A stretch of DNA of 54,204 nt from Nanobdellati archaeon (GTDB lineage: Archaea > B1Sed10-29 > JAGVWA01): positions 1-54,204 of the forward strand of contig JAGVWA010000014.1 of the NCBI GenBank assembly GCA_018304505.1, read 5' to 3'. The notes below the pieces were generated by a model. It was not told where the DNA came from, did no database searches, and worked only from the letters and a program-made list of their open reading frames with translations. Positions 1 through 54,204 of the stretch are shown here, piece after piece. The position numbers and the translations under genes are program-made. Each line of letters starts with the position of its first letter. Within the stretch, counting starts at the first letter, position 1.

Positions 1-2034
1 TTCAGTAGCAGCAGTGGCGCTTGGCGTCAGTGTCAAGTCTCCGGCGCCGGTGTTTGTGAAATTCACTGACACTATTGAGGACGTGTTGCCCTTGTGCACA
101 TAACCAAAGTCGATCCATGAAACGTTTGTTGACACGTTCGAGTTTGAGTTGTACGATATGTTGATGTTCGCAGTCACGGGTACAGAAGCCAATGTATACG
201 GGTGCACTTCAATTATGTACTCGCCCTGCAGCACGTCTGTTATTGTGATGGTTTCTGGGCTTGTGGTGCTTGACGTGGTTGCAGACTGCAGGTTCTTCAG
301 CGGGTCGTACACAAAGAAGTCGATGTCATGCGAGCCTGTCCAGGACACGTTGAACTGTATGCTGTCGTACTGTTGCGTCACGTTGATGCGGTAGAACTGC
401 CAGTCGCCAGGGTTCGCAGTTCTGCTTGTACAGTAGTCGCCATCAGAGAAGCAGTAGTTGGTCATGCACGCAATGGTGCTTGTCGTTGTCGTTATCCTGA
501 GCACTATTGGCACCTTGATGGTGTTGTTTGAATTGATGTACATGTAGCCGTCGTAGATTCCAGAGTCCACACCGTTAGGAACTGTTACATTTACTTGAAT
601 GTCGCGCGATGTGTTTGCAGTCAGCGAGAAGGATGAGTTGTCTAAGCTTATGTTACCGCTATCGATTGTTTGTGAAGTGGTCAGGTTTGAGAAACTCACG
701 GCATAGGCGCGTGTTTCTGACATGTTATTCGTCAATGTTACGTTGATGCTTGACGTGTCGAGGAATTGGAGGAAGGTCTTGTCGACACTCACTAGGTTGT
801 TGATTGCAGCGCTAGCATTCAAGAGCCCGTTGCCGATTTGATGCGGATCGCCGCTGATGTTGTCAGTGTTTGACAGGATGGCTCTGCGGATTTGTTCGGG
901 TGTCCATGTTGGATGCGCGTGCTTTACCAGGGCCGCGACGCCAGAAACAAATGGCGCTGAAAAGCTGGTGCCTGAATTGCGAATGTACCCACTGCTCAAC
1001 GTCGTGGTGTTAATCAACACGCCCGGTGCCATTATGTCTGGTTTGATTCTGCCGTCGCTCGTGGGGCCGTTGCTACTGAAGCTCGCTATGCTGTTTGATG
1101 AATCTACCGCTCCGACAGTTATTGCCCCTGCACTGGTTCCGGGGGTTCCAGTGTCACCGATTTCATCTCCGTTGTTGCCGGAAGACACAACCACCACAGC
1201 GTTTTTAGACGCAGCCTCTACGGTTTTTGCCATTATGTTGTCTTTGTTGTGGGGTATTGGTGTTGCGCCGAGGCTCAGCGAGAGCACATGCGCTCCATTG
1301 TCAATCGCATGGTCTATTGCCCGTATGATCATTGATGTTGTTGCTCCGCTGCCAGCTGAACTAAATACTTTCAGTGCCATTATGGTTGCTCCAGGGGCGG
1401 TGCCGTTTATGCCTCCACGTGCCGCCACTACGCCTGCTGTTTGGGTTCCGTGGCCGTGCCCATCGGTCGGGTCACTGTCATCATCGAAGAAATCGTATGA
1501 CGCTGAGAGATTGAGATTCGCGCTCAGGTCTGGATGGTCTGTCTGGATGCCCGTGTCAATAACAGCAACAATAACCCCTGAGCCGTTGATGCTGCCGCCG
1601 TTGAACGTTGGATTTGTAGCACCTATCTGCCCGATGGAGGTCTGCAAGTCAGGGGTGTATTGCGTCTGGTTTCCATCATCTTCAAATGGGTCGAGGTAAT
1701 ACGTTCTGTCGTAATGCACTCGTTTTATCAGGGGGTTGTTTTCAAGCGCGACTATTGCCCGCGAGTCCAGTTTTCCAGAAATCGCGTCAACAATTCCAAG
1801 CTCGCGTTCTTTCGAGACGCCCTGTACATTGATGGAGTTTTTCAGGCCTGGGAATCCAAGGTCCTCACGGAACTCGATAATTACAGGCACTTGCGTCAGG
1901 CTTTGCGGTGAGTATTGCCAAGCTAATGGTTCTGAGAGTTTTTCAAGCACCAGGCTATCGATTTTCGATGCGCTCGCCGTTGGCGCAATGAGTGTGATTA
2001 GCAAAATAATCGGTGCTATACGGGTCCAATCCAT
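1..2034 (-). CDS. Secreted S8 (subtilisin-like) serine protease, runs off the window start
   Basis: Absent from the ORF track because there is no stop in the window. Minus strand reads signal peptide MDWTRIAPIILLITLIAPTASA and catalytic motifs VAVIDTG, GHGHGT and GTSFSAPFVSG, then Thr/Asn-rich beta domains. Confidence 0.9.
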   Translation of the reverse strand, partial: MDWTRIAPIILLITLIAPTASASKIDSLVLEKLSEPLAWQYSPQSLTQVPVIIEFREDLGFPGLKNSINVQGVSKERELGIVDAISGKLDSRAIVALENNPLIKRVHYDRTYYLDPFEDDGNQTQYTPDLQTSIGQIGATNPTFNGGSINGSGVIVAVIDTGIQTDHPDLSANLNLSASYDFFDDDSDPTDGHGHGTQTAGVVAARGGINGTAPGATIMALKVFSSAGSGATTSMIIRAIDHAIDNGAHVLSLSLGATPIPHNKDNIMAKTVEAASKNAVVVVSSGNNGDEIGDTGTPGTSAGAITVGAVDSSNSIASFSSNGPTSDGRIKPDIMAPGVLINTTTLSSGYIRNSGTSFSAPFVSGVAALVKHAHPTWTPEQIRRAILSNTDNISGDPHQIGNGLLNASAAINNLVSVDKTFLQFLDTSSINVTLTNNMSETRAYAVSFSNLTTSQTIDSGNISLDNSSFSLTANTSRDIQVNVTVPNGVDSGIYDGYMYINSNNTIKVPIVLRITTTTSTIACMTNYCFSDGDYCTSRTANPGDWQFYRINVTQQYDSIQFNVSWTGSHDIDFFVYDPLKNLQSATTSSTTSPETITITDVLQGEYIIEVHPYTLASVPVTANINISYNSNSNVSTNVSWIDFGYVHKGNTSSIVSVNFTNTGAGDLTLTPSATAATE

Positions 2035-2402
2035 GGCAGTGTCACGCTTATTGTATCATTTTTTGTAACATTATATATGAGTATTTCAGTGCCGATCACG
2101 GTGGATCTTGCAGATTTTACTTCAAGTTCGTAAATCCCATTTTCGAGCTGCGTAGACGCTGTTCCGTTTGTCACGGGCAGCTCTGTAATGGTCTCCCCCG
2201 CCCTGCTGATTTTCACACTGCAGTCCTCACACAAATAATCCCCGACGCGTGTAAAGTCGCTTGCGATGTCGCCAAATGTGTAGCTCACGTGGAGCTCAAT
2301 TGTTGAAACGCTCCCTGGGGTTTGTGCTGTTTTTGGCATAAGGGCCACGATGGCTGTTGTTGCAATAACAATCACAATCGAGGCAATCAGCACATTTTTC
2401 AT
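2016..2402 (-). CDS. Membrane-anchored hypothetical protein (beta-sandwich-like)
   Basis: N-terminal hydrophobic helix MKNVLIASIVIVIATTAIVALM; overlaps the protease start, so probably the same operon. Confidence 0.7.
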   Translation of the reverse strand: MKNVLIASIVIVIATTAIVALMPKTAQTPGSVSTIELHVSYTFGDIASDFTRVGDYLCEDCSVKISRAGETITELPVTNGTASTQLENGIYELEVKSARSTVIGTEILIYNVTKNDTISVTLPWIGPV

Positions 2403-2487
2403 GCTTAAACTAGGGTATTTGGGTATAAAAAAGCTTGTCATTGGGGGCATATTTAAAAGTAACGCCCACTTATTTTATACGAGGTTC

Positions 2488-5400
2488 ATGGTACGACTAG
2501 AGCGCCTTAAGCTGAAGAATTTCAAGAGCTTCAAGAACAGCATTATCCCAATATCAGAGGGCTACACAACAGTCATTGGGCCCAACGGTAGCGGCAAGTC
2601 TAATTTTCTCGACTCGATCTACTTCGCCCTCGGCAGCTCTAGCATGAAGAACATGCGCGTCAGCAAGCTCATGGACCTGGTTCACCCAGATTCCGATACG
2701 GCTGAAGTGTCATTGGAAATGCGGGACGGCGATGAACTCCACGCTATTTCGCGGACCATAGACAAGAACGGCAACTCAATTTTCCGGCTGAATAAGAAGC
2801 GGACGACGAAGTTCCACATCGAGGAACTGCTGAATAAACTGCATGTCCGGGCTGATGGGCACAACATCATAATGCAGGGGGACATAACCCGCGTTATCAA
2901 GATGACGCCGATGCAGCGCCGTGGTGTCATTGATGAAGTCTCGGGCATTGCGGAATACGAGGATAAAAAACAGGATTCTCTGCGGGAGTTGTCAAAGGTC
3001 GAGGCAAAGTTAAACGAGGCTAGCATCATAATGAGCGAGCGCAAAGGCTATCTTGCCGTTCTTGAAAAAGAGCGCCAAGAAGCCCAGGATTACACAAATG
3101 TAAAGCAGGACGTTAAGGCGCACAAAGCCTCGATTATCAAAAAGGAGCTTGAGTCTGCTGAAAAAGGCTACGACAAGGAACTTGAGGGGATATCCCAACT
3201 GCGGCTGGAGGTAGAGAAGATAATACGGAACAAGGACAACATATTGGGGGACATTTCAGGTTTGGAAAAGCAATATGATGAACTCAACAAGAGGATCATG
3301 CAGGAGTCTGACAAGCGGCAGATGGAAGCAAGAAAAGAAATCGAGGCACTGAATACCCAGGTTGGGATTCTGGAAAACAAGATGCAGGCGAGCAAGGAAT
3401 CGCTTGAGAAGAACCGCGAGAAGAAATCGCAGCTGCAAATCGAGGACTCACGGATAGGCAACGAGATCGATGCAAAGGAGCGCACTCTCCAGAAGAAAAT
3501 GTTTGAAGAGTCGGACCTGCAAAAGGAGACAGCGGAAGTGGCGCTTAAAATAAAAGAGCTTGAAGAAAAAACCGGAAACCTGGATCAACAAATGGAAAAG
3601 ATTTACAGCGAGATCGATAGGATAAATCAACAGGTCGAGGAAAAGAAGGAGAAGTTCCACAAGATCGATGCACTGATCAAATCAACGCGCGAAAGGTTGA
3701 ACCTGAAGCAGGCCTCACTGGATGAGCATGAGGGCGACACGAAAAAAGGACGGCAAAGGGAAGACGAAATCAGAAACAAAATCAATGAACTTGAGTTACA
3801 GGTGAAACAACTCAACAGCAACTTCCAGACAGAGGAGCGTGGGCTTGAAAAACTCTATGCGCGTGAAAAGGAAGTGCAGGGGCTTTATAAGACGTATTCG
3901 CAGGAGCTCGATAAGGCTAAGGAAGAGCTGTCCATGTTGAGGACGAGGGTGTCCAGCGCGCAGGCTGTCAGTGGGCTCAGCAGGGCCGTAGAAGAAGTCA
4001 CAGGAAACGCAAGCCTCAAGGGCATCCTCGGCACAGTCGCTGACCTTGTTTCATACAAGGATGAGTACGCCCACGCGATCGAGGCAGCAGCGGGCAACAG
4101 GATGTTTTATATAGTAACAGAAACAGCGCAAGACGCAACCAACGCAGTGAAGTTCCTGAAGCAGGAAAAAATCGGCAGGGCCACGTTTCTGCCGCTGGAC
4201 AAAATCAGGCCCCCTAACGACGTAAAGGAGGCTAAGGAAGCGCGATCAGCAAAAGGGGTTATAGATTACGCAATCAACTTGGTCACCTTCAACCCCCTCA
4301 TCAGCGAGGCCATGAAGTACGTGTTCTCTGATACGTTAGTGATAAGCAACATCGATGACGCTAAGGCCATCGGCATAGGAAAGGCCAGAATGGCCACGCT
4401 TGATGGCGATCTTGTAGAAGCGTCAGGTGTAATTACAGGCGGCTCGGCAAAGAAAACATCAACACTGGCGGATGCAAAGCGCCTTGATTCCATAAAGAAG
4501 ACGACGCAGGAGCTGGAGCAAAACAAGCAAGCAATAACCCAAGAATTGGAAAAGCTCAGAAGCGACATGGATACCGTACGGGATGAGAAGATTAACTACG
4601 AGCTCGAATTAAAGGAACACCAAATAATGCTTAAGGAATGGCAAAACAAGCTCAAGGATTATGAATCAGAATCGCAGCAGGACGGAAAGAAAATCAGTTC
4701 AGTTGAAAAGGAGTTGCAGGGCCTTGAAAAACTGATAGCGCAAAAAACGCAAGAAGCCACTGAAGCCGAAAATGAAATATCTGCACTGCTTCAGAAGCGC
4801 CATGAGATAAAGGAAAAAATAAGCTCGCCACAGTCGGTTGAGCTCAATGAGGAAATAAAGAAGCTCAAAAGATCACTCGAGGTGCTGCGAGAAAATCACT
4901 CAAAGGCACGGGTAGAGGTAAGCACATTGAAAGCTGAAATCGAGAGCGTTCTCTTAGTGAATCGAAAAAACCTGGCAAAGGGGATCAAGGAAATCGAGCA
5001 ATCGTCAACTGACATCAACAAGAAGATAGGAGAAATAACGCAAGAGAGGAACAAGCTGATTGGATTTGTCAAGGAAAAAGAGGAGAAGGCGCGTGAACTG
5101 GCTTCATCAATGAATGACTTGTACGAGGCCCGAACAGAGCTTGAGGACAAGCGCAGGGGAATGATTGAACACACCGGAGAACTTGACAGGGAAAAAGACC
5201 GCTTGAAAGAGCAGGTGTCTGAACGAGAGCTGAGCAAGGCGAAAATCGAGATAAGGCTCACTGACCTGAAGGTAGAATGGGAAAGATATAAGGAAGTTGA
5301 AGTGCTCGACAAGGGCATCAGGGCACTGAAAGAGGACTTGCAGCTGCTGGAGCAAAAGCTCGAAGGCTTTGGAAACGTAAACCTGAAAGCCATAGAGATG

Positions 5401-6021
5401 TACGATCAGTACAGCAAGGAACTCAAGGAAATGCAGACAAAAGGGGAGAAACTCATGACGGAGAAAGACGCCATAATGAACATGATAATGGAAATCGAGG
5501 ACAAGAAGATCCACGCATTCATCGAAACCTTTAACGCCATCAACGAAAACTTTGATAAGTACTTCAAGGAGTTCTACCCCGAACAGGGCTCCTACGGCAT
5601 GCTGAAACTCGAGAGCCAGGAAAAACCGCTAGAGTCCGGCCTATTGTTGGAGGCAAAGCCTGCACACAAGCACCTGCGAACAATAGACGCAATGAGCGGC
5701 GGGGAGAAAACCATAACTGCTATCGCGTTCCTGTTCGCGATACAGGCGTACAAGCCAAGCCCGTTCTACATTCTTGACGAGATCGACGCAGCCCTTGACC
5801 AGGCCAACTCCATTCGTGTGGCCAACATGCTCAAAAAGTTCGCAAACGAAATGCAGTTCATAATAGTGACGCACAATAAGCAAGTCACAAGGGAATCAGA
5901 TCAAATAATCGGCATACACATGAACAAGGAAGGTTCCTCAGTTGTTGAGATCGACATGAAGAGCATTGCAGGCGCGGCAAACGCTGCTGTCGTGAATGTT
6001 GAGAAGGCGGCGGCAGTCTGA
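2488..6021 (+). CDS. smc: Chromosome segregation protein SMC
   Basis: Walker A GPNGSGKSN, long coiled coils, hinge (GRATFLPL), signature MSGGEK, Walker B YILDEIDAALD; start moved to MVRLERL. Confidence 0.97.
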   Translation: MVRLERLKLKNFKSFKNSIIPISEGYTTVIGPNGSGKSNFLDSIYFALGSSSMKNMRVSKLMDLVHPDSDTAEVSLEMRDGDELHAISRTIDKNGNSIFRLNKKRTTKFHIEELLNKLHVRADGHNIIMQGDITRVIKMTPMQRRGVIDEVSGIAEYEDKKQDSLRELSKVEAKLNEASIIMSERKGYLAVLEKERQEAQDYTNVKQDVKAHKASIIKKELESAEKGYDKELEGISQLRLEVEKIIRNKDNILGDISGLEKQYDELNKRIMQESDKRQMEARKEIEALNTQVGILENKMQASKESLEKNREKKSQLQIEDSRIGNEIDAKERTLQKKMFEESDLQKETAEVALKIKELEEKTGNLDQQMEKIYSEIDRINQQVEEKKEKFHKIDALIKSTRERLNLKQASLDEHEGDTKKGRQREDEIRNKINELELQVKQLNSNFQTEERGLEKLYAREKEVQGLYKTYSQELDKAKEELSMLRTRVSSAQAVSGLSRAVEEVTGNASLKGILGTVADLVSYKDEYAHAIEAAAGNRMFYIVTETAQDATNAVKFLKQEKIGRATFLPLDKIRPPNDVKEAKEARSAKGVIDYAINLVTFNPLISEAMKYVFSDTLVISNIDDAKAIGIGKARMATLDGDLVEASGVITGGSAKKTSTLADAKRLDSIKKTTQELEQNKQAITQELEKLRSDMDTVRDEKINYELELKEHQIMLKEWQNKLKDYESESQQDGKKISSVEKELQGLEKLIAQKTQEATEAENEISALLQKRHEIKEKISSPQSVELNEEIKKLKRSLEVLRENHSKARVEVSTLKAEIESVLLVNRKNLAKGIKEIEQSSTDINKKIGEITQERNKLIGFVKEKEEKARELASSMNDLYEARTELEDKRRGMIEHTGELDREKDRLKEQVSERELSKAKIEIRLTDLKVEWERYKEVEVLDKGIRALKEDLQLLEQKLEGFGNVNLKAIEMYDQYSKELKEMQTKGEKLMTEKDAIMNMIMEIEDKKIHAFIETFNAINENFDKYFKEFYPEQGSYGMLKLESQEKPLESGLLLEAKPAHKHLRTIDAMSGGEKTITAIAFLFAIQAYKPSPFYILDEIDAALDQANSIRVANMLKKFANEMQFIIVTHNKQVTRESDQIIGIHMNKEGSSVVEIDMKSIAGAANAAVVNVEKAAAV

Positions 6022-6056
6022 AGCCCAAAACGCCAAATGCTCTGTCAGGTGTACTA

Positions 6057-6617
6057 TTAGGCTTTTGGGGCGCTGATTTTGCTTATAATGTCGTGGACCT
6101 GCTGGACGTCCCCAGTAACGTAGTACGGCGCCCGCGCCTTCGTTTGTTTAATTAACCCGGAATTGCGGAGCTCTTTAAGAATATAGTAGTGGAAGTGCGC
6201 GTGTGACATTTTTTCTATCCTCATTGAGGCCTTTTCCAAATCTGTTGCACTGATATGGCCGTTTGCGTTCTTTACAAGGGTCTCCATGACAGCGTGGCGT
6301 CTTTTGTCCCTCGCCCATAAGACGGCCTTATCCCTGCCGAAATACTTATCAAGCTGCGAAAGCGTCTCTTTGTTGATGAATGGCACAATGATTCGCGGAT
6401 AGATGGTGTACCAGAAACCCGCAAACAGCACTACGGTTACGACGGCAATGTTGTAGCCCAAAAGCAGGCCCCGGTTGTACAATGGGGAGATGGTTTCCTG
6501 CTCGAACAAAAATGATAGGGGCGTTAAGTAGAATGACAGCGCCGTCAAAACTATGATCAGCGATGCCAGCGGCTCGTTTTTTATGAAGTCAACAACCTTT
6601 TTTTTCGAAAGCCGCAT
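6057..6617 (-). CDS. Hypothetical protein with two TM helices and a C-terminal winged-helix-like domain
   Basis: Two hydrophobic segments; C-terminal ISATDL...ILKELRNSGLI pattern; GGGGA RBS. Confidence 0.6.
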   Translation of the reverse strand: MRLSKKKVVDFIKNEPLASLIIVLTALSFYLTPLSFLFEQETISPLYNRGLLLGYNIAVVTVVLFAGFWYTIYPRIIVPFINKETLSQLDKYFGRDKAVLWARDKRRHAVMETLVKNANGHISATDLEKASMRIEKMSHAHFHYYILKELRNSGLIKQTKARAPYYVTGDVQQVHDIISKISAPKA

Positions 6618-6828
6618 GTGATCCCCCAAACAGGGGTATGTATTACACTGTGGGGTATATAACAATTGCGCTCGAGCAATCGCGCTTGTTTAATGTAAGT
6701 TTAGTTGATGTTTAAATTCCCGAGGCGTATTAGCGAAAGCGCTTTATATACAGGGGTGCATAAGTATATTGCTCATATACTACACCTCCAAACACCAATT
6801 TTTTCTTTTTTTTGTTTCCAGTGGGGCT

Positions 6829-7443
6829 TTATTGCTCGCGCTCCTCTCGTTCTTCTACCAGGTCTATTAGGAAGGCCTTCAAGGCCTCGCTTTTAAGAAT
6901 TGTTCCGTAGAGCAGCATTTCTTCTTTTGACATGGCGCTTTCAAGCACAGCGTTTCGGGCTTCCTGCGAGACCCCGCCGCGCGCTTCAAGCTCTGCAATT
7001 CGTCTGTTGGCCTCAGCGATCTTGTCTGCGATATGTATTGCCTTGTCGTACTGGTTAATGCGCACCTCTGCGTTTTTGATGCGACGCCTAGCATCATTGA
7101 GGTAAGGCGTTAACCCCTTCCCAGCAGCCTCCCGGGTTGCGATCGTCTGCAACACAGATTCGCCAATCTCCGCTTGAACAGCGTTTACGTCAATGCCTTT
7201 TTTCGCCAGCTCTGCTAGCTCCCGCTGCGCTTGTTCTACAGTAATTTGGCCCTGGGATAATCTTTCAGCAAAACGTGAAGCTGTTGCCCTCAATTCACGC
7301 AAAGCGAGCTGGTTTGCCAGCAATTTTTCGCGGGCTTCTGCCGCTTGTGCCTGCATGCCCTCGGATTTTTCAGCACGTACTGTTGTATCGCGCATCGCCT
7401 TTTCTCGGATAGCCTTCAAACGCCGTGCTGCTTCTACGTCCAT
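6829..7443 (-). CDS. Hypothetical coiled-coil protein
   Basis: Ala/Glu/Arg-rich heptad pattern; TATA-like TTTATATA about 25 nt upstream. Confidence 0.7.
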   Translation of the reverse strand: MDVEAARRLKAIREKAMRDTTVRAEKSEGMQAQAAEAREKLLANQLALRELRATASRFAERLSQGQITVEQAQRELAELAKKGIDVNAVQAEIGESVLQTIATREAAGKGLTPYLNDARRRIKNAEVRINQYDKAIHIADKIAEANRRIAELEARGGVSQEARNAVLESAMSKEEMLLYGTILKSEALKAFLIDLVEEREEREQ

Positions 7444-7484
7444 ATATATTTTACACACTCTCTGTATATAAACATAAGTCAGTT

Positions 7485-8510
7485 TCAGTTTCCGATGTAT
7501 CTTGAATAGAGGCTCTTGGCCTTGCTTTCGTCATTGGTTCCTTGGATGATGCACCGGCCATTGTTGAATAAGTTGAACGTGTATGGCTTTTTCCTAAACC
7601 GCAGCAGAAACATGTTTGAGTTTAACAGTTCAATGCCCGACCCAGAATCCGTTTTTTTGATTTTCTCTTCAAGGGCCTTGACGTCTACTGCTTTTTCTGG
7701 CAAAATCTGGACGCTGTTTCTGCCGCAAAGCACCGTGGCCCTTTTCTGCTTGTCTTCAAGCCTGGAAAATTGGCGCTGTTTGCACACGCGGCATTGCGGG
7801 TTTTGCTTCATTTTAGAAACGGTAAAGTCATTGATTGACAGGTTAAACGACAGCAGCTGCCCGGATTTTTTCCCACCCGTCAGGCATTTCATGGCTTCAG
7901 AGACCTGCAAAGACGCTGCTGTTGACACGGCTTCACTGGAAACACCGGAAATGTCGCATGTCTCTGGCCGCCTTGGGGGGTTCCTGAAAACGCACTGCAT
8001 GCAGATTTTGTCGTCAAACAGCGCTGCCATGCCCTGGTTTTTTATAACCGAGCCAAAGACGTATGGAATCGCGAGCTTTACACACGTCTCGTTAATAATG
8101 AGTCTGGTTTCGAAATTGTCAGTCCCGTCAATAACAAGGTCATGGCTGCTGATGATCTGCTCTGCGTTTTCTGTGTTAAAGTCCTCAACCATTTCATGAA
8201 CTTCGATGTATGGGCTGGCTTTTTTAGCTTCGATTGACAAAGCAATTGCCTTGGGCAGCCCGATTTGTGGTTCTGTGTACTGTTGCGTTGCCAGGTTCTC
8301 CGGCTCGACAAAGTCCCGGTCTACGAGCGTCAATTTTGGTATGCCGATTTTCGCCATCGCCAGGGCAGTGCTTGAGCCCAGCGATCCGCAGCCGATGATG
8401 CATACCTTGGATTTGAGGGCCTTGCTGAATCCTTTGCCCCAGAAGGTGTGCAGGCGGGCGTGTTTTTCCTGCGGTTGCTGCCCCGGTAATTGGGGGTGTT
8501 GTGGGTACAT
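7485..8510 (-). CDS. ThiF/MoeB (E1-like) adenylyltransferase with C-terminal extra domain
   Basis: GCGSLGS, DRDFVE..NL, DGTDN, CxxC pairs (CMQC, CRVC), TC motif. Confidence 0.93.
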   Translation of the reverse strand: MYPQHPQLPGQQPQEKHARLHTFWGKGFSKALKSKVCIIGCGSLGSSTALAMAKIGIPKLTLVDRDFVEPENLATQQYTEPQIGLPKAIALSIEAKKASPYIEVHEMVEDFNTENAEQIISSHDLVIDGTDNFETRLIINETCVKLAIPYVFGSVIKNQGMAALFDDKICMQCVFRNPPRRPETCDISGVSSEAVSTAASLQVSEAMKCLTGGKKSGQLLSFNLSINDFTVSKMKQNPQCRVCKQRQFSRLEDKQKRATVLCGRNSVQILPEKAVDVKALEEKIKKTDSGSGIELLNSNMFLLRFRKKPYTFNLFNNGRCIIQGTNDESKAKSLYSRYIGN

Positions 8511-8543
8511 TTATTAATAGTAATAGTTGCCCAATTTAAGGGT

Positions 8544-8843
8544 ATGTCTGACTTCTTTGTGATGAAGCCGTGCCAGAAGGCTACTGCTTTTGAGGTTGTT
8601 CCGCAAAAGCAAATGTCAGTGGATTTTGATAGCCTTGGCAAGGTCTTTGAAACCGTCATACGCATCGAAGGAATGATGATCCTCAACATCCAGGGGGTTC
8701 AGGCAACGGTTTATCCGCGGGGCAAGATCCTGATAAGGACTACTGACAGGGACAAGGCGGAGCAGGCCGTGAATTCTATCTATGAAATTGCCGTCAAGGA
8801 AGGATGGTTCAAAGAAGATTCAACTCGGGGGAGTGGGCAATGA
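8544..8843 (+). CDS. Small hypothetical protein resembling the C-terminal domain of the adjacent ThiF protein (TBP-like fold)
   Basis: C..A.EVVP...VD....TVYPRGKILI parallels ThiF C-terminal CGRNSVQILP..VD....NLFNNGRCII; ATGA overlap with thiI. Confidence 0.7.
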   Translation: MSDFFVMKPCQKATAFEVVPQKQMSVDFDSLGKVFETVIRIEGMMILNIQGVQATVYPRGKILIRTTDRDKAEQAVNSIYEIAVKEGWFKEDSTRGSGQ

Positions 8844-9454
8844 AGGGCGTAATGTTGTTGTCAGGAGGCATTGATTCCCCGGTTGCCATGCACCTCATTA
8901 GCAAGGTGCACGACATCGAGGCGCTGCATTTTTCCAATGGGGAATTTGCAGGCAAGGAGTCAGTAGACAAGTCAATACTGATAGCGAAAAAGCTTGGCCT
9001 AACCAGGTTGATGGTTATCGACATCGCGCACCTGCTTAAGGAGATCGCCACAAAGTGCTCAAGGAAATATTATTTTGTCTTGATGAAGCGGTTCATGCTG
9101 CGCATTGCCGAGAAAATCGCATTGCTGAATGAATGTGCGTTCATCTGCACAGGTGACAGCCTTGCCCAGGTGTCCAGCCAGACCATGAAGAACCTGGAGG
9201 TTGTCGATGCAGTCACACCAATGCCTGTGCTGAGGCCGCTTATTGGATATGACAAGGAAGAAATCATTTTGTTGGCCAAGGAAATCGGGACATTTGATTT
9301 GTCGAAAGGTCCGGAGATGTGTGACATACTTGGCCCAAAGCACCCTGCCACCAAGGCAAGGCTTGAGCATGTCATGGAAGAAGAGAAAAAGATCAATGTT
9401 GCGGCGCTTGTTGATAATGCAGTGGCGTCTGCGCGTTGGGCAGCAGTGCCATAA
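8840..9454 (+). CDS. thiI: ThiI-family sulfurtransferase, PP-loop domain only (no THUMP domain)
   Basis: LLSGGIDSPVA, TGDSLAQVSSQT, LRPLIGYDKEEI, IGTF. Confidence 0.88.
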   Translation: MKGVMLLSGGIDSPVAMHLISKVHDIEALHFSNGEFAGKESVDKSILIAKKLGLTRLMVIDIAHLLKEIATKCSRKYYFVLMKRFMLRIAEKIALLNECAFICTGDSLAQVSSQTMKNLEVVDAVTPMPVLRPLIGYDKEEIILLAKEIGTFDLSKGPEMCDILGPKHPATKARLEHVMEEEKKINVAALVDNAVASARWAAVP

Positions 9455-9492
9455 CAGAATGATTTTTATATGCCCACTGTTTCTTGTGCACA

Positions 9493-11643
9493 ATGAGCCG
9501 TGTAAGTGCAGCAAATAAAATGGCAGCGGGCCGTATGGACTTTAAAGTAGAAAACATCCTAGCCACGGCAAAGTATCAAGGCAAGATTGATGTTGACAAG
9601 GTTTCAAGGAAGTACTGGAGCAGCCGATACCATGAAGAGGCGTATGGGGCTTGCCAGGTTAAGTTCAGGGAATCAGGCGCTACATTTGGCTTGTTTGATC
9701 ACGGCAAGTTTACGATAACAGGGGCAACGTCAGAGACGGAACTCGATGATGCTGTAAGACTATTCGCGAAAAAAATAGTTCCGCCACTGAGCGACCGTAA
9801 ATTGATAGTTACAGATGTTAAAATCGAGAACATCCTCGCCACCGCTGACCTAAAGCAGCACATCGACCTTGTGAGGCTCGTGAGGAAAAGCAGGGGCATA
9901 AAATATGACCCTAAGAAATTCCCCGCGGCGTTTGTGCATTTTAAAAAACCTGATGGCACCGTCACACTGTTCGCGAGTGGCAAGCTGACTGTTACTGGTT
10001 TGTCAACCCTGCCGAGCATCAATGAAGTCGTGTCTAAAGTGAAGTCGATTGTAAGCCAGCAGGCTGCACCTGCAAAACCAATATCATTAAGGCCAAAGAA
10101 GATGCGCGCGCGCGTCGAGAACCCCGCCCTGCATTTTGGGGGAGCCTTTGTGATGCCTAAGAGGAGAAAGAGCCCGTTGGATTTCAATGTTGAGAATGTT
10201 CTGGCAACCGCAGACCTTGACACAAACCTTGACTTGTTCCGCATTACAGAGAAAATCAAGTCAGCAAGGTTCAAGCACGGCCCAATGGGGGTAGTGCAAA
10301 TCGATTTAAATGATCCCGATTCTACAATGGCGATGTTTGCTAATGGCAAGATCACTTCAGCAGGGTGCGCGTCGCAAAAGGAACTCTCGGGGTGCTTCAG
10401 GAAAGTTTACGCCATGATAAAGCCACCTTTGTCTGATGACGAACCTCGGCTTTCAAAAATACAAGTTGAGAACATCCTTGCTACTGCTGATTTTAAGAAG
10501 CCCCTGAATTTGCAGAAGATAGCGAGGGCAGCAAAGAACGCAGAGTACAAACCCGCAACCTTTCCCGCGGTCGTTCTGAGGTTTAAGAAACCAGATGCTG
10601 CAGTCGAGTTGTTCGAAAATGGAAAATTGACGTGCATTGGCACCAGGACAATAAAGGATCTCGATGATGTGCTTGCGCAGGCAGCTGCACTGGTTTATTC
10701 AGTGATGCCGCGCCTCGCGGAACGGCCTGCAAAAACAAAGGTAGTGAAGGCAGGGAAGGTAAAAGCGCGACCACGGGTGATTCTGTGGCACAAGCAAAGG
10801 CACGCGAAGCTGAATGCATTTGTTTTAGTGGTGTTGCTGCTGGCCTTGTTCAGCACGGCCCTGATGCGCAGCGATTTAACAGGCCCTATTAACGGTTTTC
10901 CAGAAATCGTTTTCCCGCCGCTGGTGCCGGTTGCGCCGGTTGTTAATGAGACATTTGTTCCTCAAATTCCATCTGGAGGGATTTCCGGCATTGCCCAGGG
11001 GCCTGGCGGTGAGCGGATTGCGCAGCTAATCGTCACTATGAGTGAGCCTACTGACAAGGCCGCGGCCGCAGTGCTGACGTTTTACAATGGCGAGAACCAG
11101 ATATTCTATCCTGAAAAAATCGGAAACGTTTATGACGCGGGCTTGAAAAGCGAGCTTGATGACCCATTTATTATCGAGATAAACTGCAATAGCCTTGGCA
11201 GGCGCGTGGTGTCAAAGTATCAGTTTAATTTCACAGAGCCTATCATGGATTATGTTGCTACGTGCGATTCATTAAGCGGGAGCACTTACACCGCCTTATC
11301 GCGAAAAACAGCTTCTACATTACCCGGAACGCCACAGCAGGAACCAGTGCAGAGCGTGCCAACCGCGCCAGAAAAGTTTTTCATCAACGTAAAACTCGTG
11401 ACATCTGGCAACCAAACAGGGCAGAACATTACCTTGGTGTATGACGATTCGCCCGCGGATCCCGAAAAGCGGACAGAGGTGAGCAACCTTACGAACTCTG
11501 AGGGCTTCACGCAGTTCTACATATTTTCAAGCAACCTTTACTCGCCGTCGTTGTTCTATCAGTTTACCTATCCGTGCGTTGGCGGTGGAAGGAATCATGG
11601 GGAGTACATCAACGTTTACACTACGGTCATATTGAGTTGCTGA
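9493..11643 (+). CDS. Tandem TATA-box-binding-protein domains (4 TBP repeats) + TM helix + extracellular region
   Basis: Four repeats of EN(I/V)LATA...F..GK.T..G; TM helix at about 10810-10866; Pro-rich linker; five N-X-T sequons afterwards. Start could be 9493, 9520 or 9535. Confidence 0.88.
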   Translation: MSRVSAANKMAAGRMDFKVENILATAKYQGKIDVDKVSRKYWSSRYHEEAYGACQVKFRESGATFGLFDHGKFTITGATSETELDDAVRLFAKKIVPPLSDRKLIVTDVKIENILATADLKQHIDLVRLVRKSRGIKYDPKKFPAAFVHFKKPDGTVTLFASGKLTVTGLSTLPSINEVVSKVKSIVSQQAAPAKPISLRPKKMRARVENPALHFGGAFVMPKRRKSPLDFNVENVLATADLDTNLDLFRITEKIKSARFKHGPMGVVQIDLNDPDSTMAMFANGKITSAGCASQKELSGCFRKVYAMIKPPLSDDEPRLSKIQVENILATADFKKPLNLQKIARAAKNAEYKPATFPAVVLRFKKPDAAVELFENGKLTCIGTRTIKDLDDVLAQAAALVYSVMPRLAERPAKTKVVKAGKVKARPRVILWHKQRHAKLNAFVLVVLLLALFSTALMRSDLTGPINGFPEIVFPPLVPVAPVVNETFVPQIPSGGISGIAQGPGGERIAQLIVTMSEPTDKAAAAVLTFYNGENQIFYPEKIGNVYDAGLKSELDDPFIIEINCNSLGRRVVSKYQFNFTEPIMDYVATCDSLSGSTYTALSRKTASTLPGTPQQEPVQSVPTAPEKFFINVKLVTSGNQTGQNITLVYDDSPADPEKRTEVSNLTNSEGFTQFYIFSSNLYSPSLFYQFTYPCVGGGRNHGEYINVYTTVILSC

Positions 11644-11677
11644 GTAGCGAAAATTTAGAGGCCGAAAAAACGAAAAT

Positions 11678-12019
11678 TTAGAGAATCGCCCTGAAGCTTG
11701 CCTCTATTCGTCTTTTTGTCCAGCTTGATAAGGCATAGAGGAAGAATCCGCCGACGATGAAAACGATGAATATCAGCCTGATTAAGTCAAAGCTTTCTAT
11801 CCCTGCTGGTTGGAAAATGTCGAGTAGGAGAAGGATAAATATCGAGCTCGTGATGAGGCTTATGTAGGTGATCTCGTTCGATATTTCCTTTAAATATTCG
11901 ACAAGCAGGTAGTCGTAAGTGAATTGCGTGCCCATGGCTCTGGATGTGCCTGAAGGTTTTGCTTTGCTGTGGGGTGTTGCTTTGCTGCGGCTTGGTTTCA
12001 TGGTGGACGTTGCTGCCAT
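11678..12019 (-). CDS. Small two-TM membrane protein
   Basis: Two hydrophobic helices; TATA-like TTTATA upstream. Confidence 0.7.
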   Translation of the reverse strand: MAATSTMKPSRSKATPHSKAKPSGTSRAMGTQFTYDYLLVEYLKEISNEITYISLITSSIFILLLLDIFQPAGIESFDLIRLIFIVFIVGGFFLYALSSWTKRRIEASFRAIL

Positions 12020-12135
12020 GTTTTCACTTAAGCTGTTTTAGTATAAATATGTAGTGCCATGCCGTCTTTGGCGTGCGCTTTGGTGTGGGCAGGCACTCTT
12101 TCGATTATGTTGTTGAATAAAGGGTTTCTGGGTTT

Positions 12136-12429
12136 TTAACCGAAGAGTGCTGCTAGTCCGCCGCCTTCGTCTGCTGGCGCTGGTTCTTCCTTCTTTTCTG
12201 CTTTTGGCTGTTCTGCTGCTCCGCTTGCCTGGACTGCTGCTGCGACTGGTGCGACTGCTGCGCTGGCTATTGCTTCGTCTATGTCAACGCCGTCAAGTGA
12301 TGCAATGAGTGCCTTTACCTTGCCTGCGTCTGCGTCGATGCCTGCTGATTTCAGCACTTTTGTCACTGCGTCTTCAGTCACGTCTTTTTTTGCGGAGTGC
12401 AACATTAGAGCTGCGTATACGTATTCCAT
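12136..12429 (-). CDS. rpl12: 50S ribosomal stalk protein P1/L12
   Basis: MEYVYAALMLH...GLAALFG. Confidence 0.97.
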   Translation of the reverse strand: MEYVYAALMLHSAKKDVTEDAVTKVLKSAGIDADAGKVKALIASLDGVDIDEAIASAAVAPVAAAVQASGAAEQPKAEKKEEPAPADEGGGLAALFG

Positions 12430-12444
12430 TTTTTTTCTCCTCCG

Positions 12445-13476
12445 TTATTCCTGTGGTGGTTGTTGTTCTTCCTGTTTTGTTGGTTCTGTTGGTGTTGGTT
12501 GTTCTTGTGGTTGTTCTGTTGTTGGTTGTGTGGGTTGTTCTGTTGTTGGTTGTGATGTTTGTGAATATCCTTTTGCCTCCAGCGTCGACATTAAGGCCGA
12601 GCCCCGTCGTCCGCCCTTGGCGATGATGTTCTTGATTGTCTTGCTTGTCGGGTAGTCTATGTGGTTTGCCAAACCCAAGGAATTGGCTTCTGCCTTGCGT
12701 AGCATTATTTTGATTGACTGTCTTGTCGGGTAGCCTGCAAAGACCGCAAGGTTTATCGAGTATGCTATTGCGTTATTCAGGGTTTGCCTGAATTGCTCTT
12801 CGTCGATGCTTAGCACTTCCGGCAGGTAGATGGTGCCGTCTTTGTATAACGCAGTTATCTGCAGGCCGATCTTCATTGGCTTTATGCCAAGTTTCAAGAG
12901 CGCAGAGGCCTTCACGGGTGTTATTTCCTCACCCGCCTTTACGATGATTGAGTCTTCAGCGATCACGATTTTGCCCTTGTCCAGCTTTACCTTGAGGCCC
13001 GCTTGCTTTAGCTCTGCTAGTGCAGGGCCTGCGGGCATGTCGGTTTCTGCTGCCGGCACAATGATGTCTCCTAGGGCTAGTTGCCCGGGCTTTGCTGACG
13101 CGTTGCTCATGTTCTTTTTTAGGTAATTGAACAGCTTGAATGGGTCTTCTTTTGATACGATTAGGCCTGCTGGGCCGTTGAGGTGTTCGGTTAGTTTAGC
13201 TAGGTCATAGTCCACAAGTTTGGAGATGGCTCGCCTGATCAATTCTGATCGCGCGACCTTGACGTCTGCCCTGCCCCTGAGTTTCTTTCGAAGTTCCTGA
13301 AATTCCCTTGACGGCAGCGATTCGATTGCGATAACTCCGACCACGTGCTGGTCCTTCAGAAAGCCTGCGATCTCGTCTACCTGTTTCAGTTTCCACTCGG
13401 CAACGCGCGTTTCAGCTGTTTCTGCCGGCTGTGCGCCAACTGTTGTAACTGGTGCTGCTGCGACTGCGTCTGTCAT
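12445..13476 (-). CDS. rpl10: 50S ribosomal protein L10/P0
   Basis: VAEWK, LRKKLRG, DPFKLF, AKPGQ, LGIKPMKIGL; position in operon. Confidence 0.96.
   Translation of the reverse strand: MTDAVAAAPVTTVGAQPAETAETRVAEWKLKQVDEIAGFLKDQHVVGVIAIESLPSREFQELRKKLRGRADVKVARSELIRRAISKLVDYDLAKLTEHLNGPAGLIVSKEDPFKLFNYLKKNMSNASAKPGQLALGDIIVPAAETDMPAGPALAELKQAGLKVKLDKGKIVIAEDSIIVKAGEEITPVKASALLKLGIKPMKIGLQITALYKDGTIYLPEVLSIDEEQFRQTLNNAIAYSINLAVFAGYPTRQSIKIMLRKAEANSLGLANHIDYPTSKTIKNIIAKGGRRGSALMSTLEAKGYSQTSQPTTEQPTQPTTEQPQEQPTPTEPTKQEEQQPPQE
12455..12552 (-). repeat. Low-complexity tandem repeats encoding the QPTTEQP tail of P0
   Basis: Repeated GGTTGTTCTGTTGTTGGTTGTG units on the + strand. Confidence 0.7.
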
Positions 13477-14117
13477 TTCATCTCCACCTTTATTACTGGG
13501 CCCATTGTTGTTTTTATGAACATTGATTTTATGTTGCCTTCTTGGTTAGGCAGGCTCGCTATGACCTTGCTGTACACGAAGCGTATGTTCTCTTCCAGGT
13601 CTTGGTTGGGCATGTCTTCTGTTCCAACGGGGGTGTGCACTGTTGGCAGGAACTTGCCCTTGTTTTTTATGGTAATGGTTTCCTGTAAGCCCTTGATGAT
13701 GTTTTCTATCGGCGATCGTGGTGGCACGGGTTTCGGCATCTTGCCTTTTGGTCCGAGTACCTGTCCCAGGTTCTTGGCTACGAGGCCCATGATTGCGGGG
13801 TCAGCTTCTGCGAGGAAGAAGTCGATCTTGCTTGTGATTTGTTTGACCTTCTTCTTGTCTTGCCCAAGGTCTGAAAGTTCGGCGTCTGTAATGACGACGT
13901 CTGCTGCTTTTTTTGCAGCGTCCACCATCGTCTTTGTAATGACGGCTACGCGTTTTTTCTTGCCCCTGCCTTTGGGCAGCTTTAGTTCCAGCTTGAGCCT
14001 ATTGTCCGGCTTGTTGAAATCAACGGTGCGAAAATTGATAATTAAGTCTACGCTTTGATTAAATTTGCGTTGCTTGCTCTTGTCTTTGATTTCTTGTATC
14101 GCCTGTGCGAGTTTCAT
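13473..14117 (-). CDS. rpl1: 50S ribosomal protein L1
   Basis: RKFNQSVDLIINF, LGPKGKMP, KTTMGP; GGAGG RBS before MKLAQ. Confidence 0.97.
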   Translation of the reverse strand: MKLAQAIQEIKDKSKQRKFNQSVDLIINFRTVDFNKPDNRLKLELKLPKGRGKKKRVAVITKTMVDAAKKAADVVITDAELSDLGQDKKKVKQITSKIDFFLAEADPAIMGLVAKNLGQVLGPKGKMPKPVPPRSPIENIIKGLQETITIKNKGKFLPTVHTPVGTEDMPNQDLEENIRFVYSKVIASLPNQEGNIKSMFIKTTMGPVIKVEMK

Positions 14118-14242
14118 GTAAAAACACCCTCCTAGCGCCTTCCTCATTGCGAGGTGCGGTAGTGTGTTGGGCAGTTGTTATCGTGTGGTGTTGCGTTAGT
14201 ATTTTTGTGTTTTTGGTTTATAAGCTTTTTGTTGCCTCGATT

Positions 14243-14497
14243 TTAGTCTTGGCCGTCTTGAAATTCGAGTGCTGATGCCACGAGGCTTAGCTGCTCGTTG
14301 TTTTCCGCCAGGGCTTGTTCAATCCTGCCCCTCGTATCTTTTGGCACGGGCCCCGTGTCGCCTATGTCGTGGAATTCATTAATTAAGTTAGTGCCTTCTG
14401 TGTCAAGCTCTTTCTGCAATGCCTGCAGTGCTGCTTGGTTTTGATGGTCCACGGCGCTATAAAATCTTTGATCAAATTGATCTTGGTTCATCCACAT
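14243..14497 (-). CDS. Small acidic helical orphan, Met-Trp N-terminus (MW family)
   Basis: MWMNQDQF start preceded by RBS-like AGGACGTGA; N-terminus resembles MWMTQDIF at 42775. Confidence 0.7.
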   Translation of the reverse strand: MWMNQDQFDQRFYSAVDHQNQAALQALQKELDTEGTNLINEFHDIGDTGPVPKDTRGRIEQALAENNEQLSLVASALEFQDGQD

Positions 14498-14547
14498 CTG
14501 CTTCACGTCCTTTGCGCGTTTTGATTTTTGGATCAAGCGGTTCTTGG

Positions 14548-15249
14548 TTACTTCTTCTTGGCGCCCTTTCCGCCTTTGCCACCCTTGGCGTTGGTTGCCG
14601 TTGCGGGTGCTGCTGCGGCTTCTTGGATCTCGGTAGTGCCCTTGACCTTCTTTTTCTTGCCTGCTTCTTCGCCTTCCTTTGTGGCTGCGCCTAATTGAGT
14701 AATGGCATCGATGTGCTGCTTGTTCTTTTTCATGACATCCTCCTTGCTGGGAATTTCAAGTTCAATTTTGCCTGAAAGCTTGTCATCAAACTTGCCTGTG
14801 TCAACCTCTTTCTGCATTTCCCGTGGGTCTTTTCCGTCTACGAGGATGCCCATTGGTATGCACGAGCCGATGACTTCCTTTAGGGCTGCCCTGTCGGACC
14901 GTCCATGGATAACGTTTCTTTTGGTTTTGAGGATCTTGATTAATTGATCAACTGCGATGTCGCCAGCCTTTACTAATGCTGCTTTTCCAGATCCTTTTTG
15001 GATAAAGATTGCGTTCTTGATCAGGGCACTTGTCGGCGGTGTACCAACTTCGATTGTGTAACTCTTTGCGGCAGTATCAACGATGACCTTTACCGGCACC
15101 CTGGTTCCGGCGAACTCTTTTGTTGCGGCGTTGATGTCTCCGACTACCTTGCCGATGTTCAGGCCCATTGGCGCCAGTGTCGGCCCTAGAGGTGGGCCCG
15201 CTGTGGCCTTGCCGCCTTCGATTAGCGCGTTTACGATTTTTTCCGCCAT
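14548..15249 (-). CDS. rpl11: 50S ribosomal protein L11 with C-terminal extension
   Basis: GGKATAGPPLGP, VPVKV, PPTSALI. Confidence 0.97.
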   Translation of the reverse strand: MAEKIVNALIEGGKATAGPPLGPTLAPMGLNIGKVVGDINAATKEFAGTRVPVKVIVDTAAKSYTIEVGTPPTSALIKNAIFIQKGSGKAALVKAGDIAVDQLIKILKTKRNVIHGRSDRAALKEVIGSCIPMGILVDGKDPREMQKEVDTGKFDDKLSGKIELEIPSKEDVMKKNKQHIDAITQLGAATKEGEEAGKKKKVKGTTEIQEAAAAPATATNAKGGKGGKGAKKK

Positions 15250-15250
15250 G

Positions 15251-15727
15251 TTACACTTTCGCCCCTGTTGTTTCTTTTGCTTCTTCCTTGTCCTGCTTTT
15301 CGATCAGGCGCACTTGCGATGCGTCTACTGTAATCGGAATCGGTACTGCTGATTCTATAATCTCCACGGTGATTTTTTCCTTGCCTTCATCTACGCGGAT
15401 GATGCGCGCTTTTTCTCCCTTGAAGGCCCCGCTTGTTAATTCCACGGTGTCCCCGCGGGCGAAGCCGCTGGTCATTGCCTTGACTTCGAAGAAGTGGTCA
15501 AGTTCTTGGATTTGTAACTGCCCTTTCACCAAGCCGCGTATGTTTGGGGCTTTGTAAGTAAGCTTCTTGATCTCGCCCTCGTTCTCGGCTTCTATTACCA
15601 GATAGCCTTTGAGCCCATCGATTAGCGCAATCGAGGGTATCGCGAGCCCTTCTAATTTTGTCTTGTTTTCGAGTATCTCTGCTACGACTTTCTCTTGGCC
15701 GATTACTGTTCTTACGCCAAAAATCAT
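15251..15727 (-). CDS. spt5: Transcription elongation factor Spt5 (NusG)
   Basis: GQEKVVA, LKGY, KOW motif GDTVELTSGAFKGE. Confidence 0.96.
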   Translation of the reverse strand: MIFGVRTVIGQEKVVAEILENKTKLEGLAIPSIALIDGLKGYLVIEAENEGEIKKLTYKAPNIRGLVKGQLQIQELDHFFEVKAMTSGFARGDTVELTSGAFKGEKARIIRVDEGKEKITVEIIESAVPIPITVDASQVRLIEKQDKEEAKETTGAKV

Positions 15728-15813
15728 TTTCTCACGGTGTTTTTTAAGTGCTTAAAACTAGCCTTGCCTATTTTTTGGGGTATTTGGTTTAAAAGCTTTC
15801 TCTTTCTGTTGTT

Positions 15814-16005
15814 TTACACGAACCCAAACACGTAGCCGAGGCTCATGATTATATAGCCGATTGCTCCAAGGACCACCATTCCGAGGCCTGTTACCTTGGC
15901 CACGGCGGCGAATTCCTGTTTTTTTGGTTTTTTAGTCAGCCGCATGACGCGTATGGCCCTCGTTACAAAGCTGCCTGTTCGCTCTTGCAGGTTTTTCAGG
16001 TCCAT
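15814..16005 (-). CDS. secE: Protein translocase SecE/Sec61-gamma
   Basis: RVMRLTKKPKKQEF plus TM helix; ftsZ-secE-spt5 context. Confidence 0.93.
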   Translation of the reverse strand: MDLKNLQERTGSFVTRAIRVMRLTKKPKKQEFAAVAKVTGLGMVVLGAIGYIIMSLGYVFGFV

Positions 16006-16040
16006 TTTTTAGTCATCTCTTTTGCTGTTTCGTTGCTGGG

Positions 16041-17267
16041 CTACACATAATCGAGGTCTAGGTCTGCGTCTGTGCCGCGAGAGCTGCCTTCTTCGAGGTA
16101 GGGTATCCGGCCCCCAGATATCAGCACCATTGCTTGTATCGTATTCCTAGGTAAGTCTTCGTTGACCATGGCGCCCCATATGATGTGCGATTCATGGTGT
16201 ATCTTTGACGCCACGGCCTCGCAGATGATTTCTGCTTCCCTGAGGCTCATGTCGCCCCCGCCGATGACGTTTATCAGGGCCCTGTTTGAATCTGACACGT
16301 CAACATCAAGCAGCGGCGAGTTGAGTGCCTCTTCGACAGCCTCCAATGCCCGGGCCTCGCTTGAGGTCGTGTCGCCTGAACTTTCGCCGAGGCCGATCAT
16401 GGCAGAGCCGCCGTCGGTAAGGATTGTCCTGACGTCTGCGAAGTCAAGGTTGACTAAGCCTGGGCGTGTGATCATTTCTGTGATGCCTTTTACCGCATTC
16501 GTCAGCACCTCGTCGGCTACCTTGAAGGCCGCATTTAACGGCAATTCAGGTACGATTTCGAGTAGCTTATCATTTGGGATGACGATTGTTGTGTCCGTGT
16601 GTTTCCTCAGTTTCTGCAGGCCGCTGAGGGCGTTCTGCATCCTCTTTTTGCCTTCAACAGAAAATGGCAATGTGACGATGGCCACTGTCAGGGCTCCCAT
16701 GTCCTTTGCCACGTTTCCAATAACTGGGGCACAGCCTGTTCCCGTGCCGCCGCCAAGGCCACATGTTATGAATACAAGGTTTGCGTCGTCCAGAACCTCA
16801 CGGATGTCGTCCTGGTTTTCCTTTGCAGCTTCCTCTCCAACTTGCGGGTTTGATCCTGCGCCTAGTCCGCGCGTGAGCTTTTTTCCAATAAGGACTTTCT
16901 TGTCTGCTGGAATCATGAGAAGGTGTTGAGCATCGGTGTTTACGGCAATGAACTCAGCGCCGTGAATGCCGATTTCGCTCATCCTGAGCATGGTGTTGTT
17001 TCCGGAGCCCCCTGCTCCAATGACTTTTATGCGGGCAGAGCTTTTGTCAAGCGTGTCTTGCAATTCTTTGTCTGTCATGGCGCCTTTCTTGGCCTTTGCT
17101 GCAGCTGCTGGCGCTTTTTTCTGTTCGTCCGCCGCCTGCCGCGCGAACTTTTTCAGTTCCATTTCTTCAGCATCAATGATGCTTGACGTTTTTCCTGTGA
17201 TCTTCGTTGAAGTGGTTTTTTTCATTTTGCCTTTTCGGCCCGCTGCTCGTTTTATTATCGATTTCAA
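16041..17267 (-). CDS. ftsZ: Cell division protein FtsZ
   Basis: GAGGSGNN, GGGTGTG, NLDFAD; TTG start with GGGGG RBS, start uncertain. Confidence 0.97.
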   Translation of the reverse strand: MKSIIKRAAGRKGKMKKTTSTKITGKTSSIIDAEEMELKKFARQAADEQKKAPAAAAKAKKGAMTDKELQDTLDKSSARIKVIGAGGSGNNTMLRMSEIGIHGAEFIAVNTDAQHLLMIPADKKVLIGKKLTRGLGAGSNPQVGEEAAKENQDDIREVLDDANLVFITCGLGGGTGTGCAPVIGNVAKDMGALTVAIVTLPFSVEGKKRMQNALSGLQKLRKHTDTTIVIPNDKLLEIVPELPLNAAFKVADEVLTNAVKGITEMITRPGLVNLDFADVRTILTDGGSAMIGLGESSGDTTSSEARALEAVEEALNSPLLDVDVSDSNRALINVIGGGDMSLREAEIICEAVASKIHHESHIIWGAMVNEDLPRNTIQAMVLISGGRIPYLEEGSSRGTDADLDLDYV

Positions 17268-17413
17268 GTAGAAGCCCCCATATCGTTTTTAGTTTTAGTC
17301 ATTGTAGTCATGAACAGAAAGACTGATAGTAGTTCTGTACTAATTAGTATATAAGGATTTGTTTTGCAGGCGGGTAGGTTTTTTAAGCCCTTGCGTTAAT
17401 ATTAAAACCACAT

Positions 17414-17495
17414 GCTGGTGTGGCAGAGCGGTTAATGCGCTGGTCTCGAAAACCAGTTCCGAAAGGAATCGCAGGTTCAAATCCTGCCGCCAGCG
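17414..17495 (+). tRNA. tRNA-Ser(CGA)
   Basis: Acceptor GCTGGTG/CGCCAGC, anticodon arm CTGGT-CTCGAAA-ACCAG, long variable arm, TTCAAAT loop. Confidence 0.95.
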
Positions 17496-17498
17496 TAA

Positions 17499-17738
17499 GA
17501 GGGGCTTCGCCCCTTCTATCCCTGAAGCACTGCATTCGGCTTCGCCGAAGCAGAGCGGTTCTTTGGTTTTGAAAAACAGGGGTTTTCAAATTTGATAAAC
17601 GCGTAGCGTTCTGTCAAATGCAGCTTTCTTTTTAAGAAAGGTGCAAGCACCACCCTCAGCGTCAAAGGGCTTCGCCTACAACAAAACATGATTTTGTTGA
17701 GGCCTCAAAGAACTACGTTCTTTGCAGACCCTCTTGAC
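17499..17738 (+). repeat. Modular palindromic (REP/MITE-like) repeat cluster, copy A
   Basis: Stacked hairpins; shares TTTGAAAAAC..GTTTTCAAATTTGAyAAACGCGTAGCGTTCTGTCAA and CCCCTTCTATCCCTGAAGCACTG with copy B. Confidence 0.85.
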
Positions 17739-17839
17739 ACCTGCGGCGCATCAAGCATAGCTTGATGCACCTGTTTTTGGTGCGTCGAGGTGCCACAGTA
17801 AGGCTTGGCGCCATGGTTTTCTTTTCAACAACGCGTTTG

Positions 17840-18481
17840 TTAGATGTATTGCGCGAAGGCTATTGAACTTATTATTGAAACCAGAACAATGCCGAGCAGG
17901 TATGCAGCGATTGATCGCAGTGTTGTGATTTTGTGGGCCTGGCGTAAGCCGATGATGAACAATGCAATGCCCCAAACCTCAGCCAGCAGCACGAGCAGCA
18001 GTATTGGGGCTGTTACTGGATTTGCGAGAACTCCCGTTATCAGTTGCTCACTCGTCATATCCCCAAGGCCCTGGCTTATGAATACTTGTATGGGTTCAGG
18101 TGTTGTGTAGAAACCGATGTGCGAAAGCGCTGTGCTGATGGTGTCCGGGACAATTGCAAACCCGGCCATGGTAACGAATTGCTTTAGTGTCGCCGTGCCT
18201 TTTAGGGCAACCGCCATGTAGTGCATGACCAGGATTGTCAGTATGAGCATGGACAGCCCGAACACGGCGAGGGTGCCCCATGGGATTCCTGGGGCCGCAG
18301 CAAGTGGATTTACAACCGATGCAATAAAAGAAATTCCGAGAATTGCGATGCTTACTGGCAGGTATCTATCAGTGTTCTTTGCCGCGCGGTCGAAAAAACG
18401 CGATGGGGCGAACACAAGGTCCAGCAACTTGTAATCCTCATCGGTCTTGTGTTTTGCAGTTTTTGTTTTTCTCTGGGCCAT
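17840..18481 (-). CDS. Yip1-family membrane protein
   Basis: VFAPSRFF motif and five TM helices. Confidence 0.8.
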   Translation of the reverse strand: MAQRKTKTAKHKTDEDYKLLDLVFAPSRFFDRAAKNTDRYLPVSIAILGISFIASVVNPLAAAPGIPWGTLAVFGLSMLILTILVMHYMAVALKGTATLKQFVTMAGFAIVPDTISTALSHIGFYTTPEPIQVFISQGLGDMTSEQLITGVLANPVTAPILLLVLLAEVWGIALFIIGLRQAHKITTLRSIAAYLLGIVLVSIISSIAFAQYI

Positions 18482-18563
18482 GTGTACATCAACCGCGCAG
18501 GGTATTTATTCCTTTGTCAGTGGAAGCAACAATCCATATATATGGTGTGTGCGTTTGTAGCCC

Positions 18564-19085
18564 ATGCGCCAACTTATTGTTCTGGTCATCATGGGGTCCG
18601 TACTAATATTTCTAGCTTTGATTATCCCGATTCAAGAAACTGCTGCGCCGCAATCAGGCAGTGGAAGCAGCCCACAGGGCGGAGGTTTTGATGCAATTGT
18701 TTCGTTTTCTAATGGTGCTGTGGTGCATGTCGAGATCGCGAACACTACGGGGGCCCGGCAAGTTGGTTTGATGAACCACCAGGGCTTGGGAGAAAAGGAA
18801 GGGATGCTGCTCGATTTCATGTCTATTGGAAGCCACGGAATTTGGATGATGAACATGAAGTTCTCCATTGACGCTATATGGGTTAACACTGTAGGAATCG
18901 TGGTGCACGTTGAGGAAAATCTGCAGCCGTGCAGCAGCAATCCAGGGAATGTTTGCCCCGCGTATTATTCTAAGGCATCAAATGTTCGTTATGTGCTTGA
19001 GGTGCCGGCAGGTTTCGCTGCGCGCAGAGGTATTGCCATTGGGGACGATGTTGAAATTGCCACAATTCAAAAACAGGTAGGTTAA
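18564..19085 (+). CDS. DUF192 family protein
   Basis: VEIANT..R..GLM, GMLLDF, IWMMNMKFSIDAIW, YVLEVPAG. Confidence 0.92.
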   Translation: MRQLIVLVIMGSVLIFLALIIPIQETAAPQSGSGSSPQGGGFDAIVSFSNGAVVHVEIANTTGARQVGLMNHQGLGEKEGMLLDFMSIGSHGIWMMNMKFSIDAIWVNTVGIVVHVEENLQPCSSNPGNVCPAYYSKASNVRYVLEVPAGFAARRGIAIGDDVEIATIQKQVG

Positions 19086-20029
19086 ACTGCTAGCGATCTC
19101 GCTATCAGGGTTAGGATGTACAATGAGTAGATCACTGCGGCCACAAGGGCTTCTGTTTTATGGAACCACGTGCGCATGACGATGACAGTCACGAACACCG
19201 TTGTGATTAGCAGGAATAGGAAGTCATAAGCGAACGTGCCTAGGGCTATTGGTATTGGTTGAATTAGGGCGACAGACCCGATGACGACAAGAATGTTGAA
19301 TATGTTTGAGCCGATGATGTTGCCTATGCTTAGCGAAAATTGTTTTCGCCTGATTGCAACGAGGGACACGACGATCTCTGGCAGGCCGGTTCCTATTGCG
19401 ATAACAGTTGCGGCGATGGCCCAGTCTGGAATGCCTGCCATTATCGAGAGGAGTATTGCATTGTCAACGGTGATTTTTGCGCCGAAGTACAAAACCGTGA
19501 TGCTGATAGCAAGTTTGGCATAGTCGTGCCACGTTGTTCCGAGGTATTTAACAGACACGGTTTTTTCTTCTTTTTTGAAGTCTCGGTATATGCTGAATGA
19601 GTAGTAAGCGTACAAAGCGATAAACGCGAGGCCTAGGAGCCGCGTGACGCTACCGATGAGGGTTGTTGCTGCGAACAGGATCGCGGAAACCAGCAGCCAC
19701 ACCACGTCCCGCTCTAGGAGCTTCTTGTCATTGAACGTGTATCGTGTGTGGAACCCTATGATGGCTATGATGAAGCAAATGTTTAATATGTTGCTCCCGA
19801 GGATGGTGCCGATGGAAATTCCAGCATGCCCCTCGGCTACTGCAAGGCTGCTGACGGTCAATTCAGGGAAGCTGGTGCCAAAAGCGACAATGGTGAGGCC
19901 AATGATGAGTTCTGAAATCCCGAATGACCTGGCGATTTTTGATGAGGCGTCTATGAGGGCGTCTGCGCCCTTGACCAAGAGGGCAAGGCCGATGACCAGC
20001 AACGCGGTTTCTATGAACACCATGCGCAT
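19082..20029 (-). CDS. Calcium/sodium antiporter (CaCA, YrbG-like)
   Basis: Alpha repeats GTSFPE/GSN and GTGLPE/GNIIGSN. Confidence 0.95.
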   Translation of the reverse strand: MRMVFIETALLVIGLALLVKGADALIDASSKIARSFGISELIIGLTIVAFGTSFPELTVSSLAVAEGHAGISIGTILGSNILNICFIIAIIGFHTRYTFNDKKLLERDVVWLLVSAILFAATTLIGSVTRLLGLAFIALYAYYSFSIYRDFKKEEKTVSVKYLGTTWHDYAKLAISITVLYFGAKITVDNAILLSIMAGIPDWAIAATVIAIGTGLPEIVVSLVAIRRKQFSLSIGNIIGSNIFNILVVIGSVALIQPIPIALGTFAYDFLFLLITTVFVTVIVMRTWFHKTEALVAAVIYSLYILTLIARSLAV

Positions 20030-20118
20030 TTATAGGGGCTATTGACTTATAAATCCAATCCCTGCAATGAAAAGGGTTTTAATATCAAAAAAGAACAATA
20101 ACCTAAACAGCGTGAATC

Positions 20119-20235
20119 GCCTCAGTGGCTTAGACTGCATAGGGGCAAGCTCTTTGCTTGTCATCCTGGCGGGAGAAGTGGTATAGCGCCTGTCTCGTAA
20201 ACAGGAGGTCGTGGGTTCAACTCCCACCTGAGGCT
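20119..20235 (+). tRNA. tRNA-Thr(CGT) with 45-nt D-loop intron (20134-20178, position 15/16)
   Basis: Acceptor GCCTCAG/CTGAGGC; anticodon arm CCTGT-CTCGTAA-ACAGG; removing the insert gives D-arm GCTTAGTGGTATAGC; relaxed BHB. Confidence 0.9.
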
Positions 20236-20237
20236 TA

Positions 20238-20377
20238 GGGGGGCTTCGCTTGCAAGGAAACGAAGTTTCGTTGAAGATTTGAAAAACAGGGTTTTTCAAA
20301 TTTGACAAACGCGTAGCGTTCTGTCAAGTCTCAAGGAACTCAATTCCGTGCAGACCCCTTCTATCCCTGAAGCACTG
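20238..20377 (+). repeat. Modular palindromic repeat cluster, copy B
   Basis: Same modules as 17499-17738 in a different nesting order. Confidence 0.85.
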
Positions 20378-20391
20378 TCACCATCGAGCTA

Positions 20392-20730
20392 TTATAGGTA
20401 TATAAATAGAACGTTCAGGATGCCGAAGATCAGGCCGAAGATTAAGTTTGCGGCCTTGTAAGTGATCTCTGTGCCAGTCAGGGTTATTAGTGCAAATAGG
20501 GTCAGGGCTCCGGCAACAATGCCCTCCATGTGGCCGTGTTTAAAATAGTCGTAGGCCCCAATTACCAGCCATGCCACGCCGAACAGGGCCAGTATGTAGT
20601 AGATGCCGGCTGTTATGGATTGTGGGAGAATTACCGAGGCCCCAAAGGCTATCATTACCAATAGAGGGACGTTTTCCCCGCCGATCCTGGTGCGGTCACG
20701 TTTCATGTGGTATGGTGTCGGTTCTCCCAT
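20392..20730 (-). CDS. Small membrane protein (about 4 TM)
   Basis: Hydrophobic ORF with TATA box and RBS upstream. Confidence 0.7.
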   Translation of the reverse strand: MGEPTPYHMKRDRTRIGGENVPLLVMIAFGASVILPQSITAGIYYILALFGVAWLVIGAYDYFKHGHMEGIVAGALTLFALITLTGTEITYKAANLIFGLIFGILNVLFIYL

Positions 20731-20898
20731 GTTAATCCCATTAATATTCTTACTACCTTTTGGTAGTTACATATTTATAAAGCTTTCGTCCCAGCACAGC
20801 CACCTGAGAATCGGGGGAGGGTTTATAAATAAAGTTAGGTACAAATACTACCGTATTAAGAGTTACATAGCTGCAGTGCTATTTATGGGGGATTTGCA

Positions 20899-21195
20899 AT
20901 GGTAGGACACAAGCATCATGGTCTGCACTCTAAGACACGGCATGCCAGAAAAAAGGGGATTCGGGAAAAGGGCATGACGCCAATAACCACGTTGCTGCGC
21001 AAATTTAATGAGGGGGAGAGCGTACACATCTCTGTAAACCCATCGCAGCACAAGGGCCAACCCTACAGGAGATTCCACGGAAAAACAGGCGTGATTGTCG
21101 CAAAGCAGGGCAGGGCATACCTTGTGCAGATTAAGGATCAAAACGCAACAAAGCAAGTAATAGTTTCTGCACCACATCTTAAACGGCAGGTGTAA
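20899..21195 (+). CDS. rpl21e: 50S ribosomal protein L21e
   Basis: KTR, G.P.RRFHGKTG, PHLK. Confidence 0.96.
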   Translation: MVGHKHHGLHSKTRHARKKGIREKGMTPITTLLRKFNEGESVHISVNPSQHKGQPYRRFHGKTGVIVAKQGRAYLVQIKDQNATKQVIVSAPHLKRQV

Positions 21196-21198
21196 ACC

Positions 21199-21528
21199 AT
21201 GATTGGAAAGGAAATAATTTCACAAAAGGCGCTGACATTGGCGGAGCTTAAGAACATACTTCAAAAGCGCGAAAAGGAAGGCGAACTTTCATTTGAGCAA
21301 AAGACGGCGCTGGAGTACGCGAAGGAGTTTGGAAAAACCCCTGTAAAGAAAGCGCAGGAGGCAATCGCCAAGATAACCGAAATGGGCTTGGACGAGGACA
21401 CCGCGACATCCATAGTGAACGTAAAACCCGCCTCGAAAGAGCAAGTCAATCTTATCATAGAGCATTCAAGGGCAAAGCTGAAGGATGCTCAGGTAAAAGA
21501 AGTGCTGGACCTCTGTGTGGCGCTTTAA
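21199..21528 (+). CDS. rpoF: RNA polymerase subunit Rpo4 (F)
   Basis: ELSFEQKTALEYA; rpl21e-rpoF-DUF655-rsmA context. Confidence 0.93.
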   Translation: MIGKEIISQKALTLAELKNILQKREKEGELSFEQKTALEYAKEFGKTPVKKAQEAIAKITEMGLDEDTATSIVNVKPASKEQVNLIIEHSRAKLKDAQVKEVLDLCVAL

Positions 21529-21533
21529 CTGGG

Positions 21534-22166
21534 GTGAATGGCTTGTTCAAGGAGAATTCTGCGATAATACTAGATTTCCTGCCTACAGGATACGCCTCGG
21601 GCTTTAAAAAGGAACCAGTAGCCCAGGCAATAGGCGAGGACTTCCTGACGTTGCTTGAATTGACGCCGAAACCCAATGTTTCGTTTTCGCTAAGGGAAAA
21701 GGTTTACATTGGCAAGGACGAGCGCGACAAGGTGCAGTTCATCAAGGGTCGCATAACCTTTGATAAGCTCACAGCGACTGCGCGCAACGAATTAGAGGCT
21801 TACGTCAAGGACCGCGTCCAAGAACAGGAAGCAAAATACGTGGAATTCTTCAACAAGGCTGGACCAATTACGGTGAGGCAGCACTCGCTGGAGTTGTTGC
21901 CCAACATTGGAAAAAAGCACATGTGGGACATCATCAACGCTCGCGACAAGAAGCCCTTTGAGTCATTCAAGGACATAGAGCAGCGCGTTGCGTTAATGCC
22001 GGACCCGAGAAAGGTCGTTATCGAAAGGATGATGGATGAATTCAAGGGCGGGGAAAAGTACTACTTGTTCATCAGGCCGCCGGCGCCAAAAACCGAGCAG
22101 CATGAAGGCAGATTTGGGGGCAGCCGGCCTTTTCAAAACCGGGACAGGGGTTTCAGGCGACGCTAA
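21534..22166 (+). CDS. DUF655 family putative RNA-binding protein
   Basis: QAIGEDFLTLLEL, RQHSLELLPNIGKK, PFESFKDI. Confidence 0.93.
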   Translation: MNGLFKENSAIILDFLPTGYASGFKKEPVAQAIGEDFLTLLELTPKPNVSFSLREKVYIGKDERDKVQFIKGRITFDKLTATARNELEAYVKDRVQEQEAKYVEFFNKAGPITVRQHSLELLPNIGKKHMWDIINARDKKPFESFKDIEQRVALMPDPRKVVIERMMDEFKGGEKYYLFIRPPAPKTEQHEGRFGGSRPFQNRDRGFRRR

Positions 22167-22918
22167 ATGACACTGAAGCCAAACGTGATGAGGATACAGG
22201 CAACATATGGCTTCCGGCCAAAGACCAAAACTTCCTAACAGACCAGGCAGGGATTTCCCGCATTGTGCGCTATCTGGAGCTCGACAAGGGCAAGGACACA
22301 GTTCTAGAAGTAGGCCCTGGCCTGGGCTTCATTACAGCGGAATTGGCGAGGAACGCGAAGAAGGTCATAGCAATCGAAAAAGACACCAAGCTCAAACCGA
22401 TTCTTTCAGATGAATTGTCCCAATATGAGAACATTGAAATAATATACGGGGATGCCCTCGAGGCCAAGTTCCCGGAGTTCAACAAGTTTTTTTCAGCAAC
22501 CCCGTACTCGATTTCAAGCCCATTAATTTTCAAGCTGCTGGATTACGATTTCGACCTCGGCGTTATGATCCTGCAGCGCGAGTTCGCGGAAAAAATGGTG
22601 GAACAGCCAGGTTCTTCGGACTATGGTCGCCTCAGCGTGATGTGCCAGAAGTACTTCGAAATCGAGTTCAAGGAAGCCCTGTCGAGAATGCTTTTTTTTC
22701 CACAGCCCAAGGTTGATTCAGGGGTTGTGGTGCTGCGAAAAAAGGACGTGAAGCGCGACCAGCAGTTCGACGAATTCATCCGCGAGATCTTCAGGTACAA
22801 GAACAAGGACGTCAAGAACGCGGTCAAAACCGCGTTTGGCAAGGACATTGAAGACAATAGGAAGGTCTTCACGCTCGATTTGATTTCACTAAAAGGCCTC
22901 TATAACCGGGTTTTCTAG
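22167..22918 (+). pseudogene. rsmA: 16S rRNA dimethyltransferase RsmA/KsgA with a 1-nt frameshift near 22220
   Basis: ATG 22167 gives MTLKPNVMRIQATYGFRP then a stop; DQNFLTD...VLEVGPGLG continues in the -1 frame. Confidence 0.85.
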
Positions 22919-22922
22919 CAGC

Positions 22923-23216
22923 TTACATATCGTTGTTCAAGTCCCGCAAGACCACGCCAAGGGCATCTTTAGTGTCCTTATCAGGGCACGTACTGAGGAA
23001 GCTGTTGAGCATGCTCCGTGCCCTGTTCCTGATAAGTGCCCGCGATACGGGCAGTTCATCGTCGGCAATTTTCAGCAGCCTGTGCCCCTCAATAAGCGGT
23101 TTAAGATTTGAAAAATCGTCAAGCGAAAGCCCTCTTCTCCTGCGTGATTGAAGTTTCGTCAGCAGGTCGTGCGTTATTTCTTCAACCTTAATCGTCTCGA
23201 ATGAGTCTTGCCACAT
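22923..23216 (-). CDS. MW-family orphan (MWQDSF...)
   Basis: ATG 1 nt after the upstream stop; GGGGG RBS. Confidence 0.75.
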   Translation of the reverse strand: MWQDSFETIKVEEITHDLLTKLQSRRRRGLSLDDFSNLKPLIEGHRLLKIADDELPVSRALIRNRARSMLNSFLSTCPDKDTKDALGVVLRDLNNDM

Positions 23217-23217
23217 G

Positions 23218-23592
23218 TTAAAGCCCCCAGTCCGCGAGATCTCTCTGCGGTGGATTATCATATCTCTCGATTTTGGTTTGCCCGTCTGGCGTGACGGCAA
23301 CAGGGGCCATGGTTTCATCGGTTAGTATGTCGTTTATGGCCGCGTTTGCAAGTTTCCTGACAGCAGCTGGTTTTCTGCCAATTTCCTGAAAGCGTTGTAT
23401 GTGGTTCACGGCATTCTGCAGGGCGCGCTGTTTTGCACCCTCTTCTAGATCGCTTGTGTTTTTCAGAATCGATAGCGCATTTTGCAGGTGCATAACTCGT
23501 GTAGACGCATAAGTATCATATCTTTTCTCTGGTTTTTGTTGGTCCGCAATTAACTCATTAACCTTTGGTATTGCGTCTTTTGCTGCCCACAT
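23218..23592 (-). CDS. MW-family orphan (MWAAKDA...)
   Basis: GGAG RBS; MWxAxDA motif shared with two neighbours; alternative ATG at 23598. Confidence 0.72.
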   Translation of the reverse strand: MWAAKDAIPKVNELIADQQKPEKRYDTYASTRVMHLQNALSILKNTSDLEEGAKQRALQNAVNHIQRFQEIGRKPAAVRKLANAAINDILTDETMAPVAVTPDGQTKIERYDNPPQRDLADWGL

Positions 23593-23628
23593 GCACATCA
23601 GTCTCCACTTCAATCCTCTAATAGCTCC

Positions 23629-23862
23629 TCATGACAGCCACACCTGGTCCTGTTGAATTTGGGTTATCGCGGCGTCAGCAGATTCGGTCAGTTCAGGGCA
23701 TCTTGATTTCAGCCTTTCCAGTTGGCAAAACGCGTCTCTCAACTGGCCTTTTGGCATGCCGATGCCCCCTTCAAAGTTCCGTAGGTGTTTAATGGCTGTC
23801 CTTTTTTCTGGGCACGTTGGCAGCTGTTCAATAATCTCTACTGCATCTAATGCGTTCCACAT
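23629..23862 (-). CDS. MW-family orphan (MWNALDA...)
   Basis: GGAG RBS; start 4 nt after the upstream stop. Confidence 0.75.
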   Translation of the reverse strand: MWNALDAVEIIEQLPTCPEKRTAIKHLRNFEGGIGMPKGQLRDAFCQLERLKSRCPELTESADAAITQIQQDQVWLS

Positions 23863-23866
23863 AAAT

Positions 23867-24175
23867 CTAGTCTCCAAGTGATGACCTGTCGAATGTCGAG
23901 AATCCAGGTTCTGTGTCGATGTACCTCATTGCGTCAAATGCTATCCTCGCCGCGTGTTCATTGTCGCAGTGCCTCCTGAATATTGCCAGGCCTTTTTCGG
24001 CTTGCACAAGCAGCTGCCAGCGTTTCTTGCCAGAAAGCGCGACTGCCTGTTGCAGGCTCTGATGAGCGGTTGTCAGCGCTTCCCTGTCTTCTGGTCCCCG
24101 CACAGAGGTGTTTTTTCCGTAGCCTGCGTCAATCAGCGTCGTGGTTTGTGCTAGTGCATCATTTGCGTTCCACAT
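23867..24175 (-). CDS. MW-family orphan (MWNANDA...)
   Basis: GGGGGAG RBS; TATA box TTTAAATA upstream. Confidence 0.78.
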   Translation of the reverse strand: MWNANDALAQTTTLIDAGYGKNTSVRGPEDREALTTAHQSLQQAVALSGKKRWQLLVQAEKGLAIFRRHCDNEHAARIAFDAMRYIDTEPGFSTFDRSSLGD

Positions 24176-24204
24176 AAGCTCCCCCACGTAATATTCTTAC
24201 TATT

Positions 24205-24218
24205 AAGTATTTAAACCT
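24205..24218. promoter_or_regulatory. TATA box in the short divergent intergenic region (MW operon / radical SAM gene)
   Basis: TATTTAAA on +, TTTAAATA on -, about 22-32 nt from both starts. Confidence 0.55.
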
Positions 24219-24237
24219 TAACGCGCAAGAATATCCT

Positions 24238-25545
24238 ATGACCATATTTCATGAAAAGCAGGACCAGATCATCAACGTACAGAGCGGCCAGTGCAACTGG
24301 AAAGATTGTGTTGGGTGTGGCTGGGGCAAGCTGAAGTTCCCGGTGTCAGTGGAAAACCTGAAGCAGCAAATTCTGCGCGTGAAGCTCGATCCTGAAAAGA
24401 TACTAAAGATTTTCGAATCTGGGAGTTTCTTTGACGATGACCAGATCCCGCGCGAATTCAGGCAATGGTTCGCGCAGCACTGCAAAGAGCAGGGCATCCG
24501 TCATTTGGTTCTGGAAAGCCGCCCGGAATTCATTACAGAAGAGAACCTAAACGACTTCAGAGGCGTAGGAATCGACATGCATATCGCCATCGGCCTCGAG
24601 AGCACTGACAACGCGATCCTCAAGAAATACAATAAGGGCTTCACGTTCGAGGACTACAAAGCATCGGTAGACGTCATCCGAAAAGTCGGCTTCAAGGTAC
24701 GAACGTTTATACTCGTCAACATGTATCACAGCCAGCAACTGGATTTGGAAAAATCGATAGAAGAGACCCTGCCATTGACTGACTCCTTAGTCATTATTAA
24801 CATGATGCCGCATGCCTCAACGAGCCTCTTCTCGTTATGGGTCAACGGCCTGTGGAAACCGTTTGACAGGAAGCAATTCTACAGCGCGGTTGACAAGTGG
24901 AAGGACAACCCGAAAGCAGAAATTGATTTTGATAACTTCGTATTCGCGCCAAAATTCGTTGAGCGGGAACGCGTAATGATTAAGGGGGCCACGGTTGATA
25001 ACTTGAAGCATAAGCATTTCGAGGTGTGGCAGGACTTCATACAGAGGATTTATGAAAGGCCAGAGCGCAAGGACATCGCGTTGTTCTTGCCGTGTAGTTT
25101 CCAAAAGCCGTACGAGCGGTCACAGACGCACACAGCAATTGACAAGGTCCTACAGTCATCGGACCTGTTTCCCAGGATTCACAAGCTCGTTATCTCAACA
25201 CCGGGAGTCGTACCTTTTGAGTTCAACAGCAAGTACCCGTTCAACAGCTACGACTGGCCGGAGTGGGAAGAAACGTCAGACGTCAGGCAAGAATATGTAA
25301 ATGTAAACGCGGAGCGCATCAGGAAATACCTTGAAAACCACGAATACAAAATGATTGTTTGCTATCTCAAGCCAACTTCGGACACGTATAAGGCCCTGGA
25401 ACGAGCGTGCCAAGACCTGGGCTTGAAGTTCACGAACCTGCTTTCAGACGAGGTCTTCGATTTGGTGAGCGACTTGAAGAATCCAGTAGCGCGCCCAGAG
25501 GCGCTTGCGAATTTGCGAAGAAACCTAGCAGGCGTCACCTGCTGA
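24238..25545 (+). CDS. Radical SAM (RaSEA-like) domain fused to an ArcS/DUF5591-like domain; probable archaeosine synthesis
   Basis: CNWKDCVGC, SGSFFD, LESRPEFI, IAIGLES, NKGFT; then LFLPCS.QKPY..S.TH, PGVVPFE, YDW. Confidence 0.8.
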   Translation: MTIFHEKQDQIINVQSGQCNWKDCVGCGWGKLKFPVSVENLKQQILRVKLDPEKILKIFESGSFFDDDQIPREFRQWFAQHCKEQGIRHLVLESRPEFITEENLNDFRGVGIDMHIAIGLESTDNAILKKYNKGFTFEDYKASVDVIRKVGFKVRTFILVNMYHSQQLDLEKSIEETLPLTDSLVIINMMPHASTSLFSLWVNGLWKPFDRKQFYSAVDKWKDNPKAEIDFDNFVFAPKFVERERVMIKGATVDNLKHKHFEVWQDFIQRIYERPERKDIALFLPCSFQKPYERSQTHTAIDKVLQSSDLFPRIHKLVISTPGVVPFEFNSKYPFNSYDWPEWEETSDVRQEYVNVNAERIRKYLENHEYKMIVCYLKPTSDTYKALERACQDLGLKFTNLLSDEVFDLVSDLKNPVARPEALANLRRNLAGVTC

Positions 25546-25615
25546 GCCCCCTAACAGCAACATTGAGCCCTTCATTGCCCAATCTATTTAAAGGTTGCTT
25601 GCATCATTGGAATGC

Positions 25616-26848
25616 ATGGCAGATGTGTTATTTTCAATTTCTATAATCGGCGCTATCATCTTGGTGGGCTTTCTTGGGAACGTGCTTTTTAAGAAAACAA
25701 GTGTCCCAAGCACGCTATGGCTTATTATTTTTGGTATGGTCTTGAGTTTTTTGGGCCTTGCGGGCACGGCTGAGGCTATTGATTTTGCGGGCCTTGTCGG
25801 GGCAATTGCAATTATCGCAATCCTCTCTGACGGCGGCATGAGCCTAAATCTGAAGGAAGTCCTTGCTCACGGGCACCTTGGCTGGCTTTTGCTTATGATG
25901 GGGCTGGTTTCCTCAATGTTCTCAAGCATTGTTGTTCTGGGCCTTTTTGGTTTTCCCCTGGAAATCGGGCTGCTGGTCGGCCTGATAATAGCGGGTACAA
26001 GTTCATCTGTGGTAATTCCAATAATGGTTTCCTTGAGGGTCTCGGACAGGATCAAGTCAATCCTCTCTATTGAATCTATTGCGGATACATTCTCGATATT
26101 GTTTGCTTTGCTGCTAATGGAATTTCTGTCAGGTGAGATGGAGTTGTTGCCAGGTACCCTTCTTCAAGCGATTTCTTCAGAGCTAATTTCAGCAATCTTC
26201 ATTGGTGGCTTGCTTGGTTTTGCATTGGCTTCGCTTATCGTAAGGCTTAGGAAGCATGAGTTTTTTTATTCCGCTTTGTTAGGGGCCCTGCTTTTGTTGT
26301 ACGTGTTTGCAGAGACGTTTGGTGCCAACGGGGCACTGGCAATATTTTCGGCGGGATTGATAATTGGCAATGCGCACGTCATTCAAAAGGCAATCTTTCC
26401 AAGGGGGCATTTTGAAAAAATGGACCGCGATGTTGGCAGGACCCATTCATTAATCGCTTTCCTAATTCGTGTGTTCTTCTTCGTGTTCCTTGGAATGTTG
26501 GTTGGGCTACCCGACACGCGATTTTTATTAATAGGGTTTATTGTTGTCACGGTTGTGCTTTTAGTTAGGATAGCATATATCCATTTCTTATCAAAAGCAG
26601 GGATGGTAGAGTTTTCTTTAATGGAAAAACGCTTGGCCTCTATCATTATTCCAAGGGGCCTGTCAGCTGCGGTTTTGTCAACCTTTGCTTATTCATTCAA
26701 TCTCCCGTTTGCTGGCGAGGTTGTCCAGATAGTGTTTTCGATAATATTGTTTTCGATAGTCTTCACAACAGCCGGTGTTTTCGTCAGCTTAAGGGACACG
26801 GGTGCGCACGCCAACGTGCGAAGAAATTTTAGGGGGGCGAAAGTGTGA
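25616..26848 (+). CDS. Cation:proton antiporter (CPA1/NhaP-like)
   Basis: About 12 TM helices; GTSSSVVIP, IESIAD, FFFVFLG, PRGLSAAVL. Confidence 0.92.
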   Translation: MADVLFSISIIGAIILVGFLGNVLFKKTSVPSTLWLIIFGMVLSFLGLAGTAEAIDFAGLVGAIAIIAILSDGGMSLNLKEVLAHGHLGWLLLMMGLVSSMFSSIVVLGLFGFPLEIGLLVGLIIAGTSSSVVIPIMVSLRVSDRIKSILSIESIADTFSILFALLLMEFLSGEMELLPGTLLQAISSELISAIFIGGLLGFALASLIVRLRKHEFFYSALLGALLLLYVFAETFGANGALAIFSAGLIIGNAHVIQKAIFPRGHFEKMDRDVGRTHSLIAFLIRVFFFVFLGMLVGLPDTRFLLIGFIVVTVVLLVRIAYIHFLSKAGMVEFSLMEKRLASIIIPRGLSAAVLSTFAYSFNLPFAGEVVQIVFSIILFSIVFTTAGVFVSLRDTGAHANVRRNFRGAKV

Positions 26849-27585
26849 GTTTTGGATTGCAGTTTAAGATGGTGCCAGGGCAGGTTATTTCTCAAGCCTT
26901 TTACCAAGAGCGCCCATTGCCAAAAACATTTTTGGATAAAGCGCGAAAAAAAGACCCCGAAGCATTCCGGTTTTTGCATGAAGGGTATATAAGTTCTCTC
27001 GAGAATGGAAGTTTCAACAAGGCTATCGGCTCTAGAGCCAATGATTTATTAGAATGGGTAAAAAAACAAAAGGAAGCCAAGCAGATGATTCGCGAGGCAG
27101 AACTGCACAAGAAAGGGGTTGAGAAGCAATGGAATGGCCTCAAGGAAAAGTTGTTGCCATGGATTGAGGAGCTGTCTGGTTTTCAATTACCTGATTTCTC
27201 ACTGCCGGTTTATGTGCTTCACCCAAAGCAACGTGCTGGGCATTATATTGCAAACCCACCGCGCATATATTGGGCTACAGGCGACAAATGGAAAAATTAC
27301 TCAAGTGTTTACATGTGCCACGAGATCATGCATTTTCTTACGGAAAAACCAGGCCATAACGTAAGACACGCTGTCCTGCACGCAATCATCGAGTTGGCAA
27401 CTGACAATGAAATTCGCATAAGGCTGAACAAAGCCCCGAGGAAATATACTCTTGAGGGGCATGTTGAATTGAAGGTGCTGAGGGAAAAGTGTTACCCCCA
27501 TTGGAAAAAATACCTCGAGAAAAAGACGTACAGAAATATCCTAGAACTCGCTGCGCATTGCTCTGAGAAAGTGAAGAAAAAATGA
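26845..27585 (+). CDS. Hypothetical zincin-like metallopeptidase
   Basis: HEIMH (HExxH) followed by HAIIE; GTGA overlap with the antiporter stop. Confidence 0.6.
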   Translation: MSFGLQFKMVPGQVISQAFYQERPLPKTFLDKARKKDPEAFRFLHEGYISSLENGSFNKAIGSRANDLLEWVKKQKEAKQMIREAELHKKGVEKQWNGLKEKLLPWIEELSGFQLPDFSLPVYVLHPKQRAGHYIANPPRIYWATGDKWKNYSSVYMCHEIMHFLTEKPGHNVRHAVLHAIIELATDNEIRIRLNKAPRKYTLEGHVELKVLREKCYPHWKKYLEKKTYRNILELAAHCSEKVKKK

Positions 27586-27586
27586 G

Positions 27587-27740
27587 TGCACCTAGCGGGA
27601 TTTGAACCCGCGCCACAAGCTGTTTCCCGCGGGTCTCATTAACCACTCAACCTCGCCGGAGGCGAGAGTTGTGTTTCGGGTGTCGAGAGGGGGAAACCCT
27701 TCGTTGGGAAGCTTGAGTCATGCCCCTAGACTATAGGTGC
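27587..27740 (-). tRNA. tRNA-Gly(CCC) with 83-nt intron at 37/38 (27622-27704)
   Basis: Acceptor GCACCTA/TAGGTGC; CAAGC-TTCCCA|A-GCTTG; BHB central helix TTCC/GGAA. Confidence 0.9.
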
Positions 27741-27783
27741 GCTGCTGTGAAATGTTTATATAGCTACGATGTATTTTAACTTT

Positions 27784-28083
27784 ATGAACGGCTCACGCGG
27801 ATCATCTGCGGCAACGGCAATCATCTTAGTGCTTGTGCTCATTATACTTGTGGTCCTCTTTGTTTATCTCACTGCGCCTACTGAATATGATGACCCCAAA
27901 CTGAGGGCCGCGCGCGCAAAAGCAGTTGATGCATGCGAAACTCCGATAAAGTACCAGATTGGCGGCATTGACCCGAAGCTCGCTTGCCAGGCCTCACTGG
28001 CGATATGCGACAAGATGCCAGGCCTTGATAAAGTGGAGTGCTACGTTGGGCTGGAAGGCTTCCGGGCGCAGCCAACAGAATGA
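27784..28083 (+). CDS. Small membrane-anchored protein with class III (prepilin-like) signal and 4 Cys
   Basis: MNGSRG|SS then hydrophobic helix; TATA TTTATATA upstream. Confidence 0.65.
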   Translation: MNGSRGSSAATAIILVLVLIILVVLFVYLTAPTEYDDPKLRAARAKAVDACETPIKYQIGGIDPKLACQASLAICDKMPGLDKVECYVGLEGFRAQPTE

Positions 28084-28102
28084 GTTATTGGATACTGGTT
28101 TT

Positions 28103-28711
28103 ATGGTACAAACAATTTTCCTGCTACGTCATGCTGAGTCAGAGTCTAACGTGCAGAAGTACTATGGCGGCTGGACGGATTCGCCGCTAACTGATCTTGG
28201 GCGAAAGCAGGCAGGCATCCTCGGCAGGAGGCTGTTGCGTGAAAACATCGGCAAGGCGTACTGTTCTGATCTTGCAAGGGCAAGGCAGACGTTTCAGGCG
28301 ATTGGCTTGCAGTGTCCAATTGAATATGCAGAGGCGCTACGTGAAAAGAACTACGGCATCATGGAAGGCAAACCCTGGACTGACGCAGAGGAACATCGGC
28401 AGGCGCACTTTAATCAAGAGCACAAGTTCGAAAAAGGCGAATCGGTAGTTGAAGTTCAGAAACGCGTTGTGGACTTCTTCAATAGCAAAGTTTTAAAATC
28501 GTCAGAGGAAAAAGTGATTGTGGTGTCTCATCACAACCCCCTCGTTGCATTGGCGTGCCACGTTATTGGTCTTGATTTGAAAAACTGGAGGCACTTGCAG
28601 ATCGGAAATGCGGGCCTGTGCATTCTGAATTTTGAAGAGGGCATCTGGAGAATTAAGTTGTGGAATTCATTGTCGCACTTTGGCCTGCAGAATGATGGGC
28701 CGCTTTATTGA
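28103..28711 (+). CDS. Histidine phosphatase (phosphoglycerate mutase family)
   Basis: LLRHAES, SDLARARQT, LREKNYG..EG, GES, VVSH. Confidence 0.93.
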   Translation: MVQTIFLLRHAESESNVQKYYGGWTDSPLTDLGRKQAGILGRRLLRENIGKAYCSDLARARQTFQAIGLQCPIEYAEALREKNYGIMEGKPWTDAEEHRQAHFNQEHKFEKGESVVEVQKRVVDFFNSKVLKSSEEKVIVVSHHNPLVALACHVIGLDLKNWRHLQIGNAGLCILNFEEGIWRIKLWNSLSHFGLQNDGPLY

Positions 28712-28714
28712 GTT

Positions 28715-29266
28715 TCACTGGTGCGACCTTGTGCGCGCGTGAATGGCTTTTGCTGCTGCCTTTGGTTTCGCAGCCTTTGCGTGGCGAATTTCTGCCTGCT
28801 CTCTTTGCAGCGCGGTTCTTACTGCCGCGCGCTCGCGCTCTTTCTTTGCTGCTAGTTGCTGTGCACGTCTAACGTCGCTTGCTTCCCTAGCCAGTTCCAC
28901 TTTCCGTTGGCCAGCCATGCCTTCAAAGCCCCGCCTCATTTGGGCAACCCTGTCTAATGGAGTTACGGGCCTGGCAACGGGGGGTAAAGTTGGTTTCCGT
29001 GCCTGAATCCCGGGGCTTGCGTATAGCTGTTTTGCCCTTGGAAGTGGAGCCTGTTGTGGCCCGACGTTAGTTATGGGCCTTGCTGCTTTCGGTGCTTCGT
29101 GTCGCATGCCCATGCCCCTCCGGGCTTGTGATATCTGCTGCCCTTTTGGCGCTTTTAGCTGATAGGGTATTGCCGGCGCTGGCGGTTTCGGCGGCTGCCT
29201 AACAGGCGGAACTGGGGGGCGTGCTGCGTTTTTTGGTTTCCTTCTGAAGCGGTCTAGGATGCCCAT
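28715..29266 (-). CDS. Basic Pro/Arg/Ala-rich orphan protein
   Basis: Open frame with TATA (TTTATATA) and GTGAG RBS upstream. Confidence 0.7.
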   Translation of the reverse strand: MGILDRFRRKPKNAARPPVPPVRQPPKPPAPAIPYQLKAPKGQQISQARRGMGMRHEAPKAARPITNVGPQQAPLPRAKQLYASPGIQARKPTLPPVARPVTPLDRVAQMRRGFEGMAGQRKVELAREASDVRRAQQLAAKKERERAAVRTALQREQAEIRHAKAAKPKAAAKAIHARTRSHQ

Positions 29267-29391
29267 ATATTACTCACGCTGTGCTGTTATATAAAGGTTT
29301 CAGGTTCTTGCAGAAAAAAGAAAAAAAGAAAGGGGGCGTGATCATTGTGGGGCCAGCTTAACCACGCTCATTTTTTCTATTGCACGAATCG

Positions 29392-29820
29392 TTATGCGAG
29401 CCGCTCTAGTATGTACGCGTTCACCTGCTCGGCTTTGTTTTTTATGTTGCCCCGATAGACGATGTGCTTGTCGATTTCAGCTGGCTTAAATGTTTCAATC
29501 ACGTGGCTCATAGCGCTTTCGATGTCGAAGTCCTTGCAGGAGTAGATGTCCATTGTGAAGTGCCTGTTCTTCGGAAAGGTGTGTATGGCAATATGACTTT
29601 CGGCAATGATTACAAAACCAGTCACCCCGACGTCAGTGGGGGTCCTCTGCCTCACGACGTATGGCCGCGTCATTTTCGTCATGTTGATTTTCTCGGGCAG
29701 GTTATCAAGAAGTTCGTATACGTTATCTATGCTGTTCAGGGTTTCTTCGTTACAGCCGTACCCTTCAATCATGAGGTGCGGGCCGTACATGTCTCGGTAT
29801 GTGTTTTTGGGATGAATCAA
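29392..29820 (-). CDS. speD: S-adenosylmethionine decarboxylase proenzyme (pyruvoyl-dependent)
   Basis: YGPHL, GVTGFVIIAESHIAIHTFP, DIYSC; GGAGGCGA RBS. Confidence 0.9.
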   Translation of the reverse strand: MIHPKNTYRDMYGPHLMIEGYGCNEETLNSIDNVYELLDNLPEKINMTKMTRPYVVRQRTPTDVGVTGFVIIAESHIAIHTFPKNRHFTMDIYSCKDFDIESAMSHVIETFKPAEIDKHIVYRGNIKNKAEQVNAYILERLA

Positions 29821-29957
29821 ATCGCCTCCAGTATGGCCTTTTTGAAACCGCAGAACAAAGTCTTTTGGCTCGTAGGGGCTTTTGCGTTCATTCGAACTTT
29901 TTTAATAATGCAATAGCGAGTATTTAAGTGTATTCCCCGAGGAGATTTAGGGGCAGT

Positions 29958-30572
29958 TTAGAAGCCGAGTTTTTCTTTCACAAACACAATCGTGATGCGC
30001 CCTGGCATTACTTCCTTGTGAACAATGAGTTCTTTGTTTATGCCGCTGTGCATGCTGTAAGCCTTCAAGGCACGCTGGTCTTCAAGCGGGAATGCGTATT
30101 CTTCGATTCGTTTGAAACCGTCATCGAGGTTCTTGACGATCTTCTGCGTGCCGATTACAAATATTTGCTTTTTTGCGCCGAAAGCGTAAGTGCCTAATTG
30201 ACTGCCGGTGTTTGAGGCAATAACTAGTTTTCCGTCTTCTGTCACTGCATGAACACTACCTATCGCGAAATCGACAGCCGCTGAGGCACGGCGCATTGCG
30301 TCGCGCTGTTCCTTTTCGTCAATGCCGCGAATTTTGTTGGCAACTGAATCGTACTTTTCGGATTCGTTGATCGCTTTTGGTATGCCGATCGCTTCTAGTG
30401 TCATGGAGCTCATTAGGTTGACTTCTGCGCCTTGCGGTATCAGCTCCAGGGTTTTGTCCAATGCATCGGCTGCGTTTTCTACAATTAGTACTTGCATGCC
30501 GTTGCTTTCCAGCGCCGCTTTTGTTTTATCAATTACCTCATCAGTTGCGAGTTCGTCCCATGCCATTTTCAT
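29958..30572 (-). CDS. LUD-domain (lactate utilisation B/C-like) protein
   Basis: SMTL, GSVHAVTEDGKLVIASNTGSQ, GTQKIV. Confidence 0.88.
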   Translation of the reverse strand: MKMAWDELATDEVIDKTKAALESNGMQVLIVENAADALDKTLELIPQGAEVNLMSSMTLEAIGIPKAINESEKYDSVANKIRGIDEKEQRDAMRRASAAVDFAIGSVHAVTEDGKLVIASNTGSQLGTYAFGAKKQIFVIGTQKIVKNLDDGFKRIEEYAFPLEDQRALKAYSMHSGINKELIVHKEVMPGRITIVFVKEKLGF

Positions 30573-30656
30573 CAATCCAGTTTGCGTGTTTGTTTAGGGA
30601 TATGTTGTTTTAGGTTATTAAGTTATGCTTGTTTATTTTGTATGCATCGGTTATCA

Positions 30657-31355
30657 TCAGAGGGAATGAGAGATGGCTTTTATAATGAAATCGTATCGTT
30701 GGTAAGTGTTAGGCTCAAACTGCATTTCAAAGTTATATTCCAGCACTTTGTTTTTTATTGAGTCGATTGTTTTTTCCGCAATGCTAACAGGTTTTTTGCC
30801 CCTGCTGAAAACAATCATCGTGTTTGGGGAATTTGCATCTAATTTATTTATAAGTTTTCTTTCAAGGTCCTTTGGTTTGTCTTCGGCTTTTATAAATAAA
30901 AAATACTTGTCAAGATTGTCTAGTAATGAGTTGATCTGCTCTTCCAGGCTCTTTTCATCATTTGCGTCCTGTAAAAGGAGGCCAAGGTATCTGCTAAGAA
31001 TCCCTCTTTGGCTTATTTCAGCAATCCGCCTACCGCTTGCCCCCCAGTTGGAATATACTTTGTCTAGAAGTTGGTTAAGGGCCTTATGCTTTTTGTTTTC
31101 TTCAAGTTCTTTGAGGTGGTATCCAATTTGTATTTGTAGTAAGTATTCCCTGCTTTTGATGTATCTACGTAGTAATTTCAATTCTGGTTTTTTTCTGTTG
31201 TTTTCAATTTCTTTGATTGTCTCGGTATTCTCGATGAAGGCTAGATCACCAGACTTGAATCTTTCGATGTATTGTTTAAGGTCTTTTTTAAATGTGGTTA
31301 TGGCTCCCTCGGTCATCCCCTTAAAAGCGTTTTCAACAAATTTATCAGGGTCCAT
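30657..31355 (-). CDS. Hypothetical protein (AT-rich islet)
   Basis: 232-aa open frame overlapping the upstream gene stop. Confidence 0.75.
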   Translation of the reverse strand: MDPDKFVENAFKGMTEGAITTFKKDLKQYIERFKSGDLAFIENTETIKEIENNRKKPELKLLRRYIKSREYLLQIQIGYHLKELEENKKHKALNQLLDKVYSNWGASGRRIAEISQRGILSRYLGLLLQDANDEKSLEEQINSLLDNLDKYFLFIKAEDKPKDLERKLINKLDANSPNTMIVFSRGKKPVSIAEKTIDSIKNKVLEYNFEMQFEPNTYQRYDFIIKAISHSL

Positions 31356-31590
31356 TTTGATAATCCTCTAAATATGATGCTATACTTATTGGATTATCAT
31401 CAAGGAGCACAGTGCTTCCTGGGAAGATAGCCATGTTTGAAAGTTTGACCTCATCATTGGTGTATCTGTCCCTTACCCGTTCTCGTGTTTTAGGGTCTAC
31501 CACGAATTTACCATCTGAATCATAGCCCAGTTCTCTTAGAAGCATTGTTTTTGATTCTGTTGGCAGATCCTTCATAGCTATTAGTTCCAT
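31345..31590 (-). CDS. Small hypothetical protein (AT-rich islet)
   Basis: GGGGAT RBS before MELIAMKD; TATA upstream. Confidence 0.72.
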   Translation of the reverse strand: MELIAMKDLPTESKTMLLRELGYDSDGKFVVDPKTRERVRDRYTNDEVKLSNMAIFPGSTVLLDDNPISIASYLEDYQNGP

Positions 31591-31871
31591 GCTTATCCCC
31601 GTATGAATTAACATAAAGCGACTTTATAAGCCTTTGTTAGATAATCCAGATGATTTTCTGTTGTTTCGTGTTTATAAAATTAATGTGCACGGGTCTGGTT
31701 TTAACTAGTTTAAACCAGTTGGGTTACAAACTAACCAATAACCGCCCTTCAATTCATTGGTAGGGGTATGTCAGTACAGAACCGTATTTAAGTTTTTCTG
31801 TTCTGTGGCAGACCAGGTTTGGAAAAGCAATTTGCAAGAGAATAATTTAATTGGCTTTAGGTAATTGTGAG

Positions 31872-31945
31872 CGCCCGAGACGGGATTTGAACCTGTGACC
31901 TGTCGGTTAACAGCCGACCGCTCCGCCGAACTAAGCTACTCGGGC
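31872..31945 (-). tRNA. tRNA-Asn(GTT)
   Basis: Acceptor GCCCGAG/CTCGGGC; anticodon arm GTCGG-CTGTTAA-CCGAC. Confidence 0.95.
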
Positions 31946-32027
31946 ATTGGATTTAGATTGTAGAATAGGTTATATAAAAAAGGTTTATATGGGTCCAACG
32001 AGTTCTGGGCCCATTAAAGTTGGTTAA

Positions 32028-32420
32028 TTAATTTGGCGAGTTGTTCTTCAAATAGAAGTACACAGTTCGCAGTGGCATGTTCACGTTTTCTGAGATTTGT
32101 TTTACTGGAACGCCTGTTTTGCGCTGGTCAAAAATAGCTTTCACTGTCGCGTCTTCGTATTTCACTGGCCTGCCGACCTTGAAGTCGCCGGATGTGAACT
32201 TTATGCTCTTTTCCTGCAGTTGCTGGAACACCTTTTTGCTCGTCTGTGCATATAGGCTTGGGGGGCATGACAAGTTTTCTAGAGTTGGGCATTGTGCCAG
32301 CGTAGCTTGTACAATGTCAAGTGTTGGTCTTAGGTTAACGTAAACGTGCTTGTGGTCTCCCTTTATTTTCTTTATGTTTTTAATCAAAGTTTTTTTGTCT
32401 TTTCCTCTGATAACGTGCAT
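32028..32420 (-). CDS. DUF1699-like protein with C-terminal HTH
   Basis: HVYVNLRPT..I......CP.L....PPSLY; GRP.KY then resolvase-type HTH; AGGTGA RBS. Confidence 0.7.
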   Translation of the reverse strand: MHVIRGKDKKTLIKNIKKIKGDHKHVYVNLRPTLDIVQATLAQCPTLENLSCPPSLYAQTSKKVFQQLQEKSIKFTSGDFKVGRPVKYEDATVKAIFDQRKTGVPVKQISENVNMPLRTVYFYLKNNSPN

Positions 32421-32555
32421 TTCATTTCACCTTCGCTTTAGTTGGTATGGGGCAATCAAAAATATTGCGTAATGTTTGTGCAATATTGTGTATATAAAGG
32501 TTTTGTTACAATTGGGTAGTGGTTATTTTCTAATAAATTATTGCAAACGCGTGCC

Positions 32556-33701
32556 CTAATCGAGGAAGTCGCGCTTTTCGAGCTTTTCAGGGATGTACTC
32601 CTCACTTATGAACGTCAGGCGTTTTTTGGCAAGGCTCTGCAACTCGGCCTTTATGCCCTTGTTAATGCTCATCTTGAGCTCAGTTTGCCATCGCGGGCTT
32701 TGGAACACTGGATAGCTGAGCATTTCCTTTGCGCGGGCGATGTCTACTGGTTTTTGCTTAAGCGCAATGTCTTCAAGGCCATAGTTCACAACGTCAGTCA
32801 ATGTGAGGCCAACGAAATTCGCAGTTGGGGTCGCTAGCTGTTCGCTAGTATGGGGCAAGGCGTACGAGCCGTATTTCAGTACAGAGTAGATGTACCATCC
32901 CCAGGGGTCTGCATCAGTGAAAACATAAATCGGTAACTTGAATTCGTTGCTGAATCTGTGCAGGAGCCTTCTTGCGCCTCTTGTGCTTTGTCCTTGGGTT
33001 GCTATGAGAATGCAGTTCATGTCTTTCCATATCCTGTCTTCGTGTAGGCGCTCCCAGACGGCGTTTTTCTCTACATATAGAACGAAGTCTGCGTCAATGC
33101 TTTTGAAATGCACGTCATCTGTTATTGAGGGTATGGCCCATCCTCCGCTGCCGAGTTTGCTCCAGTTGATCTCATCTCCCTGGCTCTCGATTACTACATT
33201 GCCAACGACAGAACCCTTTTTGTCTGCCTGCAAGTTCAGGTCTTCCCGCAGTACGCCAAGGGCTACCTCTAAATCTTCGGAAATCACGTTTGATTCTTTT
33301 TGATCATTAACTATGGCTTCTTTTTGCCCAGGAACTTTTATGTTCAAGAGCATGTAGTACAGGTCCCTGATTGTGGCATGCAAGTTTTCCCTGAGCAAAT
33401 CATCCTTGCACGCTTGTGCAACCGCGAGCATTTGCGCAAACTTTTTGGTATGAGACACGTTCATGTAGCGCCTCTTGATAACCTTATCGCCGGGCATTAT
33501 GATGTTTGTTTCAGGATGGTGATAAGCGTTTGATTTCCCCCTTAGTGGAACGGTGAGGTACGGGGCCTGGTCTTTCTTTATGTCTTCGACAACTTCCTTT
33601 GCCAGCTGTTCTATCTTATCGATTGTCTCGAGCCTCTTTTTCCGCTGCGCTTCAGTCTCTGGTATTCTGAATTTTTCCCTACTTGTTTGCTTTTTTGCCA
33701 T
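32556..33701 (-). CDS. top6A: DNA topoisomerase VI subunit A
   Basis: TIRDLYY, VEKNAV, TQGQ, FTDADPWG, KAELQSL. Confidence 0.96.
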   Translation of the reverse strand: MAKKQTSREKFRIPETEAQRKKRLETIDKIEQLAKEVVEDIKKDQAPYLTVPLRGKSNAYHHPETNIIMPGDKVIKRRYMNVSHTKKFAQMLAVAQACKDDLLRENLHATIRDLYYMLLNIKVPGQKEAIVNDQKESNVISEDLEVALGVLREDLNLQADKKGSVVGNVVIESQGDEINWSKLGSGGWAIPSITDDVHFKSIDADFVLYVEKNAVWERLHEDRIWKDMNCILIATQGQSTRGARRLLHRFSNEFKLPIYVFTDADPWGWYIYSVLKYGSYALPHTSEQLATPTANFVGLTLTDVVNYGLEDIALKQKPVDIARAKEMLSYPVFQSPRWQTELKMSINKGIKAELQSLAKKRLTFISEEYIPEKLEKRDFLD

Positions 33702-33734
33702 GTTCATCACTGATCGTTATTTTACTACTACTGC

Positions 33735-35408
33735 TTATTCTAGTTCGTGCGCCACCTCATCGGGTATTTCGTCTGCTTCTTCCTCAACCTCTGGTTCAGG
33801 GGCCTCTTCAAGTTCTGCACTGTACTTGGCCTCAATTATCTGTCGCAGTTGCGATTCAAGCCTTTCGGCGCTCTCTCCGGTTATCTTTGCAAGTGAGTCC
33901 GCTACTGGTTTTATGTACATCTCGAGCGTCTTTTTCTTCTGTTCCTGCTCGTACATCTTCTTCTTGCCGGCCACGTATCTGCCGACCTTTCTGCCGACTT
34001 CCATCAGCGCAAGCCGGATTTCCTTTAGCACTTCATCTTCGCTGGCGATGCTTTGCTTTCCAGCGCCAGTGTACGGCACATGGATGCTCGTGAAGTTGAC
34101 CATTATTGTCAGCGGATTTTCAGGTCTGATTTCATAGCGTTTCCAGTCAACGCTTTGTATTGCCTTTGTGATTGCGCAGCCTCCCGAGTCGAACAATAAC
34201 GGCGTCCTGTTTGCAAATCGCATGATTTCGATGTTGTCCTTTTTGGCTTCCCCGAGCTGTTCAAGTTCAGCTTCGCCTACCTTTCCTGATTTTCCCCCGT
34301 AGGCAATGGCAACTTCTATTTGGAATGGGACCCCTCCGCGGAAGATGCCGGCGGGCCTTGTGAGGATGTCCTTGAATTCGGGCGTCAGGATGTTCTCTAG
34401 GGCTTTTTCTAGGTTGTTTTGACCAATGGGAATCAAAACATCGGTCGGTGGGGCGATGAAGGAAATTTTTTCAATGGCTTGGCAAACCTGTTCTGCTTCT
34501 TCCCACCTCAAGTCTTGCGGGCGCTTGTTCATGTCGAACGCAACCCTGTCTTGGATTTCCTTGGTCTTTGCATTACTCATCCTGGTGAATTCTGACTCAA
34601 GGAATGAAGCCACGCTCCGTGCCTTGGTTTTTGTTGCATAGGCCATTAAGTCGCTTGTCTCAAGGCCCTTTGGGTGGGGCTTTGCCTCCTTTGGCTGTTT
34701 TGGGATCTGCCCAGATGCCCGGTCATAGACCGTTGTAATGCTGTCAGGGTCCATATACGTCAGCTTGGCGTGTGGGTTTACGAGCATTGTTCTTCTGATG
34801 TATTCATCAGGGCCTTGTTCTGATTTTTGGTACAGCACGTGTTTCAGTTCTGTCTCTACCCTTGTTCCGCGCATCCTGCCTGAATATATTTTCTCGTCGC
34901 TTATGGCGGCCGAGTTTGTCTTTAAATCAATGGCCACGCGCATTTCGTGTACCTCATTGTTGCCCTGCCCGGTGATGATTTTTGTGGGCTTGCCTGTTGT
35001 CTCCTGCGCGAACATGACTGCGCCAGCAGCCCCGATGCCTTGTTGTCCGCGGGCCTGCTTAAAAACATGAAACTTGGTTCCGGCCAACATGGTGGCGAAT
35101 ACCTTGCCAACAAGTTTTTTCGGTATACCCGGACCATTGTCTTCTACAATTAGCTTGTAGTGTTCATGGCCGAGCTTGTCCAGCTTTACGTAAATTTCCG
35201 GGAGGATGCCTGCTTCTTCGCATGCATCAAGTGCGTTGGTAACGTATTCGTGTATAACCGTCGTTAGGGATACGATCTTTCCGCTGTAACCGAGCATTTG
35301 CCTGTTTTTCTTGAAGAACTCTGCTACGGAGTGCTCTTTGAAATCTTTGTGGATGTTGATTGTTTTTTCTGTGGGTGCTGATTGTGCCTCTGCCACTGAT
35401 AAAGTCAC
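33735..35408 (-). CDS. top6B: DNA topoisomerase VI subunit B
   Basis: SVAEFF, HEYVTNALDA, EDNGPGI, RGQQGIG, RFANRTPL. Confidence 0.97.
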   Translation of the reverse strand: MTLSVAEAQSAPTEKTINIHKDFKEHSVAEFFKKNRQMLGYSGKIVSLTTVIHEYVTNALDACEEAGILPEIYVKLDKLGHEHYKLIVEDNGPGIPKKLVGKVFATMLAGTKFHVFKQARGQQGIGAAGAVMFAQETTGKPTKIITGQGNNEVHEMRVAIDLKTNSAAISDEKIYSGRMRGTRVETELKHVLYQKSEQGPDEYIRRTMLVNPHAKLTYMDPDSITTVYDRASGQIPKQPKEAKPHPKGLETSDLMAYATKTKARSVASFLESEFTRMSNAKTKEIQDRVAFDMNKRPQDLRWEEAEQVCQAIEKISFIAPPTDVLIPIGQNNLEKALENILTPEFKDILTRPAGIFRGGVPFQIEVAIAYGGKSGKVGEAELEQLGEAKKDNIEIMRFANRTPLLFDSGGCAITKAIQSVDWKRYEIRPENPLTIMVNFTSIHVPYTGAGKQSIASEDEVLKEIRLALMEVGRKVGRYVAGKKKMYEQEQKKKTLEMYIKPVADSLAKITGESAERLESQLRQIIEAKYSAELEEAPEPEVEEEADEIPDEVAHELE

Positions 35409-35956
35409 CTTCTCATTTTCTGTCGCTTGTATTTCTCTACGAACTTGATAACGTTCGGAATGGGTGTGCCTTCGATGATTTTAGAAACAGCTTCCTTTGC
35501 TGCGTTCACATCTTCTATTTCTCCGAGGATAGTTACTAGATTGTTGTTTATAATTATTTCCGTGTCTGTCAACTTCGACAAGTACGCCCTGACTTTGCCT
35601 TCGGTTCCAATGAGGCGTGATTTTACCCGGCTTAACTCTTTGTCAGAATCGCCAACCGCCTCGGCTAAATTGACTTGTCCTGTGTAGTATTGTGGATTTT
35701 CTAGTTTATAAGCTTTTTGCGGTGCGATTCCGCCGGCTATCGCCTTTATCACTTCACGCGCCTGGATGCCTTTCAGTGCATCGTTTTCAATGTTCCTGAT
35801 TAGGTTGACCTCTCCGGTTTCTGAATTGATTTCCAACTTCACCGTGAAGCGCCTTTCGATCTCGTTTTTTGTCTTGCCCTCTTTTCCGATAAGTACGGCG
35901 ATTCTGTCCCGCGGGACCTTGAGCATGTCAACGATCTTTTCTTCCATGTAGTTCAT
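35405..35956 (-). CDS. KH-domain rRNA-processing protein (Dim2/Pno1-like)
   Basis: RIAVLIGKEG and RLIGTEG KH motifs; rio1/top6 context. Confidence 0.92.
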   Translation of the reverse strand: MNYMEEKIVDMLKVPRDRIAVLIGKEGKTKNEIERRFTVKLEINSETGEVNLIRNIENDALKGIQAREVIKAIAGGIAPQKAYKLENPQYYTGQVNLAEAVGDSDKELSRVKSRLIGTEGKVRAYLSKLTDTEIIINNNLVTILGEIEDVNAAKEAVSKIIEGTPIPNVIKFVEKYKRQKMRR

Positions 35957-35977
35957 CTTTTCATTTGGCTAACATTA

Positions 35978-36613
35978 TTATTCGATGTACCTAAGCAGAT
36001 CTGTTAGTTTTTGTATTACTATGTTAGCGCCTGCTCTTATTAATTCTTCTTTTCTATGCGTCCCTGTTGTTATGCCAATAGCTTTTCCGCAGCCTGCGTT
36101 CCTGGCCCCCTGCATGTCGAATTCATGATCTCCGACGAACCAGGCCTCTTCTGGTTTTACGTTTAATTTGTCGCACGCCATTAATATGGGTGCAGGGTCG
36201 GGTTTAATGACATTTACGTCGTCCTTTGTGACAACAACGTCGACGGGCAATGGGATCTTGTCAATGAATATGTCGTTTATTTCCTTTGTCCGGGTTGTTA
36301 CAAAAGCGGCCTTTATGCCCTTGTTTTTCAGTTCACTCAGCGTCTCATTTGCCCCGGGCAGCAAATTAAGCGTTGTGTCCTTGTAAGCTGCGTGGTAGGC
36401 TTTCCTGAATTCCTCTGCCTTGTCTGCGCTGTCAGGCAGTATCTGCTTGAAGCCGCTTTCAACGCTTTTTCCTATGATGTGCTTGTAAATCTCATCTTTG
36501 GTGATTTCGCGCACGCCGATTCTGACGCATGCCTTTTGCATCGCGCTCACGACGCCGTGCAGATCCAGAATGGTTCCGTCAACGTCGAACAGTACTGCTT
36601 TTGGATTCGTCAT
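35978..36613 (-). CDS. HAD-family phosphatase
   Basis: FDVDGT, KPDP, VGD...D. Confidence 0.93.
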   Translation of the reverse strand: MTNPKAVLFDVDGTILDLHGVVSAMQKACVRIGVREITKDEIYKHIIGKSVESGFKQILPDSADKAEEFRKAYHAAYKDTTLNLLPGANETLSELKNKGIKAAFVTTRTKEINDIFIDKIPLPVDVVVTKDDVNVIKPDPAPILMACDKLNVKPEEAWFVGDHEFDMQGARNAGCGKAIGITTGTHRKEELIRAGANIVIQKLTDLLRYIE

Positions 36614-37335
36614 TCCAACACCTGCTTTATTACCTTTGCATGGTCGAATGGCACCTTGTACTTCTTTGCGATTTTTTCAATTTCTCGCAGGTCCCTCTCA
36701 AGGAATTCGCGTGACATTGGATGCTCAATGCTGACGCCCTGGCCAATGTCGATGATCACTGGCTCATTGTTGTTCATTAGCACGTTGAAATCATTCAAGT
36801 CTGCGTGCACCAGCTTGGCCTTTTTCCACAATGCAATGACGGAATCGATTAGAAATTGTACTACGTCGGCTGGTTTCTCCGGCTTTGTGTACTTCAACAA
36901 CGGCGCAGCATTTCCATCATCAGTGTCTATGAACTCCATTAGCAGGACGTTGTTGAAAAAGCCGAAGGCATGAGGCACCCTTACCTTGGCATGTGTTGCC
37001 TCAATTAAATTCCGGAATTCCTTTTGGCACCACACCTTGACGATGCCCCTTTTGGTTCCGCGGATTTTTTCAAACCGTGGGTCGCCTTCGATGTAGTCTG
37101 TCATGTGATGGAAACCCGTGGTTTCTATCCTAAAAATCTTGACCGCGCGGTAAGTTCCGTCGGCGGCTGTGGCCCGGAACACGTCGGCTTCCTTGCCCGT
37201 GCTGATCGGAAAGTCCAGCGACGCGATCTGGTTTTTACCAAACACCTTGAGCAAGGCGTTGTTTGTGTAGTTGTCGAAAACGCGCTCTCGGATCTTGAAG
37301 AACTCCCTGCCTCTGTGGATCTCTTTTTCGCTCAT
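36610..37335 (-). CDS. rio1: RIO1 serine protein kinase
   Basis: ISTGKEADVF, AVKIFR, W..KEFRNL, LVHADL, IIDIGQ. Confidence 0.95.
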   Translation of the reverse strand: MSEKEIHRGREFFKIRERVFDNYTNNALLKVFGKNQIASLDFPISTGKEADVFRATAADGTYRAVKIFRIETTGFHHMTDYIEGDPRFEKIRGTKRGIVKVWCQKEFRNLIEATHAKVRVPHAFGFFNNVLLMEFIDTDDGNAAPLLKYTKPEKPADVVQFLIDSVIALWKKAKLVHADLNDFNVLMNNNEPVIIDIGQGVSIEHPMSREFLERDLREIEKIAKKYKVPFDHAKVIKQVLE

Positions 37336-37427
37336 GGATATGTTATTGAAAATTGAGGTTAAAAGGGTTAGCTTTAAATACCATTTGCGCAAGAAATATA
37401 TGATACGTTCATAATGGAAAATGCCGA

Positions 37428-37718
37428 ATGTGGAACATTGTAACAGTTAATCCCGGCGAGGACCCAGAACGGTACTCGGAGCTTCAGGCAGAGATCGAGA
37501 GACGGAAGGGGGTACGGTTAGGGGATAATTCCATTGAGTATCCAGTCCCTGGAAGCGTTATAATAAAGATGAGTGACGGGCGGATCAAGGAGCGCATCGA
37601 TGGGGATGGTGGGGATCACTTCAGTGGAAGACTGTGGACTTACCAATTGATGATCAACAGGAACGAGCCGAATGCGGATCAATTCAGGGAAGCGCTAAGG
37701 TTGGCCAAAGGAGAATAA
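37428..37718 (+). CDS. MW-family orphan (MWNIVT...)
   Basis: 96-aa ORF whose first start codon gives Met-Trp. Confidence 0.7.
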   Translation: MWNIVTVNPGEDPERYSELQAEIERRKGVRLGDNSIEYPVPGSVIIKMSDGRIKERIDGDGGDHFSGRLWTYQLMINRNEPNADQFREALRLAKGE

Positions 37719-37769
37719 CCGCAAATCGGTCAAATCAATTATGGGCTATCCGTAGGGCACGAGGTTAAC

Positions 37770-37792
37770 GATTTTGTTGAGGCCTTTGCAGA
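37770..37792 (+). repeat. Remnant of the palindromic repeat family
   Basis: GATTTTGTTGAGGCCT is identical to 17690-17705 and is followed by TTGCAGA, as in copy A. Confidence 0.5.
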
Positions 37793-37895
37793 ATCGATAA
37801 AGAGGTAAAAGGCGGCTGGCCTTTTGTGTGCTAGAAGCACACACTACGATGTAGTAACAAAAGGTTTATATATCTGTTTTGCAATAATTATAAGC

Positions 37896-38198
37896 ATGTG
37901 GAGTGTTGGTTGCGGTCAGGAAAATACGGCTTATCTTATAGACAAAGATGCAAATGGGAAACCAATAACAACATTCAGGAAACGGCTTTTTGATGATGAT
38001 ATGAAGCGCATTCCATGGTACAAGGGCGCTTGGGAACAGCGTGATGGTGGCCCTGATTTTAATGATGGGGGCAAAGAGATAAGCGAGGGATACACGCCAG
38101 TGCGGGGATTTTTAAAAAAGAGGGAACTTGAAAGTGACAGAAGGATACACAGAGACATAGCGTATCTTCAGCATGTTGAATGTGAATTTGGGTTATAA
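37896..38198 (+). CDS. MW-family orphan (MWSVGC...), probably leaderless
   Basis: BRE/TATA (AAAAGGTTTATATA) about 24 nt upstream of ATGTGG. Confidence 0.72.
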   Translation: MWSVGCGQENTAYLIDKDANGKPITTFRKRLFDDDMKRIPWYKGAWEQRDGGPDFNDGGKEISEGYTPVRGFLKKRELESDRRIHRDIAYLQHVECEFGL

Positions 38199-38221
38199 AA
38201 GATTTAGTTCTATGCCGTGAG

Positions 38222-38902
38222 TCATTTTTTATTCTTTCGCATGGTCTTATCAAGCTCGAGATGGTAAATCGTACGCAGTCGAGCGGTCTTTCTTTTAAAC
38301 ACCCTCCGCCTTTTTACCAATTGCCGGGATATACTTATTTTTTCACTGTTGGTCAAGGTAGGGTCATATTTTAAACGGTTTTGCAACGGGGCCACAAATT
38401 TTCTATGCGCGTTTTTAATCTTATTCACATATTTTTTAAGCCGTCTTACTTTCCAGACGGGCATAACGACTGGCTCTCCGCGTACATAAATATTGGCCCG
38501 TCTTGTGAGTTCTTGCCCATGCCTTAATCTCTCCAGCAAGGTGGGCTTTAGTTCAGGAAGCGTCCTTTGTAAGACGTCTTCAGGGGGTATGATAGCAGTG
38601 CGGAATTTTCTTTCTATTTTTGGTATGACTATTGGTTTTTTAGGCGGCACTTCTGTTTGTTCAATTTCTGAACCAGGGGTGACTCCTGTTTGAGTGCTGC
38701 TTTGAGCTTGAGTTCCTTGTTGCGCTTTTCTTTTAAGCGTGAAGACAAAAATCCCTAAACCCCGTGCTTCAGCATCTGTTATTAATGGATTTTGAATAGC
38801 TTCTAGCCCGGCTTGTTTCTGCTTGTCGTCCTGGGCTAGCTTAGCATCTTTTTCAGCTTTTTCGCGCGCCTTTCTTTCGTCTAGTTGTTGCCATGTGTTT
38901 TG
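38222..38902 (-). CDS. Highly basic orphan protein; 5' end disrupted or uncertain
   Basis: Frame stays open 84 codons upstream of GTG 38650 to a TGA at 38903; promoter and ATG lie at about 39073-39118. Confidence 0.5.
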   Translation of the reverse strand, partial: QNTWQQLDERKAREKAEKDAKLAQDDKQKQAGLEAIQNPLITDAEARGLGIFVFTLKRKAQQGTQAQSSTQTGVTPGSEIEQTEVPPKKPIVIPKIERKFRTAIIPPEDVLQRTLPELKPTLLERLRHGQELTRRANIYVRGEPVVMPVWKVRRLKKYVNKIKNAHRKFVAPLQNRLKYDPTLTNSEKISISRQLVKRRRVFKRKTARLRTIYHLELDKTMRKNKK

Positions 38903-39178
38903 TCATCTGTATTGTCTGAGGCACATGAGACATTGTAACTTAGCTGACCACTAGCTTTTTTTGATTTTCAACAGAACTCGTTTGGTTGTGAAATCCGCGT
39001 GTTGGAGACCAGGTGTGGGATACCTGGTCTCATTGCGTTTGAGGTTCATTTCGTAGTTTATTTTTTCAGCCATTTTCCCTTTCGGGCAATATAGTTACTC
39101 AGGTCAGGGTATATAAAGATTCCTAGTTTTTGTCAAGACCAGGGGGTAGTTACATTGCTGGCTTTTGAATCGGGAAAA

Positions 39179-39961
39179 TTAAGTGTTCATAATTTTAGAT
39201 TGTCTTAGTATTTTCTTAGGGTCCAGGGCCATTATTTCTTTCCAAGTTACATTGGGGCTTCTTTTCATGAACTCCTTTATTATTTGGTATCCAATTGAGT
39301 AGCCTGTCCACAAGGGATATTCACTGCTTCCAAAGAACACCTGCTGGAATAGCTTGTGACTTTTGGAGTTCAATTTGCTTTTTAATTTCTTTAGCTGCGC
39401 CTTGCTTTCATTTCTTGATAATGCGCTGGCCCACGGCGCGGTCTTTCCGCCAACAACGTTCTCGCGGTAGTGTTCTGCCATGCCCTCATAGATGATTGCA
39501 TCTAGAATAGAGTTGTTGGCTATTGGGTATTTTGTTATTGAATGACAATACTCATGTGCTATCGTTTCCCGTAGGCTGGTTTTCCACCCCGCTGTTCCGG
39601 TGATGAATATGTTTATTGTGTTGGTTCATGGGCAGTATCCGTTAACCCCATTCATTTTGTTTTTCACAAATTCAGAAAAGCAGGGGAACACGTTAACGTA
39701 TGTTACTGTGTGTGGTTTGCTGGTGACGTTTTCGCTTTGGCATTTTTTTATGGTATGGATAACGATTTTTTTTATTTCTGTTTGGTCTAATGGGATGGGC
39801 TTTACTTTTCCGTCCGGGTCAATCTTTTCTTCTAAATGCATCTTAAGCGCTTTTTTGGTTTTCCAGCCAGCATACCCGTTACCCGATTTTTGTACTTTTT
39901 TGAGGATCTCTTCCAGCGCGCGTTTGCCCTGTGACCGCGTGTCGATTATTTGTATTTTCAT
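39179..39961 (-). pseudogene. DUF2268-like Zn-dependent peptidase with in-frame TGA at 39626-39628
   Basis: Reads GVNGYCP*TNTINIFI...TIAHEYCH...IIYEGMAEH...PLWTGYSIGY in one frame. Confidence 0.82.
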
Positions 39962-40142
39962 TTTTGGTGCGCCCCTGAAGGTGCAGGGAGAAATTCAGAA
40001 CGCCCAAATTTGCATATGGGCGTTTGCTGCCCCGTTGCGTAGCAACGGTGCGGATCTGCTTTTCTACAGCAAATTTGCTGAGAAATCGAAAAAGCTTTGC
40101 TTTTTCGTATTTTCCCCAAGCTTTTGCCAGTGGGCAAAAGGC

Positions 40143-40422
40143 TGGTGCAGGGAGAGGGAGTTTCCCAAGGAAGCCCATCTGCCCCTAAAAACCATGGCAC
40201 TTCGCCGCAAGGCGAAGGTGGCATTTCAGGACTTGACAGAACGCTTGCGCGTTTGTCAAGCCCGAAAAAACCCTAGTGGGTTTTTTCAGGGGTCAAGGGG
40301 ATGAAATCCCTTGTTTTGAACCCTCGTAGGCACTGAGCCAATGGATGTCGCATGCGCGGCGAGCCCATTTCTGGGTTCGCCTGATCTTGAGTCCATCCCG
40401 TTTTCCGCTCCGGCATCCCTGC
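40143..40422 (-). tRNA. tRNA-Leu(CAA) with two introns: 39 nt at 37/38 (40347-40385) and 155 nt at 59/60 (40160-40314); CCA encoded
   Basis: Acceptor GCAGGGA/TCCCTGC-A-CCA; ATGGA-CTCAAG|A-TCCAT; long variable arm; GAGGG-TTCAAA|T-CCCTC; BHB-like junctions at both introns. Confidence 0.87.
40232..40290 (-). repeat. Palindromic repeat modules (copy C) inside the tRNA-Leu T-loop intron
   Basis: Minus strand TGAAAAAACCC..GGGTTTTTTC + TTGACAAACGCGCAAGCGTTCTGTCAAG matches copies A and B. Confidence 0.8.
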
Positions 40423-40530
40423 GTTACTCAGATTGTGCTTTTGTGCCTATAAATACGTTTACATCCAGTTAGGGCAAAGCGTAAGTTTAATAAGCAGTAA
40501 ATATGCAAATATTTAGTGTAGGGGATAATA

Positions 40531-40890
40531 ATGTGGTTTACAACTAATGGTTATGCAACGGGGAAAAGGTTGAGGGGTTATATGGGCACAGCACATGGCT
40601 CAAATAACCATGCGGAAATAATGACGGCTGCCGAGGCGTTCTCTAACGAGATAGGTTATGCTGAAACAGATGAAATCCTTGACGACGATGATTGGTTCAT
40701 GATTAATCAGTTCATAGACCACTATGATGCCTGTGTCAAGCCGCGTGTAGCGGAAATTATGCAGGGGGTTGTAGAAGAGCCATTTATGTGTAGATTGGAA
40801 ACAGGGCCAAGCGGATCACAAGTTTCAACTACCCCTGTGTCAACTCAAAAGCTGAGTGATCTACGTACCACCCGTTGGGGTACGGATTAG
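40531..40890 (+). CDS. MW-family orphan (MWFTTN...)
   Basis: GGGGAT RBS; 119 aa; acidic. Confidence 0.75.
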   Translation: MWFTTNGYATGKRLRGYMGTAHGSNNHAEIMTAAEAFSNEIGYAETDEILDDDDWFMINQFIDHYDACVKPRVAEIMQGVVEEPFMCRLETGPSGSQVSTTPVSTQKLSDLRTTRWGTD

Positions 40891-40923
40891 GTAAACGAGG
40901 ATTAATTGACGGTGGTGACTCAT

Positions 40924-41145
40924 GTGTGGACAGAACGAGAAAACGATGAAGACCCTGACCGCATCAGCAAACTAAGCAAACCGGCACACGAAAAGTTCTG
41001 TGCTTGCCGTGAATGTACGACAGCCTTGCTCAATAGTTGCCCGCCGGGCAACGCAAGGCCGAGAATGGTTGAAATGTTTGGGTATCAACGGCTCCCGTCA
41101 AAAGGCGGACTGCTAAGGCACCCGGTAACAGGCGAGGTCCTGTAA
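40924..41145 (+). CDS. MW-family orphan (GTG start, MWTERE...) with H..FCACREC....C cluster
   Basis: GGTGGTGA RBS 5 nt upstream of GTG-TGG. Confidence 0.68.
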   Translation: MWTERENDEDPDRISKLSKPAHEKFCACRECTTALLNSCPPGNARPRMVEMFGYQRLPSKGGLLRHPVTGEVL

Positions 41146-41196
41146 CTCCTGCAATGGGTTTTTCCTGCAGGGGGTTTTCTGTTTCGGATTTTTTGC

Positions 41197-41304
41197 TCAG
41201 GATGCTAACACAGGAATGCTTTTCGAGGCCAGCAAGGCCATGAATAAAATAAAGCCTATGCAAACCCCGACAAGGAAATGAATCATCTGTTCTGCTTTTG
41301 TCAT
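41197..41304 (-). CDS. Possible 35-aa single-TM peptide
   Basis: MTKAEQMIHFLVGVCIGFILFMALLASKSIPVLAS directly after the hydrolase; GTGAG RBS. Confidence 0.45.
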   Translation of the reverse strand: MTKAEQMIHFLVGVCIGFILFMALLASKSIPVLAS

Positions 41305-41326
41305 TCTAACTCACTTCAATTCTGCG

Positions 41327-42151
41327 TCACGTTTTTAGCCAATCAATTATTTCCTGCTTTACGCCGGGCTGTGTTGTAAGCAAGTTTGTTCCGTGCCCGC
41401 CGCTCTCGAAAATTCGGATTTTGTTGTCCTGGTTCTTCATCGCATTGTCGATGGTCTGCACAGTTGATGCAGAGTATTCGTCATCAAAGGCCGCAATGAG
41501 GAACGCCGCGCTTTTGTATTCCGGCGCCACGGGGCCGATGTTGACCCCACGGTAATCAATTCCGGGAGACAGCAGCACGATCTTTTTTGTACCCTGGCTA
41601 ATGGCACCGTAAATCAGCGCGAGGTTCGCCCCGATTGACGCACCGACCAGCGCATCAGGTTGCATGCCCTGATTTTCAAGGTACTGCACTGCGGCCTCAA
41701 TGTCCCTTACCGAGTTCTGGAAGTCCGGTGGCCCCATAATTTGCCAGCTCCTGATCTGCATTGTCGATTGGCCGTGCCCGCGCATATCGATACTGAGGGC
41801 ATTGAAGCCCTGCTGCTGCAGCTGCCGGGCAAAATCCTCGTACGCCTTCCTGTCGGAAGAGAGCATGTGCACGAGCACCACAGACCTGTTTGTGTCAGAA
41901 TTTGAATACAGGGTTCCGAAAATCGCGACCCCGTCAGTGGTTACAAAGTTCACGACCTGCTCGCCGAGTTTTCTGTTCTGCTTAGTGTAGTTAATCTCCC
42001 CTGATGCAGCGGCACCATGGTCTTGTACGTCTTGGTCTTGTACGTCCTGCGACGCCGGGGTTTGTATGCACGCGCTCAGAAAAACCATTGCAAGCAGTGC
42101 AAGCAGCGACACAACCACGGGAAAACCAACGTTAAGTTTCACGTGTCTCAC
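41327..42151 (-). CDS. Alpha/beta hydrolase, probable lipoprotein
   Basis: Lipobox-like LSAC, DMRGHGQS, GASIG nucleophile elbow, GGHG. Confidence 0.9.
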   Translation of the reverse strand: MRHVKLNVGFPVVVSLLALLAMVFLSACIQTPASQDVQDQDVQDHGAAASGEINYTKQNRKLGEQVVNFVTTDGVAIFGTLYSNSDTNRSVVLVHMLSSDRKAYEDFARQLQQQGFNALSIDMRGHGQSTMQIRSWQIMGPPDFQNSVRDIEAAVQYLENQGMQPDALVGASIGANLALIYGAISQGTKKIVLLSPGIDYRGVNIGPVAPEYKSAAFLIAAFDDEYSASTVQTIDNAMKNQDNKIRIFESGGHGTNLLTTQPGVKQEIIDWLKT

Positions 42152-42670
42152 TTATTTCACCTGGAATGAGTTAAGGATCTGGTTTGCCCCGACCTCGTGC
42201 TTGCTGAAAGTGCTTAGTGGCGCGCTGAATTCGTGAACAAATGCGGTCCGCTCTTTTTTGAACACGGTTAGAGCATAGCGAAATGCGCCGAGCGTGTATT
42301 TGATCTGGTGCCCCTCGATTTGATTTACTCGTGTGGGGTTCGCGCTTATCAGAATGAAGTCCCGTTCCTGTTTAAGCTGCGCCCTTACGTCGTCGATGTA
42401 CTCCTGCGCAGTGCCGTCGAATTTAACCAGTGTCAATGTGTAAAAGGTGCCGCTGGTGTTTTTCGGGCCCAACACAAGCTCAGTGCCTGGCTTGAATCTC
42501 TCTGTGCTCTCTTGCCAGTCCTCAGGTATACTGATTTCATATCTATCTGTTGAGAAAGTCAAACGCTGCTCCGGAAAAATCAGCGGGCTGATTTGGGTAT
42601 ACAGCAATGCAAGTACAATGATTATCCCGATCAGGGTGTAGTCCTCAAAGTCCATTCCAAGGAATGCCAT
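42152..42670 (-). CDS. Membrane-anchored PsbP/DcrB-like protein
   Basis: N-terminal TM, YEISIPEDW, C-terminal ILNSFQV. Confidence 0.7.
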   Translation of the reverse strand: MAFLGMDFEDYTLIGIIIVLALLYTQISPLIFPEQRLTFSTDRYEISIPEDWQESTERFKPGTELVLGPKNTSGTFYTLTLVKFDGTAQEYIDDVRAQLKQERDFILISANPTRVNQIEGHQIKYTLGAFRYALTVFKKERTAFVHEFSAPLSTFSKHEVGANQILNSFQVK

Positions 42671-42774
42671 GGGTAAATATCGAGTCAGCGGTATTTAAAA
42701 TGCGATGTGCAGACACCAGTACGTTTTTATACCAGACGCAATTAATAAACAACACACTAGGCGTGATGAAATAG

Positions 42775-43062
42775 ATGTGGATGACACAGGACATTTTCAG
42801 AAAAGAGGCAGACGAGATCAGGGACTGCATTAAGGGTGGCGCCATTGATGACGCCGCTAGCCGCCTTGCGAAAATAGGCGGGGAGATTTCTGAAGAATTG
42901 CGTGTTGCGCAAAACGCCATGCGGTTAAGTGACAGCCTAATTGTTGGCCCACAGATAAAATCAAGGTACGTCCTTCTGAGTGGGCAGGCCAGGGAGCTAG
43001 ATGACATCAGGGCGCAGCTTAGCTCGTTGAGTGGCAACGAATCAGGCAATAACGGGCAATGA
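42775..43062 (+). CDS. MW-family orphan (MWMTQD...), helical bundle
   Basis: TATA TTTTTATA and GGCGTGA RBS; paralogue of 43422. Confidence 0.8.
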   Translation: MWMTQDIFRKEADEIRDCIKGGAIDDAASRLAKIGGEISEELRVAQNAMRLSDSLIVGPQIKSRYVLLSGQARELDDIRAQLSSLSGNESGNNGQ

Positions 43063-43127
43063 GGAGAAGCTTTTTATTTTAGTGCGAGTAAAGTATTAAA
43101 GAAAATAGAAGTTCTAAGTGATGCGTA

Positions 43128-43385
43128 GTGTGGAGCGTAAGTTCAGACGTTGATGAAACAGTAAGGGGCGCGCGTTTGTTAATCGAGAATAGCATGCCCC
43201 ATCCTGCAAGTGTCTTGGTGGCCCATGCAGAAGGGCAACTAGAGCGTGCCATGGCAGAAACACCCCACGAGGAGGACTTCTGGGGGGCCCCAATAATAAC
43301 ACAGCGCACACTTATGCGCCAAGCTGAATTGCGGCAAAGCACTAAAGCGCTTGATGCACTAAAAGCAGAACTAGAAAGAATTTGA
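43128..43385 (+). CDS. MW-family orphan (GTG start, MWSVSS...)
   Basis: GTGA RBS; aligns with both neighbours. Confidence 0.75.
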   Translation: MWSVSSDVDETVRGARLLIENSMPHPASVLVAHAEGQLERAMAETPHEEDFWGAPIITQRTLMRQAELRQSTKALDALKAELERI

Positions 43386-43421
43386 AGCATAAAAGATACA
43401 CAAAAACGGAGGTAGGGACAC

Positions 43422-43691
43422 ATGTGGGTAGACACATACATTTTTGAGGAACAAGAAAGAGATATACGGGGGCTTATAGACGAGGGGCATGTTGATGAAG
43501 CAAATAGCATTTTCACAGGGCTGGCCGAACAAGTTGGCGAAGATCGAGTAAGGCTGGACCGCGATTTTTTGGTAACTCCTGTATCAGTGGCTGGATCTGG
43601 ACTTGGTTTGCGAGACAGCAGCGACCAGCTCCAAGGACAGGAAGCAAGGATAGCTGAGATCAGAGCGGAGCTCGCGTTGTTCGGCTTGTAA
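43422..43691 (+). CDS. MW-family orphan (MWVDTY...)
   Basis: GGAGGT RBS; paralogue of 42775. Confidence 0.8.
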   Translation: MWVDTYIFEEQERDIRGLIDEGHVDEANSIFTGLAEQVGEDRVRLDRDFLVTPVSVAGSGLGLRDSSDQLQGQEARIAEIRAELALFGL

Positions 43692-43765
43692 AATGCACAG
43701 TAATCTGCGTATGGGCTGTGCATTTTCAACCTAAATTACTTATCCTCGCAATGCGCAATAAGTGC

Positions 43766-44155
43766 ATGAGAGACAACTTTAACCAGGTTGAGGAATGGCT
43801 ACAAGCCCAAGGATACGAACTGGCAATGGACTCTGATGAGTTCCTGTACTCCCTGGCCCTGACAGACAATGACGAGAAGATTTTGTCAAAGATCGGCCTG
43901 CTCAACAAAACCAGAGAAAGGGCGCACTTCATAAAGCTCATTGTAATGGCCTCAGAACTCAAAAAGCGCGGCCATGACATGTTCCAGGACGATTACTCGA
44001 AAATCGAGTACTGTAAGGCCTTTAAGAGGGCGTCAATATACCAGCTCAAGTACCTGGCCCTGCATTCCAAATTGGGGGCGGCTCGAAAAAGCATAGCTCT
44101 GAATGCGTTACGCTTATTAAGGACAACCCGAAGAGCCGATGGAATGACGAATTAG
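43766..44155 (+). CDS. Hypothetical protein
   Basis: Open frame with genome-typical codon usage; start uncertain. Confidence 0.6.
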   Translation: MRDNFNQVEEWLQAQGYELAMDSDEFLYSLALTDNDEKILSKIGLLNKTRERAHFIKLIVMASELKKRGHDMFQDDYSKIEYCKAFKRASIYQLKYLALHSKLGAARKSIALNALRLLRTTRRADGMTN

Positions 44156-44268
44156 CCGCTGATTGCCGTGGAAAGCTTTATATCTAAATGTAGCCATTAA
44201 GAAAATGGCCAACTTTGTTGGCGCACACTTAAACAAGGCACATAAGAAAATTTTTTTCGTGAATCAAA

Positions 44269-45375
44269 ATGGACGCAGTAGCTATACTCAAGGAGCATAA
44301 AAAGGAAGTAGACGCCAGGCTGGCAAAATTTCTTGACGAAAAGATAGCACAGGCCAAGGAAGTGATGGAAGCTCAGGGGCAAGAAACAAGCCAGGATGCA
44401 ATACAGACCGGCAAGGAGCTTATTTCAATTCTCAAGGATTACAATGTCAAGGGGGGAAAGCGCATACGGCCAGCGTTTGTCGTTGAAGCCTACAAGGGCG
44501 TCGGCGGCACTGACCTTGACGCTGCTTACGATGCAAGCCTTGGCATTGAGCTCCTGCAGGCCTTTTTCATTATACACGATGACATAATGGACCAGGACAA
44601 CCTACGCAGGGGCATGCCAACAGTGCACTACAATTACAAGCAAATCGGTGAAGATCGGTTCAAACTCGAAGATGGCCAGCACTTTGGGGAGTCAATGGGC
44701 ATCCTTGGTGGCGATTTCTGTGAGTCATTCGGCAACGAAGCAATACTGGATTCGAAGTTCTCGGACAAAATAAAAATAGAAGCCTTAAGAACATATCATA
44801 GGACACTCCAAAAAACCGGTTTCGGGCAGCTCATAGACATTACTGGGGAGATAAAGCCGGACATAATTTCGCAAGCCGAATTACTGACGGTGCATCGGCT
44901 GAAGACATCGGGATACACGATAGAAGGTCCCATGCACCTCGGCATAGTGCTTGGAGATGGCACAGAGCAGCACAAGGCAGCGGCCACGAGCTATGCCCTG
45001 CCGTTAGGCCAGGCATTCCAGCTCAGGGATGACATTCTTGGCATGTTCGGCTCAGAGGAAGTAATAGGAAAACCAGCAAACAGTGACTTGAAAGAAGGCA
45101 AGAAGACGCTGTTAATAATCAAGGCCCTGGAAAACGCAAACCCAGTGCAGCGCGAAATCATCTTCGAGGCACTTGGAAATCCACACGTAACGAAACAGAA
45201 TCATGAAGAAGTAAAGCAGGTCATCAGGGAAACAGGCTCGTTGGAGTACTCTGAAAACATGGCACGAGGCCTGGCACAGCAAGGCATCAGCGCCATAAAG
45301 AACTCGAGCTTCAACCAGGACGCCAAGGACTGGTTCGTGGGCATGGCTGACTATCTGATAAACAGGGAGTTCTAG
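44269..45375 (+). CDS. idsA: Polyprenyl diphosphate synthase (GGPP synthase-like)
   Basis: GGKRIRP, HDDIMD..RRG, GQLID, KT, FQLRDD, SDLKEGKKT. Confidence 0.95.
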   Translation: MDAVAILKEHKKEVDARLAKFLDEKIAQAKEVMEAQGQETSQDAIQTGKELISILKDYNVKGGKRIRPAFVVEAYKGVGGTDLDAAYDASLGIELLQAFFIIHDDIMDQDNLRRGMPTVHYNYKQIGEDRFKLEDGQHFGESMGILGGDFCESFGNEAILDSKFSDKIKIEALRTYHRTLQKTGFGQLIDITGEIKPDIISQAELLTVHRLKTSGYTIEGPMHLGIVLGDGTEQHKAAATSYALPLGQAFQLRDDILGMFGSEEVIGKPANSDLKEGKKTLLIIKALENANPVQREIIFEALGNPHVTKQNHEEVKQVIRETGSLEYSENMARGLAQQGISAIKNSSFNQDAKDWFVGMADYLINREF

Positions 45376-45467
45376 CACCCCGGCACATGAGTATTCAGTG
45401 TCGGCCAATCATTTTGCGCATACGCCTTTTTAAATCAAGTTAACAATAATATTCCTAGTTTTAATAT

Positions 45468-45577
45468 GGTCGCCATAGCGTAGCTTGGTAGCGTTAGAGA
45501 CTGTGGATCTCTAGGGCCGGGTTCAAATCTGCAATGAGTTTCAATGAACTCCTGCGGTGAAAGTCCCGGTGGCGGCC
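45468..45577 (+). tRNA. tRNA-His(GTG) with encoded G-1 and 36-nt T-loop intron (45528-45563, position 59/60)
   Basis: G-GTCGCCA/TGGCGGC-C; AGAGA-CTGTGGA-TCTCT; strict BHB TTCA/TGAA with AAT and AGT bulges. Confidence 0.92.
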
Positions 45578-45605
45578 CTATCTTTGTTTTTTTCTCGCTA
45601 GTTTA

Positions 45606-46898
45606 TTAGAATCTGCGTCGATTTCTGTTTGCACCTTGGGATGGCCTATGTATGCCTTGGGATGGTCTTGGCGCCCTGTGCCGCATTCCCCCGGGCATCC
45701 TTCCTGCCCCCCCTTGGCCTGATCTCGGCCTCATAGGCCCTCTTGGGCCACCATGAAGGCTGGGCCTTTCACGCCACTGTATTGTAACTTGTTCTATTCG
45801 CGGCATTTGCTTTTCAACAAGCACGTCTCCGTGTTCACTCCAGACGTTCCTGAATGAATCTTGATCAGAATTGCCGATGATGTTGATGGCCGCGCCCTCT
45901 TTTCCTGCGCGCGCAGTTCTCCCGATCCTGTGGATGTACATCTTCTCATCCTTGGGGGTGTCGTAGTTGTACACATGAGTCACTCCGGTAATGTGCAAAC
46001 CGCGCGCAGCAACGTCGGTGCAAACCAGAACTTCGGTTTTCTGGGAATGGAACTTTTCCATTGTCCGAGTGCGCTTGTTTTGGGCAAAACCGCCGTGGAT
46101 TGCCTGTGCTTCTATTCCAAGCTTCTTTAGGTTGTTCGCAACAAAGTCCGTGTTTCTTCTGGTGTTGCAGAACACCATCACAAGCCCGGAATGCTCATTT
46201 TTCAGCAGATGGACCAGCGTGCTGAACTTCAACTTGTCTGGAACCTGGTAGTAGTACTGCGTCAGTTTTTTTGGGTCAACGTACTGTTCTAGCGAAATGC
46301 TTACCGGGTTTTTCATGTACTTGCGTGAAAGCCGTGCAAGGTCTGATGGAATGGTTGCCGAGAACAGCATTGTCTGCCGGTCTACCGGGCAGTTGTTGAT
46401 GATCCTCTCAACGTCATCAATGAAGCCCATGTCTAGCATTCTGTCGCCTTCGTCCAGTACAACGGTTTTCACTTTGCTTAAGTCGATTGTTCTTCGGGAA
46501 ATGTGGTCTAGTACCCTACCGGGGGTTCCTACGACGATGTCTGCTGTTTTTAGTTCCTTGATTTGGTTGCCTATGGGGACCCCGCCGAAAACAAGCGCTA
46601 TGTTGAGTTTTTTGTATTTTGAAAACTTGTCCAGTTCTTTTTTGATCTGCTCTGTCAGCTCCCTTGTGGGGGACAGGATCAGTGCCTGTGCATGCTGTTT
46701 GTTTTCCGAATTTTGTATGATGCCTGCGCCAAAAGCGAGGGTTTTTCCGGAACCGGTTGCGGATCCGGCAATGATGTCCTTGCCTTGTAGCGTTAGGGGA
46801 ATGGTTTTTTCTTGTATTTCTGTAGGTTGTTCAAAACCTTGGTCTTCTATTGCTTTTGTTAGCTCGGCCTGTAAGCCAAGCTCTTTGAATTTATTCAT
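45606..46898 (-). CDS. DEAD-box RNA helicase (motif II DEGD)
   Basis: Q motif, ATGSGKT, PTREL, TPGR, DEGD, SAT, HRIGRTAR; GAGGCGA RBS before MNKF. Confidence 0.95.
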   Translation of the reverse strand: MNKFKELGLQAELTKAIEDQGFEQPTEIQEKTIPLTLQGKDIIAGSATGSGKTLAFGAGIIQNSENKQHAQALILSPTRELTEQIKKELDKFSKYKKLNIALVFGGVPIGNQIKELKTADIVVGTPGRVLDHISRRTIDLSKVKTVVLDEGDRMLDMGFIDDVERIINNCPVDRQTMLFSATIPSDLARLSRKYMKNPVSISLEQYVDPKKLTQYYYQVPDKLKFSTLVHLLKNEHSGLVMVFCNTRRNTDFVANNLKKLGIEAQAIHGGFAQNKRTRTMEKFHSQKTEVLVCTDVAARGLHITGVTHVYNYDTPKDEKMYIHRIGRTARAGKEGAAINIIGNSDQDSFRNVWSEHGDVLVEKQMPRIEQVTIQWRERPSLHGGPRGPMRPRSGQGGAGRMPGGMRHRAPRPSQGIHRPSQGANRNRRRF

Positions 46899-47149
46899 GT
46901 TGTCGCCTCTGTGTGCGTTTTTTCGTTGGTCTATTTTATGCGATAAGGCGCTGGGTCTTAAAGATAAAATAGCGTCGGGCATGTTGAACGTTTTGTGTGC
47001 TAACACGCCAATGTATAGTAATATTGCAACCGAGTATATAAAGCTTTTGGTTAGATTGCGATAATGAGGCAAGGCTTTATATACCCGGGGGCGCACATAG
47101 AGCGATGGCTAATAAACTCAGCTATAAAAAAATAAAAAGGTGAAACATA

Positions 47150-47368
47150 GTGGAAGACGAACAGGAATTTGAGCGAGAAGAAACACAAGAAGAAGAACAA
47201 GAAGAAACACAAGAAGAAAGACCCGAGAGGGAAATGTACAAGGCAACTTGCTCAGAATGTGGTCAAGAAACTGAAGTCCCATTTAAACCAGACCCGGAAA
47301 GGCCGGTTTACTGCAGGGACTGCTACAAGCAACGCAAACCAAGACGATCGGGGCCAAGAAGATACTAA
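47150..47368 (+). CDS. CxxC-x17-CxxC zinc-ribbon protein
   Basis: ATCSECGQETEVPFKPD..RPVYCRDCY; AGGTGA RBS. Confidence 0.92.
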   Translation: MEDEQEFEREETQEEEQEETQEERPEREMYKATCSECGQETEVPFKPDPERPVYCRDCYKQRKPRRSGPRRY

Positions 47369-47876
47369 GCAGAGTCACAATTTCTAGATTTTCTTAACTG
47401 AACAAGCAAGCAGAACGAAAAAGTAAACCCGTTTTTTCAAGGTCGGGGGGCCATGCACAACCCCTGTGGTGTTTGTGCGTGTGCCTAACAGGTCGCCGCA
47501 GAACACCATTAAACGCCGCAGAACACCACCAAACACCACTGATCGCACGGCTCAAATTATTGGCCCATCTTGGATAAATGGGCAAAATATTTAGCAAAAA
47601 CTCAGCGGTTGGCTAAAATTTTTCGTAAACTTTATATAGAGGAACTACATAAACTATAATGGGAACATTTACATATTGTAAACGCGGCGCTCGTTCATGG
47701 GCAGGCCTTTGCGGCAACACTTCTATCCCATCAGTAATGAAAGTTGCAACACAACGTGCACAGCAAACCCACGCGTGCAAAAAAGTTCGACAATTGCCGG
47801 GTAAAGCTTTAAATACAGCTGTGTGCACAAACATTGTGCAACTATATTGCAATTGTTAATAAAAAAATGGAGGGAT

Positions 47877-48947
47877 ATGCAGATGAAAAACATGACATTG
47901 GCACTATTAATAGTGTCATTATTTGCCGCGCCTGGTTTTGCGCAAACGTCCCAGTTCCAGACAACGGCACTACAAGTACACCTAGATGGTTTCATAGACA
48001 ACACGTATCGCGATGGAACACAGAACTATGTGAATAAAGTGAATGACCCGCAAAATTGGGGAAATGCAAATGACGCAGCAGTAACAAACCAGGATGGGGA
48101 ATTGGTTTTGTATCTAGAATCCTTAGATGGAAGCGAAGTTGTTCGATATATTGATGCGGATGCTGATGGTATCACGGACTTAGAGTTAAGAGCATCATCA
48201 GATAACACAGGGTACTTCTGCTACAGGGCAGGTTTCGGCCAACACAGCGGGGGTTATGCCTCGGACATCCGTAATGATATATATTGTGGGGGGATTGTGA
48301 TCTCGGTTGGCTATACAATTTATAGCATTGAAATGACATTTAGCCAATCTACACTACCTGCTGGAACACTCCTTATCTCTACGCTCGGATCAGTCAATAA
48401 CGTCAATGTAAAGGTATCAGGGGCAGGCCCCAAGGCACCGAAGTACACCATTGTAGAGCATGTGCTGGCAAACAAGACCGGCGACTCGCCATGGTTTGGA
48501 TATGGACCATCAAATGACTATACAAGCAGTGTTTCAGACCTGGAAAACTGGCAGGGTAACAACTATGCCTTTATAGACGAAGCAAACGATAAGTTCGGCA
48601 TGTCATTAGACCTTGGTCAACCTGCTTATGTAGACAGGTATGTTGACATAGGGGGGGATGGAACCGATGACCTAAAGCTAGAAATGCTTGACTACCAATA
48701 CACTGGCATGGTAAAAGTAACGTGCCTATCAACAGGGCAGAGTATTTCAGGATCAACCACATGCAACGGTTACCCGCTTAACATTATCATGTATGGTACG
48801 GCAATCGCATGGGGCGGATCAAGAATGGAAGTCCAGGTCAATGGCGTATCAAACCTGCCAACACTCATCACGACAACAGGGTCTAACTCAAAAATCAGAT
48901 TAGTGAAAACTGCAACTGGTGGTGGCAAAGGCAAAAAGGGCAAATAA
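47877..48947 (+). CDS. Secreted protein with two internal repeat domains
   Basis: Signal peptide ending APGFA; duplicated NW...RYxDxxxDGxxDL...C...C pattern; GGAGG RBS. Confidence 0.8.
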   Translation: MQMKNMTLALLIVSLFAAPGFAQTSQFQTTALQVHLDGFIDNTYRDGTQNYVNKVNDPQNWGNANDAAVTNQDGELVLYLESLDGSEVVRYIDADADGITDLELRASSDNTGYFCYRAGFGQHSGGYASDIRNDIYCGGIVISVGYTIYSIEMTFSQSTLPAGTLLISTLGSVNNVNVKVSGAGPKAPKYTIVEHVLANKTGDSPWFGYGPSNDYTSSVSDLENWQGNNYAFIDEANDKFGMSLDLGQPAYVDRYVDIGGDGTDDLKLEMLDYQYTGMVKVTCLSTGQSISGSTTCNGYPLNIIMYGTAIAWGGSRMEVQVNGVSNLPTLITTTGSNSKIRLVKTATGGGKGKKGK

Positions 48948-48978
48948 GCAAGTCCCTAAAGAAACCAACGTATGAATG

Positions 48979-49027
48979 GCGTGCATTCGAGGATTTTTCT
49001 GAATGCACGCTTTAACGCTCTTTTTTT
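48979..49027 (+). terminator. Stem-loop plus T-tract after the secreted-protein gene
   Basis: GCGTGCATTC...GAATGCACGC 10-bp stem, T-run at 49021. Confidence 0.5.
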
Positions 49028-49337
49028 CATGTAAAACTTTTTTTATTTATGGCAAAACTAAAGAAACAAAAGTAGTATAAATACGGATCGTGCAAGTATT
49101 TAGTGGTAAGCAGGGGATAGTGCGGAGAATGAAAAAGATCATGAACAGAAACAACTACAATACATGGCGCAACAAGTCCATAAACAGTGGCTAGCAGTTC
49201 TATATCATTGGCGGATGGCAAAAAATAAATGGCTCCATGAAAAAAACCGTACAAAATATAAAAAAGGCAGGGTAAAAATCAAGGGCCCGCTTAATGACTG
49301 GGGGATCATCAATCCTAATCAGGAAGCCCGTTGCTTT

Positions 49338-51942
49338 TTAGTCCTCCTGTTTTCTATAAGCAACTAGTTTGTACAGCTCCATCACAGCCAATCCAACAAG
49401 CAAGAACCACGAAATCGTTGCCCAGTCACTAATGCTCAGGGGCGCAGTGCCAAAGAAGCCTTGCATTGTCGGGTTGTACACAACCAGCAGTTGCAGAACA
49501 ACGCTGCTGCCAACGCCTAATAGTAGGAGCTTGTTGCTAAACATGCCCTTGTAGAATGGCTCTGTAGTGTTGCGAATCGAGAACACAAGACTCATTTGGA
49601 ACAACACGAGGAACGTAAAAACCGCAGTCTGTGCATGCACGAATTCAGCGCCGTCTGATAGGTACTGGCTGAACATGAACACGCCAAGCAGGGCCATTGC
49701 TGTGCCGTACACTACCAAGCGCTGCAAAGCCAATTTGGAGAGCACCTTGTCGGTTGCCTTTCGCGGTTTTCTCTCCATTATCCCGGATTGCGGCGGATCC
49801 AGGCCCAAAGCAACAGCAGGCAAGCCATCTGTAACTAAGTTGATCCACAAGATGTGCAGCGCTGTCAGTGGCAATGGCAAATTCGCTACCAGTGCAAAGA
49901 AAATCGTCAGGACTTCGCCGATGTTGGCTGATAAGAGGTACTTGACGAACTTCTTGATGTTGTCAAACACGCCCCTCCCGGTTTCGATAGCGTTTACTAT
50001 TGTCGAAAAATTGTCGTCGACAAGGATCATATCGCTGGCTTCTTTCGACACATCAGTGCCTGAAATTCCCATTGCCACGCCAATGTGTGCTTTCTTGAGG
50101 GCGGGTGCGTCATTCACACCGTCGCCGGTAACCGCGACAACCTCGCCCTTATCGCGCAGCAGGCTAACGATTCTGTGCTTGCCCTCTGGGTTAATGCGCG
50201 CGAACACGTTCACAGACCTGAGTTTTAGTTCAAGTTCGTAATCCGTCATTAGCATAAGGTCCTTGCCGGCAATGGCTTCCTTTGAGGATATGCCGACTTG
50301 GTCTGCAATGGCTTTTGCTGTCATTGGGTTGTCGCCAGTTACCATTATTACCCGTATGCCCGCGCTTCGGCACTTCATAATAGCGTCTTTGACTTCAGGT
50401 CGTGGGGGGTCGATCATGCCCTATGAGTGTCATGGCTTGCTCTAATTTGGAAGACCTTGCAATGGCCAAAACACGGAGGGCCTGCGAGGCCATTTCAGCA
50501 TGCTGCGCTTCAAAATCCGTAATTGCATCATGAGTGAGCTTTACTCGCCGGCCATGCTGGTTTATGTAATGCGTGGACTTCTCAATAACTTCTTCAAAGG
50601 CACCCTTGGTGTAAAACACCTTGCCGCGGGTTCCTGCGCGGTTTGCGGGCCTGACTTGCACGGTCATCATTTTTCGCTCTGCATCAAACGGGTTTTCCTG
50701 TACGCGTTCATAATCACTGATGTCTAGCCGCGCTTTTTTTGCCGCCACGAGCAAGGAGATCTCTGTCGGGTCGCCTAGCGGTTTTGGGGTGATGTGTGAA
50801 TTGTTGCATAGCGCGCCTGCTGTCAATACCTCGGTGAGGCTTTCCGATGCATATTTTCTGTTCTTATGCAGGAATGAGCCTCTGGTGTCGTATCCAGCGC
50901 CTGTAATGTGGATCAGTTTTTGGTCAGTATACACATGCGTTACGGTCATCTCGTTCTTCGTCAGGGTCCCGGTTTTGTCTGTGCAGATTACGGTTGTTGC
51001 CCCAAGGGTTTCTACTGCTGGCAGTTTCCTGACAATCGCATTTTGTCTAGCCATTTTCTGTAGCCCTATGGCTAGCGTTATCGTCAGTATGGCTGGCAGG
51101 CCCTCAGGAATGGCTGCCACGGCGAGGCTAACGGACAGCAAAAACAGCTCTAGCAGGGGGATCTGCCTCAAGAGCCCGATAAAGAAGATCAGCGCCAGAA
51201 TTGCAAACACGATTGCCGTAATGGTCTTACCCGTTGCCTGAATTTCCTTCTGCAGCGGAGTTACCTTCTCTGGCTTTTCCAAAACAAAGGAAGCGATTTT
51301 CCCAATTTCGGTGTTCATGCCGGTCGCAGTGACTAAGCCAAGGCCGCGGCCATACGTTATTATGGTGTTCTTGTAGCACATGTTTGTTCTGTCAGCCACT
51401 AGTGTTGAAATGGGCAACGGATCCCTGTTTTTGCCTATCGGGCTTGACTCCCCGGTAAGCATTGATTCGTCTGCCTGCAGGCTTGCAGATTCGATGATGC
51501 GGCAGTCTGCCGGCACTATTGTGCCTTGTTCCAGCACAACGACGTCGCCCGGAACGATGTGCTCTGAATTGATTTTTTGCTCGCGCCCGTCCCTGATTAC
51601 TATGGCGAGGGGCGTTGCTGCCTTCTTCAGGGCCTCAATGGCCCGCTCTGCCTTGTACTCCTGCACAAGCCCAAGCAATGCGTTCAGGAAAACGATAGCC
51701 ATAATGACTATGGTGTCCTTGAGGTCTCCAAGCAGGGCAGTCACGAGGGCGGCTATTACGAGGATGGCTACAAAAAGGTTTTGGAACTGTGAGATGAACA
51801 GTCCAATGATGGTCGGCCTTGGAGGCTCCTGAAACGCGTTTTTGCCGTACAATGCTTGGCGCTCTGCTGCATGTTTTTCGTTAAGCCCATTGAGGGTTGT
51901 TTCGAGCTCCTGTAAAACCTCACTGACGGACAGATGGTGCAT
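49338..51942 (-). pseudogene. Type IIA (Ca2+) P-type ATPase split by a frameshift near 50418
   Basis: 5' part has TGES, PEGLP and DKTGT; 3' part starts MIDPPR with TGDN and GDGVND; junction CTC ATA GGG C ATG. Confidence 0.88.
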
Positions 51943-52131
51943 GAAATAGGAACTCTGTGGGCCTTTTTATAGTTTCAGTATATAGTTTCAATATTAAGCC
52001 GTCTGCAGGCGCGTTAAAAACATAAAAAGGGGCGATCATTGGATCGCCAGCTTGTTCGGGTTGTTTGGGTTGCTTATGGTTTTGGTTGCGTGCTTACATA
52101 CCAATGGATGTGCATGTGGTTGCTGTGTGGT

Positions 52132-52347
52132 TTACATGTACATATCTTTGACCATCCATAGTGCGGATAGGCCTACGAGGATGTAGACGACCCATTCTAC
52201 TTGTGGCCAAGATCCCAGAATCATGTTAACGATGTTCCAGTTGGATCCTGCGAATCCACCGACGCCGACAAGGCCCCAGTTCAGTCCTCCGATTAGCAAG
52301 AGGATCTTGGCTGCCATGCCGATTCCATCCTTCTCTTTCTTTGCCAT
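52132..52347 (-). CDS. DUF378 family membrane protein
   Basis: IGGLNWGLVG...VYILVGLSA. Confidence 0.92.
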   Translation of the reverse strand: MAKKEKDGIGMAAKILLLIGGLNWGLVGVGGFAGSNWNIVNMILGSWPQVEWVVYILVGLSALWMVKDMYM

Positions 52348-52447
52348 ATATTAGCACCTCCAAGCTAAAGACCCGCCAGGGGTATATAAAGCTTTCGTTA
52401 TTCACGATGGTTCCATCGTTGTTTAACGTTTGGGTTGTGTTGTAGTC

Positions 52448-52741
52448 TTAACACCAGTGGTGGTGCTTTTTCGTGACCTTCTTAATGCCCCATAACGTGA
52501 CTAATAGTGCCAGCCATGGGAACGTGACTGCGATGTACTTGAGTTCACTTAAGAGCCATAGCACGCTTATTATGAGCACTGCCCATGAGAACCACTTGTG
52601 ACCCAATCCTCCATGTCCGCTAAATTCGGCGCACATGCAGGGGTCGCATCCGCACACAGGGCAAGCCCCGGTGCTCATCATGCTTGTGCTTGCTTGTTTG
52701 CCCGTGCTTCGAGCGCTTCTTCTAGTTGTTTTTCTTGCCAT
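52448..52741 (-). CDS. Small two-TM protein with Cys cluster and His tail
   Basis: CPVCGCDPCMC, two TM helices, HHHWC; GAGGAGGT RBS. Confidence 0.75.
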   Translation of the reverse strand: MARKTTRRSARSTGKQASTSMMSTGACPVCGCDPCMCAEFSGHGGLGHKWFSWAVLIISVLWLLSELKYIAVTFPWLALLVTLWGIKKVTKKHHHWC

Positions 52742-52856
52742 AAGTATACCTCCTCATTTTTGTTTTCTAATTCAAGGAAAGGCCGTGGTGGTTTAAAAAG
52801 CTTTCTCAAAAACAAGTTTGTGCCGAGTTTGTACAGGCCACGTCTTGGGAGCTGGC

Positions 52857-53207
52857 TTAGAGGCCCTGCAGCAGGCCCCTTCTCCTGAGCTGCTCAACTT
52901 CGGTTTGCCAGTACCTGTGCACGATGTTGCACTTCTTGTCGCCTTCGACTGGCCAGGGTTCAATCAAAACATAATCATCAACGCGCACCCACATTCGCCT
53001 GCGCTTTGCTCCGGGTATCCTGCCCATTCTGATTTTGCCGTCAGCGCACCTAACCGTCATTCTCATGCCGCCGTGCAGGGCCTCGACAAGGCCCATGATT
53101 TCACCCGGCCTGGGAAGCCTAACCCTGTGCTCTGTCTCGTCGGTGGTGCCTGTTTTTGGCTTTCTGCCAGTTGCCTGGCCGCTTTTTCTTCGAACGAATT
53201 TCCTCAT
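52857..53207 (-). CDS. eif1a: Translation initiation factor aIF-1A
   Basis: VRLP, C.DGK.R.GRIPG, RMWVR.DD.V, RY. Confidence 0.94.
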   Translation of the reverse strand: MRKFVRRKSGQATGRKPKTGTTDETEHRVRLPRPGEIMGLVEALHGGMRMTVRCADGKIRMGRIPGAKRRRMWVRVDDYVLIEPWPVEGDKKCNIVHRYWQTEVEQLRRRGLLQGL

Positions 53208-53211
53208 GTCT

Positions 53212-53499
53212 TCACCATTTGAATATCATTGCGTATGGCACGCCTTGCACTGTGCTGTACTCTGCTATTAGGCCTTTTTCTTTTAAAACCTTGATGATTT
53301 CTGGCCCGGTAATCATTACGTTGCTGTGCCTTTGCACCAGTTCTATGGCTTCCCCGGTGTTGATTTCGCGGTCTTTGTAAAAGCCTGCCTTGACCTCGAG
53401 TTTCTTGTTGCCCTCGTTGAAGGCCTCCCCGATGAGGTTTTTGTCGCAAATCCCCATGACTTGGTTGTTGACCTTTGAGTAGAATAGCGAATTTTTCAA
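53212..53499 (-). CDS. DUF424 family protein
   Basis: ICDKNLIG, FY, VQGVPYA. Confidence 0.88.
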   Translation of the reverse strand: MKNSLFYSKVNNQVMGICDKNLIGEAFNEGNKKLEVKAGFYKDREINTGEAIELVQRHSNVMITGPEIIKVLKEKGLIAEYSTVQGVPYAMIFKW

Positions 53500-53500
53500 T

Positions 53501-53911
53501 TTAGATCGCCTTTACAGGTGCGCGCGCGCCGCATACTTCGCATCGCTTGTGCTTTACGCCACCGAAGGCCACGAGGTCCGTATCTGGTTTTTTGCACTCT
53601 GCGCAGATTACGTATTCATCAATGTACCTTTTGAGCCGTGAATTCAGCGCGTCTGGCCTGTGTTTTCCCTTTAGCAATCCGCGTTTCTGGTCAAGGTCCC
53701 CCGATGTGGCGAATTCCTTTGATAAATATTTCATTAAGTGCAGCGGGTCCCGTCGCAGCTTTAGGGCAACGTCTTCGAAATTCCTAATCATGGTCTGGTT
53801 GCCCTGAATAAAGCTCTCGAATTCAGGGGGCTCAAACCGCTCGCTGCTTTTGACCTTGTCTGGCAGGTTCGCGTATAGACTGTCCAATAGTTCTGCATAA
53901 CTCGATGTCAT
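53501..53911 (-). CDS. eif2b: Translation initiation factor aIF-2 beta
   Basis: ERFEPP, NF..V...LRRDP.HL, YVICAECKKPDT, CEVCGA. Confidence 0.96.
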   Translation of the reverse strand: MTSSYAELLDSLYANLPDKVKSSERFEPPEFESFIQGNQTMIRNFEDVALKLRRDPLHLMKYLSKEFATSGDLDQKRGLLKGKHRPDALNSRLKRYIDEYVICAECKKPDTDLVAFGGVKHKRCEVCGARAPVKAI

Positions 53912-53987
53912 AAAGAGCACCTTCTAGTCTACTTAGTGCACCGCGGTATTTAAAAGCGTTTACGTAATAGCCGCGAAAATAATCAGC

Positions 53988-54204
53988 TTATGCCTTCATC
54001 GCTTTTGCGATGTTCTCTGGCAATTCACGTATTGCGCTTTCAATGTTGTCTAGTTTGTTGTGCGTTTTTTTCATGCCGTCATCCAGTTGGTCCATTTTGT
54101 GTCCGAGGTTTTGCATGATTCCGGGGAGTGGTTTGAGGTATTCTACGCTTTTTTCAAATTGTTTGAGTTGTAGGGCTTGTGATGCGTGCATTTTGTCTGG
54201 GATG
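53988..54204 (-). CDS. Coiled-coil protein, C-terminal part (probably begins beyond the window)
   Basis: Heptad pattern; frame is open to the window edge. Confidence 0.55.
   Translation of the reverse strand, partial: IPDKMHASQALQLKQFEKSVEYLKPLPGIMQNLGHKMDQLDDGMKKTHNKLDNIESAIRELPENIAKAMKA

What the first reader, a model, noticed from the sequence alone, without database searches (positions are those of the whole stretch)
9493..11643. Membrane-anchored double TATA-binding protein with an extracellular domain
Seen: one frame encodes four TBP repeats (two full saddles). A very basic stretch (KTKVVKAGKVKARPR..KQRHAK) follows, then one TM helix, a Pro-rich stalk and two ~100-aa beta-rich modules each with a Cys pair. 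Five N-X-T sequons (NET, NFT, NQT, NIT, NLT) occur after the helix and none before it. This fits type II topology with the TBP domains in the cytoplasm. Established: archaeal TBP is a soluble ~180-190-aa two-repeat basal factor. I know of no characterised membrane-tethered TBP. Inference: a one-component transmembrane signalling device. It could release an alternative TBP by regulated proteolysis (analogous to ECF sigma or SREBP), tether the chromosome to the membrane, or act as a decoy for TBP partners.
Basis: partly seen in the sequence, partly recalled or inferred. Interest (0 to 1): 0.87.

Follow-up and report, generated by a model that had tools for sequence, protein, structure and literature searches.

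The report
Membrane-anchored double TATA-binding protein
A tiny-genome archaeon carries one gene that joins two complete TATA-binding-protein DNA clamps to a membrane anchor and an outside domain, a design seen nowhere else so far, which probably holds DNA at the membrane instead of starting transcription.

Summary
Window 9493-11643 (+) is one uninterrupted 716-codon frame. It has four Pfam TBP repeats forming two saddles, two very basic linkers, one transmembrane helix (residues 440-458) and a 258-residue acidic, beta-rich tail. All five N-X-S/T sequons lie in that tail. A TTTTATAT box lies 25 nt upstream of ATG 9493.

Contigs assembled from public runs carry the frame without any difference. 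The host is a 0.92-Mb DPANN genome that also has a canonical TBP and a single TFB.

No second copy of this architecture was found in any search: 5.8 billion proteins (word index), 1.84 billion representatives (exhaustive HMMER), 31 genomes of its phylum, 301 of a neighbouring phylum, and two contig collections.

The four repeats are old (28-37% identical) and cluster together in a tree. They keep the DNA-facing strand motif and one Phe column in all four. Both C-lobes have lost the Glu-Pro-Glu stirrup that contacts TFB.

My reading, which is inference: this is a membrane-resident DNA binder that does not recruit TFB. It would work like ToxR/CadC, or as a nucleoid tether. It is less likely a releasable initiation factor. 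The outside domain is an orphan with no confident fold. Function is untested. It is a new variant of known kinds.

The parts
9464..9471 (+). TTTTATAT, candidate TATA box about 25 nt upstream of ATG 9493. Fits a leaderless transcript and the gene having its own promoter.
   Evidence: Read directly. The spacing rule (TATA about 25 nt before the start site in archaea) is recalled general knowledge.
9493..11643 (+). Whole gene: 716 codons plus TGA stop. An alternative start at 9535 is used by the database copy P0002.
   Evidence: Contigs without differences.
9538..9777 (+). TBP repeat 1 (N-lobe of saddle 1). The stirrup Phe is replaced by Tyr.
   Evidence: E 5.9e-16.
9814..10056 (+). TBP repeat 2 (C-lobe of saddle 1). 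Both Phe columns are kept. The stirrup reads D-P-K instead of E-P-E.
   Evidence: E 4.5e-19.
10066..10176 (+). Linker between the saddles, residues 192-228. Net charge +9, 6 Pro, predicted disordered.
   Evidence: pLDDT below 50 for residues 192-221.
10180..10422 (+). TBP repeat 3 (N-lobe of saddle 2). The most divergent stirrup: Met or a gap at the Phe column.
   Evidence: E 1.1e-13.
10456..10695 (+). TBP repeat 4 (C-lobe of saddle 2). Both Phe columns are kept. The stirrup reads K-P-A instead of E-P-E.
   Evidence: E 6.8e-22.
10717..10809 (+). Basic juxtamembrane segment, residues 409-439. Net charge +10.
10810..10866 (+). Single transmembrane helix, residues 440-458.
   Evidence: KD 2.48. 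AF2 predicts a helix at 430-459.
10867..10959 (+). Pro-rich stalk, residues 459-489, carrying the first sequon (N485).
10960..11295 (+). Outside module 1, residues 490-601. Acidic (pI 4.4), beta-rich, Cys 565 and 591, sequon N579.
   Evidence: Only weak beta-sandwich leads.
11296..11367 (+). Pro/Thr/Gln-rich linker, residues 602-625.
11368..11640 (+). Outside module 2, residues 626-716. Beta-rich, Cys 695 and 716 (716 is the last residue), sequons N640, N645, N665.
   Evidence: Weak CarboxypepD_reg/SpaA-like leads.

Best explanation
This is a genuine, lineage-specific gene of a DPANN archaeon. It encodes a single-pass membrane protein with its N-terminus in the cytoplasm and its C-terminus outside.

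The cytoplasmic 439 residues are two complete TBP saddles joined by very basic linkers (net charge +34). They sit on a 31-residue basic leash at the inner face of the membrane. Outside lies a probably glycosylated stalk with two beta-rich modules.

I think the saddles bind bent, A/T-rich (TATA-like) DNA while the protein stays in the membrane. I think they do this without recruiting TFB. Occupied promoters would then be blocked or held at the membrane. The state of the outside domain (contact, ligand or redox state of its Cys pairs) could modulate clustering or DNA capture. That is the logic of ToxR/CadC-type membrane-integrated one-component regulators.

Shown: the architecture, the TBP fold, the retained DNA-face residues, the lost TFB-contact residues, and that the gene is a singleton.

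Inferred: the topology, DNA binding, the lack of TFB recruitment, and any regulation.
For: Four TBP repeats lie above the Pfam cut-off. The model gives TBP saddles that match solved TBPs at rmsd 1.5-1.9 A over about 178 columns.

The repeats are only 28-37% identical to each other. Even so, eleven positions are the same in all four: E, N, L, A, T, A of strand S1, and F, G, K, T, G of the S4-S5 hairpin. These lie on the DNA-facing sheet. This argues for long-standing constraint on that face.

The Asn column (96-97% in canonical TBPs) and one Phe column (97%) are kept in 4 of 4 repeats. The stirrup Phe column is kept in 2 of 4, with Tyr in a third.

The TFB-contact pair reads D-P-K and K-P-A in the two C-lobes, against Glu in 83% and 86% of 150 canonical C-lobes (their role is from passages of PMC7221094). 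The genome has one TFB only.

Topology: 12 K/R before the helix against 1 after it, no other hydrophobic segment, a cytoplasmic part of net +34 and an outside part of net -10, and sequons 0 against 5. An STT3-like frame is present, though marginal at 25.6 bits.

Basic Lys-rich tails are a habit of TBPs in this phylum. This fits the linkers acting as extra DNA-binding segments.

The gene has its own TATA box. Its base composition is native: GC3 0.55 against 0.52-0.61 in neighbouring genes.

Membrane-integrated DNA-binding regulators exist in bacteria (CadC/ToxR: listings and abstract starts) and in archaea (ArnR/ArnR1: abstract).
Against: There is no ortholog anywhere, so conservation across species cannot be tested and selection cannot be measured.

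There is no expression evidence.

Some DNA-facing positions are changed. The Leu column (87% in canonical TBPs) is G, T, A and E in the four repeats. Val becomes Leu and Val becomes Thr in all four. DNA binding could therefore be weak, or have another specificity.

The outside modules give only weak leads to generic beta-sandwiches. These are more typical of structural or adhesive surface proteins than of ligand sensors. That favours a plain tether over a regulator.

My mapping of the paper's C.L3.2/C.L3.4 positions onto the E-P-E motif is my own reading plus recall. The paper's supplementary tables could not be opened.
Confidence: 0.35

Rival explanations
1. Constitutive nucleoid-membrane tether. 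The two saddles and basic linkers hold the small chromosome at the membrane. The outside modules fix the protein to the cell wall layer or to a host cell. There is no signalling.
For: This rests on the same DNA-face and charge evidence as the best explanation. The outside modules give only weak leads to generic beta-sandwich/CarboxypepD_reg/SpaA-like surface modules and none to sensor folds. Two saddles on a flexible 37-residue linker could bridge two DNA segments. An SMC gene lies 3.4 kb upstream, but it is not in the same operon.
Against: Nothing ties the gene to segregation or division genes. A tether needed by the cell would be expected in relatives, yet 0 of the 30 other genomes of the phylum have it. 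The beta-sandwich leads all fall below the scores that count (0.80-0.85; TM 0.29-0.61 on a poor model).
Confidence: 0.25
2. Latent alternative TBP released by regulated intramembrane proteolysis, as in SREBP/ATF6 or anti-sigma/sigma systems. The freed double TBP would then direct transcription of a specific gene set.
For: The type II single-pass topology is the orientation cut by site-2 proteases (recalled knowledge). The 0.92-Mb genome has three Peptidase_M50 frames and one rhomboid. The TBP fold is intact.
Against: Both C-lobes lack the acidic pair that contacts TFB. Only one TFB is available as a partner. The four repeats are far more diverged than the genome's working TBP (Pfam 50.8-77.1 bits against 92.5-103.5). 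M50 and rhomboid proteases were found in all 14 control genomes, so their presence says little.
Confidence: 0.15
3. The product is non-functional or accidental: a recent fusion, a decaying paralog or an assembly chimera that happens to stay in frame.
For: It is a singleton. The protein cluster has 2 member sequences on 1 contig. The outside part has no relative at E <= 10. There is no RNA evidence.
Against: The frame runs 716 codons without a stop in a 49% GC gene. The repeats are old (28-37% identity), yet all four stay above the Pfam cut-off and share an invariant S1 motif. The gene has its own TATA box. Composition is native in both halves. Contigs of at least one further data set carry the saddle 1/saddle 2 junction and the repeat 4/basic segment/helix-start junction with 0 differences.
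Confidence: 0.1
4. Inverted topology. The TBP saddles lie outside the cell and bind environmental or host DNA, acting as an uptake receptor like ComEA.
For: A relative (G023) has a divergent two-repeat TBP-like frame behind a lipoprotein-type signal: a hydrophobic stretch followed by L-A-G-C. TBP-fold proteins may therefore be exported in this phylum.
Against: There is no signal peptide before the 439-residue N part. There are 12 K/R on the N side of the helix against 1 on the C side. All 5 sequons lie on the C side.
Confidence: 0.05
5. Membrane decoy. The saddles bind a protein partner (TFB, TFE, or the canonical TBP) and sequester it at the membrane.
For: It is TBP-like in shape. In principle TBPs can pair through their concave faces (recalled knowledge).
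Against: The TFB-contact residues are lost. The invariant positions lie on the DNA-facing sheet and not on the convex partner surface.
Confidence: 0.05

Closest known systems
Archaeal TATA-binding protein (Pfam PF00352; solved examples 1AIS/1D3U/1PCZ Pyrococcus woesei, 1MP9 Sulfolobus acidocaldarius, 2Z8U Methanocaldococcus jannaschii)
   Same: Same repeat family and same saddle fold. The Asn, Gly-Lys, Gly columns and one Phe column are kept in all four repeats.
   Different: It has four repeats instead of two, 716 aa instead of about 180-200, and is membrane-anchored with an outside domain. The cores are basic (pI 9.6 and 8.7, against 5.4 for the genome's own TBP core). The C-lobe E-P-E stirrup is lost. 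The S1 motif is N-[IV]-L-A-T, against the usual N-I-V-A-S. Of the other stored proteins (about 150 other top hits and the genome's own TBP), only one shares this motif.
ToxR-like membrane-integrated one-component regulators (CadC, ToxR, TcpP)
   Same: Same order of parts: cytoplasmic DNA-binding domain, flexible linker, one transmembrane helix, outside domain with a Cys pair. These proteins bind DNA while in the membrane (PMC6320335, PMC3096576, PMC5430869: listings and abstract starts only).
   Different: Their DNA-binding domain is an OmpR-type winged helix that recruits bacterial RNA polymerase. Here it is two TBP saddles, and no such Pfam domain was found. There is no sequence relationship, so this is an analogy only.
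ArnR/ArnR1 of Sulfolobus acidocaldarius
   Same: They are archaeal membrane-bound one-component transcription factors that bind promoters (abstract of PMC6396743).
   Different: They are gene-specific regulators with a different DNA-binding domain and membrane topology (the domain details are recalled, not checked here). They are not related to TBP.
Transcription factors released by regulated intramembrane proteolysis (SREBP, ATF6, anti-sigma RsiW/RseA systems)
   Same: A transcription-factor domain is held at a membrane by a single-pass anchor, and intramembrane proteases are present in the genome.
   Different: No cleavage motif or evidence of cleavage was found. The held domain here looks unable to contact TFB. 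The comparison rests on recalled knowledge of those systems.
Monopartite and other variant TBP-domain proteins (Brindefalk et al. 2013, PMC3597702)
   Same: They show that the number and context of TBP domains vary in Archaea. That paper describes single-domain TBP proteins and rare isolated domain recombinations (abstract and section 24 read).
   Different: The words 'transmembrane', 'membrane' and 'four TBP' each occur 0 times in that paper. No four-repeat or membrane form is described there.

Membership tests
TBP (PF00352) | Repeat matches the family HMM above the curated cut-off | tested here: met
   Four stretches, whole-protein E 1.1e-71. Each repeat scores 50.8-77.1 bits against a cut-off of 22.9.
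TBP (PF00352) | Two repeats form a saddle (S1-H1-S2-S3-S4-S5-H2, twice) | tested here: met
   AF2 gives saddle 2 a pLDDT of 95-98. Saddle 1 gets 60-83 with no alignment cover. Foldseek against the PDB puts TBPs on top, E down to 2.8e-15, TM by target 0.78-0.94.
TBP (PF00352) | Conserved DNA-face residues (central Asn and the two Phe columns per repeat) | tested here: inconclusive
   Asn is kept in 4 of 4 repeats. The Phe of the L-F-x-x-G-K motif is kept in 4 of 4. The stirrup Phe reads Y, F, M/gap, F. The Leu column (87% in canonical TBPs) reads G, T, A, E.
TBP (basal factor function) | Acidic pair in the C-lobe stirrup that contacts TFB/TFIIB | tested here: not met
   The pair reads D-P-K in repeat 2 and K-P-A in repeat 4. 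Glu stands there in 83% and 86% of 150 canonical C-lobes. Their role is from passages of PMC7221094. My mapping of the paper's positions onto this motif is inference.
TBP (basal factor function) | Soluble protein of about 180-200 aa that binds TATA DNA and supports initiation | not testable with these tools
   The length and the anchor differ (716 aa, one transmembrane helix). Activity needs bench assays.
ToxR-like receptors | Cytoplasmic N-terminal DNA-binding domain, one transmembrane helix, outside C-terminal domain | tested here: met
   By prediction only: one hydrophobic segment, 12 K/R before it against 1 after, and sequons 0 before against 5 after.
ToxR-like receptors | OmpR-type winged-helix DNA-binding domain | tested here: not met
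   The Pfam scan at E <= 1 lists only TBP and a sub-threshold BpuSI_N match. The protein is not a member; it only works alike.
Substrates of regulated intramembrane proteolysis | Single-pass anchor cut by a site-2 or rhomboid protease, releasing the factor | not testable with these tools
   The proteases are present, but they are present in all 14 control genomes too. Cleavage cannot be tested here.

The most novel reading that the evidence does not exclude
A basal transcription factor fold has been turned into a transmembrane receptor. In a host-dependent DPANN cell, the outside domain would report contact or the environment. The double TBP would then either be released or change which TATA promoters are free. 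This would be the first case of global promoter access controlled directly from the cell surface in Archaea.
Probability: 0.15. Interest if true: 0.88.

Novelty: new variant of a known kind. Interest (0 to 1): 0.62.

Why it matters
TBP is taken to be a soluble, universal starter of archaeal and eukaryotic transcription. A form that is doubled, tied to the membrane and apparently blind to TFB would show that the TBP saddle can be reused as a general DNA clamp at the cell envelope. It would add a new class to the short list of membrane-integrated DNA-binding proteins in Archaea.

The gene sits in a lineage where TBP repeat number is plainly in flux. One-, two- and four-repeat forms occur, and a relative has a form with a lipoprotein-type signal. 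That makes the lineage a natural experiment on how the TBP saddle evolved.

The limit is that the gene is known from a single uncultured genome.

Tried and rejected
**Relatives of the whole protein.** Only the protein itself was found in each of these:
- The search for homologous proteins over residues 1-716
- exhaustive phmmer (2891 hits at E <= 0.001, of which 150 were listed)
- The genome search over 40 relatives
- Genome contigs (64 pattern matches, none confirmed)

In metagenome contigs, 1 of 93 pattern matches was confirmed, and it is a one-repeat TBP (L023). In one search the only other multi-repeat proteins among the 150 listed were P0003 (376 aa, reads as an exact tandem copy of a eukaryote-type TBP, probably a gene-model or assembly artefact), P0004 (three repeats) and P0092. 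The 2741 hits that were not listed were not seen.

**Relatives of the outside part.** None was found:
- region 425-716, near lengths
- residues 459-716 alone, no hit at E <= 10 among 735 candidates
- own genome
- 30 other genomes of the class/phylum

**Fold of the outside part.** AF2 without an alignment gave pLDDT 42.1. In the full-length model it stayed below 40. I therefore ran no fold search on it. The ESM Atlas gave only sub-threshold leads: feature scores 0.80-0.85, TM 0.29-0.61 on a model with pLDDT 0.56.

**Likeness of the two outside modules.** None (E 1.4).

**Transmembrane-like segments in other TBPs.** I screened the stored top hits. The only hits were in the protein itself (P0001 and its database copy P0002) and in the TBP's own hydrophobic strand in five others.

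**Other libraries.** PADLOC and PHROGs gave nothing for the protein. The weak BpuSI_N Pfam match (22.6 bits, cut-off 25) was dismissed.

**Binding to TFB.** Complex prediction of the own TFB core (residues 100-302) with saddle 2 (residues 225-410) gave no answer (score 0.01, mark 0.32, controls not folded). This is evidence neither way.

**RNA.** No RNA holder was listed among the public runs. This is evidence neither way.

**Papers.** No paper on a membrane-anchored or transmembrane TBP turned up in four searches:
- 'TATA-binding protein' + 'DPANN' + 'single domain': 0 papers
- 'TBP' + 'archaea' + 'transmembrane' + 'membrane-bound transcription': 2 papers, neither about TBP anchoring
- 'TATA-binding protein' + 'membrane-anchored' + 'archaea': 3 unrelated papers
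- 'monopartite TBP': 2 papers

Subscription journals are not covered.

**Survey of a neighbouring phylum.** In 301 genomes, no genome has more than 4 TBP matches. The two genomes with 4 (G066, G180) do not have them in one frame. Only 150 of 517 match rows were listed. The tally includes the unpublished genomes G237 and G068. No claim here rests on them, and nothing was read from them.
Full report
**What is there**

Window 9493-11643 (+) is one open frame of 716 codons. Pfam finds four TBP repeats (E 1.1e-71). In the six-frame genome search they lie at 9538-9777, 9814-10056, 10180-10422 and 10456-10695. All are above the curated cut-off and lie in one 726-aa open frame.

The parts follow in this order:
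- saddle 1, then a basic 37-residue linker (net +9), then saddle 2;
- a basic 31-residue segment (net +10);
- the only hydrophobic segment of the protein, residues 440-458 (Kyte-Doolittle 2.48);
- a Pro-rich stalk;
- two acidic, beta-rich stretches separated by a Pro/Thr/Gln linker.

All five N-X-S/T sequons lie after the helix and none before it. Shuffles expect 2.5 and 1.5, so this contrast alone is modest. The four cysteines after the helix are at 565, 591, 695 and 716. A TTTTATAT box at 9464-9471 lies about 25 nt before ATG 9493. This fits a leaderless transcript from the gene's own promoter (the spacing rule is recalled). The database gene call starts 14 codons later.

**Is it real**

Contigs assembled independently by Logan from runs X1 and X2 cover 9000-12100 in one piece with 0 differences. 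These runs may be the source sample. X3 and X4 show identical pieces, so they are probably one data set. They carry 9103-9701, 9684-10482, 10574-10830, 11146-11312 and 11616-12100, also with 0 differences. These pieces cross the junction between the saddles and the junction from repeat 4 into the start of the helix.

The four repeats are 28-37% identical to one another. The doubling is therefore old and not an assembly duplication. P0003, by contrast, is a 376-aa database protein that reads as an exact tandem copy. GC and GC3 are alike in both halves and match the neighbouring genes. I put an artefact or a dead gene at about 0.1.

**Setting**

The genome has 917 kb in 21 contigs and is 92.8% complete. 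The relatives of its canonical TBP are records titled Candidatus Micrarchaeota or Iainarchaeum, so it belongs to DPANN.

It has a canonical TBP on contig C3 whose two repeats are 80.7% identical. That TBP carries a 139-residue Lys-rich tail of net charge +44. The genome has one TFB.

The neighbouring genes are SMC, ThiF, ThiI, a small membrane ORF on the other strand, and ribosomal P1, P0 and L1. None suggests a function for this gene.

**Uniqueness**

No second protein with this architecture was found:
- The word-index searches found only the protein itself, over the whole length and over residues 425-716.
- The outside part alone had no hit at E <= 10.
- Exhaustive phmmer over 1.84 billion representatives gave 2891 hits at E <= 0.001. 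Only the query itself is full-length among the 150 listed.
- None of the other stored top hits has a membrane-like segment outside the TBP core.
- In the 31 genomes of the phylum, only G000 has a four-repeat frame, and none has the outside part.
- In 301 genomes of a neighbouring phylum, no genome has four matches in one frame (150 of 517 match rows listed; the tally includes the unpublished genomes G237 and G068).
- Two contig collections gave nothing related, apart from one one-repeat TBP.

**Origin**

I built a FastTree of 318 TBP repeats. In it the four repeats form their own clade (support 0.71). Repeats 1 and 3 pair (0.73), and repeats 2 and 4 pair (0.32). All four share the S1 motif N-[IV]-L-A-T. 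Of the other stored proteins (about 150 other top hits and the genome's own TBP), only one has it.

This fits one ancestral repeat that was doubled into a saddle, followed by a doubling of the saddle. The branches are long, so attraction between them cannot be excluded.

The phylum is one in which repeat number varies. Of its 31 genomes, 22 have only one-repeat frames of 88-230 aa. Four have two-repeat frames: G000, G001, G008 and G011.

**Fold**

AF2 was run with an alignment of 101 sequences that covers only saddle 2. It gives saddle 2 a pLDDT of 95-98 and saddle 1 a pLDDT of 60-83. Both show the full strand-helix order of a TBP lobe pair. It predicts a helix at 430-459 and gives pLDDT below 40 for the outside part.

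Foldseek against the PDB lists TBPs first: 1MP9, 1VOK, 1QNA, 1CDW, 1AIS, 2Z8U and others. E-values reach 2.8e-15, with TM by target of 0.78-0.94.

**What the residues say**

I compared the four repeats with 149 N-lobes and 150 C-lobes of canonical TBPs.

Kept in all four repeats:
- the central Asn (96-97% in canonical TBPs)
- the Phe of the L-F-x-x-G-K hairpin (97%)
- Gly-Lys
- the following Gly

Partly kept: the stirrup Phe (96-97%) reads Y, F, M or gap, F.

Changed:
- Val to Leu, and Val to Thr, in all four repeats
- the Leu column (87%) reads G, T, A, E

The acidic pair of the C-lobe stirrup is Glu in 83% and 86% of canonical C-lobes. Here it reads D-P-K and K-P-A. According to passages of PMC7221094, two conserved glutamates in that loop contact an Arg and a Thr of TFB/TFIIB. 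A Phe conserved in over 90% of lobes is key for TATA binding. Placing those named positions on my alignment columns is my inference, because the paper's supplementary tables are closed.

The positions that are the same in all four repeats lie on strand S1 and the S4-S5 hairpin, which form the DNA-facing sheet.

In short, the DNA face has been kept under constraint, though altered, while the TFB handle has gone.

**Mechanism**

I commit to a membrane-resident DNA binder. The two saddles and the basic linkers would clamp A/T-rich DNA at the inner face of the membrane without recruiting TFB. This would block or sequester promoters. The outside domain could modulate the effect.

This is the logic of CadC/ToxR (listings and abstract starts only) and, in Archaea, of ArnR/ArnR1 (abstract). 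The protein is not a member of those families, since no winged-helix domain was found.

The rivals and my confidence in each:
- a plain nucleoid tether, nearly as likely (0.25). The weak beta-sandwich leads for the outside modules lean that way.
- release by intramembrane proteolysis (0.15). This is possible because three M50 frames and one rhomboid exist. The lost TFB contacts and the single TFB argue against it.
- an inverted topology with the saddles outside (0.05). The charge bias and the missing signal peptide argue against it. A relative does, however, have a TBP-like frame behind a lipoprotein-type signal.
- a protein decoy (0.05).
- a non-functional product (0.1).

**Verdict**

This is a new variant of known kinds, namely a TBP paralog and a membrane-integrated DNA-binding protein. 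It is known from one uncultured genome. Interest 0.62.

Noticed in passing
G000:C3:117358-117969 (L001 1492-2466): The genome's canonical TBP has two repeats that are 80.7% identical to each other, far more alike than usual. It also carries a 139-residue Lys/Ala/Pro-rich tail of net charge +44. This looks like a recent re-doubling of a one-repeat TBP.
   Followed up: partly
Phylum of G000 (31 genomes); neighbouring phylum (301 genomes): In 22 of the 31 genomes, the only TBP frames hold a single repeat (88-230 aa open frames) that is close in sequence to canonical TBPs. In the neighbouring DPANN phylum many genomes also show just one match. One-repeat TBPs may be the working TBP in much of DPANN. 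The one-repeat proteins described in PMC3597702 (section 24) coexist with a normal TBP and are divergent from it.
   Followed up: partly
G023:C1:23790-24440 (L026 791-1441): A 217-aa frame has a hydrophobic N-terminal stretch ending in L-A-G-C (a lipoprotein-type signal). It is followed by two divergent TBP repeats (Pfam E 3.5e-6 and 1.6e-11, both over the cut-off). It is a singleton in the phylum. It may be an exported TBP-fold protein.
   Followed up: partly
L024, L025, L027 (G023:C15, G026:C1, G024:C27): One-repeat TBPs with Lys-rich N-terminal extensions of about 60-130 residues. Other relatives have Lys-rich C tails (L012, L017). Basic tails seem to be a habit of TBPs in this phylum.
   Followed up: no
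G000:C3:68908-69561, C20:30555-31022, C21:21378-21755, C11:14848-15171: Three Peptidase_M50 (site-2 protease) frames and one rhomboid frame in a 0.92-Mb genome.
   Followed up: no
window 8490-8843 (+) and 8804-9454 (+): The ThiI PP-loop domain is a 216-aa ORF. It is preceded by an overlapping 117-aa ORF in another frame that has no Pfam match. This may be a split or frameshifted thiI, or a separate small gene.
   Followed up: no
window 11678-12019 (-): A small ORF (113 aa) convergent with the gene. It has a basic N-terminus and hydrophobic stretches, and no family match in Pfam, PADLOC or PHROGs.
   Followed up: no

Follow-up and report, generated by a model that had tools for sequence, protein, structure and literature searches.

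About 92 small proteins of a DPANN-type archaeon (917 kb in 21 contigs, 93% complete) begin with Met-Trp (MW), and this N-terminal dipeptide is the sole feature kept across the whole set. The initial annotation had described twelve of them in the window, the whole stretch of 54,204 nucleotides under analysis. The phenomenon is genome-wide, far bigger and more lineage-restricted than the window alone reveals. With a probability of roughly 0.4, the MW proteins are a lineage-specific, fast-diverging set whose Met-Trp N-terminus has been retained by selection as a recognition mark. All results rest on one assembled genome; near-identical DNA occurs in runs from several studies.

With their tiny genomes, DPANN archaea presumably live on other cells, and their action on these partners is largely obscure. 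Their lineage-specific genes are mostly unannotated. Here, roughly one gene in eleven (about 9% of the genes and 3% of the DNA of a 0.9-Mb genome) is recognisable by a two-residue N-terminal signature and by nothing else, which offers a simple handle on otherwise intractable genomic dark matter.

Met-Trp starts in the window

All twelve MW starts were found in the window, with the positions, N-termini and lengths of 73-124 aa that had been reported (Table 1; genes and proteins are named below by the position of their start). MW had been taken as the first start of five genes, and 37428, 40531, 42775, 43128 and 43422 indeed have no in-frame ATG, GTG or TTG between MW and the preceding stop, so MW is their sole possible start. 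The other seven starts had been reassigned by the annotation. Six of the reassignments are backed by the position of a Shine-Dalgarno sequence, a TATA element or a preceding stop, while that of 23592 is ambiguous. In 14497, 23862, 24175 and 40924, a GGAG/GGTGA-type Shine-Dalgarno sequence or AGGA lies 7-14 nt upstream of MW, and the alternative starts are located inside or beside the Shine-Dalgarno sequence; the upstream GTG of 24175, for instance, is a part of it. The ATGs further upstream of 23216 fall within the preceding MW gene. The true starts do not lie upstream, as the annotation had considered they might.

Table 1. Met-Trp genes of the window and the segment replaced in other populations (aa, amino acids; positions with a minus sign are relative to the start).
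Feature	Coordinates	Strand	Length	Remarks
MWMNQ	14243..14497	-	84 aa	First ATG of the ORF; AGGA at -14; without its own TATA
MWQDS	22923..23216	-	97 aa	Fourth and last in a four-gene array; begins 1 nt past the stop of the MW gene before it
MWAAK	23218..23592	-	124 aa	Ambiguous start: ATG two codons upstream (MCMW); GGAG at -14 suits both
MWNAL	23629..23862	-	77 aa	First ATG; GGAG at -13; sole upstream start (TTG) overlaps the Shine-Dalgarno sequence
MWNAN	23867..24175	-	102 aa	First in the four-gene array; GGGGGAG at -10..-5; TATA (TTTAAAT) at -40
MWNIV	37428..37718	+	96 aa	No upstream in-frame start; TATA at -55
MWSVG	37896..38198	+	100 aa	Alternative TTG lies upstream of the TATA at -31; paralogue on contig C10
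MWFTT	40531..40890	+	119 aa	No upstream in-frame start; present or absent between populations
MWTER	40924..41145	+	73 aa	GTG start; GGTGGTGA at -13..-6; upstream GTG/TTG starts inside GGTGGTGA
MWMTQ	42775..43062	+	95 aa	No upstream start; TATA at -49; predicted three-helix bundle
MWSVS	43128..43385	+	85 aa	GTG start, the first start of the ORF
MWVDT	43422..43691	+	89 aa	GGAGGT at -14; no upstream start; paralogue of the 42775 protein (30% identity)
Replaced segment	40465..40920	.		Carries the MWFTT gene and the region upstream of it; 69 other letters in other populations

Public gene calls start some members further upstream (P0002, 124 aa; P0005, 97 aa), so automatic calling hides the MW pattern. 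Among 5.8 billion proteins, the 37896 protein found only itself, annotated from the longer TTG start. The caller used here predicted 65 genes in the window, 11 of them MW genes, and missed the 40924 ORF. No RNA runs containing the window region were found.

MW genes sit among core genes. The 14497 gene, for example, is positioned between the genes of ribosomal proteins L11 and L1, and in most relatives the L11-L1 gap is shorter than here. Its product shares 38% identity with the 42775 protein. The C10 paralogue of the 37896 protein is 30% identical to it and also starts with MW.

Genome-wide excess of Trp at position 2

The check for an enrichment of Trp at position 2 across the genome gave a clear result. 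Of 1021 called genes, 81 have TGG directly after the first ATG (binomial p 6e-50 for a Trp share of 0.86% among all residues), and with the first start of any kind the count is 59 of 1031 (p 3e-29); these 59 MW genes have no earlier start whatever. After internal Met, Trp occurs in 26 of 4079 cases (0.64%). The excess is strictly positional: among proteins of up to 165 aa, 95 have Trp at position 2, while any one of positions 3-16 has it in just 1-7. Confinement of MW to small orphans, another claim of the annotation, also holds, with Trp2 in just 3 of the 561 proteins that exceed 165 aa. Two candidates, C9_60190 and C15_12415, were dropped since they belong to non-MW families in which MW is internal; by eye, the C9_60190 family resembles PIN/VapC.

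Outside this genome, the MW signature was seen neither in the 30 other genomes of the phylum nor in about 1.1 Mb of related loci. Apparent signals in four relatives (G020, G021, G037 and G038) turned out to be background, namely long housekeeping or membrane proteins and non-ORFs. The MW genome is without close relatives. By a crude ORF measure, MW reaches 3.95% in this genome vs 0.75-0.81% in the related loci. The seven reassigned starts and the longer public calls could suggest chance or a start-calling artefact, but the 59 genes in which MW is the first start of any kind, the p values and the comparison with the related loci effectively refute this explanation, which we find hardly conceivable.

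MW genes carry a Shine-Dalgarno sequence in 47% of cases vs 27% of the other genes, and a TATA element in 46% vs 27%. No shared cis-regulatory motif emerged from k-mer enrichment upstream, which returned only generic TATA, TGCA and Shine-Dalgarno words. This bears on the idea that RTGTGG serves at gene starts as a binding site or RNA signal, read by a regulator, a small RNA or the ribosome, and not as a protein feature. Such an element would be compatible with the sequence because Trp has one codon, and the same TGTGG is seen in ATG as well as GTG starts. However, the bases flanking the hexamer are not conserved beyond the generic words, the hexamer invariably shares the frame of a long ORF, and it is not over-represented elsewhere (390 copies of ATGTGG in the genome, within the range of similar hexamers). 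We consider a nucleic-acid element very improbable. TGG is retained at codon 2 despite the general A-rich preference in early codons; the extra residue preferences at positions 3-6 of MW proteins overlap with this general bias of gene starts.

Divergence, arrays and structure of the MW proteins

The 92 MW proteins are 51-153 aa long (median 92), acidic and non-membrane, with native codon usage close to that of core genes (GC3 0.50 vs 0.56). In a crude Kyte-Doolittle scan (19-residue window above 1.6), which stands in for signal-peptide prediction, a TM-like segment was found in none of the twelve window proteins and in 1 of 96 genome-wide; by this measure, the set as a whole lacks the N-terminal hydrophobic h-region or TM segment of Sec/Tat substrates and membrane proteins. 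Across the 92 proteins, no column other than M1 and W2 is invariant. No C-terminal motif was found in the 92 proteins, whose C-termini are acidic and end in E or D in 27 cases.

Similarity searches returned very little. Pfam-A gave no significant match for any of the 92 proteins (best E 0.0066) or the twelve window proteins (best E 0.022), PADLOC none for the 92 (best E 0.0081) and PHROGs none for the twelve (best E 0.022). Four deep homology searches recovered nothing beyond the queries themselves and two repeat-protein artefacts; the 42775 protein found only itself. BLAST sorted 96 MW proteins into 87 clusters, and iterative HMM searches with residues 1-2 removed linked just 7 pairs. Several members had been called unrelated downstream of MW, and the database, BLAST and HMM searches agree on this. 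A virus- or plasmid-borne origin finds no support in the near-core codon usage, the location among core genes, the PHROGs result or IMG/VR, where the 42775 family has no relative.

MW genes form short arrays inserted into otherwise conserved gene order. Alignment z-scores exceed 3 for 27% of the pairs within arrays vs 1-3% between arrays. Paralogues are 28-43% identical, all keep MW, and their first 10 residues are mostly better conserved than the rest. In 10 of 10 paralogue pairs pN is lower than pS, and by this measure and their near-core codon usage the MW genes look like real native genes. Judged by these alignments, the arrays arise by local tandem duplication with fast decay of similarity. 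The annotation had pictured MW as a portable tag. Independent acquisition by its carriers is unproven: since the genes of an array are fast-diverging tandem duplicates, inheritance together with purifying selection on MW explains the sharing at least as well.

Runs of three MW genes (12) are commoner than runs of two (6). Homologous three-gene cassettes were rejected, as a comparison between different trios showed no greater likeness for proteins that share a position than for those that do not (Mann-Whitney p 0.38). The same goes for enrichment at contig ends (16 of 92 MW genes within 3 kb vs 137 of 923, p 0.54). Six large neighbours of the arrays gave no informative Pfam match, apart from one AAA ATPase, which itself starts with MW.

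Turnover of the MW genes is fast. In runs X2 and X3/X4 (X3 and X4 gave identical figures and may represent a single data set filed twice), contigs join position 40464 to 40921 through 69 other letters, so the MWFTT gene is absent there. The joined form has a depth of 10 in X2 vs 2.6 for the contig spanning the gene. By rough counts from a comparison of contigs only, 20 kb contain 24 variable places, 9 of which fall in the 42775-43691 trio; the coding changes there are 4 nonsynonymous and 2 synonymous ones.

AlphaFold2 predicts a three-helix bundle for the 42775 protein (pLDDT 85.5). Since its first ten residues are ordered in this confident model (pLDDT 85), Trp2 may pack into the fold. The set could descend from one or few ancestors and keep Trp2 as a core or capping residue, or at an oligomer interface, for stability and with no part in signalling. 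Common descent of all members is plausible because the genes of an array are tandem duplicates that rapidly lose similarity, and by eye several window members seem to be similar helical proteins. Against a structural residue stand the spread of lengths, the few HMM links and a second member predicted, at low confidence (pLDDT 46.5), as three strands and a helix. Residue 2 would also be an odd site for the most conserved core residue when all other core positions have drifted. At the sequence level, the clusters and HMM pairs show no collapse into a single fold; similarity is elevated within arrays. We regard this explanation as unlikely. It is the most modest of the readings and would still be unusual, a hyper-divergent family keeping only Trp2.

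Foldseek of the helical model against the PDB gave no match at E <= 0.001, the best being generic three-helix (MIT-like) bundles (E 0.16). Two MW models in the ESM Atlas, one of them of the 37428 protein, are of low confidence (pLDDT of about 0.5), and the Atlas yielded no usable feature matches.

Possible roles of the retained dipeptide

Met aminopeptidase leaves Met in place before a bulky residue, so mature MW proteins should expose Met1-Trp2. For the set as a recognition mark, our preferred reading, we propose the following course. A lineage-specific set of small proteins grows by local tandem duplication and diverges so fast that most members retain no detectable similarity. The mature N-terminus would be an exposed Met1-Trp2, possibly acetylated, and this dipeptide would act at the protein level as a mark through which all members share one fate. 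Candidate fates are sorting by a common partner, transfer from the cell, for example into a host cell, and controlled turnover. If the mark does serve sorting or turnover, proteins would be addressed in a way of a new kind. More specifically, Met-Trp might be a minimal and previously undescribed address tag for common machinery, most excitingly for delivery to the host cell; we hold this to be doubtful. An effector set and a targeting signal would then be recognisable for the first time in archaeal symbionts.

A dipeptide is very short for a recognition signal, which counts against a mark. The genome revealed no receptor, transporter, protease, export machine or modifying enzyme for MW proteins. 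It does have a proteasome, which is universal in archaea. In the parts of the literature available to us, proteins sharing a Met-Trp start are not described, either in archaea or elsewhere.

Several known systems share features with the MW set. RXLR effectors of oomycetes and PEXEL proteins of Plasmodium are likewise large, lineage-specific, clustered and fast-evolving sets of small proteins with little in common but a short N-terminal motif. Their motifs of 4-5 residues lie behind a cleaved Sec signal peptide, whereas the MW mark is the first two residues, comes without a hydrophobic signal, and belongs to an archaeon. Type III secretion signals of bacteria are also N-terminal, lack a hydrophobic core and occur on many unrelated small proteins, but these non-cleaved signals consist of about 20 residues of compositional bias instead of an invariant dipeptide. 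We know of no type III secretion machine in archaea. WXG100/Esx proteins of type VII secretion resemble MW proteins in being helical, about 100 aa long, clustered and endowed with a conserved Trp. That Trp sits in a central WXG turn and not at residue 2 as in the confident MW model, and none of the 92 proteins matched any Pfam family significantly, so MW proteins do not appear to belong to this family.

Eukaryotic Met-hydrophobic N-degrons and substrates of NatC acetylation start with Met-Leu, -Ile, -Phe or -Trp; a NatC paper reportedly mentions Met-Trp. There, an initiator Met that stays in place before a bulky hydrophobic residue serves as a docking or degradation signal. To our knowledge, no reader of such N-termini is known from archaea. 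ClpS (PF02617), which reads bulky N-terminal residues in the bacterial-type N-degron pathway, was not found in the 93%-complete MW genome but was detected in 5 of the 14 control genomes.

Since Trp has a single codon, selection on the protein and selection on the codon are inseparable from sequence. UGG as the first elongation codon might tie translation of the set to charged tRNA-Trp: in a Trp importer, stalling of the ribosome at codon 2 would obstruct the start site, and synthesis of the set would be confined to times at which Trp, for instance from the host, is plentiful. The organism appears unable to make Trp, as TrpA and IGPS were not found in its 93%-complete genome and both were found in 14 of 14 control genomes. 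Moreover, the genome has a single tRNA-Trp(CCA), and the strict position 2 is the earliest stall site possible. However, such a gate would work at codons 3-5 too, where there is no Trp excess, and Trp is not enriched in the rest of the MW proteins (1.08 times the proteome). It leaves the restriction to small orphans unexplained, and no precedent at position 2 is described in the portions of the literature at hand. We judge it to be quite unlikely; if true, an auxotrophic symbiont would here couple a regulon to its nutrient supply by a new route. Trp-codon-dependent expression as such is a known idea for obligate symbionts. In trp leader peptides and in obligate intracellular bacteria, UGG likewise couples expression to Trp supply, but there tandem or multiple UGG codons lie in leaders or throughout genes, whereas a single UGG is fixed at codon 2 in about 90 MW genes.

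Met-Trp starts in the window and across the genome

The initial annotation had listed twelve small orphan proteins that begin with Met-Trp (MW) on this contig, and we found all twelve as described. For five of the genes an upstream start is impossible, six starts are favoured by a Shine-Dalgarno sequence, the TATA position or stop-start abutment, and the start at 23592 is ambiguous, with another ATG two codons upstream. Our gene caller, a simple one based on codon usage, made 65 calls in the window, of which 11 are MW genes, and missed the 73-aa ORF at 40924.

Across the whole genome (917,116 bases in 21 contigs, about 48% GC; the window is contig C8) the first ATG was followed by TGG in 81 of the 1021 called genes with an ATG (p 6e-50), and the first start of any kind in 59 of 1031 genes (p 3e-29), the expectation for both p values being the 0.86% share of Trp in the proteome. 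Trp followed an internal Met in 26 of 4079 cases. Proteins of up to 165 aa carry Trp at position 2 in 95 cases and at any one of positions 3-16 in 1-7 cases; longer proteins have it at position 2 in 3 of 561 cases. The Trp excess is strictly confined to residue 2. It could be explained by a tryptophan-supply gate, with UGG as the first elongation codon. The apparent Trp auxotrophy fits this (neither TrpA nor IGPS turned up in this 93% complete genome), but the absent excess at codons 3-5 is left unexplained, and we consider such a gate unlikely.

Once two false members were removed, the genome contained 92 small MW proteins. Their genes cover 28,371 bases, and lengths ran from 51 to 153 aa with a median of 92 in the 96-protein set, that is, before two drops and some re-picking of starts. 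Public records use longer TTG starts for some of these genes (P0002, 124 aa; P0005, 97 aa), so the Met-Trp signature is hidden in databases. Two of the few larger proteins with an MW start, an AAA-type ATPase and an orphan (see the table), may be either background or linked to the class.

A purine-rich Shine-Dalgarno sequence lies about -12 to -5 from MW starts, and a TATA box often about 40-55 nt upstream. Shine-Dalgarno words preceded 47% of 94 MW candidates versus 27% of 923 other genes, and TATA words 46% versus 27%. Codon usage was near that of long genes (GC3 0.50 vs 0.56, with similar codon choices), and pN was lower than pS in all ten MW paralogue pairs. That the set is an artefact has, in our view, a negligible probability.

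Divergence and lineage restriction of the MW proteins

The alignment of all 92 MW proteins had two invariant columns only, M1 and W2. BLASTP clustering (E < 1e-3) left 96 proteins in 87 clusters, and iterative HMM searches run without residues 1-2 linked MW proteins to one another in only seven pairs. None of the 92 had a significant match in Pfam or PADLOC, and none of the twelve from the window was matched in PHROGs. Queried against 5.8 billion proteins, two individual members and a pair of paralogues retrieved nothing but themselves, and no relative of the 42775 family was found on the viral contigs of IMG/VR. Exhaustive HMMER with a three-member profile against 1.84 billion representatives returned the three members and two repeat proteins (a pentapeptide-repeat giant and a helical repeat), which we regard as compositional artefacts.

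The class is acidic (77% net negative), richer than the proteome in Arg, Asp and Glu and poorer in Lys, Ile and Tyr, and a membrane-like segment was present in one of 96 members. Positions 3-6 depart from the proteins' own composition (N/D/S, T/N/I/V, Q/N/K/T and E/T/D, respectively), and this preference fades by position 11. It is partly the general A-rich early-codon bias, seen in ordinary genes too; TGG at codon 2 runs contrary to that bias. The ATGTGG hexamer has 390 copies on both strands, which is within the range of similar hexamers, so it is not otherwise frequent. We hold it very unlikely that the signal is a nucleic-acid element.

Inspection by eye placed archaeal core genes on the window, namely those for FtsZ, the ribosomal proteins L1 and L11, and Spt5/NusG-like and SecE-like proteins. 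The nearest relatives of a 435-aa core protein were merely 47-51% identical; the top ones came from metagenome-assembled genomes labelled Micrarchaeota, Iainarchaeum, Aenigmatarchaeota or 'archaeon', and the top match in JGI metagenomes reached 50%. Our comparison set comprised 31 genomes of the phylum, the own one included and none from the same family. The pattern of a Shine-Dalgarno sequence with ATGTGG occurred 21 times here (reversed control, 1) versus 0-11 times in 40 other genomes (30 from the phylum, the other 10 from outside it but within the domain); a tighter pattern occurred 12 times versus 0-4 in the 30 other phylum genomes. The higher counts in four relatives (G020, G021, G037 and G038) were due to ordinary long proteins or non-ORFs and are background. 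By a crude measure, 3.95% of ORFs here begin with MW; in two sets of related loci the share was 0.75% (596 kb) and 0.81% (541 kb).

The 95-aa protein starting at 42775 was predicted from its single sequence to form a three-helix bundle whose N-terminus is ordered (pLDDT 85.5). No significant structural neighbours of this model were found, the top match (E 0.16) being to generic MIT-like bundles. For a member encoded on contig C3 the model, three strands and a helix, was of low confidence (pLDDT 46.5), and Atlas models of two further members had a pLDDT of about 0.5. A diversity of folds is therefore no more than suggested. The Trp could also be purely structural within one hyper-diverged family. 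The ordered N-terminus of the sole good model would fit this, as does the duplication history, but the range of lengths fits badly, as does the fact that no other position is conserved, and we find this explanation rather doubtful.

Possible role of the Met-Trp N-terminus

The MW proteins are a large, native, lineage-specific and fast-diverging class whose only universal feature is the initial Met-Trp. Since Met-Trp is invariant while all else drifted, codon 2 or residue 2 must be under selection, whether the motif is shared through descent or convergence. The initiator Met stays on before a bulky residue and the mature N-terminus should therefore be Met-Trp, where it would serve as a recognition mark at the protein level. 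We favour this reading, with a probability of about 0.4, because the constraint is exactly N-terminal, affects one protein class only and is contrary to the nucleotide preferences of gene starts. As for the portable tag proposed initially, the underlying observation was confirmed and greatly extended, and the tag itself is plausible, short of proof. No candidate reader, transporter or protease could be named for the set. ClpS was not found in the 93% complete genome; proteasome subunits, which are general to all archaea, are present.

The nearest analogies are presumably the N-terminal host-targeting motifs of eukaryotic pathogen effectors, Met-hydrophobic degrons, NatC substrates, type III secretion signals, WXG100 proteins and Trp-codon control. 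With each of these the MW set has one or two traits in common, but the defining features are absent. Since the analogies fail on these features and literature searches, at the level of titles and abstracts, brought up no account of such a class, we rate the pattern as outside known kinds, with its function inferred. The signal is strong, unexplained and open to direct testing.

Arrays, insertion and turnover

Adjacent MW-MW pairs numbered 33 versus 8.2 expected, and the genes fell into 40 singles, 6 doubles, 12 triples and 1 quadruple, several triples being tight operons with gaps of 0-5 nt. Local-alignment z exceeded 3 in 27% of within-array pairs versus 1-3% between arrays, and the same position in different trios carried no similarity. 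The raised similarity within arrays therefore points to local tandem duplication as their origin, followed by quick decay. Recognisable paralogues are 28-43% identical with saturated synonymous sites; none has lost MW, and most pairs are better conserved over the first ten residues than over the remainder.

The arrays are insertions into conserved gene order. In 8 of 15 related loci the KsgA-like gene and the 435-aa gene lie 0-52 nt apart, but here they are separated by 1320 nt with four MW genes. Other relatives have unrelated, non-MW lineage-specific insertions of 0.8-8.9 kb at this junction (loci L001, L002, L005, L051 and L060), which makes it an insertion hot spot across the group. Another MW gene sits between L11 and L1, where the spacing from the end of the L11 match is 575 nt versus 116-334 nt in 7 of the 9 relatives that have the two genes. 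Since it lies inside this conserved cluster and has no TATA box of its own, it is probably co-transcribed with the ribosomal protein genes.

Selected features of the window and of other contigs of the genome (G000)
Feature	Coordinates	Strand	Observation
L1 gene	13473-14147
MW gene between L11 and L1	14243-14497	-
L11 gene	14548-15249
Four-gene MW array	22923-24175	-
435-aa gene	24238-25542
High-depth bins	31696-32362, 35031-35697, 39700-40366
100-aa ORF	39179-39481	-	matches last 95 positions only of DUF2268 (predicted Zn-protease) profile, E 6e-18
Variable region	39600-40400		crowded with short overlapping ORFs
Replaced segment	40465-40920		456 nt
MWFTT gene	40531-40890	+	MW gene on replaced segment
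MW trio	42775-43691
AAA-type ATPase	C13:17136-18248	-	370 aa, starts MW; AAA_22, E 1e-6
Orphan	C19:32915-33778	+	287 aa, starts MW; divergent from an MW trio
PIN-like genes (examples)	C19:57837-58232, C19:60270-60683
tRNA-Trp (CCA)	C3:106320-106457		64-nt intron
MW gene adjoining tRNA-Trp	C3:106003-106158

Near-identical DNA is present in groundwater and soil metagenome runs from several studies. The segment carrying the MWFTT gene differs between populations, being replaced by 69 other letters in contigs of other runs. Nine of the 24 variable places in 20 kb fell in the MW trio, four nonsynonymous and two synonymous, and the MW codons were all untouched; these counts are rough, as they rest on contigs only.

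Close to the replaced segment, some contigs had insertions of 7 nt (behind 40072) and 1 nt (behind 40404). The ORF with the DUF2268 match, which adjoins the variable region, looks like what is left of the C-terminal part of a truncated gene. Three bins had, in every run, a summed contig depth two- to three-fold above that of the bins around them, together with many loose ends, and these are probably conserved stretches that recruited contigs of other organisms as well.

The sole tRNA-Trp found directly adjoins an MW gene, which is probably a coincidence. A family that by eye resembles PIN-domain (VapC-type) toxins has ten members of about 95-170 aa on contigs C1, C3, C5, C9, C11, C14, C15 and C19; several adjoin small antitoxin-like genes, and five of the ten lie less than 2 kb from MW genes.

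Follow-up and report, generated by a model that had tools for sequence, protein, structure and literature searches.

Many introns have been described at odd positions of archaeal tRNA genes, yet the way in which they arrive is still debated. Positions 40143 to 40422 of the window, by which we mean the whole 54,204-nt stretch of DNA analysed here, raise this question. In the raw sequence of this region, no gene was detected by ARAGORN or Rfam, and searching all 917 kb of the genome for tRNAs with Rfam likewise gave none here. An earlier note, made from the letters alone, had nevertheless read the region as a tRNA-Leu(CAA) gene that becomes recognisable only after removal of 39 nt at position 37/38 and 155 nt at position 59/60. 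Is this a working gene, and where does its long intron come from? The hairpin modules in the long intron are those trailing many other tRNA genes, and the locus may show how such introns arise. The host is archaeal and probably DPANN-like, with a genome of 0.92 Mb in 21 contigs (92.8% complete, ~47% G+C). None of the other genomes in the set of 41 searched shares its genus or family, and its nearest relatives in the collection, with genomes of 0.4–1.3 Mb, are related at the order level only.

When both introns were taken out by a script, ARAGORN recognised a complete 86-nt class-II tRNA-Leu(CAA) with seven of seven acceptor pairs, anticodon and T stems of 5 bp, the T-loop TTCAAAT and a long variable arm. 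With intron 1 alone taken out, ARAGORN reported no tRNA, while removing intron 2 alone yielded a tRNA with a 39-nt canonical intron. The cloverleaf therefore needs both excisions, and the earlier description of the interrupted gene was right throughout, including its strand-neutral coordinates. The gene lies on the minus strand and consists of the following parts.

40448..40453, minus strand: TTTATA, a TATA-box-like hexamer ending 26 nt 5' of tRNA position 1
40143..40422, minus strand: tRNA-Leu(CAA) gene, 280 nt including the CCA after the discriminator; gives an ARAGORN cloverleaf once spliced by script
40386..40422, minus strand: exon 1, tRNA positions 1–37
40347..40385, minus strand: intron 1, 39 nt at 37/38, relaxed motif
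40315..40346, minus strand: exon 2, positions 38 to 59 (3' strand of the anticodon stem, variable arm, 5' strand of the T stem, T-loop TTCAAA)
40160..40314, minus strand: intron 2, 155 nt at 59/60, bulge-helix-bulge motif
40143..40159, minus strand: exon 3 (T60, 3' strand of the T stem, 3' strand of the acceptor stem, A73, CCA)

TATA-like motifs of this type act as promoters in archaea, and transcription of tRNA-Leu(CAA) would start about 26 nt downstream of TTTATA. The exons are colinear within 280 nt, unlike those of a split or permuted gene. A tRNA pseudogene would show broken stems or lost identity elements, but the acceptor, T and anticodon stems of the spliced tRNA are all intact, with no mismatch. 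The region is a real leucine tRNA gene, interrupted twice.

In archaea, the splicing endonuclease targets two 3-nt bulges that lie 4 bp apart. Intron 2 is bordered by a near-canonical bulge-helix-bulge motif of this kind with one A·G mismatch, in which the exon helix forms five of five pairs, the central helix three of four and the intron helix six of six. Bases 54–57 of the T-loop stand opposite GGAA near the 3' end of the intron, and the exon-side helix is the T stem itself.

40320–40317 with 40165–40162, minus strand: central helix of intron 2, three pairs and one A·G mismatch
40316–40314 and 40161–40159, minus strand: bulges of intron 2, 3 nt each, AA|A and AC|T
40313–40307 with 40172–40166, minus strand: intron helix of intron 2, CAAGGG/CCTTGG, 6/6 pairs

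The motif of intron 1 is of the relaxed type: the exon helix (5/5) and the central helix (3/4) are present, and the intron-side helix is not formed beside the bulge. A motif score of at least 11/12, as high as that of intron 2, has a frequency of 2.0e-4 in this genome at one given position and length. A genome-wide scan for the motif geometry, followed by automatic splicing and ARAGORN, reduced 90,567 candidates to 31 ARAGORN-positive constructs, among which this blind procedure retrieved the intron 2 site of tRNA-Leu(CAA). The scan copes with one non-canonical plus one canonical intron per gene; genes with two non-canonical introns, namely the Gln genes, Arg(GCG) and Thr(CGT), were parsed by eye. 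A brute-force scan for T-arm and acceptor pairing was set aside as far too permissive.

When the complete precursor is folded, its minimum-energy structure (−126.9 kcal/mol) contains the acceptor, T and anticodon stems together with four stacked intron hairpins, in line with the multi-hairpin stack described before. It had also been pointed out that the CAAGG arm at the 5' end of intron 2 can pair either locally or distally, and a folding-dependent splice had been considered. Both partners of CAAGG(GA), the adjacent CCCCTTG and the distal TTCCTTG, were recovered by computation. In the ensemble, the distal, splice-competent pairing of this arm reaches 0.87 versus 0.11 for the local one, and the distal helix is already present in the unconstrained minimum-energy fold. 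The splice-competent pairing likewise prevails in all four precursors that were folded (0.78–1.0), and a folding-dependent splice thus finds no thermodynamic support. In the folded precursor, the 4-bp helix between the two 3-nt bulges would arise by pairing of the T-loop with the end of intron 2 on its 3' side.

The sense strand of intron 2 contains two T runs, T6 at 40270–40265 and T5 at 40191–40187, which presumably could stop the archaeal polymerase early. In combination with a TTTTTA situated ~26 nt upstream of exon 3, these runs would suit expression in two pieces, whereby transcription stops at T6, a promoter within the intron drives the 17-nt 3' exon and both pieces are joined in trans, as for split tRNA genes. 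We consider this highly improbable, since the intron copy of tRNA-Gln(CTG), although 95% identical, has TTTCTA in place of the TTTTTA, and since the gene is contiguous and colinear, with a full-length fold that gives the splice motif.

One splicing endonuclease gene (EndA, 171 aa; PF01974 with 97.8 bits, plus PF02778) was found. Its product aligns end to end with the 171-aa α4 enzyme of M. jannaschii and has no insertion or extra loop. Among named genomes scanned with this endonuclease, matches came from Methanobacteriales only, at 37–40% identity. RtcB ligase is also encoded in the genome (583.8 bits). In vivo, the single α-type endonuclease would cut both the intron 2 motif and the anticodon-loop intron, and RtcB would join the exons. 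In the available text of two earlier studies (PMC3239211, PMC5829648), the α4-type endonuclease is described as strict and non-canonical introns are tied to endonucleases with extra loops, while α4 enzymes are also present in DPANN lineages with many disrupted tRNAs. A strict-looking α-type enzyme may thus be mismatched with the relaxed motif of intron 1 and the A·G pair of intron 2. The case challenges the view that plain α4-type endonucleases accompany few, canonical introns.

Whether the organism needs this gene bears on a different reading, namely that the gene is dead. A hairpin element in the T-loop would have killed it, the motif would be a leftover or a coincidence, and reading of TTG would fall to tRNA-Leu(TAA) or to a Leu(CAA) gene missing from the assembly. 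No second Leu(CAA) gene was found among 33 ARAGORN calls or 38 Rfam matches in the 92.8% complete genome, which makes this the only one found in the assembly, a point the earlier note had asked to have checked. TTG accounts for 16.7% of the Leu codons, and tRNA-Leu(TAA), which might read TTG, is present. DNA contig pieces with zero mismatches tile the locus in three of four runs (4 studies), one of which may come from the source sample, no intron-less joint for either intron occurs in the four DNA runs, and the exact 21-nt exon 1 pattern has no match in the metagenome contigs. One metagenome locus outside the assembly (L120) carries further tRNA genes, which means that tRNA loci of this organism, or of a very close one, are missing from the assembly. 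Given this locus and the completeness of 92.8%, an unassembled second Leu(CAA) gene may exist. Since standard tRNA finders miss tRNA-Leu(CAA) entirely, codon-table gaps in such genomes should not be taken as tRNA loss.

A BLAST search of the locus against the genome revealed a 95% identical copy over 141 nt on contig 3. This copy is a 155-nt intron at position 59/60 of tRNA-Gln(CTG), with a motif score of 12/12; the tRNA, which also carries a D-arm intron, is the only Gln(CTG) gene found. On contig 14, tRNA-Gln(TTG) has a 148-nt intron at 59/60 (motif 12/12), in which the first 13 and the last 10 nt are as in the family and the interior differs. A tRNA(CAT) in L120 is interrupted by a related 59/60 intron of ~150 nt, which shares 87% identity with that of Gln(TTG) over 153 nt. 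The central helix follows the T-loop of the host: TTCG pairs with CGAA in the Gln genes, and TTCA stands opposite GGAA in the Leu gene. If introns with at least 80% identity in at least two tRNA types of one genome are regarded as a transposed family, the Leu(CAA) and Gln(CTG) introns form one. Judged from these alignments, the family appears to have reached at least four tRNA genes of the organism, with splice-motif ends seemingly tuned to each host tRNA.

Ten Leu(CAA) loci from other genomes of the same order and class were also compared. Four of them have no intron, another four have one anticodon-loop intron (23–62 nt), and two carry a 59/60 intron: 79 nt long next to a D-loop intron in relative G001, and 112 nt long next to a 50-nt intron at 37/38 in relative G020. 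G001 and G020 belong to two other families of the class, and their 59/60 introns start with a similar hairpin followed by a C-rich stretch. The comparison indicates that the site is old or recurrent in the class, with a variable interior.

The reading as a dead gene can be weighed against these data. It is favoured by the T6 and T5 runs within the intron, by the A·G mismatch in the central helix and the relaxed intron 1 motif next to a strict-looking α4 endonuclease, and by an assembly that is 92.8% complete and misses tRNA loci. On the other hand, the acceptor, T and anticodon stems are free of mismatches, a TATA-like box is present, and the motif lies exactly where the T-loop must be restored (2.0e-4 per site). 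Furthermore, the same cargo sits with a perfect motif in the only Gln(CTG) gene found, and 59/60 introns are kept in the Leu(CAA) genes of two other families. A dead gene is therefore improbable in our view. We favour, as the likely explanation, a genuine and probably functional tRNA-Leu(CAA) with two protein-spliced introns, the longer of which is a cargo-bearing member of a transposed intron family.

Position 59/60 is a known intron site, for example in pre-tRNA-Cys(GCA) and tRNA-Pro(GGG) of ARMAN-2 (Fujishima et al. 2011, PMC3239211). As far as the available part of that paper describes them, the ARMAN-2 introns resemble the present one in the T-loop site, the kind of motif, a DPANN-type host and multiple introns per gene. 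In contrast, they are short, the one that was tested measuring 13 nt, and their endonuclease is a three-unit ε2 enzyme with a special loop, whereas the Leu(CAA) intron is 155 nt long with repeat hairpins and the sole endonuclease found is a plain 171-aa α type. According to the accessible text of PMC4033280, archaeal tRNA introns are mostly shorter than 100 nt, and the accessible text of a preprint (10.64898/2026.10.13.758758) gives a median of 22–23 nt for Asgard archaea.

Several neighbouring observations concern the tRNA sets of this group. In tRNA-Leu(TAG) on contig 16 (5251–5369, L027), the gene start is misplaced by ARAGORN, and the start of the D-loop intron resembles that of the D-loop intron in the G001 Leu(CAA) gene. 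At approximately 45470–45590 on the plus strand of the window, a tRNA with anticodon GTG requires removal of a 36-nt T-arm intron (motif 12/12). Rfam tRNA matches at E<=1e-4 number only 11 in G001 and 7 in G020, versus 35 in relative G018 and 41 in the control G033; such low counts suggest very heavily interrupted tRNA sets in G001 and G020.

The interior of intron 2 is occupied by four hairpins.

40294..40313, minus strand: hairpin M1, local alternative to the intron-side helix and conserved first hairpin of the shared core
40264..40287, minus strand: hairpin M2, 10-bp stem, includes the T6 run 40270–40265
40232..40260, minus strand: hairpin M3, homologous to a trailer hairpin of tRNA-Thr(CGT), Arg(TCG) and Ala(CGC)
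40196..40222, minus strand: hairpin M4, second of the two hairpins of the shared core

Alignment defines a core element of two hairpins and a conserved linker. In M1, a compensatory change from T:A to C:G distinguishes the Leu(CAA) intron from the Gln(CTG) copy, and in M4 four of nine predicted pairs show compensatory double changes among seven copies. The core occurs uninterrupted directly 3' of tRNA-Ser(CGA) in the window, of tRNA-Leu(TAG) on contig 16 and of the tRNA-Leu(CAG) that adjoins tRNA(CAT) in L120, where a trailer array follows. In the Leu(CAA) and Gln(CTG) introns, the extra hairpin pair M2–M3 lies between two copies of CCTGAA. In the Gln(TTG) intron, the loop of the first core hairpin contains another pair instead, and most trailers similarly carry other hairpins there. 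Two arrays in the window share these modules.

17497..17850, plus strand: hairpin array behind tRNA-Ser(CGA), with the uninterrupted core and the pair also found in the Gln(TTG) intron
20236..20377, plus strand: hairpin array behind the tRNA at 20119–20235

The pair M2–M3 is colinear with the pairs behind tRNA-Ser(CGA) (17562–17622) and behind the 20119–20235 tRNA and is oriented as they are with respect to transcription; the alignment has 39 invariant columns. By BLAST, intron 2 is also 93% identical over 30 nt to 20302–20330. Both results bear out the claim that two hairpins of the intron match the repeat modules behind tRNA-Ser and tRNA-Thr. As to the tRNA at 20119–20235 (plus strand), ARAGORN calls it Leu(TAA) with an intron, while inspection by eye gives tRNA-Thr(CGT) with a D-loop intron of ~40 nt.

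An Rfam search of intron and trailer matched no known RNA family (best E 0.32), and no C/D or H/ACA features were found in intron 2. The intron of pre-tRNA-Trp, which encodes a box C/D guide RNA, is likewise a long tRNA intron with content beyond the splice motif; in contrast, the cargo in Leu(CAA) consists of simple hairpins with neither C/D nor H/ACA features nor an Rfam match. The interior of intron 2 would be dispensable cargo, a two-hairpin core with later hairpin insertions, which probably does nothing for the tRNA. The intron would be a tolerated place for it, since it would be spliced out.

The distribution of the modules over the genome was then considered. Perfect hairpins with a stem of at least 8 number 105, versus 78 in a mononucleotide shuffle, and 34 of them lie inside tRNA genes or within 400 nt of them, a space of 3.8% of the genome; all but one of these 34 are downstream or inside. 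Since the excess over the shuffle is modest, the signal is the clustering at tRNAs and not the number of hairpins. Seven trailer and intron queries retrieved 21 loci, of which 18 are located inside a called tRNA or at most 162 nt downstream of it, on its strand. The order of the hairpin arrays is conserved at seven loci, and many hairpins end in T runs. The loci away from tRNAs include one site after a protein gene and the P3 loop of RNase P RNA (contig 15, 37817–38093, plus strand, 90.7 bits; L125:418–694). Compared with the Rfam model, this loop has gained 59 nt, and the inserted sequence contains the hairpin pair of the T-loop introns in reverse orientation (86% identity over 57 nt), which fits DNA-level spread into tolerated loops. 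The same RNase P RNA has two further variable regions that are strongly reduced.

In metagenome contigs, the core-element pattern was found at 54 loci, with an extended hairpin required for acceptance. Without that hairpin, 51 of them were set aside as chance matches; of the remaining three, one is the contig studied here and two (L120, L083) overlap a single new locus.

These data also bear on the possibility that the modules are working RNA parts, such as terminator or insulator hairpins, 3'-end protection, a protein-binding scaffold or a circular intron RNA. Their tRNA orientation right after tRNA 3' ends, the array order conserved at seven loci, the compensatory changes that keep the stems and the T runs at the ends of many hairpins would all agree with such a role. 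We nevertheless judge it unlikely. Module content varies freely among introns of one family, terminator-like hairpins within an intron would damage the host gene, and no Rfam family was matched (best E 0.32). One pair is reversed in the P3 loop of RNase P RNA, and a 22-nt hairpin identical in two distant relatives of different families (L006:1697–1718 and L008:1625–1646) stands in opposite orientations relative to their Leu(CAA) genes. We favour dispensable cargo instead, whose modules form orientation-locked arrays after many tRNA genes and would have moved from one tRNA locus to another at the DNA level, through recombination or an unknown insertion process.

The earlier note had gone one step further and suggested a palindromic mobile element that uses a spliced intron as a safe haven. 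The recurring repeat hairpins, their nested layout and the RNase P P3 copy fit the DNA-level spread contained in that idea. As to a target-site duplication, CCTGAA copies border M2–M3, and tRNA 3' end repeats of 11–20 nt border five of 36 trailers. Against the idea, the cargo is a composite of different hairpins instead of one element, its modules are almost solely linked to tRNAs, and no mobilising enzyme was found: the 92.8% complete genome yielded no integrase, Y1 transposase or reverse transcriptase (PF00589, PF01797, PF00078). REP, BIME and REPIN sequences of bacteria and MITEs are small palindromic repeats. Like these, the modules form arrays of short stable hairpins after genes, with compensatory changes and nested insertions. 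Unlike these, they are nearly confined to tRNA genes and oriented with them, with no Y1 transposase found. Copies of MITEs or REPs should be dispersed independently of gene class, but 18 of the 21 module loci are tRNA-linked.

Sequence-related introns across tRNA types have been described in Thermoproteales (Fujishima et al. 2010, as cited in the available parts of PMC4090602, PMC4033280 and preprint 10.64898/2026.10.13.758758). The present case is similar in that a single genome has near-identical introns at the same position in tRNAs of different identities, with 95% identity for the pair Leu(CAA) and Gln(CTG). It differs in the lineage and in a shared modular cargo that also forms 3' trailers and the RNase P insertion; homology between introns and trailers is not described for the Thermoproteales introns in the available parts of these three sources. 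Within the literature collection searched, no title or abstract describes a hairpin-repeat cargo common to tRNA introns and trailers.

The trailer of tRNA-Leu(CAA) itself provides a further link between introns and trailers.

39992..40142, minus strand: 3' trailer hairpin array of tRNA-Leu(CAA)
39980..39991, minus strand: 12-nt direct repeat of the tRNA-Leu(CAA) 3' end (first copy 40144–40155), which closes the trailer array

Homologous arrays trail Leu(TAA), Leu(TAG), Leu(GAG) and Phe(GAA). A further homologue, with 86% identity over 100 nt, makes up the interior of a D-loop intron, the 150-nt intron of tRNA-Arg(GCG). For this Arg gene (contig 3, 124134–124358, minus strand, L030), ARAGORN reports tRNA-Ala(TGC) with a 143-nt intron, while parsing by eye together with motif splicing gives tRNA-Arg(GCG).

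In five of 36 tRNA genes, namely Leu(TAA), Phe(GAA), Leu(TAG), Ala(CGC) and Leu(CAA), the trailer cassette ends with an exact repeat of 11–20 nt of the gene's own 3' part, from the T-loop onward. An antisense copy of the tRNA end, with an exact match of at least 9 nt, was found in the trailers of none of the 36 tRNAs. Elsewhere, relative G018 has one real case among 20 tRNAs plus its Leu(CAA) locus, and a distant control archaeon none in 20. In tRNA-Phe(GAA) (contig 5, 16650–16890, L028), an intact tRNA is followed by a hairpin cassette of ~150 nt and a 16-nt repeat of its own end, and the distal copy offers a 12/12 splice motif for an alternative intron of 164 nt that yields the same tRNA. 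In tRNA-Leu(TAG), the repeats enclose a cassette that is the same core as that of the Gln(TTG) intron, and the distal copy runs on into the kind of trailer that is typical of Leu genes.

That the distal copy in tRNA-Leu(TAG) seems to continue into the ancestral Leu trailer suggests a route, which we put forward tentatively and with some doubt: the T-loop introns and the trailer cassettes might be two states of one hairpin element that seeks tRNA ends. Such an element would enter the T-loop and duplicate the stretch from there to the 3' end, so that an intact tRNA would be followed by the cassette and then by the former 3' end. If the upstream copy were lost afterwards, the cassette would become an obligatory 59/60 intron. 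From its sequence layout, tRNA-Phe(GAA) looks like an intermediate of this route. If true, the route would be a visible path of archaeal tRNA intron gain. The sequence common to 59/60 introns, to tRNA-trailing cassettes with a repeat of their own end and to the RNase P insertion offers concrete intermediates in one small genome. In the available text of a 2026 Asgard census (preprint 10.64898/2026.10.13.758758), copying, mobile elements and reverse transcription were tested and the arrival route of introns was left open.

The system of PMC3293823 (2012), as its available part presents it, is comparable in that an upstream copy leaves the tRNA intact. In contrast, the inserts here are just 100–210 nt long and gene-free, with content common across tRNAs and no integrase found, and each repeat matches its own tRNA.

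Related arrangements were observed around Leu(CAA) in two relatives. In G018 (L002:1590–1890), the segment from the T-loop to the 3' end is present in three copies. In G001 (L006:1590–1790), the 3' exon and ~35 nt of trailer are repeated ~120 nt downstream, after a splice-site-like CGGAAA. Just 3' of the Leu(CAA) trailer in the window, the gene at 39179–39961 (minus strand) looks split: ORF 39961–39626 has no Pfam match, and ORF 39481–39179 matches the C-terminal half only of DUF2268.
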